This document shows, piece after piece, positions 1-64,000 of a DNA stretch of 64,000 nucleotides; within the stretch, counting starts at the first letter, position 1; each line of letters opens with the position of its first letter. Both the position numbers and the translations under genes were made by a program. The stretch spans positions 2,914,001 through 2,978,000 of the forward strand of contig JBLDXI010000042.1 in the NCBI GenBank assembly GCA_047495785.1, given 5' to 3'. This DNA comes from Lepidodermella squamata. Its lineage: Eukaryota > Animalia > Gastrotricha. Below the pieces are notes generated by a model, which saw only the letters and a list, made by a program, of their open reading frames with translations, did not search any database and was not told where the DNA came from.

Positions 1-25
1 GCTGGTAAACTCGGGAAAATTTCCT

Positions 26-3000
26 ATGTATGGCGGGCAAGGTAAACGCGCCTACGGCGTTATCAATGTCGTAACAAGCATATTTGGCGATGCTGCTCTT
101 CATCGAGAAGTTAATCCGCACCCTAGCGCGCTTCATATTTATCGATTGTTCACAGCTAGTGCGACTAATGTTGCTTATTCTTCGGACTCGCGGGCGAGTG
201 CTCATTTGATCGACGGTTTGGTAAATGCCATTAGCAGGGAAATTTTCAACTTGAAGTGCTCTGGTGATTCCCACGTGTATCAGGATTCCCTATTTGGAGT
301 TAGTTTGAGCACTCAGATGGCATCATCATTCGACAGCTCAGTTCCTTTTATCTATCTTGATCGATTTTTGTCGCTTGAAAAACTGAAGCAGTTCGTTCAT
401 CGAGTACTTTTCTCTCACGAGTCTCGAAAATCTGATGAATCTGAACTCGTTCTAAATTGCTATGTAGTCAACGATTTTGAAAATACCGAAAAAGGTATCT
501 CTGATCTGCCTCATCTCTTCCCTGCCCATATTCACTACAGCTGGTCGCTTGTAAAGCCATCGGGGCCAAATGAAGTACTATCAACTGTATTACACGGCGG
601 ACAACCTCCATTGGCTTTATTATTCTCATCTGTATTCGATGATCTTTCAGCGTTGCAATCCTATCTCAGATTATTTGATTCTCCACAATCAGTCAATGCT
701 GTACCTAATGCGAATGATGTATTTTCCCTTCGACAATTTTATCAAGAACGCCTAGCGTTTTTTGCTAAAAATCGTTCATTTGATAACATTTTCGAACTGA
801 CTCTGTCTATTCTTGCTTTTGGTTGCACTATCGGTCCACCAATATTTGGCCGTGATGTGGACGCGGGTGTTCAAAATCAGTTACTAGAGTCAGCCACCAA
901 GCTTTTCTCCTCTAATGCGTCGGCTCTGAGAGCTTTGATCAACTATGGTCTCGGGTTAGGAATCTGCGGGTCACGGTTCGTTGGCGCTAACGAAGTTTCT
1001 TCGAAAGGAAATGGAAGGTGGTACAATTTAGTAAGTACGCATAGAAATGTGTTTTGCTCTAGCTACAATTTTGTGTGCACAGGCTTGCCGGAACTTCGCG
1101 GATCGGATAAATGGGTTCTTCGGCGTCGATCCTATACACTATCGAACAGTTCCAACCGCAGACTCATCACCGATCACAAATTTACTGCTAACCACAGCCG
1201 CGGCCCTCCATCAGCCGGATTTGGACGAAGTTCCCATCTGCATGGCTGGCTTGCCCAATATCATAGCTGGCATTGCGATGTACTCTCAAGTCTATTGGCT
1301 GGGCGTAGCATCAGTCGCAACTCTGGCTCATTGCCCTTTCCTGCTGATGACCATAGGCAATTTGAGAAATAATCAACACATAAATGTTGTGCCGGAGCAA
1401 CTTTACGAATCGACAAAACCATTGGAAATTAAAGAGGTCGTTTCCTTGTTTATGAACTATCCTTCTCTTATCAACCCCACATCAATCGGCCATGAAACTT
1501 CCACATCTTATTTACGTGAAATGATGAGGAAGGAATTTCATACTGACTTCAGTCAAATGACTCACGAAATGCTGGTGTCAACGTTGCAAAGCACTCCAAA
1601 AGCTTTAGCAGATCCGCCTGATACTCGCTATCAAGCACCCAACGATTCCTGGCTTTCGATTGGCGGACGACTCGCAAAGTTGGCATCAGTTAGAAACTTT
1701 GCGCAAACGACCGATAGTGGCCGGCGAATTCGGTCCGAAAAACGGCATTCGAATTTGGTTCTGGGAGCACATCCAGCGCTACATCATCATTTGTCACACT
1801 GTAGCAACTGCGATGCGTTTGCTAATCGCGTTTTCGCATTGATGGAATTTGTAAACCCTCGAAGTCACTACCCGGAATGCTTCAGACCAGTTTTAGCGCT
1901 CAGCGGGACATCGGCACTGATGTGCTCTTACACGTCCCCGGACCCGAGAGTTCCCCTGCCGCCAATTGTCATGTCTCAGTTTTGGCTGCCAACTTCAGAA
2001 GATGTCGAAATGATTGCTGCTCCTCTAGACGCAATTGCTGATACAGGTAGGCTGCTGAAATTCAAGAATGTTTAATGTGCACACAAATTTAATTATTCTC
2101 AGTGTCTAACTATCTCTCGTCTCTTTGCGTTCATGGAACAGCTGTTCAGATGCTGTCGTTCCGATTTGTGGTTTTGAATGCCTTATCCGCAATAGATCAA
2201 GAAGACAAAGGCTGCTACGAGATACCGACAGTTGAAGTTGCGTTGCCAGTTGCTTTTCGCGACCTTTGCGGCTGTGCCATCGAGTTACATCGATGGTGGT
2301 CAGTTTCGCCGCAGCATCACGTTTACCTGCGAGGTCTGATAAATATAGCCGAACCTCCCGACAATCCCGAGGATGAAGATTGCGATTACAATCCATGCTT
2401 CGTTGAGTTTCTCGTGGACATACGACCTTGCATTTCCACCGATTTTGTCACTGCCTTTCGACCATTTGATCGATTGAACAATATTTTCGCATGCCAAGAG
2501 GATGTAAGTCATAAATATATCGAGCGCTTGGTTAAAATTGAATCCTATCTATTTTTCTAGTACAAACACTTCGAAGCGATTTTCGTCCGATTAGCTAGTT
2601 TGAATGACTCTAGCGTCATCGGCCTTGGAGTCGATGACTTGGATACTGCTATCTCTATGGCTTCCTTTTTCAATTATCCTTTGCTACCTTTTGCTCAACG
2701 TCAAGTCGATATTGATATTCACAGTCGGTTCTCAATAGCTATGGCTACAAGTAATTGGCACGAAGCAATGCTGCTAGCTCATTGGCATGCTATATTAGTC
2801 CCAAATTCGGTTTGCAAATTCTGATTTTCCGGTTATTTGATCGTTTAACTTGACCTTTTTCAGAACGATCAGTGTTTCTGTGCTTTGATGGACGCCGAAG
2901 TCGTGTTCCGCAGCTCAATGTCTTTGGTGCCGCTGCTGAGACTTCCTAACTGGGTAAAGGGGCTTGCAACTCTCGTTATTTACTGCAGAGATTCCCTTCT

Positions 3001-3703
3001 AATGGCGCTCAACTTTTCAACCGGAACGACGGTTGAAATCGATGCTGATGCTTTGATAGGACCATTATCCGCCCTTCAGCGCTTGCGGATTGCCGAAGAA
3101 GGTCTCTTGTCTTTTATCATTAAATTGATCCAATGTAACTTCATATTTTTCCAGCATCCTTAACGCAGAATCAAGATTTCTGTAAATTCGAACGAAAAAT
3201 GGTCAAAATTCTTGCGGAAAGTCTGCGTTATGCACAACAAATTGCTAATAGCAAGTCATCTTCAGAGCCTGATACCATCTTCGCGACTGAACCAACAGGT
3301 TACGCAAGCGTCGTATGGATCATTGCGAACAGCTACATCGATCACGCATTGAGCTGCCTCGTACCTGAGTTATCTGTCAACGTTGATTTAAAGGTTCGAT
3401 GGCAAAACGTCGTGGACAGATTTTGTGCAGTGAGTCGCATATTTACGAGTTTGAAAAACATTGTCAAATTTCATACCACAGGCAGCTCATGATTTGAGCA
3501 GACTTGCGGCGCTTTTACTCGGCTATTGCGACACGGTGTCTTACTATCATTTGTTTGCCTTTGGGAAGAAACATCAAATGATGCGGAAAGTTTCTTTTAG
3601 CTGTGTCGGTGATCCGAATGGTGAAGAAGCCTGCCCACTACTTCCGAGATGCATTTTCCGATATGATGTCGTTTCACTAACCAGGACTCCCGTTTACGAA
3701 TGA
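26..3703 (+). CDS. Uncharacterised multi-exon protein (about 1000 aa; 5' end may lie outside the window)
   Basis: Consecutive + strand ORFs join in frame through short GT-AG introns (1031-1082, 2047-2102, 2504-2560, then about 2810-2863, about 3102-3154, about 3430-3481). No domain recognised. The last exon and stop are uncertain. Confidence 0.65.
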
Positions 3704-3910
3704 ATTATCGCTTTTTATAGCATTATTTTATTGATTTTTCCAGAAATAAATTCCAAAGTGTGAAATAAAAATCGACAAATGATTGAGAAATGTTGCTTTG
3801 ATATTAGCTGATGCGGCGTTGTAACTGTTGTTTTGAATTTTCTTTATGCTCAAATAGTATTTGCTGGCCTCTGGAACAAAGGTTGTTGTTTTTCACTGAA
3901 TCACGTAAAT

Positions 3911-4367
3911 TTAAAACTTACGGTGACAGCGTATGACAAAGTCGCCATTTCGATAGAACGGTGTTGTGATAAATCGGATCAGGCCGTACTTACCAGTAAA
4001 GAAATTTTTTGATGGAACGTTTTCATCTGAGCAAATGTCAACTATCGGCTTCAAATTTACATGACTTTGGCCGTCATATAAGAGTAATTCAGCTGCGCTA
4101 CAGTTAACGTTATTCTGAACGTCGAAGCTTACAACTTTACACCTGTAATTGGGTATCAAAACATGAACTTTCAGTGGCATTTTTAATTTACTGTAAGGCG
4201 TGGGATGATTCTACAATCCAGCAATTGTCCTCGCTTGGAGTAGTGAATGAGTAGCTTTTTATGTTCAAATAAGCCCCATTCGGATTAGCTTGAAGGCGGA
4301 CAGTTGAACTGCAGCCTTCGGATAATTGAAATACCAATTGAAATAAAAATAGTATTTTGATAAGCAT
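3911..4367 (-). CDS. Small secreted single CUB-like domain protein (about 135 aa)
   Basis: Exon 4367-4192 (MLIKILFLFQLVFQLSEG signal, C...NCWIVESS), a 49-nt GT-AG intron at 4191-4143, then exon 4142-3911 (CKVVSFDVQNNVNCSAAELLLYDG...ICSD...LIRFIT...GDF). The F-D-V...C...L.LYDG...C pattern is CUB-like. Confidence 0.7.
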
Positions 4368-5720
4368 GCTGTAATTTTAAATGTGCTGTGAAAATGATGA
4401 CTGATTCACCGATCAAGGGTAACACAAAATTGAATCCGGCGGTTAAGTCAACTTGATGATAATAAAATTATCTCATTGTGAATACGGCGCCTCGTTAGAC
4501 GGAGCGTGAATCCTGAAGAAATTATTGTCGCTGCTGAAATCATACGTCATCTCTTATATTCTGCTGGATTCATTCTACCCGTTAATACGGTTTTTAGCCT
4601 GCTTTCATGCAAGATTTTTGGGAACTGGGAATATGACTGAATGCTTTACGATGTCTTCGCTTTCACATCGTAAAATTTGCATCGTAAATACGATTCACAA
4701 AACAATACCCAGTATGAAGATTCAACATCTCAAGGAACAAGGATAACCCATCATCTTTTGGAATAGAAATATACATAAACATAAACATTTCGACGAAATA
4801 AAAGAGACAGAACGGCCAAGAAAATCACTCTCAGATTCTTCATGGTTGGTTTCTCACATTTTTCAAAGAAGCCCTAATCCTCGGTCGATCAAACCAAGGC
4901 TGAAAAGCTTTTTATATAAAATGTGATAAAACCCCATCGAGTGGCTTCGAAAAATTAGTTATTAACGAAATTAAGCAATGGCTGATAAAGAACTCTTACC
5001 CTGCTGGCCCATGGCCCATGGGCAAACCATAAAGATGCGCCCAAAAAAAACTATTTAGGGCCATCGCACTTCGAAGCTTGTGTGCATTTAATCTCCACAT
5101 GCGCGCCTCAAGAGCTTATGTATAGAGCACTAAATGTTCTTTTCCTCTCTCTAAAACAAAATATCGCCCATTTCATTGATGAAGTCTTTCTAATAGCTAA
5201 CAGATTGAGCAGTGAGCAGCGACATGGTCATTATGCTGTGGACATCGGTTTACGTCGTTTGAAATTGATCGCCGGTGCCATGCATAGAGATTTCGAAGTT
5301 GCGAATGAGATGAGAGCCGATATAACCGATTCCGGCACTATCATTATCTTCACAGTCAATTGTTCTGATGATCAGGGTTCAGGGATTTGCCCGAGACCTG
5401 CTTGCGCACTTTGCGAAAAAAATGCTTTCGAGTATTCAAAAACCTGCGCGAAATTATTAACGTATAAAGATGATTTTCTATGATTTTTGCTTGAAAAATT
5501 ATGTTTTAATTACGAAATCCGAGTTGTAAAATATATTAAAATGTCCTTCACGGTAGGTATTGCGCGGCAAGGAATTTCGTGTGCTAACCAAAAGTTCTCC
5601 TTGATTTTCTTTAAGCGCCTAATCAAGGCATTAATAATAGGCCATATAAACTGATGTCTGAGGATTGGCAAATTACCTCTGACAATAGGGCCATATTCTG
5701 CCCAATGATATAATTTGCTT

Positions 5721-5745
5721 CCTAGGGAACCTGAGGTTCCCTAGG
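5721..5745. repeat. Perfect palindrome/hairpin (12-bp arms, 1-nt spacer)
   Basis: CCTAGGGAACCT-G-AGGTTCCCTAGG. Confidence 0.85.
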
Positions 5746-6346
5746 TATGAGGGCAGACCAAAAGTTCTCTGGATTTTGCCCCCACCCCTACTTTTTTGTG
5801 TTTCCGCTCTTCAAGCTTCTGAACTGTGCAATTTATGAACTTGGAACTTGGCTATTGAACATCAGATCTCAACTCTCTGGCGTCTTCCCTTTTTTCGACG
5901 AGTTCAGAGATAACCGAGAAATGAACTCGAATGTGCCATAACTTGAATTACTGTTAACTTTCAGATTACTAGAAACGCTAGTGTCAGAATATTGGAGTCA
6001 TAACCACTCCAAAGTCAAAAAGCTTCGATACCTCATTTGGATTCATCTTTTTTCTTTCGCTTCATGCTTTTCTGGGAAAATGGAGGTTGAAGGTTGTGGC
6101 AGAATTTGTTTGGGCATTTTTATACTATTTTATCTCCACCTCCAGAATATTGGTGCCCAAAAGCTTTGTGTTAGAGACTCGTGGTAGTTTTTGTTATTAT
6201 TGTTATAATTCTTCATTGTCAGTCATTTTGCAAGATTCCACTATCACTTACCTACCCTGTCGAACGATGCCAGAAATCGACCTCTATCTTTTGCTATGCT
6301 TTCTGATGAATGTTCTTCATTTGTAGGTATATCCATTACTCGCAAG

Positions 6347-7921
6347 ATGGAGGCACATCTTGATTGTCCCGAATTAAAATGCCGCGGTGGATGTGGTTTT
6401 TATGGCAACCCAAATTGGGAAGGCTATTGTTCGATGTGTAGAAAGAAGTTTCTCGCCAACGCTACTACCCCTGTTACCGACGAATACAATGTAGATGATC
6501 GAATGCGCGCTCCCTCTTTTTCTATCAAAGCGAATTCGACTCCTCCTGGGTCTCCTGCGATGGCACGAGCTGACTCTTCTCGATTCGCACGAGAGACTGC
6601 ATCGATGGCTGCAACGCTGAAAAAGACTTTTAGTCAATCTGGTGATACGTCGAAGGAGGCATCTGGTAGAGCGTCGCCTACTCTCCGACCGAAGTCTGCA
6701 GATAAATTTTCCACCATGCTCCGAGCACTTCCGCGGCCAGTGAGCACTGAGCTCGAAAATACCGTTAAGCACTTCCTTCACAAGCTGCACTCGCGAACAT
6801 TTGCTTCAATTGACGAGCTTTCAGATTTCGTGCAGAAGTTTTACGTCAGACTTGAGGAAAAGTTGAACAAAAACAGTGTTTACCTTGCATTGCCTAGTCA
6901 GGTTCGTGAGGACTTGTGGGATGAAGTTGAGGCTCATGTCTGCACTCGTTTACACAAAACGGTTTTCGCACATTTGCAAGACGAGGAAGCCGACTTGGCC
7001 TTGCATAATAAATTGCGATCGCTTTTGAAAGAAGTAACTCCGATTGATTTGGAACTTCCACCAGCTTTTGCTGACAGTGACGATTCACAGCCTGAAAATG
7101 ACGATAACATGAAACATTTATTAGACGACGCTTTCCTTGCTATCATCGATATGACCACGAAGGTGACGCCGCAAGAAATACTTTCGTGTCTTTCAGCGTG
7201 TTGCACGGCACTGTTTAGTGCGTTGAGAGCGGCGCTGCCTAGTCCGCCATCTGCAGATGACTTTCTACCCGCACTAATTTATTGTGTTATACGGACGAAT
7301 CCTCCTCAAATTCACTCGACAATCGCCTACGTTGAACGGTTTGCACTACCTAGGCGTATTTTGGACGGTGAAGCCGCTTATTACTTCACTAATTTGTGCT
7401 GCGCTGTGCGGTATCTGGACAGCACAGACGCCGCGTCGATCAAATCAAAAAGCAAAAAGTCACAAGCAGCTGACGAAGCCGATGCAAAAGAAGCTGCCGA
7501 TAAAAATTGCAGTGTTGCCGCAGTCAAAGCAGAGCGTCGTCTGAGTATTTTAACAGCCAAGGCTCAGGATGAGTTATCAAAACGACTAGAAGATTTTGAA
7601 TCAAGTATGTCGCAACTTGCTGGTAAAATCAGCGAAGAAGCTCGAGGATTAACGCAAAAAATTCAAGCTGCCTGTGAAGAGGCAAATAACGCGATCGAGA
7701 CGCAGTTGTTTATCGATTTTAGCGATCCTCCCCCTGCTCCTCCTAAACCGGTTGAACTTAAATTATTCGCGTTGGGAACGATGGACGCCGAAGGTATCGA
7801 ACAATTGAAAACTACTCTTGTCAAATCAGAAGCGACCCCTGAAACGAGCAGTGAACCGCCGCAACCACTTTTGATCGATTTCGAAGCCGAGTTGCCGGCG
7901 AAACCGTCTCCTTCATCTTAG
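6347..7921 (+). CDS. RABGEF1: Rab5 GDP/GTP exchange factor (Rabex-5): A20 zinc finger + helical bundle + VPS9 domain
   Basis: N-terminal CRGGCGFYGNPNWEGYCSMC (A20 ZnF). VPS9 motifs SADDFLPALIYCVIRTNPP and GEAAYYFTNLCCAV. Uninterrupted CDS. Confidence 0.93.
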   Translation: MEAHLDCPELKCRGGCGFYGNPNWEGYCSMCRKKFLANATTPVTDEYNVDDRMRAPSFSIKANSTPPGSPAMARADSSRFARETASMAATLKKTFSQSGDTSKEASGRASPTLRPKSADKFSTMLRALPRPVSTELENTVKHFLHKLHSRTFASIDELSDFVQKFYVRLEEKLNKNSVYLALPSQVREDLWDEVEAHVCTRLHKTVFAHLQDEEADLALHNKLRSLLKEVTPIDLELPPAFADSDDSQPENDDNMKHLLDDAFLAIIDMTTKVTPQEILSCLSACCTALFSALRAALPSPPSADDFLPALIYCVIRTNPPQIHSTIAYVERFALPRRILDGEAAYYFTNLCCAVRYLDSTDAASIKSKSKKSQAADEADAKEAADKNCSVAAVKAERRLSILTAKAQDELSKRLEDFESSMSQLAGKISEEARGLTQKIQAACEEANNAIETQLFIDFSDPPPAPPKPVELKLFALGTMDAEGIEQLKTTLVKSEATPETSSEPPQPLLIDFEAELPAKPSPSS

Positions 7922-8308
7922 AGGAACTCACCAAGTCTTTGATAAAAAAAACTATTCTAGATAGATGAAAAGCGCACACAATTTTTTATTATGTATCATA
8001 TCAATGTGGTGAACAAAGACGCGCAGACTAATGGATGTGATTTTTTGTTGATTTATTATTATTTTGCTTCATTGTATGCGAAGAAATTTGACGGGAAATC
8101 AATCTTTGATATTGTTCAACTATAAGTGATTCGACTATAGACCTATGTATCTATCCAGTGTTTGGTGGACACATTAATCATCTATATAAATATAATTTGC
8201 AAAAAATCGATGGTCGCTGCGTTTTTTGATGGACGAGTAATTATTATTAAAACTTCGGAGCTATTTTTAAAATTAATTTCTTAATGTGTTCTTGTAGATT
8301 TTTGTTTC

Positions 8309-9115
8309 ATGTTGAAATCCGCGAATCCATTTCTGTTGCTGAGGCGCTTCAGTGCTCGTGAGCGAAAACCGCCTCCGCTTTCTTTTCCCGCCGTAGCCCC
8401 GCCGGATTGGGCTAAACCAATTTTGGACTCGGACAAACCGACGTCGGAGTGGCAGAAAACTGGGACTGGCGAGGCGCCTCACGCCTTGTACGCTGTCACG
8501 CGCTTGAAAACGACGTTCGGCCGGCCGTGGTGGGAGAAGAAAATCATAAAAGAATTCGGGTTAGACGGCGGGCAGGAGTTTGTCATCGTCAAAAATACGC
8601 CGGCAACGTGCGAAAAACTTGCTCAAGTGCAACACCTCGTCAAGATTATGCCAGTCAAATTTCCCAACGGACTGCCGAAAAGCCCGGAGGATTTCAAGTA
8701 TTGCCATTTGAAGCACAATGGCGAGTTCGTGGTCCGCCAAAAACTCGACTTGGCCGCCGATCAACTTGTCCCATTCAGCCCGGAACAAGAATCTAAGCTG
8801 CTGGATCGGAAATATTTGCGGGCTTTCAATAAAAAGCGATATCTTGACCATCGTTATTTGGAGGAGCATCATCAAGAACATCACGTTTATCGGCGGAATC
8901 AGGATGGCCAGGAGTACCGTTATAAGGACCTGCATGCGGACTGGCGGAAATCGAATGGAGTCACTGATCCGACGTTCAACGCGGTTGAGCCGCGTGGTGC
9001 TACGAAAGGCGTTGTTCGTGATATTAGAAACTGGTTCAACTCGCGGGAGAGCGACCCGGTCTTCCAGAAGGTGGTTGAAAAAGTCGAGAAGACTCTGCCG
9101 CCACCTCGCTTCTAG
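8309..9115 (+). CDS. MRPL30: Mitochondrial ribosomal protein uL30m, C-terminally extended
   Basis: Basic transit-like N-terminus. LYAVTRLKTTFGRPWWEKKIIKEFGL...IVKNTPATCEKLAQVQHLVKIMPVKFPNGLP matches the metazoan MRPL30 core. Confidence 0.85.
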   Translation: MLKSANPFLLLRRFSARERKPPPLSFPAVAPPDWAKPILDSDKPTSEWQKTGTGEAPHALYAVTRLKTTFGRPWWEKKIIKEFGLDGGQEFVIVKNTPATCEKLAQVQHLVKIMPVKFPNGLPKSPEDFKYCHLKHNGEFVVRQKLDLAADQLVPFSPEQESKLLDRKYLRAFNKKRYLDHRYLEEHHQEHHVYRRNQDGQEYRYKDLHADWRKSNGVTDPTFNAVEPRGATKGVVRDIRNWFNSRESDPVFQKVVEKVEKTLPPPRF

Positions 9116-9834
9116 CTCAAATGAAAACTTAGTTGTGATTCTGAAAAAAATCGAGAATTTTTATTAAAACGATGTGCCTGAAACTATGCGTTTTTAAACC
9201 TTAAAAAAAATCGAAAATTGAAACGATGATAAACCACGCTGTTTCCCCGAGGTCCCAGGTTCTATTTATCTATACTAATATTAAATTAGGCGCTTTTTAA
9301 CGTCAATTAAAGTTCCGCTGAGGTTAGAAAAAAACATGAAAAAATCGTTGTGCTCCATTCATTAATGTTGTTGTAGATATTGCTGCGTCATCGCTTACTG
9401 TCTCATATTTGGGGTTAACGTTCTATTATCATGGCGTGGCGTGGTCGCGTGCCGACTCATAAAACGCCACGCCAGTAAAAGATCTAGAAAACTGGTATTT
9501 TGCTGAGATTTGTAATGGAAAACAAATAGCTTAAGATGGGGTAAATGTTTCGGATCAAATGTTTCGATTTATAAGCCTAATTTCGAATTTAAGGGTTCTT
9601 AATTTAAATTAAGGTGGAATTTTGTTGCTCCGGATTTGAAAAAATTCCGCCATTTTTTTATGAAGGGGCTTATTAAATATGAATATGATGAAGGAGATGA
9701 ATTCTTGATGTTTGAAGTCCAATCTCGGAAAAGCAATCTAATTTCAATAATCAAGAATGAGGCTTTTATTAAGTTGGCTCTAAATTTTCGATTATTTTCA
9801 ATTTTTAGATCTTTAAAATTATCATCGTGGTATA

Positions 9835-12800
9835 ATGGTTCTCTTCTCAGCCGCCCCACGTATCCGGATCGATCTCGTCCGTCTGTTCGCCTCCAGCTCA
9901 GCCCCGGCAAAGCGTGTCATCCGCCGGTTGCTGATCGCCAACCGCGGTGAAATAGCCATCCGCGTCATCAAAACCGCCCGCCGTCTCGGCATTCGAACCA
10001 TCGCTGTTTATTCGGAAGCCGATGCCAAGTCTCTGCACACGCAGTCGGCCGATGAAGCCTACTGCATCGGGCCGCCGGCGCCGCGGGAAAGCTACCTTAA
10101 ACAGCAAAAGCTGATCGATGTGTGTAAAAACAGCGGCGCTGAGGCTGTTCACCCTGGCTACGGATTTTTGTCGGAAAACGCGGAATTCAGCGATTTGTGC
10201 AAGGCGAATAACGTGATTTTCGTCGGACCGCCTGCTCAGGCTATGAGAGATATGGGTCTGAAGTCGCTGTCGAAGCGAATTATGGAAAACGCAAAAGTCC
10301 CGGTTATTCCCGGTTACCATGGCGACGACCAAAGCGACGCGCGTCTGACTACAGAGGCCGATAAAATCGGCTACCCGGTTATGATCAAAGCCATCCGAGG
10401 CGGTGGTGGGAAGGGTATGAGAATCGCCATGACGAAGGCTGAATTCGCCGGCCAACTCGAGTCGGCCCGGCGTGAGGCGACTAACTCGTTCGGTAACGAT
10501 GAAATGCTACTCGAGCGTTACATTGAACGACCCCGCCACGTCGAGGTTCAAGTTTTCGGCGACCAGCATGGTAATTACGTGTATCTCTGGGAGCGAGATT
10601 GCTCAGTTCAAAGGCGGCATCAGAAAATTATTGAGGAGGCCCCGGCGCCCGGGTTGTCACCCGAGACCCGAAAGGCGCTGGGTGAGGCTGCCTGCGCCGC
10701 CGCCCGGGCTGTTGGCTACGTCGGGGCTGGTACGGTTGAGTTCATCCTCGACGCTGATCTGAAGTCGTTCTACTTCATGGAGATGAACACGCGGTTGCAG
10801 GTCGAGCACCCGGTTACTGAAATGATTGTCAACCAGGATTTGGTCGAGTGGCAGTTGCGAGTCGCCCAGGGCGAAAAACTGCCCCTGGTTCAGAGCGCGA
10901 TCCCGTTTGACGGGCACGGTTTCGAGGCGCGCATCTACGCTGAAGATACTGATGCGAATTTCATGCCGGCGCCTGGGCCGCTTCGCCATCTGGCCTACCC
11001 GAAGAATCACGTGTCTTTCACGTGCCTCGGCGTTGACAAATCGGCGGTTGCTCGCGTCGATAGCGGCGTGCGCCACGGCGATGAAGTTTCCGTTCATTAC
11101 GACCCGATGATCGCTAAGTGAGTTTTCAAAACCGGGTATTTTGTTTCACGCTCCAGATAATCAAATTGTATTTCGCATGAATGATCTTGTGGTATGTAGC
11201 CTGAATACATCTCATAGAGGGGGGTAAAAAAATACATGGGACGTGAATATTTTCGATTTTTTTTCAACGCTATTGTGACTCGTGATTGTTTATTACATCC
11301 GGCTTGAGTAAAACTACCGTTGCCATGTGAAATGCGAGGAAAAATTAAATCGAAACTGATTTGAAAATTGATTGAAATTTGTTGTAATTCCTTGGTCGCA
11401 AACCTCACGAAATTATTCGAAGCTGATTTCAAATACAGATTTTCTTTAAGCGGAACCAACTTTACGGTCAGCGGAATTTAATTCGAAGTGTGCTGAATGT
11501 TGATTTTCAAAAAAGTAATTCAAAAGGGTAAGAATTTGAGGCAATGTATGATTTATAATGTCTTGCACAGAATTTTACGGTGAATTAATTAAAATTAATT
11601 AATTCAGATTTACGTTGGTCAATAATAACATTTTTGTAAAATCTGAAAAGTGGTCTCAGGCTCGATAGATAATCTAAATTAGGTTCCGTTCGGAGGACCC
11701 TTTCATATAGCATCATTTGGGGGCTTTGAAACTGCATGAAAAATGTGCATAGATATTGTGCATTAGTTGGTTAATTGGACTTGGGGGATATATTTCTGAC
11801 CCTGGCAAAATTAGAGAAGGTTTTTTTGCGTGGAAACGGCCGATTTCTAACTTCAGCAATTCCTCAGATTTATTTATTTAAGAGCAGAAATCCCAAAGTT
11901 GAGAGCTCAGAAAATAAAGTTTGTTTGAAGTAAAAAACATATAGTCACGTCAATTCGGTCCGTTCCAGAACAATATCCAACAAAAGATTCAACAGTTACA
12001 ATTTTTTCAGTTTAGGTTTATAGATAAAAAATAGTTATAAACAAGTTGATGGGAAGAACAGGCATCGTCACAAATTTGAAGCCACAATCACATCTTGGTG
12101 GTAGGTTAATGTAGTTCATAATGTTGATGAGACCAGAAAACAACGAAAGATAAGCTTACATCCAAATTTTCACCCAAAATATATATGTAGAAGTATCGTT
12201 TCCACCTAAATTTAGCCGTATAAGAAAGAAAGAAATAATTGATTTTATGCAGGAGTGATAAATTCATTAGCAAGTTGTATCCTGCATATATTCAGTGCTA
12301 GAAATTTTTCAACAGAATTTAATTTCAGAAAATTCTTCTCGGTATTATTTTTGCGAATCGATGGTCATAAGAGTCATAACTCTGCACAATTTATCAGAAA
12401 CTGTAATTGAAAGGGTGTAATATTTGAATTGGATAAACTCCAAATGCTTTATTTTATCCACCAAGTTATTACTGCAATAATTTGAGACATGGGCCAAAAA
12501 AGGTGCCCAGCAGCTGTTTCATGCCGTCACATGATAAGGAGATGTGCGCAATGATGAACCAGCTGTCGCTCTCCTCAAAAGTGATGAAAATTAAAAAGTG
12601 GCCCATTGCTCGCTTAACCTTGAAAAATTACGCCTTTTCTATTGCGTATTACTAATTGAATAGTTCGATTTAATTTTCAATAGACTCGTCGTATGGGGCC
12701 CGGATCGCGTTTCGGCACTTCGCCGCCTGGTCGCCGCACTGCAAAATACGCACATTGTCGGCCTGCCAACTAACATCAATTTCTTGCTGAAATTGGCCAC

Positions 12801-15233
12801 CAACAAAGCGTTCAATGAAGGCCGCGTTCACACCGGATTTATCCCGGAAGAAAAGGTAAGACCAGACTTTGGACCCGATAATTGTCCATGGGCATCGCCC
12901 AGTTATTTCTAACGCGCACTGGTCACAGCTGTAGTAATTTGATTTAGGCCATAAGAGACCGAAATAATACGCTTCTAAACTATCTTATTGCATGAAGTGT
13001 GGTGGACGTTGAAGCGCGTGCCCCAGTTTTTTTGCACGCGATTGCCTAGTTTTTGCTGAGAGCGTAATCATTCGAAATAGATAACAGCGATTAGCAGTGG
13101 CTCATTCAATCAGGTCATCAACAATTTTATTACTATTACCGATGATGGCAAAACATTAGCACTTTTGTATAAAAACCAGGCCGCATCCGTGTTTTATTCT
13201 CTGATTTTAACCGATTGTTTTGCTATCTTCATCCTCCCAATAAAAAAGGACAATTTGTTCGCGAAACCGGCCATGACGCCGCAGAATCTCATGCAAGCCG
13301 CGCTGGCGATGATCATCAGCGAGCGTAATATGCTGTTGAAGCAGCACGGCGCCGACAGTGCCATCGGCCTGGCGTTCGGCTTCCGGCCGAACGCAACAAT
13401 GCGCCGGACGATTTCGTTTTCGCTCGGCTCGGAGGACAAGCCGCGTGATGTCAACGTGTACGCTGAGTATTTGTCGCAGAATCGCTTCCGCCTATCGACT
13501 GATGACGCTGGTTCGAAGCCGATGACGATTGCGATCAACGACTCGGTTATCGATTCGAATGGCGAGATTTCGGTGACTTACACGTCTGAGGACAACAGAA
13601 CGCTGACGTATTCGGCTGTCATTGTCGATGGATCTGTCAATTTGTTTCAACAGGTGAGACAATATTACGAATTTTTAATTATTTTTTCGCCCAAATTATT
13701 TTTTTAAAATTTTTTAAAATTCAATTTTGGGGCTAATTTGAAATCTAATTTCCCTATCGGTGATTTCTTCCTTTATTCGGTCGTGATTTATAAAATATAG
13801 CTGCATTGTAAGTAGGAGCTGGACTCTTTCTCTGCCGGAGAACTCCGATATTTTCGTCCGAGAATTCAGTCTTTTTAGCATTCCTTTTCTGAGGAATTGA
13901 ATTTTGTATTGTTCCTCCTTGCTTTTCATCATCCTCGCACATGTTGTTGTTGCGAAACACAATCTTAGTTGTGCTTGTGTGAATCATTAAGATTTTTGGC
14001 AGCGCTTACACAGTATTCATCCTTAAATGAAATTAAAATTGATTTGCTTTATTAGTGGCATTTACGCTGGCTTTATTTTTCTGTTTTTTTTCCGATTAGT
14101 GTCAGATGGGATTTTTAAGTAAGTGATATAGGTTCGCTTAGCTACACATTTTGAAACAGGGCGAAAAAAAACCGCGGCTAAATACCGAAAAATAAAGCCT
14201 GTGTAAAAGCCACTAATAAAGCCATTAATTACTTGACCGACAATGGAGGAATCTGCCTGCGGCAGCGAAACGGTTGAGAAGTTTATTTCTTATAAATTTA
14301 GGCACTAGATGAGAGCGGGAGAATTCAAGAACATTGAGTTGTTAGAAATGGGCTCCCTCATTCAACTGGACAAAACTAGTAGGCATTTATTCGTCCGAGT
14401 TGCACTTCCTATTTTTGACCCATTGAAATCTCAACTTGGTGCTTTCGACGCGTGTGAACTACTACTTATTTTTTCTAACCAGCCAATTCTTTTTTCGCGC
14501 GAAAATTCCGATTTCCATTTCATTTTTTCAACGATAATCTGGCTAAAGAAGTTTAATGACGTGGTAATTTTCCACTTCCTTTTTGGAGCTGATGCACAGC
14601 TCTTATTAGTAAACAGTAAGAGGGGAGACGTGTAATAACGACTTCCATGGATTCAAATCGCAGTGATTTTTCGAATCCGGAAGCCGATTAACAACTCTGG
14701 CCGGCATAATAATGAATGGCTTCATCGATTCACCATGTATTTTATCGATCGGAAAAACTGTCGACCCCGAGTTTTTCCCATAGATTTTTAAATTCCACTT
14801 TATTAAGAAAAATGAAATAAAAATATTCCCTGATATAAAATTTCGATTTGCCGGGTCTGGGAACTATGACCGAATGGAGTTGATAAATTAAAAAAATTAT
14901 TTATTCATTTTTGTCATACAGGAGGGCCTACAAGCGATTCCCCTGAAGGTGCCTAAATATATCGGCGCGTTATCCGGCGGTGCTCACGGTGGAGCGAGTG
15001 GCGGCAAGCGGGTGACATCGCCCATGCCCGGCGTGCTCAACCGAGTGCTGGTCAAGCCGGGCGACGCTGTTAAAAAGGGCGATTCGCTTGTTGTTCTCAT
15101 CGCCATGAAAATGGAGTACGTCATCCGCGCGCCGCGAGACGGCAAAATCCGCGCGATCCCATTCGCAGCCGGCCAAACTGTTCAGAAAGACGCTGAATTG
15201 GTTGTTTTCGAGGAGGAAGCGCCGAAAAAGTGA
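9835..15233 (+). CDS. MCCC1: Methylcrotonoyl-CoA carboxylase alpha subunit (4 exons: 9835-11117, 12684-12855, 13249-13653, 14922-15233)
   Basis: Biotin carboxylase motifs ([69 protein letters not shown]|LVVWG) and a C-terminal biotinyl domain (SPMPG...AMKME). Frame-consistent GT-AG introns. Confidence 0.92.
14046..14222. mobile_element. Small MITE-like inverted-repeat element in MCCC1 intron 3
   Basis: GCTTTATTAGTGGC (14046-14059) and GCCACTAATAAAGC (14209-14222) form a perfect 14-bp IR with imperfect inward extension. No clear TSD. Confidence 0.55.
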
Positions 15234-15805
15234 AAGAAACATCTTCCTTAATACAAATTGAAATTGATACATTTTTCTGAGCTCGAAAAATAAAATAAAT
15301 CTATTATTTGGTCTGATAGCAGGCTTTAATTGAAAGAAATAGTAAAATATCTCTGCTTGTTCTCTGAAAAGTTGTTCTGAAAGAATAGAAATGTGTTGTC
15401 GGCACCTGGTTGTTTTTCTGTTCTGACCCTATCAATATAAACCGAGTGAATGAAGATTTTGTAAAAAAACTGGTGCAGAAAATTATTTTCGAATAAAAGT
15501 GAAGACGATGCACGCCGCCTTGATTTTTGACGCATGCGATGGATGATGACTAGTCGATTCATAAAAAATGGATGTGGCAATGTAGTAGGCAGAACATATT
15601 GTCAGTGTTGCTGGGGCCAACCCTACCGGAGTCGCGATCGATGGCAACAAGCGCAAATAGCGGGCGCCTAAAATCAATTGAACTGACAGAAACGCATACT
15701 AATACTACTACTACCACCCATGCGAGTTCAACATAGCCAGTTTTAGCATCACGGAGCGAATTACAACATCTCTAGCCACCTTAAAAATTAGTATATTGAA
15801 GTATT

Positions 15806-17967
15806 ATGCTAAAATATTTTATTCTGGCCTCAATTTTCACTCAATCGGTATTTTCTCAGCAAACCACAACCGCAGTTGGTTCAACTGCCTCGACTACGGC
15901 GCTGGACGTTCAAGCGTTTCGATGCAACTTCGACACCGATTTTTGCGACCTTGTCCAGGACAAAGCTGATGACGTCTTCGATTGGATGCGGGCATCAGGC
16001 CGCCTGCCTCACATCGACACTGGGCCGCAATTTGGCGACCACACAAGCGGCGGGGGCTATTACGCGGTTATCAATGCTTCAAACCCGCGTAAACCCGGCG
16101 ATTTAGCCCGGCTGCTGTCTCCGACGTACAAATTTAGCTCACCCTGCGCGGCTATCACGCTTTACTACTACGCTTACGGCCTCAATCTTGGATCATTGAC
16201 AATTCGAGTGGGTGTTCCGAGCCCGCAGCCGAAGTACTCGGACTGGCTAATAATTTTTCAAAAGAGCGGGGCGGATTCAACGCGCGTTTGGCGGCGATAC
16301 AGGACAGTAGTTCTAACCGTGTTTTCGTCAACACCCAAAAGTGAACAACCGTTCATGCTTGCGTTTGAAGGAGTCGTTGGTAACGGCTATCAGGGCGCAT
16401 ATGCTATCGACGATTTGGACGTTCGAGCCTTAGCATGTCCGCAGAACATCACGATGCAGAAATTGCGAGAAGGCTGGGCTTTGATGTATGACACAACTGA
16501 TGAAGATGTCGCAGAGGGCAATAACTATCGGGCAAACATCATGGGCCGGCAGCTGGGGTCAACCCCATCTGGCGGAAAAACCACAACGACCCCCGCGAAG
16601 AAAGACGATGACTTCCCGCCCTGGGCTATCGCTCTAATTGTAATCGCCAGTTTTTTCGCAGTGTCCACTGCAATTTTCTTGACCATTCGATTTGTGCGCA
16701 AGCGGAAAAAGGATAAAACTACTCAAAAGTACGCTAAATCTCAAGTTTTAAGGCGGAGTTGTTAATATATATATTTTTCAGGTACGCTTCATCATCTAGG
16801 CCTGCGACGAATGGCCACGCACCTTATGCTGGCTCTTCCTCCTTCAGCGAATCTCCGTCAGGCAACGGGGACATGCGGCCTGTCAGCACAATCAGCCGCC
16901 GGAGTGCTTTGGACAGCGATAGCTCTTACGAAATGCCAACGAAAGCCAGGCCTATCAGCGTCCCGGTGGAGCATCAAGGTAAAAGCGTGCGATTCATGCC
17001 TGATTACGAGACCGAGTATGGCTTTGGGCTGAAACTCGGCGTTCCGGCCAAGTTGGAACCTGTACCGAAAGGCCTAGCGAAAGAAGCGGATAAAATCGAT
17101 AAGAAAGCCGAGAAGCAGGTTAGAAATTCTCGGCAAAAACTAACAGCCCGGCAAAGGCGACGCTTAAGGATAGCGGCGAAAATGGCAGCCAAGGCAAAGA
17201 AAGAAGAAGCGAAGAATCAGAAACTACAACAAGACAAGGAAACGTTCTCCGTCTTTGGCAATAGCGAAAATTTCCCGCATGAAGCTGGCAAGAAGAAGCC
17301 GATTCCAATGCCACCCCCTCATGTCATTGAGATGCTGAGAAAAATGCGATCTCCAAATAACCCACTCAACAGAACTGATCGGCGAGTTAGTAGAACTAGC
17401 GGCGAAATCAGTGAAGTTAAGCCGGAAGGTCCCCGTGGCAACAGTGTGGTTGCAGTGATTGAGCCGAATCGTATTGTGGCGAATCAAGGGAAGCACCACG
17501 ACGACATGGGCATGGAAGACGTTAGCGATGGAGATTATGCTGATGAAGATGATGACTTGGACGTGCAAGACGGCTCGGATGGAAGTGATGCAGTTTCAGA
17601 AATCGATGAAATCATCGAACACTGGGAGAAAATGCCACTTCCAGCAGCGCCCATGCGGAAGGCTACTAGCAGTGGAAAGCTTCCAAGCCTAGCTCCAATC
17701 ACATCCCCTCCTTCATTTAATAACAGTAACAAACAAACTGCTGTAGTTGAGATACAGCAAGTTCAGTCTTCTGCAAATGCAAGACGAAATCCTGTAACTG
17801 TGATAAATCATTCAGCGCCTAATGCTCAAACCAATCATTCGACTCCAGCAGTCTTCACAATTGGATCGGATGAGCCAACTTCAAGTTCGAGTAATTATTC
17901 AAAACCCCTTCCCGCACCTGGATTATACGACGGCCTCAGTGATGATGACGATAACACAAAATGTTAG
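15806..17967 (+). CDS. Type I membrane protein MAM-1: signal peptide, MAM domain, TM helix, long disordered cytoplasmic tail
   Basis: MAM motifs CNFDTDFC, GPQFGDHTSGGGYY, ARLLSP, YYYAYG, AIDD..V. TM WAIALIVIASFFAVSTAIFLTI followed by RKRKK. Phase-2 intron 16729-16781 joins the two ORFs. Confidence 0.88.
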
Positions 17968-18015
17968 CATTTTATTTCTTGACAACTCATCTGCTGATAT
18001 ATAAAGTTATTGATA

Positions 18016-19375
18016 TTAACATGTTTTTTTGTTTTGCTGACATACGACATTACGCGCCAAATCATAATCATCGAACAGTTGGTTAGGTGCAGCGGTAAAC
18101 ATTTCTGGCGCTCGTTTTCGCAGTGCGTCAAGGCCTTGATTAAAGTACATCTCTGCTTGAGCGATCGAATCAACTGTGCTCAGCAGATCCCTTCGACGAT
18201 CTGTTGGCAGTTCTGAAAGCCAGATAGCCAAAACGGCCTGCATCTCCAGGAAATCAGATCTTTCCCTAAGCGCTGGAGAGTTTGATTTCGCCATGTTGCG
18301 CCAAAAAATGCCTATCAGTAGGTGAATAAACTCAGTATCGCTTGGATTCCAGAGAATCATCGAATCATAAATCGATTTCAGATGCTTGAAAAATTGCTGC
18401 AAGGAAATAAGTTGAAGTCACGTTTCGATGAGCATTAATACCTACCGTTAGCTCGGGGAGTAATATGCAAAATTTTTCCAAGTTGGAAAACAGCAAGCCA
18501 TTTTTGTTCGCAAGCTCAGACCAAAACATGCCAGGCCAGCCTAATGATAGCTGGCTCCTTGCAAACAATGCCTCTCGCTCTTCCATTTTCAAGGCTGAGA
18601 AACCAGGCATGAACTTGCAAAAGTTTGCAATAGCGACGGAGCATATTTCAAAATTGGCTAAAGACTTTTGCCAACCGTCGATTGCCCCTTCAAATTGATG
18701 GCTTTCGTGCAGAATTGGGGCCTATAGGTCGGAATTAAAACGTACTGTATAGCAGCTTTGGAAGCCAAAGCTTACCGCACTGATTGAATGTAAAAACGTA
18801 TTGGAGGTTAACATAATGTGAGGGGTTAAGACATCCACTTGCGGAACAATCATTGTTTCATTAGAATGTGTTGATGCTTCGCTATTCGGAGATGTGTTCC
18901 GACTGGACGGAGTCCCTCCTGGAAGAAAGTAGGATGAGCATGAAAGATATTTACAATATTATAGTGATACCTAGGCCTAAGGCTATGCACTTCTCGAACC
19001 GACATTTCCTACAACTCATCCGCCAGACAACACCGGAACCAACTGTCTGCGCCGATCTTTTGTCGATTTCACAGCGATTCAATCCGTTATTGACGCATCG
19101 TAGCAAATCTTTATCGCTCCCTTTCGCCAGGATCCGTCTACATCGATGGTAAAATTTCTAGGACATTAGTAATCGTGCTTCTGTTGTAGGCATAGGAGTA
19201 GTGAAAAGACTTACCCGACAAGCCAAGCAAAACTGCTTCGCCACATCGTGCCTGCGGCCGGCTAATGGCAGTTCACAGACCTGAGGAAAATGGATTTCAT
19301 ACATTGCAAGAAACGTTTTATCATTCAAACCAAGCATTTCAAGCTGTCGGTCTGGTTGATTTCCGTTTCAGCCAT
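18016..19375 (-). CDS. Divergent nuclear hormone receptor NR-A (atypical C4 DNA-binding domain + ligand-binding domain)
   Basis: Spliced N-terminus MAETEINQTDSLKCL|VCELPLAGRRHDVAKQFCLACR|KFYHRC...CVNNGLNRC...MSCRKCRFEKCIALGL. LBD signature FCKFMPGFSALKMEEREALF. Confidence 0.85.
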
Positions 19376-19496
19376 GTTTGACCCTAAGTTCTGTCGTACT
19401 GGGGCAGTTTTTTGTACAATGCAAGCGAACATTGTCGTTATTCGTCGGGGGTAGCTCATTTATTTTTAAATTCCATTAAAAAGTGCGCAAACTCGG

Positions 19497-19507
19497 TAGA
19501 CCTGTGA
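19497..19507 (-). promoter_or_regulatory. 11-bp motif TCACAGGTCTA upstream of NR-A, shared with NR-B
   Basis: The identical 11-mer lies 122 nt upstream of the NR-A ATG and 131 nt upstream of the NR-B ATG. Confidence 0.45.
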
Positions 19508-19671
19508 ATCGTCCCATAGGTCATATCTGCCTGTTCTGCTCTATTCGGTCTTTTTTCATTAAAATCGATCAAGAACCACGAATCTACCAGTCAGTTACAT
19601 AAAACAGTTAGCAACGTTTTATCTGTTATTACCGTAGCAACCAATTAGATCAAGCTAAGCCATGTATTAGC

Positions 19672-21049
19672 TTACTGCTCCTTAGCATGGGAAATCGAAC
19701 TTCTAGCAGAATCATAGTCCTCGAATAGCTGATTCGGAACTGTTTCAAACATTTCCGGGGCTCTTTTCCGAAGAGCATCGAGACTTTGATTAAAACTGGT
19801 CTCGGCTTGACTGATCATCTCGATCGCATTAAATAGTTGCTTCCTCCGATCAGTGGTAAGTTGCGACAAGAATGTAGCGAAAAGAGTTTGCATCGCTTGC
19901 AATACTGATCTGAGCCCAACAAGCGTTTGAGGATTCGAGTTTGAAAGCGAGCGCCAATGTAATCCAAGCAATAGGTAAAAAAATTCGAAGTCACTCGGTT
20001 TCCATGATAGCATAAAGTTGTAGATCGATCGTTGGTTTTCATAAAATTGCTGTTTACATGCATGATTCACAAAAATGTACCTCTAAAATCTGAAATAATC
20101 ACCGTAAACTCGGGTAGTAGAGCGTGGAATCGATTGATATTCTGGAACAAATGCCCGCTATTGGATGAAAATTCAGACCAAAGCAAGCCGGGCCATCCCA
20201 AAGAAGTTTGGCTTCTAACGAACAGCAACAACCGTTCCTCCATAGATAGAGCTGAGAAGCCGGGCATGAACTTGCAGAATTGCGCTATTGCGACCGATAC
20301 TGCTTCAAATGATGCCAAAGAAGTTTTCCAAACATCGACTGCTCCCTCGAAATGATGATCTTCGCGCAAGATAGGGGCCTAAAACGGATTGTAAGATGGT
20401 TACTGAAATCACATGGTAAAAATTCAAGTTACAGAGCTGATAGATTGCAAAAACTGTTGAGATGTCGAAACCAAGTAAGTCTCCATCTCGTCGCTTTGGT
20501 TTGTAAGAGCTGGCGTAATAGGGCAACGCGGATTCTCGCGTGAAGACGAATCCGCTTGGCGCGATACTCTCCCACCTATAGTGAACTCGGGGTAAATATT
20601 TGATTTTAGCAAAACAGAAGACAACCTAGACCCATAGAGACGCATTTATCGAAGCGGCACTTGCGACAACTCATCCGCCAGAGGACGCCTGTACCAATCA
20701 TGAGCGCTGATTTGCTGTTTACTTGACATTGATTTGATCCGTTCCAGCAACGCAGTAGTCCATTATCGTCGCCATTATCCAAGCTTCGTCGGCAGCGATT
20801 GTAGAACTTCTGAAAAGCTACATGGTAAAAAATCAATTTCATAAGAAATAAGGCCAAATTTATACTCGACAAGCTATGCAAAACTTCCTGGATGCATCGT
20901 GTTTTCGATCATTCAATGGTAACTCACACACCTGTCAAAGCATTGAGATTCCATTGAGAAACCGATCTTCAGCAAACTTCAAAACCTACCAAGCAATGCG
21001 ATTTAATTGTGCTATTATCTGAAAGAGGCGAGTTTGACGGCGAAGACAT
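19672..21049 (-). CDS. Divergent nuclear hormone receptor NR-B (tandem paralog of NR-A)
   Basis: MSSPSNSP...HCL|VCELPLNDRKHDASRKFCIACR|KFYNRC...CWNGSNQC...MSCRKCRFDKCVSMGL. LBD FCKFMPGFSALSMEERLLLF. DBD intron positions match NR-A. Confidence 0.85.
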
Positions 21050-21179
21050 CTTTTCATCAACCACGCGCTATAGAATTAACATTGACTGGCTTTTCCTCTC
21101 CGTGTGTAGTCTCGATCGAAAACGCGTGAAGCGGAACAGGGAGCATGCCACATGTCGCCTTTCATGCTTAACCTAGTAA

Positions 21180-21190
21180 TAGACCTGTGA
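21180..21190 (-). promoter_or_regulatory. 11-bp motif TCACAGGTCTA upstream of NR-B
   Basis: Exact match to 19497-19507, at an equivalent distance from the ATG. Confidence 0.45.
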
Positions 21191-21411
21191 TGACCAAATT
21201 AGAGCGCATCGGATCAGTGCGAGAAGTTTTGTCGCTTCCTTAGTGCTTGATGATGATCTGAATCGACATTATTTGCTCAGATTCTTTTATGACGATTTTC
21301 ACTCTTGTAGCGATTTATTTTAACACTGATTGGGACTCTTCATTCCATTTGTTGACAGCACGGACCGAATTAAGCAAACTCGGCTCGAACCTGCTTTGTT
21401 CAAACGGGCTA

Positions 21412-21681
21412 CAGTGCGCCCTCCATAAATGCAACCTCCGTAAATGGAAAACCTCCGTAAATGCAAGCAATTTTGTCTCCCGTCAATTTTATTTGTTGAA
21501 AAATTATTTTTCATAAAAATAAAAATTCTAGTTTGATAATTTTTATTTACGGTGAAAAAACAGGCGTCTTTAGCAACGACGCTTTAGCACCGCTAGCTCT
21601 TTAACAGCCCTCTATAAATGCAACCCTCCGTAAATGCAAACGCGTGTCTCCCGACCATTTGCATTTATGGAGGGCGCACTG
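21412..21681. mobile_element. Tc1/mariner-type MITE (270 bp)
   Basis: 23-bp perfect TIRs CAGTGCGCCCTCCATAAATGCAA / TTGCATTTATGGAGGGCGCACTG, flanked by TA on both sides. Internal subterminal repeats CCTCCGTAAATG. Confidence 0.88.
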
Positions 21682-21768
21682 TATTCCTTATTTAATCTGG
21701 ATTATGTTCAACTAAATTCACAGAATTTGATGAAAAGAACGTGTGGCCTAGTTCCTATAAACTATTGC

Positions 21769-22213
21769 CTAATCGAAGTTGGTATCGCTATTTCGACCAA
21801 TTATTTCTTGTGCCAAATACTGCGCCCAAGTGTTGAATGGAACGCGATTTTCGCAGATTGCAGCGCCAAGAGCTGCCTGACACTTCTGCATGCGGAATCT
21901 TTGGAAAACTCGCTGCTTTGAAGCAAGGGGCAGGCTCTTGAATGCTTCCACCGATGCAGCCATAGTATTTCTGTAATCTGTGAAAACTATAATAAAGCAC
22001 TATGATAGTTGCGCTGAATTGTCAAACTAACATACCATCCGCAGATTTTCGGTTAAGCGAATAAATGCTACTTTGCTGGCCGTTCCTTCCCGAAGGGATC
22101 AAGCTAGGAGATGAAGATTGCTGGAGAATTACTATTTCTGGCCTTGCTTCCAGTTTTTTCCAAATCGCCGAACTTCCGAGAAACTTGGATTCGACCTGCA
22201 TCCCAAGAAGCAT
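21769..22213 (-). CDS. Secreted two-cysteine family member A
   Basis: Exons 22213-22036 and 21977-21769 (phase-1 58-nt intron). C-terminus FRMQKCQAALGAAICENRVPFNTWAQYLAQEII. The signal peptide is weak and the start uncertain. Confidence 0.72.
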
Positions 22214-22449
22214 GGATAGCCTCTTTAAATATTAATGACTCATGAAACGTCTTCAAGATGAAATTTTTTAATTTCAAGCTCGGCAAAAAACTCTTTCACC
22301 TGGAATTTTTCGCTTTGCCTGTGTTGATAGAAATGGCGAGGCGGTTGTGTCACGCTGCTGAAAAAACGTGATGGCGCCTCACGAATAAAAAACAAAGGTA
22401 CAAGGCTTGTAGCTGTTAGTAGCTGAAATAAACATCTCCGAAAGAAGCT

Positions 22450-23222
22450 ATGAAAGCAATTTTGGCGCTGCTAACATTTTCAACCCAGGCTATACTGCTT
22501 ATCTCAGGCAAGCCTTCATCTCATTTCACGTTTTTGGTAATTACTGATCATAGTTGTATTTAAATTGAACAGGTGACCCGGTTAACGGTGGGTTGATATT
22601 AACTTTCTCTGTTTTCTTTACTCTGTTGATGAAAAATAGCTGATAGGCAAAATATAACTCCGGAGTCCGATGATGATCAAACGCAGCCTACCGTATTTTC
22701 GCAAGCATTGTTTTGATCATTGTCATTCGATATTCTATTAAGGTCACACTTGAAACGACGACCAAGTGGGCTTACGTAACGCTGGAGCCGGCGGATTACT
22801 TCGCCGACATCAACCCCTTTCGTACTCTTAAAACTACATCTACTCCTGCTCCAAACGAAGGCAATACTGTGACCAAATGGCAATACGTTACGCTAGGGAC
22901 GGTGGGTGATGATTACTTCGCCGGCTTCAACCCCTTTCGTACTCTTAAAACTACATCTACTCTTGCTCCAAACGAAGGCAATACTGTGACCAAATGGCAA
23001 TACGTTACGCTAGGGACGGTGGGTGATGACTATTTCGCCGGCTTCAACCCCTTTCGTACTCTTAAAACTACATCTACTCCTACTCCAAACGAAGCCAATA
23101 CTGTGACCAAATGGCAATACGTTACGCTAGGAACGGTGGGTGATGACTATTTCGCCGGCCTAAATCCTTTTCGCAGCAAGGTAACCGTGAAAAGTACGAC
23201 CAGCCTTCGTCCAACCAGTTAA
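22450..23222 (+). CDS. Secreted Thr-rich repeat protein with 4 TKW.YVTL...DYFA..NPFR motifs
   Basis: Signal MKAILALLTFSTQAILLIS. Proposed introns 22508-22572 (GC-AG), 22588-22639 and 22693-22742 are frame-consistent. Last exon 22743-23222, with AATAAA downstream near 23310. Confidence 0.7.
22812..23173 (+). repeat. Coding tandem repeat, about 3 x 117 bp (39 aa)
   Basis: Near-identical units encoding NPFRTLKTTST(P/L)(A/T)PNE(G/A)NTVTKWQYVTLGTVGDDYFAG(F/L). Confidence 0.93.
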
Positions 23223-23432
23223 ACCTGGCGATCCTGAGACAAACGGTAATGGGAGCCATGAAAAATAAGACGTCACATGTTAATCAACTTTTATTCGAAC
23301 TTAAACGATAAATAATTAATAATTTAACAAACTTTAACATGTGAATTTGAGATCCGTTGAAGTAAAGCCTTATTTAACTCGACCGGGAAGGATTTGTGTG
23401 TGAGCGTAGAAAGAGGCCTGCCGCTGATGGAA

Positions 23433-23898
23433 TTAAAGCCGCCGCGTTAGGTCAGTTAGTGAGTCATCGTACTTTCCAGACATGATTTCCTGGGCTAAAA
23501 TTTGAGCCCAGATGTAATAAGCGACCCTGTTTTCACATATCTGTGGAGAGCGGAGGATAGCCAAACATTTTCGCATTCTGAGTAGATTCATGCCATATTC
23601 CTTCAACGAAGCCGGTAATTTTTCGTAGTCAGCTGGTGATTTTTCCTTGATTGCTTTGAGTAACAAATTCACTGTTGTAATAAATGAAAAATTCAGTCAG
23701 AAGAGAGCGATCATTCGCAGATATCTTACCATTAATAGAATCGCTCCGGTGATGCCTGGGGTTTGGATTGCGGGATGCCAAGAAGCCGGTGCCCTTAGGT
23801 GCAGACTCTGATGCCGCATCTGCAGGAAAAAGAGCGCTGCTGCACTGCGCCACAGTCACACAAGCGCTGCAGATCAGAAAAATCCAAGTTGAAAACAT
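23433..23898 (-). CDS. Secreted two-cysteine family member B
   Basis: Signal MFSTWIFLICSACVTVAQC. Phase-1 intron 23729-23672. C-terminus LRMRKCLAILRSPQICENRVAYYIWAQILAQEIMSG. Confidence 0.85.
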
Positions 23899-24609
23899 GT
23901 TTGCGTGTTTTTTGGCACTATACTGGAAAGAAAATGATAGTCATAGCAGCTTTATACTCTTTACAGCATCGCTATCTAATTACATGCGATCATTAAGATC
24001 AAAATGATAGCGCAAAAAACAAGCTAATCACATTATTTTGAAGGCAGCTTTGCAAAAATAGTGTCAAGTAGGTGTGTGTGAGCTATAATAAATATTGTGC
24101 GTTAGATTACTTGCTAATTAAATTCCATATAGGATGTATGGACTAATGATTATGTTTTGTCCATCATTCTGAAATCAGGTATCGGAACGGATTGAAAGCT
24201 TGAAAGCATGTCTTCTCGTCCCACAGAATTTGCACAATCTGTTTGTTTCCTCAAGCATATCATTGTTGTGCCAACAGAACGGATGGGCCGCTTGAGAGCT
24301 TTATCAAGGGTTCTTGGCGCTTAATCATCGCTCAAGTCGATAGGGAGCCCTGGCGCAGCCAAAGCAAACGCAATTAATCGATGAAAATGGTGTTCGACTG
24401 AAGTAAATGAAGGAAGAAAATGTTACCAGGCAACAGTCTCGGTTCAACACAAGACAGGTGTCTACGCAGTGCTTTCCAGAAAATCGTTATGTTCCTTTGT
24501 TCGGCTGCTGCATTTTTTATAACGGATTAACATTTTTTGCGCAATTATCGACAGTATATTTGGAGAAAACCAACATTGTCTCATCGAATGCTGTGTTTTC
24601 TATAGAAAT

Positions 24610-26239
24610 ATGGAGCGAAAAATATCCCTCTTGTGGTATTTTCTGATATCAGGAATAACAGGTTAGCTGCGGAGGTTTGTAACAGTGAGATTTTTAATGT
24701 CAAATACTTATTCCAGCTCAAACACCGAACTCGCCGCAGATTGTTACATATGACAGAAGTGAGTCAAACTCAATGCTTGTCAATTACTCCTAAAAATCTT
24801 GTCTTTTAGCTACTAAATGGCCATACATTACTTTGGAGCCAAGAGGTCCAGATTACTTTGATGATTTGAATCCGTACCGAACGAAGATCACAACAGTAAG
24901 CACGACTACACCCCGGCCAACAGGTTCGACCTATCCCCCAGCTGCCGATGTCTATCAATGTGATTTCGATGTCGGCATATGTGGTATGATTCATGACCCC
25001 ACGGCTTCGTTCAATTGGACTCGCCGAGATGGAAAAAGTCCACATGCCTACACTGGTCCGCAAATCGGAGATCATACGACAACGAAAGGATTTTATGTCT
25101 TCATCATCTGCTCAGATCCTCGAGTCACCGGAATGCAAGCTCGTTTGATCACACCTGAGCTGGTCACCACAACCGGATGTGCTAATATTTCGTTTTGGTA
25201 CAACGCCTATGGAGCTCATTTGGGTCGTTTAACTGTAAAAACCTTTGAGACAACAAACCCTGGCAGCGTGAGCAACGTTTTTGAAATCAGCGGCCCAGAT
25301 GACAATCAAGATTGGCGATTTGCAAGTGTTGTAGTTCCTGCATTGAAATACAAAATCATATTCGAGGGCGTAGTTGGAACTGGTTATATGGGCAACTATG
25401 GTCTGGATGACATTCTTGTTCGATCCGCACCTTGCCCCGCTACGACACCATCGCTCAATGGCTCAGCTCAAGTGTTCATCCCCGGCGACATTACAACACC
25501 TGCGCCAAGTGGCTTGCAAGCTTGGGCTATCACTTTGATCGCAGTGACTATAATCGCAGCCATCGCCGCCGTTGCGCTGGCTGTTTACTTGGTATACCGA
25601 CAAAAGAAACTCCGCCACTTGCGCATGATTGAAGAAAGGGAGGAAGAAGAGCGAAGAAAGCGTGAGATCGAGGAAGATGGGATTATTCACACCGATAGGT
25701 CGTATAGTACCCGAGTCAGGACAGGGAACCCTGGTGTCGATAGGCCGCAAGGCCGGATGCTGCCATCAGCCCAGCGACGTCTTGCGCCTGGTTACGGCGC
25801 TCGTCCAGGCTCCCGCATGGGTTCGGCTTACAACAGAGTGGACATTCCAGCGAGCGCAGTTTCGAAACGAGGTCACTCTCCCTCAGCTCTTGCTCTCCAC
25901 GAATCTGGCCCTGGGAACACAGAGTATGGCTACGACCAGGAGGTTGACAACACTGCTCGATTGAGATCGGCTGCTCGAATCCAAATCAACCTGGGTGAAA
26001 ACGAACAACCACCTGTACCGCAGATCTCGCAACCCGCCCGCCTGCCAACGATTTTTGGAGGCGAAGAATCTCCACCACCCACTCGTAGCGCCAGTCGTAA
26101 AACAGAGATCACAGTAAGTGATGCAAGTCCTATTCCTGATCGTCGGGGAGATATCGGACAGCCAGCAACAATGCGTCCTGATAGTACACCTAAGAGTACA
26201 GCAACAGGCAAGGCTGAAAAGATGCAATGGTACGATTGA
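24610..26239 (+). CDS. Type I membrane protein MAM-2 with an N-terminal TKW...NPYR motif
   Basis: Signal exon 24610-24661 (MERKISLLWYFLISGIT), introns 24662-24716 and 24759-24809. Then TKWPYITLEPRGPDYFDDLNPYR, a MAM domain (CDFDVGIC, GPQIGDHTT..GFY, ARLITP, FWYNAYG, GLDDI), TM WAITLIAVTIIAAIAAVALAVYLVY and a cytoplasmic tail. Confidence 0.88.
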
Positions 26240-26744
26240 ACGGATACTGGGAATACTCGGATTGTATTAAACATTTGTTTCTGTCTTTTATCCTATTTTC
26301 ATGTATCTTCAATTTCATGCATGCTTATTTTCTAATATTCCAGCTCGAAGTTAATCATTTTCTTCATCTGACAAAATCGGTTTTCTCTTGTTTCACATGT
26401 CTATAATAAACTCATATGCATCTTCAAGAAAGATAGTCGAGGTTCAAACCACGCGTCGCTCAGGCGTGTTTACATTCGCAGGTCAGAAAAATAGCGATGA
26501 GATATGGATTTTTGCTTACATTTTTTTGCGCCGACACATGCGTGCAAGTTGGTTCATTAAAGTTTAATAGGAAAAAAAGGAGGTGGAAGCCGAGGCCTGT
26601 TCGCACGGTTGCGTGTCTGCATTGAATAAAAAATTGAGTTGAGGGAATGCAGCAGGCATCCCGTTGTTAGCGACCCGACCGATTTGGGCTTTTAGAGAGA
26701 TCAAGGTCCCACCATCTCTTGATCTCTATGAGACTCTAGAAAAT

Positions 26745-29032
26745 ATGAACACTTTCGTTATTCTTACCCTTATGCTGCATTTAACTGCAGGTAGGAGTTA
26801 CAATGCGTTCCACTGCACTCCTTATGATATAAAATACTCTTTAGGTCAGCAATTGCCCTTGGCTCTATACGATGAGGAAGAAGAAACGCGGACAACGAAA
26901 GAATTGCAGCCAGAAGATCGGGTTCGGGAAAGCTACGTCTACACAGCTCACCCTTACATACCAGTCGTAATTTTGCTGCCACGATCAACCACTCCAACGC
27001 TACCTGGTTCGAAGCCAGTTGTAGTCCAGAGTAATAGCGATGATGACCATGAAACAGGCCAATTAGCTACAGAACGGCCTAGAATACCGCAGCCTGCCAT
27101 TCCTACCTATCGCACGAGGTTTGCAATGCCAACTGCGAAAACAACTCCTACCCCAGCGCCGAAAGTCGTCATGGCAGCGGGTGACCCTGATACCAAACGA
27201 GGCATCGTCATATGTACTTTCGATGATAGTATGTGTGATTTCACCCACGACTCATCTGTTCCAATGAGATGGTCGAGACGCAACATTAAAGCGCCTCCCA
27301 GAACAGGCCCTGAGCGGGACCATACATCTGGGAGTGGGTATTATCTTCTTTTTGATATTCAAAAGAATCCGAAAGGCAACGTGGCTCGTCTCATCAGTCC
27401 TGAATTGTTCACACCCACTGATTGCATTATCATCGAATTCTGGTATTACGCCTACGGCAGTCAGCTTAATCGGCTGACCGTCAAAACAATAACTACAGCA
27501 GATGGAGTTGAAGATTTAACGACAGCTTTCGAGCTCATCGAACCGAAGGAGATTCCAAAAGCCTGGCAACAGGTTCGTGCTACTATGAAGCTGTACGATG
27601 AGCGATATCGAGTAATTTTCGAGGCCGAAGCTGGGGACGGGCCGGAGGGGGATTACGCGATCGACGACGTCACGATCAGGGCAGATGGCTGCCCAGCTGA
27701 AATTACTAGACGACCTTTGGCGAACCGAGCCAGCGCCAGCCCTGATCTACGCCAAGTCGACAAAATGAACTACCGCAATGTTACAACGACTGCGTCACCT
27801 GCTTCTGCAAGCGCACCAGCTTTATCCCGTAAGTTTGAATTTTTGCTAACTGAATTATGAATAGTAACGCCTGAACTATTCCTAACATAACAGCTACTGC
27901 AATAGCTGCAATTGTTATAGTTATAGTCATCATTCTTGTCGCTGCAATCCCTCTGAGTATGTTTCTATGGAAAGTATATGGCCGCAAGAAAAGAGCAGCG
28001 CTGAACGGAGGGTAAATATATATATTTGTATGGCTTTGCAATATAGAGAGAATTTTTTTCAGAGGTCCGAATCACTCTGATCGCAACCGTTCGACACCTT
28101 TGAATGAAATGCCCGATTCTGCCCGAACTGAGAGAGACATTCCAATGACAGAAGCCAATCGAAGTCGTCCCCCAACGGCTGCAGTGGCTGCTAGACCGAG
28201 AAAAGCTGCAACAGCCGTAACTGAGCAAACAAGCGAGATTCAGGGGTATGACCAGGCCGATAACCTTGGCTACTTGAAGCACGCGGAGCAAAATGAAGGT
28301 CAAACACTTGACTCAGCAGAATTAGCTCGGAAGCTAACCGACGTATCGATATCTCTGAAAAACGCGCCGAAATCTGATAACGACCCTGCTAAAGCTTCGG
28401 CTGTCATTGATAAACCAAAGGAAGTCACAGAGGCTTCGGTTGTTGCGAAATTAGATAAATCCTTAGATCGCGTTCTTGGCGACGCTTCGGTAACTTCTAC
28501 CCTCACATCTAGCGGCAGCGGTACTTGGTCAAGTTTCGACGCAAATTTTGCTGTGCCCTCTCCCACCGTCGTTCCCGCGGAATGGGCAGCTTCAACATTC
28601 GATGATAAGATGATTGCACCAAATCCTCACACTTTTGTGCCAATCGATCCGCCAGCTGCGCCGAGCTCTAATACTCCGTTCCACGAAGACCTGACAAAGT
28701 CCAAGGCTGACTTGCACGATGTAGTTTTGAATAAGGACGAAGCTCCCACGGATAATCCGATTGCTTTTGATAATTCGAATTTTTTCGCCGCCCACTCAGC
28801 CAAACCCAGCAAGCCAGTGCAGGAACCGTGGTTTGCCGAGAGCAATAACAGCACCACCATGTACGAATTTCCTAATTATGGCGATTTTCATGCTAGCATG
28901 AGCAGTAATCGGTGGCATTTGAGTAACTTCATGATCAACGAGGAGGAACGGGGCAATCCATCACCTGAGACCCATGACGTTGCGAAAGAAGCAAAACCGC
29001 AGGTGAAATCTTCTAATGAATCGGTGATATAA
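26745..29032 (+). CDS. Type I membrane protein MAM-3
   Basis: Signal MNTFVILTLMLHLTA, Pro/Thr-rich stalk, MAM domain (CTFDDSMC, GPERDHTSGSGYY, ARLISP, FWYYAYG, AIDDV). Intron 27829-27893, TM exon (TAIAAIVIVIVIILVAAIPLSMFLW-KVYGRKKR), intron about 28012-28062, tail to 29032. Confidence 0.86.
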
Positions 29033-29212
29033 AAACTTTAGTGGTGAGAAATCCTTGACATTTGGCGATTCTGGCTTTGCGAATAATTAAGGAAACGAGG
29101 ACGAATAAAACAAGCGTGTGTATTTTACTTCTAAGCACAATTGAGAATCATACAAATCACTGACTCCTATATCAGTCTTCAATTCCATGATATATAGCGA
29201 TATCCTGTAATT

Positions 29213-29467
29213 TTAATGCTTCATTTTTTCCTCCCGAGCCTTCTGACGAAGAGATGATTGGCCGAAAGAACCCCTAGCATTGCTTGGAATCCGCTTGAAA
29301 CGATCTGACGACCATGCGCTGCGATGAACGACCGGGGAAGCGTATTGTCTCAGGTGATTAATCCTGCTCAGAGCTGCATAGTCCTCGCCACTTCTTGCCT
29401 CTGAGTAGACCATGCTAGCAAAGCAGGCAAAAAGAAGTAGGGCAAAAAATAATGCTTTAATTTCCAT
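29213..29467 (-). CDS. Prepropeptide P1
   Basis: Signal MEIKALFFALLLFACFASMVYS. KR site followed by IPSNARGSFGQSSLRQKAREEKMKH. Single exon. Confidence 0.75.
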   Translation of the reverse strand: MEIKALFFALLLFACFASMVYSEARSGEDYAALSRINHLRQYASPVVHRSAWSSDRFKRIPSNARGSFGQSSLRQKAREEKMKH

Positions 29468-30138
29468 TTGCTCCAAAATAAAAGTCGAGAATTAGCAGAT
29501 ATATGAGAGTACGAAATCAAGCGGAATGTCACAATTATCGGGGCAGGATGCTGCTTAAATACTGAAAATCCCCGCCTCTTCCCAAGGGTGCGCAAATCTA
29601 TATAATTAATAGCTTTGTTCTGCGAGTTACATCACTTCCGTTAGTGCTTTCACGGCTAATCCCATATGGAATTGCCTAAGCAAGTGATGAAAATTGCGGA
29701 AATGAAGCTCTGTGTGCCTACAAAACGAAGATTTTACAGTCATACTATACAACAGAGTCTCAAAATCATTATTGCGTCAAAACATCTGATTTGATGGCAT
29801 TCTTATGTATTAAAAGATGACTGAAATCGGAAGCCGGTAAAAGGAGCCTAAAAATTATTAATAGCGCTAAGTATCAAAAGGAATAATTTCAATGGAATAT
29901 ACTCATCGCCGTGGCGCTATACAGCATATTCCACTATTTCCTACGTCAGTTCTAATAAAAGGTTTGCTCTGGAGTATTTGATCCTTTCATAGTAAGTGAG
30001 CGTGACAGATACGGATACGATAAACAGTTTACCTAAGAAGTCGTATCCTTAAAAGCCAACTGCCAGACAGATCTAAAGAACGATACTTCGCTCCTTCTAA
30101 GAAACAGTCTATAGTTGCTTTGCAATTTGCAATTAAGA

Positions 30139-32113
30139 ATGCTTAAGGATTGGAAGCATTGTCTCGATGAAACCGATATCGAAATGGCCGCGACCACCAA
30201 GGTGAGATAAGATACTTTATGGACTATAGTGACTTTCTCCTTGTATATATCGTCAGCTCCATGCCATGCGTCGATGGTTTGTTACAGGAGCCGTCATAAG
30301 GCGAACGATTTGGGGATTACTAGCTTGCCTCAGCATCGGCTCGTGGATATACGTCATGCGAGAGCGAGTCGCATTTTACCATCTTTACGCTCTTGTTACA
30401 AGCTATTCTGTCGAATATCCGCAGGTATGCTATGAGTTCATACGCTCGCAATAGGTTTTCTATAGCTCAGTAATCTAGAGTGTGCCGTTTCCAGCTGTCA
30501 CCGTGTGCAACATGAATATGTTTACAAGTTCGTCACTTTCTGAGATCGAGAGGAAACTCCTGCGAGATGTTGGAAAATCATTTTTCAATGACCTCAAGCT
30601 CCTCAAATCAAGCTCAATGAGCCAAGAAGGGCTCAACAGATCGGCTTTTCAACTTTACGACGATTACGCGATAAGGGAGGCTAAAATTATCGGAAACTCC
30701 ACCTTTGACCTCGGACATTTTATCGATTCCAAAGGATGGGAAATTTCAGATAACAATTTGATTTGCTCCTTTGCTGGAGAGCCTTGCTATTCTAGCGATT
30801 TTAGCGCAGTGATGACGAGGTATGGTAAATGCTACTCCTTCAATGCCGATAACACTCAAGCACAAATAGTCCCTGGTCGAAGTTCAGGGTTGCGCATCTA
30901 CATCAACGTTGAAGAGGTTATCAATTGAAAGCCAGACAGATAATATAAATGTATTGTATGATAAGGATGAGTATCACGAATTCAACATAATGGGCGAAAT
31001 TCAAGAGGAGGTCGGAGCTATGATCTATGTCCACCATCCTTACGAGCCTCCGAACACTGGTCTTGCGGCTTCGCCTGGTTTCGACATGCTCGTTCCATTG
31101 AAAATGAACATTATGACAACTATCAACACACCGCCTTGGAACAGCTGTGGCGAAGGACCTATCGGCCCCTATAAGGAATATTCGATTCAGGGATGTCAGG
31201 CACTATGCGAGTCAAATTACTACGCAGCTGAAGATTTTTGCACTTGTAGGCCATGGTATCTACCTGCAGTGGAAGAAGGAAACTCAACTTTGCCTGTTTG
31301 TTCAATTTCCAAGGGCATTTTTTGCGCTAATTGGGTCATAAGTACACTCTCTATTACGATGTTTGCATTTTTTAATTACCTTTTTCATTAGACGGTAATC
31401 ACCACGATCATTGTCGATCTAGGTGCGAAGAAGCATGTTCAGCTTTTAGCTATGAATTTAGCTCAAGCTATTCGAAAATGGTCGGTGTTCCGATTCCAGC
31501 ACACAACTACACAGCACAGTATATTCAAGACAATTGGCTTCGAATTAGTGTTTATTTCGCAGACTTGGTCGTAGATTCAATCGATGCTGACACCGCGATA
31601 ACGATTAGCGGCTTGCTGTCCGATTTCGGAAATTTCATGTCGATGTTTCTCGGCTTCTCCGTGGTAACCATGTTCGACCTTGTGGAGTATCCTGTGCTTA
31701 AGATATATCGACAATGCATAAGGCCGAGTTATCGAAGAGCAAGAGCCTATAATGCAAAAGTGAGGCGGAGAAGGGATCCTGTTTACACTGCAAATGAACC
31801 TGCTGATAAGGTAACAGTCGATTCTTTTACGAAGAATGTATGGAACAAAGGTTATAGAGCGTACAGCGTGAGTTCTAATTTTGATCACCAAAAACAACCA
31901 ATAAATCGTTTTTATTAGTGGTTGGACAAATATGCGCATTTCAGCTACTTCGGACGATCCAAGCCTAAAGTGTTAAAAGAAACGCATGGCGCAAGAGGGA
32001 AACCCGCCAGCAATGTCTCGGTTGATTCTGCCATGCCCCGATACCGCAGTTGGTCGATAAGCAGTTGGGCTAAACAACTAACAGACAGAAAAGTAATTCT
32101 CAAACGTTTCTGA
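30139..32113 (+). CDS. DEG/ENaC (ASIC-like) ion channel subunit 1
   Basis: Spliced MLKDWKHCLDETDIEMAATTK|LHAMRRWF, TM1, FPAVTVCNMN, YGKCYSFN, GL.IYINVE, Cys-rich thumb, TM2 GLLSDFGNFMSMFLGFSVVTMFDLVEY. Five short introns. Confidence 0.93.
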
Positions 32114-32226
32114 GCAATTTCATTGAATGATTAACGTTTCACTTTTATTTCTGCAAAACTCTTTTGAAATGTAGTAGCTGTGAAGTGACAAGGTAACAGC
32201 GGGGTTGTGGTTTACAAGAATATGAA

Positions 32227-32616
32227 TCATCTATTTACCTTCCCATTTAAGATATCACGAGCTAGGATCTGAGCCCATAGGTAAAAAGTAGCATTGTTCT
32301 CGCAGATTTGCTTCGAGCCGATTCGCTCAACACATTTGCGCATGCGAATTTTTTGAATGATCCGCTCGCACATCTTGTCAAGGAGATTGTTAAACCTGGC
32401 CTCGCCCATTTTTTCTCGTTCACTCGTTGCGTAGCGTGTTTCGATTATTGTCCGACAAAGCGCAATATCTTTCAAGTCAGTTGTTCCTGACGCTTGGCTC
32501 GAGGCTAGATGATCATCTTGAGAAACTGGCTGGCCGGGTGTTTGATTGGGGTCAACAGCTGATGAGTAAGCTAAGAACAATGATAGAGCAATCAACCGGG
32601 AATTTTCAAGCAGCAT
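32227..32616 (-). CDS. Secreted two-cysteine family member C (apparently intronless, 2 extra Cys)
   Basis: Signal MLLENSRLIALSLFLAYSSA. C-terminus IRMRKCVERIGSKQICENNATFYLWAQILARDILNG. Confidence 0.85.
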   Translation of the reverse strand: MLLENSRLIALSLFLAYSSAVDPNQTPGQPVSQDDHLASSQASGTTDLKDIALCRTIIETRYATSEREKMGEARFNNLLDKMCERIIQKIRMRKCVERIGSKQICENNATFYLWAQILARDILNGKVNR

Positions 32617-33147
32617 CTTTCGGAATAAAAACGGCCTATAATGGACAAAAGTATCATGATTAACGTTTAATGGTCCAATGAACGGTGTATGCACTTAGGC
32701 GATGGCAAGCAAATATTTACAGACGGATAAATGAATCAGTTTTGCGGGTTGTGATGCGTACAAATTTTTTCCGGTCATCTCATCGCTATTTGCGAAAAAT
32801 CGAAGCGCCACACGTTTCACTGTGTACCAAACGGACGACACCGTCTTTTATAAATGTATGCAATGTGGGCGTCGATATTTATAGGATTATCATGTTTGTC
32901 TATACTTCACGATACGTAATTCCCTGCTGGGCGCCCACAGCGTCCGAGGTCTTGTAAAGACGGGAAACAGGGCCGGGATCACGCAAAAGTTTAGGACGGA
33001 AACATGAATAGGATGCGAATGTTGCTCCCAAAAGACACCACGATATCAACGTATTGGCAGCCAAGTCAATTTCATAAGAAAGAGAGAGAAAAAAATTGGT
33101 TAATTCTTCGTTAAAAAATCTGCAGTTGCTTCGCTCTTATAAACGAA

Positions 33148-33357
33148 ATGAGAGGCTTTGCTATCAAGGCAACAATTTGGCTGTTGTTTTTGGCGATGGC
33201 TGTTGTGACGATGGTGGAGATGCGCCAAGCACCAGTGAAGCTCGCCTACTTCAGCGATTTCGATGAGCGGAAGACCGCGGGAGAACCTGTGTCAGTCAAA
33301 CGCAGTTTCGGAAAGGCCTGGATGCGTAAAATTGGGCGAGGACACAATGACAATTAG
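33148..33357 (+). CDS. Prepropeptide P2 (predicted SFGKAWMRKI-amide)
   Basis: Signal MRGFAIKATIWLLFLAMAVVTMVEM, spacer, then KR-SFGKAWMRKI-G-R (possible amidation signal). Confidence 0.78.
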   Translation: MRGFAIKATIWLLFLAMAVVTMVEMRQAPVKLAYFSDFDERKTAGEPVSVKRSFGKAWMRKIGRGHNDN

Positions 33358-33905
33358 CTACGATTTTCCAAATGGAATGAGGAAAAACATCTGTAACATT
33401 ATTATGTCATATTAACAATTATTGGAATACACAAAATGATTACGAAACAACTACTCTTCACCTGTGGATCACTCAATTATTCAAAACTCACATTTGCAAT
33501 ACTAATAAACTTTGTTCTCGTTGTGGCTCATTAGTTTTTGATATCGTATACTGCGAAATAATGCCTGTAATTTGTTTTCAAATTGTCCCCAACTCAAAAT
33601 TAAACTGCTTCTCATAACGAGATACGCAAGAACTCACGCTTATATTGGTAAATTACTAAAGCTGGGTTATAATTTTGATTATAGGTCACGAGTTCGGAAT
33701 ATAGGAAGTATAGGAAATTCGAGAATGTTGAGTTTGAATAGCAGATTGTACTGGCTACAGAAATGCCAGATGATTCAATTCTCCGAGGTATCTCGTGACA
33801 CTTTGGTTGTATTATTTCTGACATGTTGTGTTGCACTCTTCTATTGAATTTGAACAAGGCTAAAGGCTACCCATTTCTTTGTTTTTCGATACAAATAGGA
33901 CAATT

Positions 33906-34130
33906 ATGGCATTAAAGCGACTCGAATCGGCTGCTGTCGTTTTAACAGTTATGATCGTCGTGATCTTACTCTGCAGCGAGTTCGTTTCATCTAAGTATGT
34001 CGAAAATGGGGACACCGACCCAAGCGCCCGAATCAGGCTGCAGAAGGTCATTATTCGCGATTCGAAATCCTTCAGAAGCAACCTGATCGACCATCCAACG
34101 GTTTTCACTTGGAGTAAGCCAAAAAATTAG
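33906..34130 (+). CDS. Small secreted peptide precursor P3
   Basis: Hydrophobic signal (AAVVLTVMIVVILLCSEFVSS) and K-SFR motif. No dibasic site in the mature region. Confidence 0.6.
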   Translation: MALKRLESAAVVLTVMIVVILLCSEFVSSKYVENGDTDPSARIRLQKVIIRDSKSFRSNLIDHPTVFTWSKPKN

Positions 34131-34537
34131 TTGCAAGATGAGCAAGGCGCAGCGGAACATTATGAATCATTGGTTTTCGAGAACAAATCTATATCATTTT
34201 ATTTATGCTTTGAGTTCTCCCGCGACGCGGTTTCAATTTTTAAACAGAAAATAAAAGCTTTGACCCCAGCTTTAACCATAGGTACCTATGGTTGCGTATT
34301 AAAAATACGGCTCGCAATCAGATTCAGTGCAATTAATAATGTAGAGGTAGCTACAGCATTAAATCGTTACCATGTATCGGAAATTATTCCGCCCCTTCAC
34401 CATATCCTGAGTGGCACGCGGATTAATTAGATTTTCTGACTGCTTTTGGCGCGACATCTCGAGGGAAAAGCTAGAGGCTAAAACAAGTCATCAGTTTTTC
34501 GATACAACTACATTTTCACAGACTCGTCTATTCAACA

Positions 34538-34744
34538 ATGAAAACTGCTTTGGCTTTGTTTTTGATGGCGATTGTTGTAGCCATCGTCCTAATTTCTTCA
34601 ACATCGGCACAGGAAGAAGCTGTCGACATGGGTTTTTTCGGCCGTGATCTCGAAGACGATGGAGTTTGGGTCGGCCAAAAGCGACGATTCGGTAACTACC
34701 TGGCAATGAAAAGCCTCGACCCTCACGATTCCTCAGAAAAATAA
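34538..34744 (+). CDS. Prepropeptide P4
   Basis: Signal MKTALALFLMAIVVAIVLISSTSA, then QEEAVDMGFF-GR (possible pGlu...FF-amide), an acidic spacer and KR-RFGNYLAMKSLDPHDSSEK. Confidence 0.78.
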   Translation: MKTALALFLMAIVVAIVLISSTSAQEEAVDMGFFGRDLEDDGVWVGQKRRFGNYLAMKSLDPHDSSEK

Positions 34745-34866
34745 GTAACCCCTTGTCGAAAACATGTTCACTATACTCATATACATCTTCATTGTAAAAG
34801 TCAGAGAACATTGTTTAAGAAAGTTATGCATTTATTAAGAAAATTAACAAAATAAATAAATAACGA

Positions 34867-36910
34867 TTATAGGCCTGTTTTAATGTTTCCGAAGAATGAA
34901 GGAGTGTTCCCCTCCCTGTCGGAGAAGCTCATTATCGATACTCGACGGCGCTGGTTTGATTGAGATTGTGACATGTACTTCCGCAATCGCGCTGGCTCCT
35001 TTGTTGGTTTGATTATTTGAGGCTTTTCGCGCTTGAAAAAGCCGAAATTCGAGAAGTCATCGCGGTTCTACAACAAAAAGTGTGGCAGTTACTCATTTCC
35101 CTCAAATTAACTTACTTTTTTATGCATTTGACCTGCTAATGTTTCTTTTGTCCAGATATCTATTGCAGATTTATCATCTACTGATTTGCTGACGGTTACG
35201 ATAGGATCCTTGGGTCGTCTTTTCTTTATCCTCTCGCGAATGGCTTTTGCTTTGCGGTACCCAGGTCTTATGCATTGTCGATAGATTTTAAGAAACGGGT
35301 ATTCTATCAAGTCGAACATCGTTACAACCGAAAAACCGATGAACATCGACATGTAATTTCCAAAATCAGCCAATAAGCCATCAATCGTGAATCCGACACC
35401 TGAGTCAATCGTGTTGACAGTGAAACTCGGGAAATGAACGCTAATCTCCACCCAATTGTTGTCAATGTAATCCTGTGATAATTTTTCGCCTTCGAGTAAA
35501 TATTGGCCCGGATTAGGCACGCCCACGAGTTTTGCATAGCTCGTTGCAAAGTCGTATTGATTAGTTGAGCAAGCCTCATCACATTGACAGGCGCTGAGGA
35601 ATTTGTCAGCTGAAAAACTATGCTACTCAAGAGAAATGTTGTCCCAGACAAAAACTTACTGATGACCCAATTGGAGCAAAAAATGGTCCTAGAAACAGAA
35701 CATGGTTGTAGCGAACTGCCAGCTTCTTCGGGCAGAAACCATGGCCGGCAACCACATTGCGGATGAGATGCGTAGGCTCTAACTTGACACAATGCCAAAC
35801 AGCCAGTTACTGAGTATTGATCGTAAGGTCCCAACGGGCCTTCACCACAAGTGTTCCAAGGCTCCCTGTTGATTGTAGTCATAGCTGTAAGCTTCAAGGG
35901 GATGTTCATGTCAAATCCAGGCATCGCCGCCAAGCCATTTTTTAAATTAGGCGGCTCGTATTGCTGATGAATCAAAACTTTAGCCCCTGTGGCGATTTGC
36001 AGCTGACCAACAATATCGTATTTAAAATAATCGCTCTAAAAATGTTGCCGTCATTGAAGCGGAAATAAAAACAATTACTGAGCTATTACCTCTTCGATAT
36101 CGATGAAAAGTCGCAGTCCGTCAAGGCGGCCTGGCACATTTTGAACAAGAGAGCCATTCCCGTTGAATGAATAGCAAACCCCGTACTTCGTGAGGGTTAC
36201 GTTGAACTCTGAAGTAGAGCAAACTCTCGAACCATAGAAGCACCTGATTTTCGCATCATCAACGGACCATCCTTTTTCCAGCACAAATTGCTCCACACTG
36301 AAATCTGTTAAAATTTTTGAGGATCGTATAGGAAGTAGATTGGATTAATTTACTAGTATTCACGATAGATTGTTCAATTGCAGAATATTTTTCCAGAAGT
36401 TGTGCAGCAGTGGCGTTGGCGTCTCGACTATTTGACGCGACAAGTTGCATAATTTCTTTATAAAATGGTCCGGAGACATTTTCGAGGAGAGCCCTGTCAC
36501 TAGCGGACAGTTTTGATGCGCTGAGCATATTCAGGTTGCAGATTGTAACGGCAGGGAATGCTACCTCCTACGATAAATTTCGAGAAAGGAATGATATTAT
36601 AATTTAGCTAGAGCAATCTTGATACTCACTTGAGAATAGACAACGGAATAACTAGTTGAAAGACTGTACAAATGGTACAAGGCTACTCGTTCGCTCATCA
36701 AATAAACCCAGGTGGCAATGGCTACACATGCTAAAATGCCCCACAAAGATCTCCTGATAACTGCTCCAGACACAAACCACCTCCTCATTGCGTGGAACTG
36801 AAAAAGGAAATAGTTGGGGTATGTTTAAAGGAAAGAAGCGAAACCTTGGTGGTTGCAGCCATCTCGATGTCGGTCTCATCGAGACAAGTCCTCCAATCTT
36901 TCAGCAGCAT
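34867..36910 (-). CDS. DEG/ENaC ion channel subunit 2 (inverted paralog of subunit 1)
   Basis: MLLKDWRTCLDETDIEMAATTK|FHAMRRWF, FPAVTICNLN, YGVCYSFN, Cys-rich thumb, TM2 GLLADFGNYMSMFIGFSVVTMFDLIEY. The last exon ends ...KTGL-TAA at 34867. Confidence 0.93.
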
Positions 36911-37237
36911 TTCCCTCAGCTGCTAGAGAAAAACCTACCAGTACTCAGGTAGTAAGAAACACGAAATTGCCTGGCTTTCTTGCTGCGTTATAATACTAGA
37001 TGTATGCCGACTGTGTTTTATACATGGAGCTATAAAGCTGTTTATGCCACATTACTACGTGGTCAAAAGTAAGAGCCTCTTGGCACCTGCAAATGCTAAT
37101 AGCTATGTATACGCCACACACATGGGACTAAACAATAGTCATAATTTATTACGGAATTCTATGCTTGGATTATTAAGGTGTGTTAACTCCATTCAGGAGC
37201 AAATTCAACGACTTAATTTAAATAGTCTGAAGATGGT

Positions 37238-37432
37238 TTATTCGGCTGGCTGGCGATTACGGAATCTTTCTCCGAAGGAAATCGGTCGTTTAGCCATGAA
37301 GAATGAATTAATGATTCCTTCGCCGTCTTCTGGACCTTCGCTACGGTCTCCATTTGCTTCAATCATGACGGCTAAGGTGAAAATTGCAGAAAAGCAAAAG
37401 AAAACTTTGAAGAGAAAATTAGAGAAGTTCAT
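37238..37432 (-). CDS. Prepropeptide P5
   Basis: Signal MNFSNFLFKVFFCFSAIFTLAVMIEA, acidic spacer, KR-PISFGERFRNRQPAE. Confidence 0.78.
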   Translation of the reverse strand: MNFSNFLFKVFFCFSAIFTLAVMIEANGDRSEGPEDGEGIINSFFMAKRPISFGERFRNRQPAE

Positions 37433-37819
37433 TTTCCCGTATTTTTTGAGATGTACTGCAAGCTCGATACGAAATTTATTTTCGTTTATAATGTCCGTTA
37501 ATGTCCAACAATAAAACCAACAGCTCTCTAATGTCCGTTTATAATGCCCTACAGCAATAAATATCAATTGGATGCGGAAGTGCGTCAATATAAGATAATT
37601 ATTGGACCGGGACGATTTGCGCATTGGTAAATCAAATTAGAAACTAGCGACTCGGCCTAAATCATTTTGTGGCAAGTGACAAGCTGTCAGCCATCACGAA
37701 CCGGGGTTTTACCATGACGTGCTTGGGAACATCACGGGTGTAGAGAAAAACACGTGTTCACTTGGCAAGAAAAACATCAGGATAAGTTAGGACGCTGGGC
37801 CATAATTTCCGTTTGAAAA

Positions 37820-38086
37820 TCACATGTTAGGAGCGATGTTTTGGGACATTTTGAACCGCCGCTTGTCACCGCCGCCACCGTTGCCTCGGCTTAATTCATA
37901 CAGGAGTGCTAGTTCAGCCTCGCTAGGTCCGTTTGATGCATCGTTATCCGACGTGGCTTCTGGCACAGGCTCGTCGAAACCTTCAGGATTGTAATGATCA
38001 TCTTCGGCAAGAGTGTTCAGGGGCTTCTCTAGCAGAACCATCAAAGCCACAGCAAATGATAAACAAGCAGCAAATGAACCTTTCAT
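37820..38086 (-). CDS. Prepropeptide P6
   Basis: Signal MKGSFAACLSFAVALMVLL, long acidic spacer, KR-RFKMSQNIAPNM. Confidence 0.75.
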   Translation of the reverse strand: MKGSFAACLSFAVALMVLLEKPLNTLAEDDHYNPEGFDEPVPEATSDNDASNGPSEAELALLYELSRGNGGGGDKRRFKMSQNIAPNM

Positions 38087-39809
38087 TTTAAGAATATATG
38101 CCGAACAATGCCTGTAAAAAAGTATTTTAAGCAGAAGAACGGAGAACAAATTCAAGTGACTATCTGCACTTATATCAATATTAATTAAATCGATATATTG
38201 TGATTTTACTGCGATTCTCTTGAATTGTAATATAGGTGTATTTACTGACAGAAATAGCGAAAAACTGGCGACCGAAATAACGGGAAAATTAAATCTGCCA
38301 CATAAGTGGCAATGTTAGGAATGCACTTGCCGGTTTTTAATTGCAAAACACTAGAAGGATCATCCGTTTCTTTAGAAATAATACTATTAATGGATGTCTT
38401 TCTTCGATTTTTTCTCGTTCCATTACAGATTTGGCTAATGAGCGCGTCTGCACGTCTGCCCGCTCTACTACGCAAGCTCAGCGCTTTCTCCCGAAAGAAC
38501 TCGCTTGGGTATTAACCCGATTCATGCTGCGTCGGGTTCTTTGACATTTTGATGATATTTGTGCCCAGGATTATTCTTTCTTTTTTTCATCGCTGAACAT
38601 CGCTTGAACCGAAACGAGAGAATCATCGAAAATAGTACAACAATGTCAAAGTCCCTTTTATATGCACTTTAAATCTCGACGGAAATAAGAATGCAAACCA
38701 TCATTCATTAATTCATGCAAGTAAATCAATGCTGATAACTGATTTGAAAACCCATGTTGTCGAAAGAATAGTCCGGCATGGCTTGAGGAAAACCGAAACT
38801 TCTCAGTAATTTTTCTTTGTAAGTCAAGTTGTTGTAAGATTTCTGCAAAAGCATTATTTAACAGAATACAAACTAAATAGCGGCCCAAGATATTTTTACC
38901 AGCAAAAAAGACGGAAGCTCAGTCGTCGTAGTTGTACTTGAAAATGGTAATGCTTCAAATAGCTCGACAAATAGTGTTGCAATCACAGCGGTCGCAAGGA
39001 GAACAGAGCTGAAAAGTCGCCGAAGTTTGCTTGAAGCCATTCATGTAGTCAAAACATTCATTTTTGTAGTTGAAATTTGTATGAAGCAACCTTACTATGC
39101 CATGTACATGACAAGCACTCCGCGCACAAAAAATACTACCAGTACGCGAGCAGGTGAAAAAACTATTGTTGGCCGTATTGCTCATGTTAAACAACGCTGG
39201 AAACCGTGATGATGAATGGTTCCATATCATGCGAGAACGGCTCGCGGCAATAGGCGCCTAACTGCTTATTCAAAAATTGCAGGGTAAAAAGCGCCCAATT
39301 GAACACCGGATATGATGTCCCTTTCGCCGAATGATTGCCCTATAATTGACATGCCATGAAATTTACCTTGGAAAACAAATTAAGGTGTGAAATCGAGAGG
39401 CAATTTGATGTTCCGTAGTTCAACCGCAAACAAGGCGTTAACAAGCCTAATGAGCTTATTATTTCCCCACTCGACCGGAGGCCCTATCTTAATTGCGAAT
39501 TTCAGCAGCTAATTTAAATTTCAGCTGCGCATCGAAAAGGAGAGTTTGAAAATGATCCCTAGATGTCTCATTAACTTTACCTCCGCTATAAATACTACGA
39601 ACAACTAAGACCCAGCGCCATTTGCCAGCTCTTTGCCAGTTGTTTAGCATTTTAGTGGGGACCGGGAAGTGTTTGGCTACAAGTCGTTTAGCTCTATGCT
39701 AACACGGCGATGCAGGTTTCCTGTTAGGGCATCACAGCCATCTACTCTTTTGCAACTTTAACTAATGGCCTCCTTTTTATTTGCGAATACTAATAGTTAA
39801 CGTTAAATA

Positions 39810-40244
39810 ATGATCTGCTACAACCTCGTCAACGTTGTTGTTTCGATTTTGCTCCTGGCCTCAAGTTATGCTCACGAATTGAAGCCTTCTTCCTCCTCGG
39901 AATTACCCAAAGGGCACCTCCCTGTGAAAAACAAAGATCCAAAAATATTGAATTCGTGGCGACATTCCAAAGGTATAAAAGCAATCATCATAGGTCTCTT
40001 GGCTAATAAACGTTTCCTCCTCTCGGTAGATGTGAAAGCTTATCTCAGCAGTCTTGATGTAGAAGCGGCGAGGCAACTGGTGAGGCATGTGCTTGCAAGT
40101 ATTCAATACAAAAAGCGTTTCGATAAGTGCTTGAAGGTGCTTAAATCGCTTGACATCTGCTCACAACGGCAGCCTTTTTACCTATGGGCGAATGTAATCA
40201 GTAAATCCATAATGAACGGTGAAGAGCTATTTGTTATAAGATGA
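39810..40244 (+). CDS. Secreted two-cysteine family member D
   Basis: Signal MICYNLVNVVVSILLLASSYA. Probable in-frame phase-1 intron 39973-40029. C-terminus KKRFDKCLKVLKSLDICSQRQPFYLWANVISKSIMNG. Confidence 0.82.
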   Translation: MICYNLVNVVVSILLLASSYAHELKPSSSSELPKGHLPVKNKDPKILNSWRHSKGIKAIIIGLLANKRFLLSVDVKAYLSSLDVEAARQLVRHVLASIQYKKRFDKCLKVLKSLDICSQRQPFYLWANVISKSIMNGEELFVIR

Positions 40245-40874
40245 AACACAAACTTCAAAGAAAAGTATTGCATTCATTGTATTTTTGCTGATTTTTACGA
40301 TATAAAGCAATTGCTTTTGTTACGTGTGACTGGAATTGTTTACAACTTTGTTGTGATATAATTTGCTATCTGGTTATGAGACATAGGTCATCAGCATAAT
40401 TTCGCCTCCCCATGGCTGCTTAAGCTTCCTAGCTAGACAGCTTGGCGCTAATCATTCCGTTTTTCGACATAGAGGTTTCCCATATATGAAAACTGGTTCG
40501 CCGGATAATTCGTTATAAAAGAATTCTAAAATAGGATTTTAATGAAGTTGAGTCGGAGCGTGGCCAATTTCACAAGTGGGAATCCCCCGCATGCGTCGGC
40601 TCATGAAGCCTTTTCGGCATCCGACAAATCTATTTGTTCCCGACCGAGTTGAAGACTTGCAGTGAAAAGAGACGTTATGCATTTTATATTGAAGGTGAAT
40701 TTTGTACTAATTATACTGATAACAGTGGGATATCAGCGTCCCCGCCTTTTTCAAAGTCGCGGCTATATTTAAGCCTGATAGTATCTATCTTCAGCAGAGG
40801 AGTAGCTTAGCTTAGCAAATCGCGCCTGATTTCAGGAGTATCTATTTAGCACTTGGCAATTTACCAGAATCTGT

Positions 40875-41328
40875 ATGGCAATGCAGTACTATCTTGTATG
40901 CGTAATACACCTCCTGCTGACAATTACTAGCGATGTCAACGGCGATCCACTTCAAGAGTCTCCCAAGTTCAGTGAAATAGCTGCATCTCCCAGAATTATC
41001 TCTCAATCCGAAATTGCTCCGATTGTCGCTCTGTTAAAATACGGTCAGTTTTCTATGGTTAGCATATTTTGATTATCTCGTTTGCTTCACGAATTTTTTA
41101 GACAACAAGTTGGCAGGAAAATTAGCCGGCGTGGATCCGACCGAGTTTGCCATCGCATGGTGGAACTCTATGACCCCAGAGATGCGTGCTCGCGTTGTTT
41201 ACGAAACGCGATTGCGCAAATGCATAGCGCACCTTGGATCAAGAGCTGTGTGCGAAAATAATTCAACTTTCTACTTGTGGGCGCAAATGCTGGCACGAAA
41301 AATAATGACAGGGCAAATTGATAAATGA
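40875..41328 (+). CDS. Secreted two-cysteine family member E
   Basis: Signal MAMQYYLVCVIHLLLTITSDVNG. Phase-1 intron 41044-41101. C-terminus TRLRKCIAHLGSRAVCENNSTFYLWAQMLARKIMTG. Confidence 0.85.
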
Positions 41329-41397
41329 ATCAAACGCTTCGCTCTTTCAAGCAACGTTTGATTTTGATTTCATGAAAAAGATGGCTGGGCCAAACGT

Positions 41398-41402
<5 letters not shown>

Positions 41403-41439
<37 letters not shown>
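41403..41439. repeat. (GT)18 microsatellite
   Basis: Perfect GT dinucleotide run. Confidence 0.97.
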
Positions 41440-41441
<2 letters not shown>

Positions 41442-42134
41442 TTTTGTGACGTGTAAATATAATTGCATGAGGAAGAATAAAGAAATAGCTGATAAGCTGA
41501 CCTTCGATTTTTGTTGTTCAATCTGCTTATTATCAAAATAAAACTCTTCCAAGCTATATAACTTAAACGCCAATTTCGAAGCAAGCAATCATACGTACGT
41601 CCGTTGTCGTCTGTGAGACAGATATCAAGGTTATGCATGCCTTACTTCATGGAGGATTTTATATTTAAATTTATAGCCTATTTTCTGATTTGCCAATTTC
41701 TAATCAGGTGGGACGTTGATGTTAATATCAATGAAATGAGCGAGTAAGCAAGGTAGACTTATGACGGTAAGGCTGACGCACTATAATTCTCAATCTAATC
41801 AGAAATGATTATTCGATTACTCGATATTAAAGTCTGAATTCAAGCTGTCGATGCAAACGTCAGGGACATGGCAATGATGCCTGGTCATGACTCAGTCCAG
41901 AGCTTGCGGAGTAACTCAATCATCATAGTATGAGCGCCTGGATGCCACGCATACAATTTTTAAGATAAGATGTGTACAAATTTGAAGTGTTAGGTTTCTT
42001 AGTTCACGTATGATAACACAAATTAGGCGTAGGAAGGTGATTGCTTCATGTCGACCCTTCGAGATTAATATTTTCTGCGTGTTCTTGACCATTTACGTCT
42101 CGAGTGCGAGTTTCGATTACTCGTTTGCACCAAC

Positions 42135-45100
42135 ATGACTCATCTACATTGGCTGGCAACCTTTGGGCTAATTTATATTTTATTGGTAGCATTATTTGGA
42201 GAATCCGCATGCGATCCGGCACTCTCGACTAACACGGATGCTGTCGGCTTTGTTGATGGTGAGTTTATCATAGAGAACAGAAGTACAAGAGAGGAAACTC
42301 GCGCTGGAAACTTGAAACATTAATTCGAAGCGGTTTTTTTAAGCCGGATCTTTTCACAAAATGCGCGTAGTTTTTTAGCGCACTTTTCTCGCGCAAACCC
42401 ACAAAATTTCGGCAAAGCTTTTCTCCGGCTTTACTACTTCAAATCGGATTCCCCTTTTTAAGGTGAATAGACCTGGTCTAGAACTTCAAAATTGCAAAAG
42501 GTTGAGCCGATATATGCAACGGCTAAGCCTTGGCACCCTTCTGAAGCTGAAAAAATTTAGCGAAAAATTTCGCAAAAATAGCTCATTTTCGACGAATTTT
42601 TTCGTCGAACGGTGTGTCGCCGATTTTGACGAATTTTTGCATGGAGATAGAGAATGCTTTGAACTACTTAACCCCAAAGGGGCGGGTCCGTATACGCAAT
42701 AGCAAATTTTCAGGATCTCTTCGAAGGAAACCTATTTTTCATGATATTGCAACCATCTCTTACAAAGTTCTACCATCTTTATCTTACTTTATGAGTCTAA
42801 ATTTTTAAAGTCTTCCAGTTGAGCTTTTTACGCCTTCATTATAATGGTCAGCCATTGCTAGCCTGTGCTCCGATTCGATCAATCAAGAAGAAAATCTGCC
42901 TGTTTAGACTAATTTTGAAACAAATAATTTCAATCGTTAGCCGCCGTTAGGTAAATGCTCGCTTATCGATCTTGAGAAATCCGAGTCCTTTCTTGAGCAC
43001 TTTATCCTCATCTTTGGTCAACTAGAAGGGGCAAAGAATTTGCGTGAATTGAAGCTAAGTCTCGCCCCTAAGAAAACTGGAGGGGTAGAAGTACTTCAGC
43101 CCCTTTACGGCTCCTTTCCGTACCTCTTGGTACACCTTTAAAATCAAAAACTCTTGTCAATATGCCATCTTAGAAAAGTTCTTCTAAGCATTCAGCCCTC
43201 TTCGCCCTCTTCATCAAAAATTTCCTTTTTCATCGCAGCAACCAACATTTAATTTACCGTATTATACGAATTATTGGGCAGGACCGAATTATAGGGCAGA
43301 AACGGAATAAAGGCAGAGGGCAAAGGTCATTTGAAATAATAAAGGGTAGAACCGTTATAATGGACAGGGCCCAGGGCCTCATAATACGCGACCAACCTTC
43401 ATTGTGGAACCACTAAAAAGTTGAACTATGGCGCGCGCGCTGATTGGTCAATTTATTGTTGCTATGACCCGGGATGAAACATTTCTGTCGTGCGATCGAC
43501 TAATAAAATATTTTATATTTATGTACAAATTGACCTTGCCACACCCTCTGCACGGTTTCCATTGACCACGAGCGTAAACTCCATATTAATCGTGGCAAAT
43601 TACTTCGGCAAAAAACACTTGTTCAAAAACTTTTATGGATCGCACGACTGAAAGTTTCATCCGGGAGTCATAACAACGACCGATTGACCAATAGGCGTGC
43701 GAGTCAAGATTGTACTTTTGAGTGGTTCCACAATGCTTAGGCGCGTGTCGTGTCCATTTGAAACGAAAAAAATGTCAGTCTACTTCCTTCATGGCTAAAA
43801 GAAAGTTATCGCTATCTCCTACGACATATACAAATAGGTGACATCCCACTATAAAACGAGCTTTGAGCTTTGAGAAACTCAGCTGACCGAATTCCAAATA
43901 AAATCAGGTGATGAGCAGAGAAAGCAGTAATGGGCTCCGAGGAGCAAATAAGCAAGAAACAATTGGTCACATAATAGGTCACATAATAATCCAAAATTAT
44001 TTTCCAGTCTCGAATTAAGTTGATGTGCTTTCATTTTGTAACTCAACTAACAACTCAACTCATCAAGGCTTATTGGTTGCATTCGTACCAGCTGGCTGTT
44101 GCTAGTTCTACTAAAGTCTGTCATCAATAAGTCATCAGTTAGGCTCCATCGTACTTCGGGACCTTGGCTATATTAAATCTTGAAAGTCGCCATAGTACCA
44201 AATATATAATTAATATTTGATTTTTAATAGGTTAGTTATTTCCCTAGAGGTAGCTATTTTGTACCATTCTGTATGTCCAGATGCTATTTTTTCGCTAAAA
44301 CTAGCCAGAAAATATACGTAAAAATGCAATGGTTGAGCCGACGAGTGGCAAGCGGCCATTATATAGGTCATAACTAACGGTAAACAAATAGCCATCTTCG
44401 GTTTTGGACCCATAAAATCGGAAAAATAGCTTGAGGTAGGCATGTAGCGATGGAGTAAACTTTAATTTTTGATCGAACCAACTGGGTTGGTGTGCCAGAT
44501 GAAAATTTTACAACAACAGGATATCACCGAATGACGATTTGCCGCTGTGAGAACAGCTATTTCCACGCGCATTATGTGAAAAAGTGGGTGTTCCTCCAAC
44601 ACATCCTGAAAATTTGCTATTGCGTATACGGACCCGCCCCTTTGGGGTTAAGTAGTTCAAAGCATTCTCTATCTCCATGCAAAAATTCGTCAAAATCGGC
44701 GACACACCGTTCGACGAAAAAATTCGTCGAAAATGAGCTATTTTTGCGAAATTTTTCGCTAAATTTTTTCAGCTTCAGAAGGGTGCCAAGGCTTAGCCGT
44801 TGCATATATCGGCTCAACCTTTTGCAATTTTGAAGTTCTAGACCAGGTCTATTCACCTTAAAAAGGGGAATCCGATTTGAAGTAGTAAAGCCGGAGAAAA
44901 GCTTTGCCGAAATTTTGTGGGTTTGCGCGAGAAAAGTGCGCTAAAAAACTACGCGCATTTTGTGAAAAGATCCGGCTTAAAAAAACCGCTTCGAATTAAT
45001 GTTTCAAGTTTCCAGCGCGAGTTTCCTCTCTTGTACTTCTGTTCTCTATGGAGTTTATATAACAATATGGTATCATTGAGCTATTTTTGTGTTTTTAATG

Positions 45101-45312
45101 CAGTCATTACCACTCATGCTTTTGGAGAAATTGACTCAGCTACTATTTCAAAAATCGCCAAGCAAATAAAATCAAGAAGAGCCATGTATCTTCGAGTATT
45201 CAAGTCCTGCATGGAAGCTTTGAACTCTTATCCAGCTTGCCAAATGAAAATCGGCCGCTATATAGCTCAAGCAAGTGGGAAATTGTTAGGAGTGAAGAAC
45301 GCTCAGCTGTAA
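42135..45312 (+). CDS. Secreted two-cysteine family member F (divergent), with its intron expanded by a transposon
   Basis: Exon 42135-42258 (signal MTHLHWLATFGLIYILLVALFGESAC), phase-1 donor GTGAGT at 42259, acceptor at 45103. Exon 45104-45312 ends RVFKSCMEALNSYPACQMKIGRYIAQASGKLLG (C-x9-C...Y-I-A-Q). Confidence 0.68.
42269..45050. mobile_element. Non-autonomous DNA transposon, 2782 bp, with 448-bp TIRs and an 8-bp TSD (hAT-like)
   Basis: 42269-42716 is the reverse complement of 44603-45050 (CATAGAGAACAG...CTGTTCTCTATG). Direct repeat GAGTTTAT at 42261-42268 and 45051-45058. No transposase ORF inside. Confidence 0.92.
43385..43748. mobile_element. Nested MITE-like element with about 110-bp imperfect inverted repeats
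   Basis: CATTGTGGAACCACT (43400-43414) pairs with AGTGGTTCCACAATG (43721-43735). The match continues inward to GTCGTGCGATC / GATCGCACGAC. Outer boundaries are approximate. Confidence 0.65.
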
Positions 45313-48300
45313 AGGCACGCATAAATAGAAGCAATTTGCGAAAATCCGGATTTTGGTATATCGTCCGAAGTGGTGAGCTGCTCATCTGGGCGCCGTTCTC
45401 CTTTTGCTACCTAATATTTTTTCGGATATTAACCAACGAAAACTGAATTGCGTTAACGATCAAATAAATGTCAATAAACGCTTATAGGTTATAGGTAATG
45501 AGAGATGAGGATTTTATTGTTGCCCCCAGTGTTTTACGATCTCTGTGATTGCATTTTTCGGATATTGTAATCTTCCTTTCATTGGTGAGTTTGGGGTTTT
45601 CAAGTTGACTGATCTCTCATGTCACGGTATTACAATGGGGGAAAGAATTTCTTGTCGTTGGCCCTCAGATTCACGCGATTCTAAATTTTATCATGGCTGT
45701 GCCATGAAATGTAAAGTATTCTTGAAGCTTGAGGTATAGCAGATAGAACAGCTTGAAAGTTTCACGCAATCTTTTCACTTTCAGTGGGACAGCAGACAGC
45801 AGACTTTAAGCGTAGCGTAAAACGTATTCGGCATCCAAAGCCCTTGTTAAAGCATTTCACCTGAACCTGTCAACCTTGACCGCGGGCCTCACAGACACGG
45901 AAGAAAATAGAGATTGACATATGCGGTTTCAAAATGTTGCTTTGTCGAAACTAGGCCTGGTATGGTATTGGATTTTATGGGTGCGCAACACGAACAAAGG
46001 AAACAACAAAAGCAATTGATCAAACTTGGCAAAGATTTCAATGTGTATGCAAGTGAAATATTTAAATCTATTTAGACCTCGACATTTTTTTAAATTTTAT
46101 GGCGTTAAAAAATAGAAAAAAAAATTAATGATCAAATTTGGAAAAGTATAAATGCCCTTTAAGAGCAAAAATAATGAGAATAAATTAAAAGAAGTTGTTT
46201 TGTCTGAGTTTCTCCACGTGTTTTCATGTTCTTGGCATTCGACGCGTTTTACACGGAGTGGCGAAGTGCTGAATTCAGTGCATCTCCCGTTTGGCCTGAT
46301 TTTCAAGCTTGCTGTTTTCTTTCAGCTTGTTCCTGCAGCTTAACAATAAGCATACGTATTTCAGCTGCTCTTCGATCATGTTTCTATTGCTTCTAATCAG
46401 TTTTGTGACTTTTGAGTTAACACCTTGAAACTTATGCCATCAGAGTTACTTTGAGATTGGAGCTTGGACATCATTTTCTTTCATCCAGCTTCTCAACACC
46501 GTCCAAGTATAATGCCACGGTCATTATTTCTTATTTAATTAGCTTTCATTTGCCTGGACGCCGCTCAGCTTTAAGCTTAAGCTTAAATCATGTAACACAA
46601 TGAATTTTGAACTTTGAGCCTTGAGCCATGTTTTTGATTGTCTTAAATGACTCGTCATGCAGCTGTTTCATGTGTTAAGCTTTGTTAGTGCTAGATTAAA
46701 GTGGTTGTTATTCTTCGATGCCTTCAATTCGTCATTTCATTTGATTCAATTCATCATGATGGCCAATTTATAGCCCATAAATTGTACAACAGTGCATCTA
46801 TGATAATTTTCTGGGCGTCTTTGGGATCTTTTTTGTAAATCTTCTTGGATCTTCTTGTCGAACATTGGAGTGAAACTTATCAGCTAAACATGGAATGCTT
46901 GTAGTTTTCTAACTGCTAGTAACAGGATACTGATGTGGTGGAACTTTGAAAATTGATTTAATTTGGAAGATTTTTCATGCTTGATTTTGACAATGACTCT
47001 TGCCTCTTGCTAAGTTAGTCAAGAAAGACAGTTACTTGATTGCTTGCAGTCACCGAGTTCCATTACTTATTCACTTAGATCCGCAGGCTTTCATGTTTCG
47101 TTAATCAAGATCTTTGATTTAAGTGTTAATCGATAGTCTCTCAGTTGTTGACGATTGACGTTCTACATGAGTTACGTCAACATGATTTATTAATTATTGT
47201 ATCAGTAATGATGTTTTGGGCCTAGTCTGTGAAGTCTGCTGGTATAAAATTGCACAGTAACTGCGCAGGATCATGTCTCTGAGCTTTGCTTAGCTCGTCT
47301 CTTAGCTTAGCTTTGCTTAGCCACCTATGTTTCAATTCTTCCAACAAAAAGTCTTATCACTAATTTGCTCATAATGGTGTTCTCTTGAATTACATAGATT
47401 TGTTTGATTAAAAGTTGATGATGGTACAAAGATGCCGACAATTAGCGGTCTTCGACGAAGCTACTTCGATTTTCTCAATCCAGTCCTTTAAATGTCATCT
47501 CGGCTGACGAATCGCGCTATCAATGGCCAACAACTGCCTTGCATTATCTAATTTCTTAAGTGGTCATTCTACATTCAATGTTGACGAAAATCACCGAGCT
47601 TCAAACTTCCTCAATTTCGCTCAAAATGATATTCTGCGGCCGGTCTACATCTGAAGGGTCTGTGCCGGAGCATTACTGGGTCGCTCTTGAACGAGCTTGC
47701 ATGCGAATTCGTGGCTGTGGCTTCGATTACGTGCAAATTAAGCCCATTTTTTCAAGCAGCTACGAACGAATGGTTCCTGATTGATCGATAATCATCAATG
47801 ACGTTTAACGGAATACTTAACTGCTTGACTGCAATTGGATTCTTTTCAAGATTGACGCTAATATTATGAACTGCATCAAACATTCGATTGGATTTCTCAT
47901 TCAATTTTGTAATAATTATTATTATTATTTGTGAATGCCTGTTTTGAGTGACAGGAAATTGAAGTTCATTGCGAGTTTCTGAATAAAATATTGAGCGTGT
48001 AACTTGTTGGTGTTGATTTATTGGTGAATATCGATGATTCCAGTGGTTTGATGCAGCAGAAATGATTAAAATAACGAGTTGGAAAGCAGCCTAGGTCTAG
48101 ATCGGCCACTAGGCCCCGGAAGATCCCAAAAATGGGGTTACCGCGCTAACTTCAAGCCGCTAGGCAACACGACTAACTAGCCAATTTTAGCACAAGATTG
48201 CGTGGCATGACTCGCTGAATGCAACCGGAGTCGACTACAGACCTTGCAAGACTGCCAGCGCTTTCAGGAAAGAAACAGGCGAAGCGTGACTGTTTCTCGA

Positions 48301-48995
48301 AAAAGCCCACAAAAACCACTAAAACGACGCTAAAACCTCGCAACGGGCTAAATTCGCATGCAGCAAATTTATCGCTGTAAAACAATTTAAATATTGTACA
48401 ACAATGTATTTTTAGTTTCAATTTCATTTTTAGTGTTTATACATGCCTGCGTAAAAATATCCTTGAACAGGGCCTAATGCCGCCGTTACGTCGAATTTTT
48501 AGTTTCGCCGCTCACATATTGTTGTCCGAAGCCTGTGTCAAGGCTGAAAAAGCTGCCGCTAAGAGTAAATGAAATTTGCTTAATTGAAATAAAAAGAGTG
48601 TGTTCAAATATACTTGATGCAAATATTAGACAAAAATTTTAAATATTATGTATGAAGAGCGCGCCAAATAGCCAGGCAAAGCGTGTGTCGTCAGCTGTTC
48701 AGTTTGCAGTCTTTTGAGGGCTCTGTTGTCTGGCTGCAGCTAACAAGACAACAATGTGTGTTAAGAGGTCACTCACATTCTATTCGACCCAAACAATTAT
48801 GAAATAGCCTGTGTTCACGCTGTCTGTTGCCGGACGATTTACTGTCTATGACTGTGCGTGGCGTTCTTCATGCTTCTTTATGTTTCTTCCCGATTCATTC
48901 TTTATTTCTCAGCTCGCATCTCGCATCATCCGCTTTTGTCAGAAGTTCACAATCAGTCTCTCAACGCATAATTTCATCTCATTTTCATATATAAC

Positions 48996-50074
48996 ATGGT
49001 CTCAAATCCCATTTGTTGTGATTTATCATCGGTAAGGTGTTGATTTCGCTGTGAAAATATATAAATATAAGTTTTCAGCTATTTAAATGTTCAATTTGCG
49101 CTAATGTACGCGAAACTCCTAAGATTTCGGCATGCTGTGGACAATTTGCTTTTTCGGAATGCATTTCAGAACCAGCAGCTGTTCGCAAATCGTTAGAAAA
49201 TGCTGGTTGCCAATTTAAGGATCGCACTGGCTCATCGCATTTACGCGAATGCATAACAATTAATGAATTGCTGGAGATGGTGAAATCTCTAAATTCCAGG
49301 GAATCTCGCCATTATTTGGAGATCACGTATAACGCGACTGGTTCAATTATTAGAAATGTAACTGTGGAAGTCAAAGCTCTCGGAGCGGAACATGTTGGCA
49401 ATGCGGGTGAAAAAAGCATTATGCATTCTCAACTGCAGTCCTTGAGTGCTAGACTTAGTTCTGCTGAACAAGAATTACTCCAATACAAACGAAAATACGG
49501 TCCCATTATCGAATCCGTTCCAGTTAATCATTCTCATCGAGAAAATGATGTAAATGGGAGCAAAAACTTGAAGCGAATGAGCAAAGACTCAGAACTGGTG
49601 CATAATGGAAATATGGCTCATCTGTTCGAATTACCTGCCGGGGATTACTTTTCGGTAGCATCTTTTTTTAAATGGCAAGTCGAGCGACTTTCTCACATGC
49701 AAGAAATGTTTCGCAGAAATGTGAATGGAAGTCTAACGCAATTGAATGATCGCATCAACCGAGTTCACGCCAAACTTGAGCCGCTGCTGGACCAACCTAG
49801 AAACTCGCCCCATCTTGATGATTCATTAAAAATCTTGCTTGAAGCCAAAGCTAGTTTCGAGAATTTCTTTCGGGCAAATTCAGACCGGTTGCACGGCGAT
49901 CTGCAAGCACTTCGGGATGAAAATACGTCCTTGAAAATGGATATTTCTAAAAGAAAGGTCATGCATCGCAAAGTTCTCTTGCGTTTGCGCACCACAACTA
50001 AGGAGGTTCTGACACTGCTGGAACAGCTAAATACAAATGGAGATAGCTCAGCTGTGCGTGGAAAACGAAAGTAG
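48996..50074 (+). CDS. Degenerate RING-like + coiled-coil protein
   Basis: Exon 48996-49031 (MVSNPICCDLSS), intron 49032-49078, then LFKCSICANVRETPKISACCGQFAFSECI..., in frame with ORF 49268-50074 (heptad-rich). Confidence 0.65.
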
Positions 50075-50473
50075 GGAATTTGAAGGGTGACGGGTGTGGT
50101 GCTTGCTTTCTTACATCCCTCAATATGCGAAGTTCTTTGAATAAATATGCATGTATTCCCTTGGATTTTATTTGCTATCGATTTGTTTATATCTGAAACG
50201 TGGAACGTTACCACTTTTTGCCGATTTAAGCCGTTTCAGCTAGCTGCTGCAAACAGGGAATTATATCAATACCTAAATTCTTTGATTTCTAACGCTCTTC
50301 AAATTCACTTCCGTTTCTGCCGTAAAGACCCATATGTTTGTTTTCGATTGTCTTTTCCATTTCTAATTAATGGGGCATTTGCCACCAGCTTTGTTCTTTT
50401 TCAAATTTTTAATGTAGTTTTCCGCTCATTGAATATAAAGGACATAATTGCAATAGATAGTATTTATTTCATT

Positions 50474-52393
50474 ATGGAAAGTTCACTATCGCCGCTGATT
50501 TTATGCCGCGTTTGCTCCGGAGCATTTCGCAACCCCAAAATTCTGCCTTGTTGCGGTCATTCGTTCTGTTTTGAGTGCATCATCGCTCTGAATGGGAACT
50601 CGGGCAGTGTAATGTGCCCCGAGCCTGATTGCCGCCTGGTTAGCATTTTCGGTCCCAAAGGACCGTTAGGTAATTGATAATGTTTTTAAATAAATAGTGA
50701 AGCTTGAATCTATCAATTCAGGCTTGAAAACTAATGTTATGCTGGAAAGAATTGTTTCGGCGTTTCAGTCCCATCCTGTTGAAATGGAAACTGTCTGCGC
50801 TCCGCCGGCGCCTTCGAATAACGCGGAGGGCGAAGAATGTTCCCACTGGAATCAGATGAAGTCGCCGCTGTGCTGTCCGCATTGTGGCGCGAAGATGTGT
50901 AAATCGTGCAAATTTGTTCATATTGAACACGTCAAACTTGACTTAATTGCCGAGTTCGAGAAGGTATTTAACATTCAGGATCTTTCGTATTTTATTTTTT
51001 GTGGTCAGTTGACAGTCAAATCATCGATGAGCGAATTATTAAGTACGATGGAGTCAATTTCGAAAGAAATTGCTGGAAAAACAGAAGTAGCTGAGAACCA
51101 AGTCGAGCAGATTTTTGCGGAATTGAAAGATTCGATTAATGCAGCCATTGATGAATTGAAATCCAATACGCGCGTTCTTTTGCGTGAAATCTCCTCGTCG
51201 AAACAGGCTGAAATAAGTGATCTCGTAAAAAATCTCACCGAATCTCATCAGCAGTTAGGCAACAACGGTTCGCTGATGCAAGAACTCGTCAAAAGGTCGT
51301 CACTGAATATTGAACTCGAAGAGTTGCCTCAACTTACGAAATTGATCTCCGACATTAATGAAAAAGTGAGGTGAAAATTGGATCAATATAGATGGAGCTT
51401 AATCTTTCTCATTCTAGTTGAAGGCCTTCGATATGATAAAAGATTCTATCAAATCGGCTGGCTTCGTTGTTGCTTATGAGAGAAGCCCTCAAGCTGATTT
51501 TATCAATGCGCTCAAAGACTATTCTCGCCGTCCAACTGTTAAGTGGGTCGATTTCGATGTGCCTCATGCAACGGCTAACAATCAAGCCGTTGTAAATAGT
51601 GAAGTAAGAAATTGTTCACAAATTATTTTTTGATTGAGCGATTATTTTGATTTATTTTCAGAATTTAACTGCTGCCTGCGAAAAAATGCATAAAGCTATC
51701 GAAGACGGTAGCTTCGAGTCGTTCATCGAAATCGTCGATCAAAACTGGGCCCCGGCTGATTTTTCTCCTCTGATTGAAAGCCGTGATGCCGAGGATCGAA
51801 CCGCGCTAGTCCACGCCGCTGCCCGAGCCCGTGTTGAAATCGTAAAATATCTGGTTCAAAACTGCCGTCCTGATTTGTTGTCTACCGCCAGTGATAACAA
51901 AGTTTCCGCCGCTCATTACGCTGCATCGAATGGAAGTGTCGAGATAATGCGGGTTCTAATCGAAGCCCAGCCGGCTGTTTGCAAGCTGAAAGACCGTTAT
52001 GGGGCTAACCCGTTGTGTCACGCTTGTTACCTCGGATACGCTAATGTTGCTTCGTTACTTTTGTCGCAAAAAGACGCGGAAATTGAGAATGAAGGCGAGC
52101 TGAAACGAACCCCGCTGTTGTACGCGGCCTCAAGTGGACGCCGTTCGACCTTCGAATTATTGATTAAACATGGTGCTAACATTCACGCCCGCGATGAACG
52201 CGGCATGAATGCCCTGCATTTGGCTGCTTATTTCGGTCACTTGGCCCTTGTTCGAGCTATTTTGAAAATCAAACCGCAGTTGGGAATGGAGACCGATCAT
52301 TACGGCCAGACGGCTCTAATGCTGGCTAACAAAGCTGGTAAAAGTGAAATCGCTGCATGCTTCAACGAACTCAACCGATCTGCAGGAAATTGA
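50474..52393 (+). CDS. RING - B-box-like - coiled coil - ankyrin repeat protein 1 (TRIM-like)
   Basis: CRVC...PKILPCCGHSFCFEC...CPEPDC; CSH...CPHC...CKSC...HIEH; helical linker; about 5-6 ankyrin repeats (TALVHAA, SAAHYAA, NPLCHAC, TPLLYAA, NALHLAA). Short introns. Confidence 0.85.
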
Positions 52394-52528
52394 CCTATTT
52401 TCACCTTTCATGCGATAAAAACTCTTGTTGTCACATTGATGCTCTTCTATATTGTTGAGATTTTTCGTATTTTTCTCATTAAATTTCTTTTTGCTCAATC
52501 TGAATGTTTATTTTGTTAGATTTTAATT

Positions 52529-55041
52529 ATGGCGTCGAATGGACAGAAAAGTTGTCCATCTACGAGTTCTGAAATCAAAACGGAAGAAGCGACGGTTTGT
52601 CGATGTGAGAAAAATTAAGGTGGAATTTTTATTTCTTCAAATTTCAGGCCTATTCGTGTTGTGTGTGTTTGGAACTGTTTAAGGTTCCGAAAATTCTGCC
52701 CGAATGTGGCCATTCATTGTGCCTTCAATGTATTATCAATATGTTAGGCTCAAATTCCGAGAAACTAACGTGCCCGGAGTGCCGCATCGTCAGCAGAATC
52801 CCGCAAAAGGGCGGTCCGGAAGCGCTCGTGACAAATTTTCAGCTGCTTAGGACAGTGGAAATGTACAAATCTCTCGAATCGAGCAAGTCGAACAACGCGT
52901 GCCGGCATGGAGCGGGGAAATCGACTATCACGTGCCCTCATTGCGATCAAAAATTCTGTCAAGCATGTGAGCCGGCGCACAGGGAACGCATAAAATGCGA
53001 AATTTCAGCTCTAAGAAAGCAGGTCACGTCGCATGTGATTAATTCACTCCGATTTAGCAACGATTTTCTATTCATTATATAGAATGAACAAAAGATGCAA
53101 TTTTCGGAAATATCCGTCAAAAAAGCTCGTTCAACGATTGAGCATCGGATTAAAGAGCGAAAGGAGGAATTTGTTGCTGATTTCCAGCAGGTTCGATCTG
53201 CAATTGTATCAGCCCTGGAGTCGAGGAAAGAACGGACATTAGAAGCTATCGAGCATGCTGGTAGCGCTATTACTTCACGGCTGGATAAAGCTTTAACTGC
53301 TGCCAAGTCTATAAAGATACCAAAATGCTCGAATAAAGCGTTATCGCTTGCAGAGTTGGCTGCTGTTCGCGAAGAAGCGCTGAAGGCCCAAGGTCCGATA
53401 GAGGCTGTTGAAAAGTTGGCCACTGGCGTTAAAAAAGGCGACCTCCATGTTGATCAGGATGAAATATTGTGCCGTGATTTGATGAAGCTCATTAGCGACT
53501 CTCATCTGCCGGTTTCCGATCGGTGGAAAACTATTGAAGAACGAGAGAAAGAGGTTTGCAAAATTTTGAACTTTCGCTTGATGATGGACAGCTGAACAGA
53601 TGGTTAAATATGATGGATAAATTAGCCGTAAAACACAATCAACTTGGTTTCAGCCAAAAATGCGAATTATTTATCTGAAAATTCTGCATTTGATTCTTGA
53701 TTGGCTGAAGCCCTGTCGGAAATCGATAACAAATGCGAAAGTGAATCATCGGTCCGTGTCTTCTAATGAGTCCACCCTAATATTTGAAAATTTTATTACA
53801 ATTACAGGCTCAAGTTACCACAAATTTTAGTTATAGTATATAAGCAACGCAATCAAAGTGAAAAAAGGGAAAAGGGGTGGGAAAGATTCAAATACCCTTT
53901 GTCTATAACTGCTCAACCACACCTGCGTCCCCAAATTGAAAAATCAGTTCAACCGGGTAAAATACCGATAATCACCAAACCAGTTTAAATCGGGTTTTTT
54001 CGCGTTTCCTCATTTGAATATTCAATTTCTTCGCTGAAATCGCGGATAAATGATAAGAAGTTCTCTTGAAGAGCTTCCCTTGTTGTTCAAATCCGACAAA
54101 TAGGCTACAGAATGTTGTAAAATTGCTGCGCAACTTATGGGACACACATGACTCAAAATTTAACTCATTTTCATCTCATACCGATGGAATTAGCAATAGG
54201 TGTTTGTTTTAATTATACCTAGGTTGTTTTCCAAGGCATTTTTCCAATTTTCATTGATGCTGAAGAATCGTACCTTTCAAAGCATGTTTTTTTTACTTCT
54301 GTCTCGTTTTAGGAATTGGAAGTCACCGTGCCCGTGTGGTTGAATGCCGTAACTAAGGCGGATGTTGAAGCGCTGCGGGACATCTTCGACAAGAAAAAGC
54401 ACTGGTCATTGGAAACGATGAAAAGCCTTGTTGAAAGTAGAACCGATAAGGGGCTAACTTCTCTCATGCAAGCCGCCGCTCTCGGCCATTTAGAAATCGT
54501 CAAAATTCTGGCAAAAGACTGTCAGGCGGATTTATTTGCGATAACCGAAGATAATGGCCGAAGCGTGTGCCACATAGCCGTGGAGTTCAGTCAATTGAAA
54601 GTTACCCGGTTTTTATTGGAATTAGAACCGCGGCTTTGTTCTGCGAGGGACAATTTATCGGCAACCCCGCTTCATACAGCCGTTATGTTCGGATATTTGG
54701 AAATAGCGCGACTTTTGCTCGAATCTCAAGAAATCGAGATCGATGCAGTTACTAGTCACGGCCGGACTGCCTTGACTCTGGCTATTTCTAGAGGCCAGTC
54801 TGATTTTGTATCATTGTTGTTGCAGAAATGTTGCGATCCGTTGAAGGGCGGCATTTTCGGTCAAACTGCGCTTCATTTAGCAGCTAAATGCGGACAAGTT
54901 GAAATTTATCGAATTTTATTAGAGAAAAGGCCGGAATTGAGAGATGTTAGAGACGCCGCTGGGCGGCTGCCAGCCGATGTTGCCGTTGGAAATGTTGCTG
55001 AGCTTATCAAGTCGCAGCAGAATAACAGAGCGAAAGATTGA
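52529..55041 (+). CDS. RING - B-box-like - coiled coil - ankyrin repeat protein 2
   Basis: MASNGQK...|AYSCCVC...PKILPECGHSLCLQC...CPECR; CRH...CPHC..FCQAC...H; coiled coil; intron about 53554-54312; ankyrin exon. Confidence 0.85.
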
Positions 55042-55209
55042 GAAGAAGAAATCACTGGAGTGCTCATTGTTTTTACTTGCTCAATCGGTTTTTAATTATT
55101 ATTTTTTGCGTTCGTTATACAAACTCTGGAAAAACTTGAAAACAAATTATTAAAATTTATTTTAAAATCAGCTATAATTTCTGCCCTTGTAGTGTTTTGT
55201 TGAGATTCG

Positions 55210-58200
55210 ATGATTTCGAGCACTATGAACCAGTCAATGAATGCCAGCGTTCTTGACACTTCCTCCGTCACCGAAAATGTCGATGTGCAACTCGAAATGG
55301 TAAACAACAATTAAGGAGGAATTTTTAAATTAATTTGCCATTTTCCCAGGGTCTTAGCTGCCACAATTGCAATAACCCGTGGGATAAGGAGACGATCGTG
55401 CCAAAAATTCTGCCCCACTGCGGCCATTCCCTGTGCATGGAATGTGTGTTGAAAGCGTGCGAAGAGACGCGTTCGCAAATCACGTGCCCTGAATGCCGCG
55501 AACCGAGCAGATTTGGCACGCGCGGTTACCAGGGCCTGAAAACGAATTACGAGCTGTTGAAGCTGACCGAACGTTTCAAGATTCAACGCGAGCAGGCGGC
55601 TGCGAATGAAGATGACGTTTGTACGCATATGTATGCGAAAAATCCGCTCAGCTGCCCGCATTGCTCGATGAAGTTCTGCAGTAGCTGTGAAATTTTGCAC
55701 AAAGAGCGACTTCGTGACGATACGCTGGAGATTAAACGCAAGGTCTCAGCCGAAATTTGAATTTCTTTATATTAATAAATTTTGATTAAACAGTTTCAAG
55801 AGCGGTTGAATAATGCTCTAGCGAATTGCGACGAGTTGCAGGTTCAAGTTGAAGGTTTCGTCGCTGGGAAAACGAACCAGCGTTTGGCGCAGGCTGAGGC
55901 CGATTGTAACAAAGTTCGTGCGGCCCTGAATCGCATTCTCGATGCTCGCCAGGCCCGAATTTTAGCCGAAATTAGCCAAGTCGGCGAGGCGAAAATAACC
56001 GAAATTCGCAGTATCGTAGCGGACGTGAAAGAGACCAAGCTGCCGGCTAAAATCGATGATATAGCTCAAATGTCGGTTCGGAGAATCTCGCTCGAGGAAA
56101 TGGCTGAAATTCAGCAGCAAGCTGTTGCGGCTGATCGTTTATTATGCGCTATCGAAACGATGAAACCTGACATTGAAACTGGTATTTTCTGCTACGAGGA
56201 GAACCAAGATGTTATTGGAGAACACTTGAACGAAATCGAAAAGCTGCTATCCGTTCGGCCTCTGATTCGTTGGCAGAGTCGTGAATCGTACGAGCGAGAG
56301 GTAGTTGAATATATTTGATGATACTGGAATTTTTTTACCAGTATCACACATTTGCATTTTCAAATGCACAGAGAGCTAACTTTTTAAGTTGAATTTTATT
56401 AATTTGGTCTGAATTTTGAATCTTGGGCCTCAGTCGATAGTCCGATTTTCTGAATTTTGAATTTGAAATGACTTCGGATAAAATTCTGCTTACCTTCTAG
56501 TTCGTATCATTCTAGGGTATCATTCGTTCTCTATCTTACCAGAGAACAGAAGTACAAGAGAGGAAACTCACGCTGGAAACTTGAAACATTAATTCGAAGC
56601 GGTTTTTTTAAGCCGGATCTTTTTACAAAATGCGCGTAATTTTTTAGCGCACTTTTTTCGCGCAAACCCACAAAATTTCGGCAAAGTTTTTCTCCGGCTG
56701 TACTACTTCAAATCGGACTCCCCTTTCTATGGTGAATAGACCTGGTCTTGACGAATTCTGTCCTGAAGTAAATAACGCCCGAGTTTTAATTTTACTCGGC
56801 CTCAGTGTGGCGAGAAGACCCAAGCACTGTCTCTACTGGCAACAACAACACGAAATATCAGCAATCTCTAGTTTATTCTCAAATCTCTTACGACCCTCAT
56901 ATCATATTTACAGAAGGTTTATATACAAGGATTCGACCAATCATCTTCCGCCATTTGTCACGTTAACATTCATTCATCGGGTTCGGTCAAGGTCGACCGC
57001 CAATTTCAAACCCAGTGATCAATGATCAACAGGTGGCTTCGCCACACTCAGCATGTTTGTATGTAATTTTATGCAAATCACTCGGCGGACGTGACTATTT
57101 TTTGTAAATTATGCAGAGGTTTGTGTAGACTCGCGAAGGACCAGCCGCTTTTGAAATTGTGCTAATCATACAACTCAGGGTGTCCTTTCCAACTCCACAA
57201 GCCACTGTTGAGCTTTTTTAAGGATACGGGACAAGTGAGTAACTATGCGAATGCTTGAAATATTCAATCATTGCAGCAAGAAGACGCGTCAGCAGGTCCG
57301 ATTTTTGTCGAAATATCCGCCCGCTGACTAAAATTACTAAGAAGGCGTTATACCTACACTATACGTTATATTGGAGGACAACATAGCGGTTGATGGCGAA
57401 ATAAGGCTTAAAAATATACAGCGCCGAGCTCCGCTTTATGAGAAGCCTTACAACTGTTACGGAAAGAATTCACACTTGGGTTGGTCGAACGCGGTAAAGT
57501 AAACCGTTTTTCAGTCAATTCCAAAATACATTGATCGACAGAAGGATGGACAAATTGTCACCGGTAATTACATTTTCTTCAGTTCCTTCAGATACGGCAT
57601 TGCGATCGACATGAACCAATCTTCGAAAGTTTGCACATCGAACCAGCCACTTTTGGTTAACGAAACGAGTGTTTTTTTCGGGCGGGGAACTTTGCCCCTA
57701 GCTAGTACGAATTGCTTTTTGCTTCGGTAGCAGGCGTAGCAGAAGTGGGAAGCATCGTACCATATGCCATTCCACAAATCAGCATTTAGAACTCGACTAG
57801 GTCGCTTCATTTTTTGTCGATGGTCTCATCGTAATTGAGAACATACCTCTTGTCAGCATCAGCGAGTGTTACTTCAAGATGTTGAAAAATTCGAACAAAT
57901 TGCTTGTCGAATCGAAAATCATGAATAACAACTAGGACTGTTCTTAACACAGAGTAGTTTTTATTCTGCGGCCATTCGCGGCTCCGCTAGGAGCTGACGG
58001 ATCGCCGGGGCCAAGGAGAGGAGTTGCGGCCACTCACAGTTCTCTCGGCAGCGGTTGGAAGACTTGAATTAAAAACACGTCCTCTTGATCGGACATATAT
58101 TTAACAGAAACGACTGCTGATTCCACATCTTGTCTCCTGCCTGTTATTTCGAGACCATTTTTCTTAACATTAAATTCAACTTTCGATTCGTCGCAAACAG

Positions 58201-59483
58201 TCGAGATTTCAGCTTTTAAATCACCGGTCCGCTCCCTGGGCTCGATTTTCACATGTCCTTTTTGCATTTCGACGAACATTCATATGGCTTCATCGATCGA
58301 TAGCAAGTTACGGAGCGAAGCATGCAAACCGTTTCGATTAATGTCAGCCGACAATGCCAATAATTTTAACGGCTAAGCAAAAAAAACCAAGCTAAGCATT
58401 TTACACTTACTTGAGTAAAGTTTGTAGATAAATTAAATAAATGTCTAGACAATAGAACAACTGGGAATCGGGAAAAGTCTTTTCTGCCAGTAAAAGTAAT
58501 TTCTGCCAAAAATATGCTTTTTCTACCGAAGCATGATCCAAAGTGAAAACAACTCGTGGCTCAGTTTGAAGGTCAAAATTAAAAAGTTGAAATGAAAAAT
58601 AAAATTGCTATTTTTGCGCTATCTTTTTCGTATATATTTGCGTCTACATTTAGTGAAGTATTTTGGTCAACCCTCAATGTTAATAATATTAAACTCCACC
58701 ATTAAATTTTCATGAGTTTCAATCCTCAAAAATAATTGCTCTTTTGGTGTAATTCAGCTTATCGATCACGTGATTCCTGAATTTTTCGGTGCTATCGAGA
58801 AGGGCAATGTTGAAGTTATGCGCAGCCTGCTGGCGAAACACGACTGGTCGGAGAAAGCTCGAAAATCCATCATCGAACATCGCGAAAGCAACGAAACCGG
58901 CTTCACGCCCCTCATTAAGGCGGCTTACCTCGGCCAGCTCGACGTCGTCAAGTTCTTAGTCGAGGAATGTGGTGCTAATTTATCGGCCCGAGATTTGAAA
59001 TCCGGCAACACTGCTGGCCACGAGGCTGCCTACGCCGGTCGTTTGCAGGTTCTGGAGTATTTGTGCGAAAAGGACCCAGAACTCTTCCGCTGCGGGTCTG
59101 GTTTGAACGCGACTATTCTGCACCTGGCCGCTGGAGCTGGCGCGATCGAAGTCGCGAAATTTATTTTGGATAACAAGGAAAAAATCGATCTGACCGCTCG
59201 AAGCATTTCTCATCGGACTGTGTTGCATTACGCTGCCGGGGCTGGTCATGCCCAGATTGTTTCAATGCTGATCGACGCGGGGTGTGATTCACGCGAGGTG
59301 GACATCAAAGGCCGAACGGCGCTTCATTTCGCCGCTAAAAACGTGCAAATCGAAGCGGCTCGTGTTCTCATGAACCACAACCCAGATCTGGTACTCATCA
59401 AGGATCATAATGGCAAAACGGTGCTCGATTACGCTCACTCGAAGCGCGACCCGGAGCTCATCAAGTTGTTCAAACACCTTTAG
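55210..59483 (+). CDS. RING - B-box-like - coiled coil - ankyrin repeat protein 3
   Basis: CHNC...PKILPHCGHSLCMEC...CPECR; CTH...CPHC..FCSSC...H; coiled coil; TE-filled intron about 56301-58757; ankyrin exon 58758-59483. Confidence 0.82.
56541..56748 (+). mobile_element. Truncated, diverged copy of the TIR of the 42269-45050 element
   Basis: AGAGAACAGAAGTACAAGAGAGGAAACTC...GAATAGACCTGGTCT matches 42272-42479 with a few substitutions. Confidence 0.88.
57420..57900 (-). pseudogene. Degenerate pogo/Tigger (DDE_1) transposase fragment
   Basis: Frameshifted pieces NYDET, TKSGWFDVQTFEDWFMSIAMPY and GDNL. These are typical of CENP-B/pogo DDE domains. Confidence 0.75.
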
Positions 59484-59716
59484 TAGCGATGAATTTTACC
59501 GGGCTCTTGAGTTCATTTTTTTAAAAGTGACTGTTGTCTTTTCTGAATTTGATTGATTGGCCGTTCTCATGATGTTTCTTACGTAACTGCCGACTTTGGA
59601 GAATTTTTTCTTGTTTTTTTCTTCCTTTTTTGATTATATCACTCACTCAATAAATCGAATTACTAATTGTTTTTACGCGATTCTAGGGCAGTTTTAATTG
59701 CGCTGTATTTTTGAAT

Positions 59717-61185
59717 ATGGCCATGGAAGTTGATGGCATTGCTACGGTAGGTTTTATTTTTTCTATTTGTCTATCGAAACGCATTTTTTCATTTTTAAGC
59801 CGTTTATTTGCGGCATATGCAAGAATTGTATGAAGAATCCGCGCTCACTTCCTGGCTGTGAACATTCCTTTTGCTTGCATTGCCTCGAGTCACAAATTAA
59901 GGAGGACGAATCACTGATCGAGTGTCCTAAATGCGACGAATTAAATTATATTGGGACTAAAGGCCCGAAAAGTAAGTCCTAAAATTGAAATTTCAAGGAA
60001 ACGATGCAACACATCTGTCTAGGTCTTCAGCTGTTGGATAATTTTCCTGCGGTCAATTCTGTATGCGATGCCATAATAGGCGGGAGTGAGGTCAACAATT
60101 CGTCACTTGACATTATTAAATCCGCTGAAATTGCGAAATCTCAAGCCACCTTGATATGTTCTATGCTGAAAATTTCTTTGGACTCAAGACTTGGTTGGAT
60201 ATGTAAATCAATTGACGAGCTGGCCAAATCACGGCTGGAATCTAACGGTGGATCTTTCAACGATAACTTGATCATTGATTTCGATAAGATTTTCCCGGAA
60301 CTGGGCAGTCAAAAATCGCGTGGGGATTTGAAATCTGTTGATTTCATCAAATGGAATAAGTCGGAGAAAGTAGCATCGGAACCCGAAAATCCAGTTTCCT
60401 CGGAACGCAATGAATCGCCGATATCTGAAGTTTTAACTAGCCAGGCCATGGAATTCGTTATGCATCAATTGAAAACTGCGATTTCAGAAAATTCTCTACC
60501 GTCGGTTCAACTCATCTTCGAAAGTGTTTCAGGTGAAATTCGGCGAAAATTAATGGAATTAAATATGAAAGATCTGGATATGAATGCCCTGCAATACGCA
60601 TGCTACCTTGGGCATCTTCCCATTGTCAAATATTTGATTGAAGACGCAAAGGCCGATATACTCGCCGTTACCGCAAAAAAAGAAAATTGCGTTCATTTAG
60701 CGGTTAGAAATGGACATTTACCGGTTATTAAGTATTTATACAGTCGAGACCCAATTCTGTGCTACAAGAAAAATAGCTCTCGTCTGAAGCCGCTGCACAT
60801 TGCGGCAAAGTTTAAGCATCCTGCTATTGTGGATTTTTTCTTGGAGAAGAAAATGAGTGTGGACATGATCGGGAATGATTCTAATACCCCGTTACACTAC
60901 GCTGCGATGACTGACGCAGTGGCTGTTGCTGAGATTTTGTTGAAAAATAACGCGAATGCGAAGGCTGTTAATTCTCACGGAGAGAATGCGCTGCATTTAG
61001 CCGCTGAAAATGGGTCGATAAATGTCGTGAAATTGTTGTTGGAAACCAACCCGGAATTGGTTGATACGAAAGATACTGTTACTCAGCGGACGGCCTTCGA
61101 ATTTGCGGCTATATCTGGTCATTCAGCTATTGTTGATCTCATTTTTGCGGAAAGTTCTCGTTTGGCGAAAAAGCTTGCGAAGTGA
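59717..61185 (+). CDS. RING - ankyrin repeat protein 4 (B-box absent, linker shortened)
   Basis: MAMEVDGIAT|PFICGIC...PRSLPGCEHSFCLHC...CPKC; about 6 ankyrin repeats (NALQYAC, NCVHLAV, KPLHIAA, TPLHYAA, NALHLAA). Confidence 0.85.
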
Positions 61186-62543
61186 CGCTTTTTGTTGGCT
61201 GAATTGTTAATTTAATTCGTGCATGTTATACTGCCAGTCTTGCCTTATATTTGAGGTTGATGCTCGTTTTTGCGGAACAACTTTGAAGAGTTTACACAGC
61301 TGATTTGTTTTTCATTGTATTTGATTCATATTTTACTGCATTTCCTAGTGCTTTTTCCAGTGAAAGAAAAATACTTCCAGGGTACATCAATTTAAAAAAT
61401 GAGAATCTACGAAGTTAGCAGAAACCTGTGATCTAGCAGCTGATTTTTTCAAAGCGTCCAGCAAGTTTACCGAGTATGAAAAGTTAAGGGAGGAGAGTAT
61501 TGATCGCATTCGTCGTTGGCTTACGATTTTAGACAATGCTGAAATATTATGAGTTTTCTCGCCTCTTTCGAGTTGTACCGAAAACTGCCGTTTAGAGCCA
61601 TTGAATACGACAATGGGATGTAACTGCTGTTTCCTTATGCTGCTGTAGGTTGCTATGTAACATATTGCTATATCAACGACCTACAGTTGGATTTTGTTGG
61701 GTCCATCCTTTCGTTTCATCGATCTCATGGTTGTGAAATATTTCTTCTTTCAGCGTTATTCCAATGAAAATTTATTTCTAGAGTTGTCGAAAGTCGTAAT
61801 TTAATGAATCGCGTCGTTTACTTTATTTTCTAGGACCCATAAATGAGCCCATGTTGCTCTGTTGACTTTCGCGGAACAGAAACGCATTTTGCTGATGCGC
61901 AATGAATGAATAGATATGAATCACTTTTGATCCGGAAAGCTAGATAAGTATTCAGCCGAAAAGGTATCCTTGTGACGTGCGAGATTCCCTATGTATGATT
62001 CTCAGGAATTCCAAAATTTACGGTTCGCGTATTAACCTTAATTCTCCTTATAGGTTGTCTTTAATTTCTCTTAAACTTGAAAACTCGAATCAATCGCCTC
62101 TTAAAGCGAAACCTTGAATTGTCCAAAAGATTCCTTTTGAACGTGGGATCAAAGATCTTTGAGGAGTTGAAATGATTTATTGCTGAGAGATGTCGAAGTG
62201 TTGCTTTATTCAGCACAAATACCTATTACCGGCTTTGATAGTAAGAAAATCAGCTATTGCTCGGTTTTTGGCTGCAACATCGGCTCTGAAACATCGGCTG
62301 CAATAGCTTGATATCAGAGTTTTTAAATTATTCTCTTTATATAATTATTATTTGATATATTTCAAACGCGTTTGTGGTTTTTTATTTCTATTTCTGAATC
62401 TGCGGTCATGCTCTTTCTAATTGTTGTTGAATGGCTCGCATTTCATGTAATTTCCTCTAAAATAAGCTTGTTTCTTGTTCATTTGACGGATTTTCTTTTT
62501 TTCCGCTTAGACTCTGGTTCAGCTTTTCAGATGATGTGAAAAT

Positions 62544-64000
62544 ATGAATGAATGCTGGCGAGAAAATCGGAAATATCTCCAGTTGAAGCCCCGTGTTGCA
62601 ACTATTTTGAATCGGTCGTCCAAGTACTTGAAAAGGAAGCAGAAAAAGGAAGTCATTTTCAACCGTCGACCGATCAGCCACTACCGGCCTCTAAATTTAC
62701 GCCGAAACGGCAGTAATTTAAACACTGGGAGTACTGAAGACCCGAGTCTTAGTTTTCCTGGCTCCTTCGTTTCAACTTTGATCTACATCCCGCAGGTCCG
62801 CCGCTTGATCGTTAGCAAACTAAATTCACTTGAAGATGGAGCAATGAAGTGTTTAATAGCTTACGTCGGAAGTTTGAGAAAAACTGACCTTGACTTGTTT
62901 TTCCGAAATGTGAATTTTCCCCAAAAAGTTATGCTAGATTCTACCTCATTCGCCAGTCATTTTCTCGACTACCTCGAAAAGCTTCTGGGAAGCGAAATAT
63001 CTTCGCTATTTCTCGGCAAGTACTGCCGTCCTGGAGGACTGGAGTTCAATTTCACACAGCTCAATGTTGTTGTGCCTGATTTGAAGTTCAAAGCTGAAAT
63101 AAGTTTCCACTGGATCATTTCGGAAAACTTTCAAGGTGATGCGAAATTATCTGCTCTACCGAAAGTTTTATTGATCCAACTGACTCGGCTGGACTGCTGT
63201 TCAATATCGATCCATTTTCCGAACAAGCTTCTTTTCCCTCAATGTTTTTCGGGGTTAGCAAATATCCCTATCTACAATTTGATGACAATTTTTGAGTTGG
63301 ATGGTCAAGATGAAAACAGCTATCAGCACTCGGTCAAAATTCGAAATCTATTCAACAGCAGAATTTCGCCTTGGTTAGTTGGAGAAATGATTGGACCGGA
63401 TCAAAATGCGGCTTTTCTGGTTTCGAAAAACGCCTATGCAGTGTTATACGTCGCAGGAGATATTTTGCCACAAAATGCTAGACTAGCCCCAGGCCCTACA
63501 CCTACACCGACCCGATGTGAACGATCAGGTGCGAGAGAGATGGTTTTCAAGCTAGACCTATTCAATCTGAAGCCTGGTCGCCGCATGAGTCCGGCGGTAC
63601 TAGACAGTTATATCGACTTGATCATTCGTCACTCGAATAAGGAAATGTTCGCTTTTAGCTGGAAATTTATACTGAAATTCCTGGAGTGCGGAATTGACGC
63701 TGCTGCGAAAATTAGTGAACCAAGCGACATCAATACTTACGATTTCTTGATTATTCCTATTTTGACGCCTCGCACTAATCAATGGCTTGTTGCTGTTGTT
63801 TACCCGGCTAATCACCGGTTATTGTTCTACAACCCTGGCGTGGATACCGTCGGTCCAGTCGGCGAGGAATACTCGCCTATAATCGTCAAATGCCTCGCCT
63901 TACTTCGAGATCTCCGCTTCTGGCGTCGTAATTTAAAACCTCCTATTGTCGAGGAATTATGGACCTCCGACGAGTATCTTTCGGGTAGTTTCCCTCGCCA
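62544..64000 (+). CDS. ORF running off the window end: degenerate USP (C19)-like domain fused to a degenerate Ulp1/SENP (C48)-like domain
   Basis: Manual translation from ATG 62544 shows no stop up to 64000. USP-like segments: SFPGSFVSTLIYIPQVRRLI, LPKVLLIQLTR...IHFP, YNLMTIF, AYAVLY. C48-like segment: DLFNLKPGRRMSPAVLDSYIDLI...FAFSWKF...DINTYDFLIIPI...NQWLVAVV...LLFYNP. Confidence 0.7.
   Translation, partial: MNECWRENRKYLQLKPRVATILNRSSKYLKRKQKKEVIFNRRPISHYRPLNLRRNGSNLNTGSTEDPSLSFPGSFVSTLIYIPQVRRLIVSKLNSLEDGAMKCLIAYVGSLRKTDLDLFFRNVNFPQKVMLDSTSFASHFLDYLEKLLGSEISSLFLGKYCRPGGLEFNFTQLNVVVPDLKFKAEISFHWIISENFQGDAKLSALPKVLLIQLTRLDCCSISIHFPNKLLFPQCFSGLANIPIYNLMTIFELDGQDENSYQHSVKIRNLFNSRISPWLVGEMIGPDQNAAFLVSKNAYAVLYVAGDILPQNARLAPGPTPTPTRCERSGAREMVFKLDLFNLKPGRRMSPAVLDSYIDLIIRHSNKEMFAFSWKFILKFLECGIDAAAKISEPSDINTYDFLIIPILTPRTNQWLVAVVYPANHRLLFYNPGVDTVGPVGEEYSPIIVKCLALLRDLRFWRRNLKPPIVEELWTSDEYLSGSFPR

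Follow-up and report, generated by a model that had tools for sequence, protein, structure and literature searches.

Saposin-like antimicrobial proteins (NK-lysin, amoebapores, nematode caenopores) are secreted, all-helical, disulfide-stabilised and often cationic proteins of ~80-100 amino acids that have been expanded in particular lineages; they carry six cysteines, three disulfides and a five-helix fold, and belong to the Pfam family SapB. Peptides of the calcitonin/CGRP/DH31 type have a C-x4-6-C ring and a C-terminal amide derived from glycine plus basic residues, and are encoded by few genes per genome. Cathelicidins, conotoxin superfamilies and amphibian skin peptides form large tandem secreted families in which a conserved module is joined to a fast-changing region, the N-terminal prepro-region being conserved and the active C-terminal peptide variable.

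Here we describe six genes, A to F, in a 64,000-nucleotide stretch of the genome of the gastrotrich Lepidodermella squamata, a tiny freshwater animal (hereafter the window); the window also holds DEG/ENaC channel genes and other small peptide-like genes. Like the saposin-like proteins, the predicted products are small, helical, disulfide-stabilised and cationic and belong to a multi-gene expansion, but only two cysteines are conserved across the family; no saposin hit in Pfam was obtained for 59 aligned members, and no saposin appeared among the fold matches (best Z 5.3, generic helices). As in calcitonin-type peptides, basic residues precede a cysteine ring and an amphipathic helix, spanning ~32-35 residues. 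Unlike those peptides, the present family has a ring of x9 (x7-x10 in relatives), no amidation signal and at least 150 genes, its would-be peptide is the predicted core of a larger domain, and no sequence similarity or Pfam hit to them was found. Cathelicidins, conotoxins and skin peptides provide a parallel in their large tandem arrays of conserved module and fast-changing region, but here it is the C-terminal part that is conserved and predicted to be folded, while the short linker and outer helices vary. The family signature, R-[ML]-x-[KR]-C-x7-10-C-x-N-x3-F-[YF]-x-W-[AG]-[QKR]-x-L-A-x2-I-M-x-G, comes after amphipathic helices, and a signal-peptide exon and phase-1 intron usually lie ahead of these.

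The preliminary description of this DNA had proposed the six open reading frames as a family of common origin. All six are present where it placed them, can be aligned over ~65-75 residues, and have the following structures:

21769-22213, reverse strand: gene A, with exon 1 at 22213-22036 and exon 2 at 21977-21769 (profile E 2.2e-23)
22035-21978, reverse strand: intron of gene A, 58 nt, phase 1
23433-23898, reverse strand: gene B, with exon 1 at 23898-23730 and exon 2 at 23671-23433 (profile E 7.6e-29)
23729-23672, reverse strand: intron of gene B, 58 nt, phase 1
32227-32616, reverse strand: gene C, one exon, 129 amino acids
39810-40244, forward strand: gene D, with exon 1 at 39810-39972 and exon 2 at 40030-40244 (profile E 1.2e-25)
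39973-40029, forward strand: intron of gene D, 57 nt, phase 1
40875-41328, forward strand: gene E, with exon 1 at 40875-41043 and exon 2 at 41102-41328 (profile E 2.3e-29)
41044-41101, forward strand: intron of gene E, 58 nt, phase 1
42135-42258, forward strand: exon 1 of gene F, signal peptide and linker, with a phase-1 end followed by GTGAGT
42259-45103, forward strand: intron of gene F, 55 nt after subtraction of an inserted element and one copy of its target duplication
42269-45050, no strand assigned: non-autonomous DNA transposon in the intron of gene F, 2782 bp
45104-45312, forward strand: exon 2 of gene F (profile E 1.4e-20)

The six proteins share the C-terminal module R-[ML]-x-[KR]-C-x8/9-C-[EQ]-N-x3-F-Y-[LI]-W-A-Q-x-L-A-x2-I-M-x-G, in which both cysteines are invariant in the alignment. 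Direct reading confirmed the details given earlier: A has C-x8-C spacing, B to F have C-x9-C, D has WAN (and CSQ), F has RYIAQ and lacks the tryptophan, and a basic R-x-R-K stretch precedes the first cysteine in B and C (RMRKC) and in E (RLRKC). When a profile of the module was run against the whole genome, A to F were recovered at E-values of 1e-20 to 2e-29, being themselves part of the training alignment. Five of the six genes are interrupted by a phase-1 GT..AG intron of 55-58 nt, as previously noted; its splice sites were assigned from the sequence and gain support from the occurrence of this intron in most other members examined. The intron of D is in frame, so that its open reading frame reads through. 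The common origin of the genes is borne out by the alignment, the profile E-values and this conserved intron: judged by their sequences, their similarity is far above chance, and they are old tandem paralogues within a very large gene family.

The label "secreted" fared unevenly. Genes B to F have hydrophobic N-termini resembling signal peptides, from which we infer that their products are secreted, while exon 1 of A begins MLLGMQVESKF... without a signal peptide, and none was found upstream. In B, exon 1 encodes the signal peptide MFSTWIFLICSACVTVAQC and a linker, and exon 2 the helical module; C combines a signal peptide, a disordered linker and a helical domain (residues ~45-125) in its single exon and has four cysteines. 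The full set of family features is found in B, C, D and E (C being intronless), and A and F are marginal members. Gene A is divergent, with FNTW and IIGR in addition to its shorter ring, and may be decaying. Exon 2 of F is the most divergent of the six modules, with VFKSC before a C-x9-C ring. The transposon in its intron has terminal inverted repeats of 482 nt (97% complementary) and an 8-bp target-site duplication, GAGTTTAT, at 42261-42268 and 45051-45058; an allele without it is recorded in DNA run X2, where a contig record runs at full depth from 42266 straight into 45078. The stretch was found in two runs only, X1 and X2, both as contigs; in X1, which we guess to be an RNA run, contigs cover just the second exons of E and F, and no spliced read was seen. 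Those on exon 2 of F are 100% identical to it, and one begins to align at the predicted acceptor; none fell on intergenic DNA or on D. Word depth in X1 is modest for the contigs of E and F, depth there being a poor measure.

Six members proved to be a large undercount. Across the 121-Mb genome, the profile search located at least 150 copies of the module exon, each at E <= 1.4e-10, and a first look gave 321 candidates. Most copies are clustered in dense tandem arrays, one of which, on C3, packs 18 into 44 kb, and most of the other loci examined have a signal-peptide exon and a phase-1 intron of 52-61 nt. A stop codon falls within 26 of the 150 genome matches; in the five stop-bearing loci that we translated (L020, L022, L025, L026, L028) it was the natural one, directly after ...IM-x-G-[NQ]. 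The longest open frames contained no fusion to known domains; they revealed nothing beyond a longer, single-exon subfamily having four cysteines. Linkage to MAM-domain and channel genes was considered as a family trait and rejected, other arrays being too dense for such genes; given at least 150 members in stand-alone arrays, the adjacency seen in the window is not a property of the family.

Substitution patterns point to a strongly constrained core. From the first cysteine to the conserved glycine, dN/dS is ~0-0.05, indicating very strong purifying selection, and over the 26 codons upstream it is 0.15-0.56, which is purifying but weaker. Within dense tandem arrays, the cores are nearly the same even though dS is 0.3-1.6. 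Aligned family members have a mean net charge of +7.3. The module tryptophan is present in 58 of 58 and arginine at -4 in 54 of 59; the residue before the first cysteine is lysine or arginine in 49 of 59, most commonly lysine, and the next one upstream is basic in 29 of 59. Lysine follows the conserved glycine in 21 of 57 members; elsewhere the next position is N, E, Q, another residue or the stop codon, and a dibasic pair was never seen. Many members end one residue past the glycine. No amidation or C-terminal dibasic signal was found in the family's C-termini.

AlphaFold2 models of two members confidently predict (pLDDT up to 93, and 88-98 across the domain) a helical domain of ~80 residues that begins 45-55 residues ahead of the first cysteine. 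In both, the R-x-x-K-C motif lies in the middle of helix 2, within a continuous helix of pLDDT above 90, and not at a domain edge. The preliminary description had not recognised the family, and neither profile and sequence searches nor structural ones returned a significant match to a described one. For A, B, D, E and F, these searches used the exons individually. Pfam gave nothing for the six genes or for ten outside homologues and, for the 59 aligned members, no family above cut-off and none common to more than one of them. The best PDB hit by sequence profile had E 0.14, to designed helical proteins. For the two models, Foldseek against the PDB gave E >= 2.5, and a wide VIA-align search gave Z <= 5.3, to generic helices or helical hairpins only. 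The ESM Atlas, searched with one shape query and two feature queries, yielded no usable match (TM <= 0.34 by query).

Relatives were found outside this genome. A gene C query run against 5.8 billion proteins recovered P0001 (E 7.8e-12), an independent homologue, and there are 61 representative relatives of 100-160 amino acids on metagenome or Logan contigs, all with the module at the C-terminus. The 20 relatives that were looked up all proved to be ENA or Logan sequences without names. For three relatives whose neighbouring genes were compared, those genes are 58-83% identical to their orthologues in the present genome, and these relatives look like they come from related gastrotrichs. The Logan contig bearing P0004 has no match to the present genome, and that of P0001, the closest outside relative of gene C, matches only the gene C core, at 80% nucleotide identity; by this comparison, both contigs derive from other species. 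No relative was found in annotated proteomes, and so far the family appears restricted to gastrotrich-like genomes. We found no gastrotrich paper on such a family in the literature, and the genome paper contains no analysis of gene families.

Given these results, we favour, with a probability of about 0.6, the reading that these genes encode secreted, cationic helical mini-proteins that stay intact, built on one fixed scaffold and forming an undescribed family restricted to this lineage. In the standard gene, exon 1 encodes the signal peptide followed by a linker that is short, variable and disordered, and exon 2, after the phase-1 intron of ~55-60 nt, encodes the predicted helical domain of ~70-85 residues. 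The most conserved element of this domain is the largely hydrophobic C-terminal helix, F-Y-L-W-A-Q-x-L-A-x-x-I-M, following a long basic helix. A single C-x9-C disulfide would be expected to tie the end of the basic helix to the loop that leads into the final helix; the fold, like the disulfide, is a prediction. The product would be an intact, strongly cationic secreted mini-protein of ~90-110 residues rather than a peptide released at R-x-x-K. Since the conserved residues are mainly hydrophobic and would be expected to form the core, and the linker and upstream helices vary, the arrangement suggests one scaffold with many surfaces. Expanded small cationic helical proteins elsewhere are membrane- or polyanion-directed. 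By analogy, and with low confidence, the proteins might act in extracellular binding or defence directed at membranes or polyanions, or be an abundant component of a surface coat or secretion.

Other readings deserve weighing against this one. The basic motif, with its frequent arginine at -4 and lysine or arginine at -1, invites a prohormone model, in which a convertase cutting after R-x-[KR]-[KR] would free a C-x9-C ring and amphipathic helix of ~32-45 residues with hormone-, pheromone- or toxin-like activity. Signal peptides are present, conservation jumps exactly at the motif, the ring-plus-helix layout recalls calcitonin-type peptides, and DEG/ENaC and small peptide-like genes share the window. 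In many prohormones, too, the core is more conserved than the part preceding it. However, the P2 position is basic in only about half of the members and P1 is mostly lysine, the motif is predicted to sit inside a continuous helix of a larger domain, the helices upstream are also under purifying selection, and signals for amidation or other C-terminal processing are missing. The arrays stand alone, apart from channel or receptor genes, and we know of no ligand family with at least 150 paralogues, many of them near-identical in their "mature" parts, as would be the case here. Taken together, the evidence does not support the earlier proposal of a small ligand family (hormone-, pheromone- or toxin-like) freed at R-x-R-K; cleavage at the motif may occur, but a convertase-released hormone seems unlikely, and less likely than an intact mini-protein. 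A broader version, in which hundreds of gastrotrich variants make up a new class of disulfide-stapled ring-plus-helix ligands (peptides or mini-proteins), some of them (such as those between two DEG/ENaC genes and MAM-domain receptors) serving expanded families of receptors or peptide-gated channels, strikes us as a long shot.

Near-identical cores in many paralogues are as compatible with a dosage or structural role as with binding. The proteins could be abundant structural or secretory material (cuticle or scale matrix, adhesive gland, mucus or eggshell), with copies kept for dosage and long helices that self-assemble. Dense arrays whose cores hardly differ despite their dS agree with this, as does the P0001 model, whose predicted 37-residue N-terminal helix matches coiled-coil fragments only; the low-complexity or repetitive sequence typical of structural proteins is absent, however, and the modest X1 depth of E and F, poor measure as it is, does not favour such material; we hold this reading to be unlikely. 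That the family is non-functional debris, a dispersed repeat or pseudogene set resembling genes, is very improbable. Gene A with its missing signal peptide and deviant conserved positions, gene F with its lost tryptophan and transposon, and the stop-bearing matches might suggest decay, but paralogues saturated in dS still retain open frames, start codons, signal peptides and canonical phase-1 introns, dN/dS lies well below 1, homologues in other species are intact, the stops in the five translated loci are natural ends, and exon 2 of E and F occurs in the apparent RNA assembly. For the family as a whole, this view is largely refuted.

Large taxon-restricted secreted families are frequent in poorly sampled animals, and nothing here yet signals an unusual mechanism. 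If the ligand-class reading were true, it would mean an unusually large, lineage-specific code of extracellular signalling or recognition on an undescribed fold. As a predicted mini-domain of ~80 residues with a single disulfide, the module should be easy to express and solve. With at least 150 intact genes, purifying selection and no annotated relative or recognisable fold, the family probably ranks among the main products that the animal secretes. Molecular knowledge of gastrotrichs is still very scant, and these proteins may offer an entry to gastrotrich-specific surface coat, defence, adhesion or signalling.

At the loci given in the preliminary description, we verified six small genes, A to F, from the ORF list and by direct sequence reading.

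Features referred to in the text (window positions; the last line gives contigs of the window's own assembly)
21769-22213, minus: gene A, intron 22035-21978
23433-23898, minus: gene B, intron 23729-23672
32227-32616, minus: gene C, single exon
39810-40244, plus: gene D, intron 39973-40029 (57 nt, in frame)
40875-41328, plus: gene E, intron 41044-41101
42135-45312, plus: gene F, exons 42135-42258 and 45104-45312
42269-45050, inside the gene F intron: non-autonomous DNA transposon, 2782 bp
24833-26239 and 26664-27860, adjacent, same strand: MAM-domain genes (Pfam MAM, E 1e-25 and 3e-30)
30229-31918, plus, and 35107-36788, minus: convergent paralogous DEG/ENaC (Pfam ASC) channel genes
C30:767500-772300, C33:925200-929900, C46:708200-709800: longer single-exon subfamily, loci L043-L052

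The introns of A, B, D, E and F are all GT..AG and in phase 1 (5/5). They measure 57-58 nt in A, B, D and E and, as had been claimed, 55 nt in F once the 2782-bp element and one copy of its duplication are removed. The products align over their C-terminal 65-75 residues, where both cysteines are invariant. Direct reading also bore out the C-x8-C spacing of A, the WAN of D, the RYIAQ of F, which lacks the tryptophan, and the basic motif, RMRKC in B and C and RLRKC in E. Secretion, proposed for the whole set, is supported in B-F by hydrophobic, signal-peptide-like N-termini but not in A, which has none at its N-terminus and no visible signal-peptide exon upstream. Gene A deviates at conserved positions (FNTW, IIGR) and, judging from its sequence, may be decaying. 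Window GC is about 42%, and a (CA)n microsatellite (41393-41450) lies directly past the gene E stop codon, where reads and contigs appear cut.

Genes A-F adjoin two MAM-domain membrane protein genes and two ASC-type channel genes, a vicinity that is particular to the window and no family trait. The first MAM-domain gene encodes a transmembrane segment and a long cytoplasmic tail, and gene C, together with several small ORFs with signal peptides (e.g., 33148-33357, 34538-34744), lies between the channel genes. Between A and B, a plus-strand ORF (22713-23222) without a Pfam match encodes four near-identical repeats of ~38 residues each (...TKWQYVTLGTVGDDYFAGFNPFRTLKTTST...).

What had been described as a six-member family proved to be much larger. 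Searching the assembly that contains the window (121.2 Mb in 151 contigs) with a profile of the module yielded at least 150 scored exon matches genome-wide (weakest E 1.4e-10) and 321 first-look candidates, and a second query found further loci beyond the 150. The published L. squamata assembly has 122 Mb in 157 contigs at 43% GC (PMC11660948). Members lie in dense arrays, such as 18 within 44 kb on contig C3, more than 12 on C54:2.02-2.07 Mb, and several each on C42:4.20-4.30 Mb and 3.00-3.12 Mb. Identical scores and E-values with matching relative spacings within the contig pairs C25/C26, C43/C103 and C33/C58 suggest uncollapsed haplotigs or very recent segmental duplications; with possible haplotigs, the haploid number would be lower than the assembly count. 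Most of 25 other loci examined share the layout of the window genes: signal peptide and variable linker on one exon, the module on the next, and a phase-1 intron of 52-61 nt between them. The single-exon subfamily is longer (150-210 aa) and has two extra cysteines upstream of the standard module (...YR[KR][KR]C... and ...[DNS]C[DSN]N...). Stop codons fall inside 26 of the 150 matches; in all five such loci translated, the stop directly follows ...IM-x-G-[NQ] and is the natural one.

The family matched nothing described in our searches, in agreement with the preliminary description. Pfam gave no family above cut-off and none common to more than one of 59 members, a PDB sequence profile search reached E 0.14 at best, and Foldseek against PDB found no significant fold match (E >= 2.5). 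VIA-align over 48,161 chains returned generic helices only (Z <= 5.3), the ESM Atlas gave no usable match, and our literature search found no description of such a family. For the five intron-bearing genes, the searches took each exon on its own.

Relatives did emerge when 1.84 billion representatives were searched exhaustively with a profile: 61 proteins at E <= 1e-3, 12 of them at E <= 1e-10, typically of 90-160 residues. The exception, P0029, is a 769-residue repeat protein and was rejected as spurious. In full-length relatives a signal peptide is present and the module is C-terminal. All 20 checked came from ENA metagenome assemblies or Logan, and none from an annotated proteome. The closest to gene C, P0001, shares 80% core nucleotide identity with it. 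INTS1, RPS2, ArgRS and ABCE1 genes near these relatives give their contigs an animal-like character. For three nearby genes, on three contigs, we measured the identity to the orthologues in the window's genome (INTS1, 58-66% identity; FtsJ, 83%; ArgRS, 69-78%), and these contigs would belong to related gastrotrichs. Compact animal genome contigs of 10-30 kb occur in ENA samples ERZ23486764, ERZ23486787, ERZ27332993 and ERZ27333047 (loci L032, L033, L034, L040, L041, L042); given the 58-83% identity on the three contigs compared, they probably represent gastrotrich DNA that has gone unrecognised in environmental data sets.

The window stretch was present in only two public runs, both as contigs: X1 (2015, putative RNA) and X2 (DNA). 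X1 contigs cover gene F exon 2 at 100% identity and overlap gene E exon 2, with none over gene D or intergenic DNA; one over F starts aligning at the predicted acceptor, its 46 further letters belonging elsewhere. Transcription and splicing would fit this pattern, which proves neither. The transposon in F has terminal inverted repeats of 482 nt (97% complementary) and appears hAT-like from the length of its 8-bp target duplication, GAGTTTAT. In one X2 contig, position 42266 is followed directly by 45078 at full depth, which reveals an empty-site allele, so the insertion is recent or polymorphic. Nested within it, a short inverted-repeat segment (43300-43740; arms 43400-43497 and 43638-43735) has an X2 word depth of 10,000-20,000, compared with about 95 in unique DNA; it is a MITE-like repeat of very high copy number.

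Among paralogues with unsaturated dS, dN/dS over the whole of exon 2 was 0.07-0.48 (0.63 in the near-identical pair L020/L022, dS 0.04). The Cys-to-Gly core showed dN of 0-0.07 against dS of 0.3-1.6, and the 26 codons upstream of it a dN/dS of 0.15-0.56. These low estimates indicate maintained genes rather than debris. Between A-F, which are old duplicates, dS is saturated.

AlphaFold2 modelled gene C (42-row alignment) as a disordered linker leading into a helical domain (residues 45-125, pLDDT 88-97), and residues 40-134 of P0001 (59-row alignment, mean pLDDT 93.2) as a long helix (8-44), a second (47-66) spanning R-M-R-K-C, a short one (69-72), a loop and the helix FYLWAQLLARDIM (80-90). 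Conservation falls mainly on hydrophobic columns, which are probably core positions, among them Trp (58/58), Phe (55/59), Ala (54/59) and Ile (52/59); Arg at -4 (54/59), both cysteines and the Gly ending the last helix are conserved as well. The helical domain is strongly basic, with a mean net charge of +7.3.

These features bear on the earlier proposal of a prohormone whose ligand is cut out at the basic motif. Genuine arguments support that idea: the motif stands immediately ahead of the Cys ring and conservation climbs sharply past it. Yet only half of the members have a basic residue immediately ahead of the last basic one, the motif would fall within a helix that is predicted with confidence as part of a larger domain, constraint extends to the upstream helices, and a C-terminal processing signal is absent. 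Nor do we know of a ligand family whose paralogues number in the hundreds and have near-identical active parts. Because of these points, our preferred reading is a cationic helical mini-protein, secreted and left uncut, whose variable linker and variable outer surfaces would sit on a conserved hydrophobic scaffold. Defence or binding, or a part in abundant secreted material, are our likeliest guesses for the role of the family.

Follow-up and report, generated by a model that had tools for sequence, protein, structure and literature searches.

Two DEG/ENaC channel genes and six peptide-precursor-like genes lie tightly interleaved within 29.2–38.1 kb of the 64-kb window (the whole stretch of DNA that was analysed). 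With a probability of about 0.6, this block is read here as a lineage-specific cluster produced by repeated local duplication in a compact bilaterian genome, in which the peptide genes and the channels are adjacent through co-residence. What has been established is gene-family biology of an ordinary sort; the more striking idea is a hypothesis built on proximity. Coordinates and strands were rechecked (Table 1) and agreed with the initial annotation, which had given the order P1(-), channel 1(+), C(-), P2/P3/P4(+), channel 2(-), P5/P6(-) and had described the interleaving. P1 and channel 1 are head-to-head with 671 bp from ATG to ATG (about 670 bp had been claimed), and the channel 2 ATG does lie about 330 bp downstream of the P5 stop. 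The six small ORFs (64–88 aa) are single and lie between or beside the two channels. Gene C is the sole other gene inside the block.

Table 1. Features of the peptide/channel block (positions in the window)
Feature	Position	Strand	Description
P1	29216-29467 (stop codon 29213-29215)	-	84-aa prepropeptide-like ORF
Channel 1	30139-32113	+	DEG/ENaC subunit, 571 aa; homology model
Channel 1 exons	30139-30201, 30257-30424, 30479-30916, 30966-31341, 31392-31867, 31919-32113	+	
C	32227-32616	-	129 aa, secreted-looking, unknown family; convergent with channel 1
P2	mRNA 33078-33526, CDS 33148-33357	+	69 aa; cDNA contigs
P3	33906-34130	+	74-aa prepropeptide-like ORF; variants, partial cDNA cover
P4	34538-34744	+	68-aa prepropeptide-like ORF; cDNA contig
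Channel 2	34867-36910	-	DEG/ENaC subunit, 577 aa; spliced cDNA contigs
Channel 2 exons	36910-36845, 36797-36629, 36566-36354, 36304-36090, 36035-35660, 35609-35116, 35067-34867	-	
P5	mRNA 37129-37507, CDS 37238-37432	-	64 aa; cDNA contig
P6	37820-38086	-	88-aa prepropeptide-like ORF; cDNA depth, variants

Both channel genes are intact, and their assignment to the DEG/ENaC family was borne out by matches of the exon ORFs to the Pfam ASC profile (PF00858; E = 1e-19 to 6e-8; 32.7–71.3 bits against a gathering cut-off of 23.6 bits). Channel 1 was modelled by homology to channel 2, with GT..AG sites and conserved cysteines as further guides. For channel 2, all six introns were seen as CT..AC joints in cDNA contigs, exactly as modelled. 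The two proteins are 51% identical and their genes have five intron positions in common. The post-TM1 motif FPAVT-x-CN is present in both (FPAVTVCN and FPAVTICN), the ectodomains are cysteine-rich with thumb cysteines C-x-C-x3-C, and the TM2 filter reads GFS where the aligned ASIC1 has GAS, the G-x-S pattern being kept. As judged from their sequences, channels 1 and 2 are old paralogous sister copies of one orphan ASIC-like DEG/ENaC gene. The pre-TM1 HG gating motif is replaced by His-Ala (LHAM and FHAM; LHGI in ASIC2), a conservative change that is retained in both paralogues.

Among solved structures, the channels matched ASIC1 (E = 6e-12 and 3e-14) and ASIC5 (about 1e-8 to 1e-11), and more weakly ENaC (1e-4 to 1e-5) and FaNaC (1e-3 or absent). 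The nearest public proteins are ASIC/BASIC-like sequences of annelids, nemerteans, brachiopods, amphioxus and hemichordates (25–31% identity), and identity to any public protein is at most 31%. In the tree, the pair was found on a long branch, joining 29 rows of invertebrate ASIC/BASIC-like proteins. P0060 appears as the sister of the pair but is just 25–28% identical to it, so the position of the pair is probably an effect of long-branch attraction. By sequence comparison, the channels are placed on the ASIC/BASIC/HyNaC side of the DEG/ENaC family (clade A). Invertebrate ASIC/BASIC-like channels of this clade are the best matches to the pair among both public proteins and solved structures, and share with it the Pfam ASC domain, two TM segments, FPAVT-x-CN, the cysteine-rich ectodomain and G-x-S. 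The pair differs from them by its low identity and long branch, by HA instead of HG and by GFS instead of GAS. Membership of the FaNaC/WaNaC group was considered and rejected: FaNaC1 (8on7) gave E = 1e-3 on the TM2 exon and no match on the ectodomain exon, and ASIC1 (1e-11 to 1e-14) matched better by 8–11 orders of magnitude.

Residues H73, E411 and E416 (rat ASIC1a numbering) are palm/wrist proton sensors conserved across ASICs (PMC9949801). In a comparison of these three positions, all three were replaced in both channels, unlike in ASICs: H73 (the His of the ASIC 'YQHVT' motif) is Leu in both, and in place of E411 and E416 channel 2 has Pro and Asn, channel 1 Ala and Asp. Both channels are therefore probably not proton-gated in the ASIC manner, and for the same reason are considered as orphans. 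Most invertebrate DEG/ENaCs are orphans.

The architecture that had led to the six small ORFs being called peptide precursors was found in all of them. Each has a hydrophobic leader, a spacer, a cleavage site (mostly KR) and a 12–25-aa tail that begins with or contains x-[S/R]-F-[G/K/R]. A hydrophobic 12-mer lies in the first 30 residues of every ORF (mean Kyte–Doolittle 2.4–3.6), the signal peptides of P1–P6 being judged by hydropathy alone. The C-terminal peptide is preceded by KR in P1, P2, P4, P5 and P6 and by SK in P3. P1 has an FKR site and a 25-aa tail containing G-SFG; the sites are SK-SFR in P3, QKR-RFG in P4 and AKR-PISFG in P5; in P6, a long acidic spacer (net charge -10) is followed by DKR-RFK and a 12-aa tail. 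The strict motif [KR][KR].{0,2}[SR]F[GKR] was found in four of the six ORFs, a count reached by none of 20,000 shuffles, and the loose motif [SR]F[GKR] in all six, again reached by no shuffle; the motif was drawn up after inspection of these six sequences, and it is on this motif that their status as a family rests. Those four ORFs are the only ones to carry the strict motif among the 223 ATG-ORFs of 40–200 aa in the window. Outside the motif, pairwise similarity among P1–P6 is mostly not significant. The Pfam search returned no match, no homologue was detected at E <= 0.01 among 5.8 billion proteins, and close relatives of neither peptides nor channels were present in the collections searched.

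No G-(K/R) amidation signal was found at the end of any of the six tails. The predicted mature peptides are linear, cysteine-free, unamidated and hydrophilic, and would constitute a kind of secreted peptide not seen before. The hydrophobic leader would route the preproproteins into secretion, an enzyme of the furin or prohormone-convertase type would cut after the dibasic KR (SK in P3), and the released 12–25-residue peptide would act outside the cell as a neuropeptide- or hormone-like signal. Architecture, size, small independent mRNAs and a tandemly duplicated family are features that the P genes share with single-peptide prohormone and neuropeptide precursors. They differ in showing no homology to any known family and no amidation signal, and in holding a single peptide per precursor.

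Being short, devoid of homologues and mostly without significant pairwise similarity, the small ORFs might be accidental, lying in transcripts that are non-coding or go untranslated, with the channels as the sole genes. This explanation is close to refuted by the cDNA and variant data. The initial annotation had listed a lack of transcripts or peptides from the small ORFs as refuting it; complete polyadenylated mRNAs of P2 and P5 were found in the cDNA contigs. The P2 mRNA is unspliced, 449 nt long and complete: it starts at 33078, where the SMART template-switch oligo joins it, and is polyadenylated after 33526, with AATAAA 22 nt ahead of that site. The P5 mRNA (about 379 nt, unspliced) is covered by a contig at 37216-37507 and by an oligo-dT primer/poly(A) junction at 37129; its AATAAA (37152-37147) precedes the point of polyadenylation by about 22 nt. 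In both mRNAs, the CDS is the longest ORF and is opened by the first ATG. P3 is covered in part by cDNA contigs, P4 by contig 34155-35067, and P6 by cDNA depth across 37800-37999.

Variants argue in the same direction. Run X2 has a 3-nt insertion in P5 that keeps the frame. In P3, the seven variants relative to runs X1 and X2 are all synonymous, and solely in the proposed frame (p = 7e-5). Two synonymous and two non-synonymous variants were counted in P4 (the latter in the leader/early pro-region), and the cDNA contig of P6 has one at 37946 (D>E) and a synonymous one at 37976. When P3, P4 and P6 were pooled, 10 of 13 variants were synonymous (p = 1.6e-4). Channel 2 has 11 synonymous and 3 non-synonymous variants. 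These counts show that P3 and channel 2 are under purifying selection. Given the leader, cleavage-site and motif architecture common to all six, and on the basis of cDNA and variants from a single stretch that takes in C, channel 2 and P2–P6, the small ORFs are real genes, P1 being known here as an ORF alone.

The P genes, perhaps with C and its paralogue C2, may instead encode abundant secreted effector peptides made by a gland or epidermal cell type, for example antimicrobial or adhesive-gland products, unrelated to the channels. Antimicrobial-peptide precursors, too, classically consist of an anionic pro-piece, then KR, then a cationic tail; the pro-regions of P4, P5 and P6 have net charges of -3 to -10, and tails reach +4. 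The P2 tail is amphipathic (muH 0.76). Depth of cDNA contigs, a poor measure, is 57–238 for P5/P6 versus 9–34 for channel 2. The peptide family also appears young, fast-evolving and without homologues, as effector families typically are. However, five of the six tails are hydrophilic and score low in helical amphipathicity (muH 0.26–0.46), their charges span just 0 to +4, none has cysteines, and P3 is under strongly purifying rather than diversifying selection. A gland or defence role is considered unlikely.

The units with mapped ends, P2 and P5, look separate, each with its own start and its own AATAAA and poly(A) site. TATAAAC occurs twice in the P5 promoter (-111 and -58), and the P5 cDNA contig begins about 30 nt past a TATA box. 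For channel 2, a TATAAAA is found at about 37021, past the P5 poly(A) site. P4 and channel 2 are convergent, each with poly(A) signals, and their 3' ends probably overlap. The zero cDNA depth between P2 and P3, the individual TATA boxes and the template-switch start of P2 speak against a trans-spliced operon (P6-P5-channel 2 or P2-P3-P4).

These layout data also bear on the idea of a linked ligand-receptor module, in which the P peptides would gate or modulate a homo- or heteromer of channels 1 and 2, the linkage being kept by selection for co-inheritance or co-regulation. Such a module is compatible with orphan channels devoid of the ASIC proton-sensor residues and with their placement in clade A, to which the peptide-gated HyNaCs belong as well as the peptide-modulated ASICs, with an acidic pocket that binds peptides (PMC11474038). 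It is also in keeping with peptide genes that are real, secretory-looking and limited to this block of the window, with Arg-Phe in several peptides (P1, P4, P5, P6), with the divergent P1/channel 1 arrangement and with the probable P4/channel 2 overlap. Against it, adjacency is the single link, and no co-duplicated peptide+channel unit was seen in the block; P2, P5 and channel 2 each have promoter or poly(A) signals of their own; and the six tails have no amidation site, whereas FMRFamide, Hydra-RFamides and Wamides are amidated. A screen of 109 neuropeptides is reported to have yielded no direct agonist of vertebrate ASIC/BASIC (PMC6301962), which was also counted against the module. Other, unrelated duplicated families occur in the same region. 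Overall, the module is held to be quite improbable; functional coupling of the peptides with the channels is possible, with proximity as the sole indication.

Every known DEG/ENaC peptide agonist is, to our knowledge, C-terminally amidated, and we know of just two groups of peptide-gated ion channels, FaNaC/WaNaC and HyNaC. FaNaC/WaNaC channels are, like the proposed system, neuropeptide-gated DEG/ENaCs of protostomes, but belong to clade B and have amidated ligands. HyNaCs, a functional analogy drawn in the initial annotation, are heteromers of clade-A paralogues opened by short secreted peptides (PMC11474038); their ligands are amidated RFamides, whereas the peptides predicted here are unamidated. 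No report of linkage between HyNaC and ligand genes was found in the literature searched. If, against the odds, the module were real, an orphan heteromer of clade-A DEG/ENaC subunits would have the unamidated [S/R]-F-[G/K/R] peptides as its native agonists or modulators. This would be a third independent origin of peptide-gated channels and the first channel kept with its ligand genes in a genome. With its two channels and six short linear peptides, the locus is a small and concrete set for testing. Even without a link, it provides, for Gastrotricha (where almost no molecular neurobiology exists), an expressed and selected peptide-precursor family without known relatives, and a divergent ASIC-like channel pair lacking proton-sensor residues, with gene models for both.

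Co-residence in a duplication-prone region rich in secreted and membrane proteins would most simply account for the adjacency of P genes and channels. Local duplicates are found nearby: three MAM-domain ORFs (MAM receptors) upstream, C and C2, and ankyrin/RING genes downstream. Gene C is spanned by a cDNA contig (32202-32656) and had no Pfam or Atlas match; C2 (39810-40244) is its paralogue (BLASTP E = 1e-9). When DNA repeats in the block were compared, channel exons alone paired up, and the peptide genes show no mirror arrangement about the inversion axis of the channels. All six peptide genes seen in the window share the same 9 kb with both channels, a closer packing than an effect of loose neighbourhood would call for, and this counts against co-residence. 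Since the channel duplication is old, the peptide/channel arrangement has persisted.

The block at 29.2-38.1 kb is best read, with a probability of about 0.6, as a cluster built by duplication, in which two orphan ASIC-like channel genes lie among a new family of genes for secreted signalling peptides; coupling between the two is not implied. The gene content and order given by the initial annotation were confirmed. Its gene list, order and strands were borne out by ORF calls and Pfam ASC matches: P1(-), channel 1(+), C(-), P2, P3 and P4(+), channel 2(-), P5 and P6(-), where P1-P6 are peptide-precursor-like ORFs of 64-88 aa, channels 1 and 2 are DEG/ENaC genes and C encodes a secreted-looking protein. 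The window is compact eukaryotic genome (GC about 0.42, introns of 47-62 nt). Coordinates are collected in the table.

Three MAM-domain ORFs are found within 15.8-27.9 kb, ankyrin/RING genes also lie in the neighbourhood of the block, and C has a secreted-looking paralogue, C2 (E = 1e-9), with which it has the C-terminal block K-C...I-C...F-Y-L-W-A...I-x-N-G in common. Local duplication of genes for secreted and membrane proteins is therefore the norm here. C was covered by a cDNA contig; neither C nor C2 had a match in Pfam or in the ESM Atlas, which was searched with protein C. The MAM-domain ORFs are in tandem immediately upstream of the block and are apparently single-pass receptors; the ORF that follows the last of them may be its cytoplasmic tail.

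Features in and around the block (window positions)
Feature	Strand	Position	Remark
VPS9-domain gene, one more gene, MCCC1 first exon		6296-11121	
MAM-domain ORFs		15806-16765, 24833-26239, 26664-27860	
ORF after last MAM-domain ORF		28100-29032	
Channel 1	+	30139-32113	six exons, 571 aa
Channel 1, HA before TM1	+	30257-30424	
Channel 1, continuous exon	+	30479-30916	
C	-	32227-32616	129 aa
P2 cDNA	+	33078-33526	69-aa ORF
Inverted-repeat mirror axis		near 33500	
14-mer upstream of P3, P4		33870-33905, 34480-34510	20-50 nt before ATGs
P4/channel 2 3' regions		34744-34870	stop codons 122 nt apart
Channel 2	-	34867-36910	577 aa
Channel 2 introns	-	35068-35115, 35610-35659, 36036-36089, 36305-36353, 36567-36628, 36798-36844	fourth absent from channel 1
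Channel 2, HA before TM1	-	36629-36797	
P5 oligo-dT junction	-	37129	
P5 AATAAA	-	37152-37147	
P5 cDNA contig	-	37216-37507	64-aa ORF
Tandem pair upstream of P5		37478-37549	repeat D10, 53 nt apart
40 nt lacking in run X2		37489-37528	
Element upstream of P6		38250-38275	about 175 nt upstream
C2	+	39810-40244	144 aa

The two DEG/ENaC channels proposed earlier stood, exon-sized ORFs of both matching Pfam ASC (PF00858) with E values from 1e-19 to 6e-8. Sequencing run X1, entered in the record as 'RNA?' and nothing more, behaves as a SMART cDNA library: the template-switch oligo, oligo-dT/poly(A) junctions and spliced joints are all present in its contigs. Six introns of channel 2 (CT..AC) were skipped in these contigs, and an open frame was obtained after joining. 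Channel 1 was modelled from GT..AG sites together with homology and conserved cysteines. Across 552 aligned residues the two proteins show 51% identity, and five intron positions are common to both genes. The extra intron of channel 2 is 49 nt long and was gained or lost after the channel duplication. The pair is an old duplication with both copies intact. Among the variants listed between the window and runs X1 and X2, 11 were synonymous and 3 non-synonymous in channel 2 (p about 1e-4).

The TM2 exon was compared with solved structures and matched ASIC1 best (E 6e-12), followed by ASIC5/BASIC (3e-8), ENaC-gamma (3e-4) and FaNaC1 (1e-3). The ectodomain exon matched ASIC1 (3e-14), ASIC5 (1e-11) and ENaC (1e-5), and no FaNaC match was obtained among these structures. 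Among 1.84 billion representatives searched exhaustively, none exceeded 48% local identity; the named top matches were ASIC/BASIC-like proteins of nemerteans, a brachiopod, amphioxus, a brittle star, a hemichordate and an annelid, with full-length identity of 25-31%. In a 74-row tree, the channel pair was placed on a long branch amid invertebrate ASIC/BASIC-like sequences. Its apparent sister was the metagenomic protein P0060, a position probably due to long-branch attraction because identity is only 25-28%. In the alignments, both channels have Leu in place of the His of ASIC2 'YQHVT', and the two Glu of 'FFEALNYE' are replaced by Pro/Asn (channel 2) or Ala/Asp (channel 1). H73, D78, E411, E416 and K211 are fairly conserved across ASICs (PMC9949801). 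As the His and both Glu, fairly conserved in ASICs, are replaced, the channels were not filed as ASICs; from their sequences they are predicted to be orphan clade-A DEG/ENaCs. Before TM1, both carry HA where a His-Gly gating motif is near-universal, and their TM2 exons encode the selectivity filter Gly-Phe-Ser (GFS) where Gly-Ala-Ser is usual. Each change is kept in both paralogues.

The small genes P2-P6 are real, being supported by cDNA and/or variants, and P1 is a candidate. Transcripts from the small ORFs, on which the initial annotation had made its proposal depend, were found for P2-P6, with full-length P2 and P5 mRNA ends in cDNA. The P2 cDNA begins right after the template-switch oligo and runs unspliced to the poly(A); an AATAAA lies 22 nt ahead of its end and the ORF opens at the first ATG. 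The P5 ORF also opens at the first ATG, the 5' end of its contig is about 30 nt downstream of a TATAAAC box, and the CDS has a 3-nt in-frame insertion in run X2. All seven variants listed in P3 were synonymous in its frame (p = 7e-5); at most one was synonymous in four of the five other frames, and five in the fifth. P4 was covered by a cDNA contig. AATAAA follows the stop by 31 nt in channel 2 and by 107 nt in P4, so the 3' ends converge and overlap; plus-strand RNA is the best reading of the contig across P4. P6 had cDNA depth and, among the variants listed, one synonymous and one D>E. When P3, P4 and P6 were pooled, 10 of the 13 listed variants were synonymous (p = 1.6e-4), variant counts leaving out 16 less well supported variants. 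That these are chance ORFs is extremely improbable.

Each AATAAA of P4 and channel 2 lies inside the other gene's 3' region, and the mRNAs should therefore overlap tail-to-tail by tens of nt; they are a possible natural antisense pair. Upstream of P5, the element 'GGACATTATAAACG' stands in a tandem pair, giving two TATA boxes. In run X2, which lacks 40 nt here, the repeats are fused, leaving one copy in that strain; this gap is a promoter/5'-UTR length polymorphism. A 14-mer, 'GTTTTTCGATACAA', is common to P3 and P4, and a similar 'CAGTTTTTCGCTA' is found upstream of P6; they could be a common cis-element or a duplication relic.

In all of P1-P6 a hydrophobic leader is followed by a spacer whose net charge ranges from +4 to -10; a KR site, replaced by SK in P3, separates this from a hydrophilic tail of 12-25 aa without cysteine, the tail being the predicted C-terminal peptide. 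By this predicted architecture, the six genes annotated as small peptide precursors are precursor-like. No amidation signal was found at any of the six tails. In P2-P6 the motif [S/R]-F-[G/K/R] stands directly or at most two residues after the cleavage site; in P1 seven residues intervene. This motif was defined post hoc from these same sequences; its counts in P1-P6 were reached by 0 of 20,000 shuffles, and its strict form occurs in 4 of the 223 ATG-ORFs (40-200 aa) of the window, all four within the block. Beyond the motif, pairwise similarity was weak (best p = 0.025) and no DNA-level similarity survives. No match was found in Pfam, and a profile search with P1-P6 gave no relative among 5.8 billion proteins. 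P1-P6 are probably one family, old and fast-evolving. It is unlikely that their products are gland or defence peptides.

Only position ties the peptides to the channels; four possible ties were tested. Co-duplication was rejected: the inverted repeats (I1-I3) are formed by channel exons only, and the peptide genes are unmirrored in position and strand. For an origin of the peptides from the channels' last exon (common 'FSxFG'/'SFF', DNA repeat D2), channel C-terminal tails were aligned locally with the peptides and scored against shuffles; p was above 0.1 in all 12 tail-peptide pairs, and this origin was therefore rejected. An operon is disfavoured; P2, P5 and channel 2 each come with a separate start or TATA box and a separate poly(A) signal, and cDNA depth falls to zero between P2 and P3. 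For conserved linkage, no usable relative was found in the 1.84 billion representatives, the 5.8-billion-protein profile search, the JGI metagenomes (scanned with the TM2-exon alignment) or the P0060 contigs. The flanks of the P0060 gene (ENA metagenome contigs L003-L006) hold no P-like ORFs; Ly6-like cysteine-rich ORFs and a trypsin gene are present. This comparison is uninformative because orthology is doubtful. On L003/L006, the distant DEG/ENaC gene of an intron-poor metagenomic eukaryote lies beside three Ly6/three-finger-like cysteine-rich small secreted ORFs and the trypsin gene.

An action of the P peptides on the channels, as first proposed, is quite unlikely. It is favoured by the position of the channels as genuine orphans within the HyNaC-containing clade and by the binding of peptides in ASIC acidic pockets (PMC11474038). 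The known DEG/ENaC peptide agonists (FMRFamide, Hydra-RFamides, Wamides; PMC11474038) are amidated, whereas the predicted tails of P1-P6 are not. A screen of 109 peptides on vertebrate ASIC/BASIC gave modulators and no direct agonist (PMC6301962). The lack of co-duplication and the separate transcription signals of P2, P5 and channel 2, also argue against such an action. No report of a peptide-gated channel gene linked with its own ligand gene was found in the searchable literature.

An Rfam scan of the window gave no match, and exact-sequence look-ups of P2, P5, P6 and the VPS9-domain ORF in public assemblies returned no record. The MCCC1 exon is 62-70% identical to many bilaterian phyla, with a single 82% match on an ENA metagenome scaffold (ERZ23486764 scaffold_3832). 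The order of the VPS9-domain gene, one more gene and the MCCC1 first exon is kept on this scaffold, and the 82% identity points to an unsampled relative of the animal in that environmental sample.
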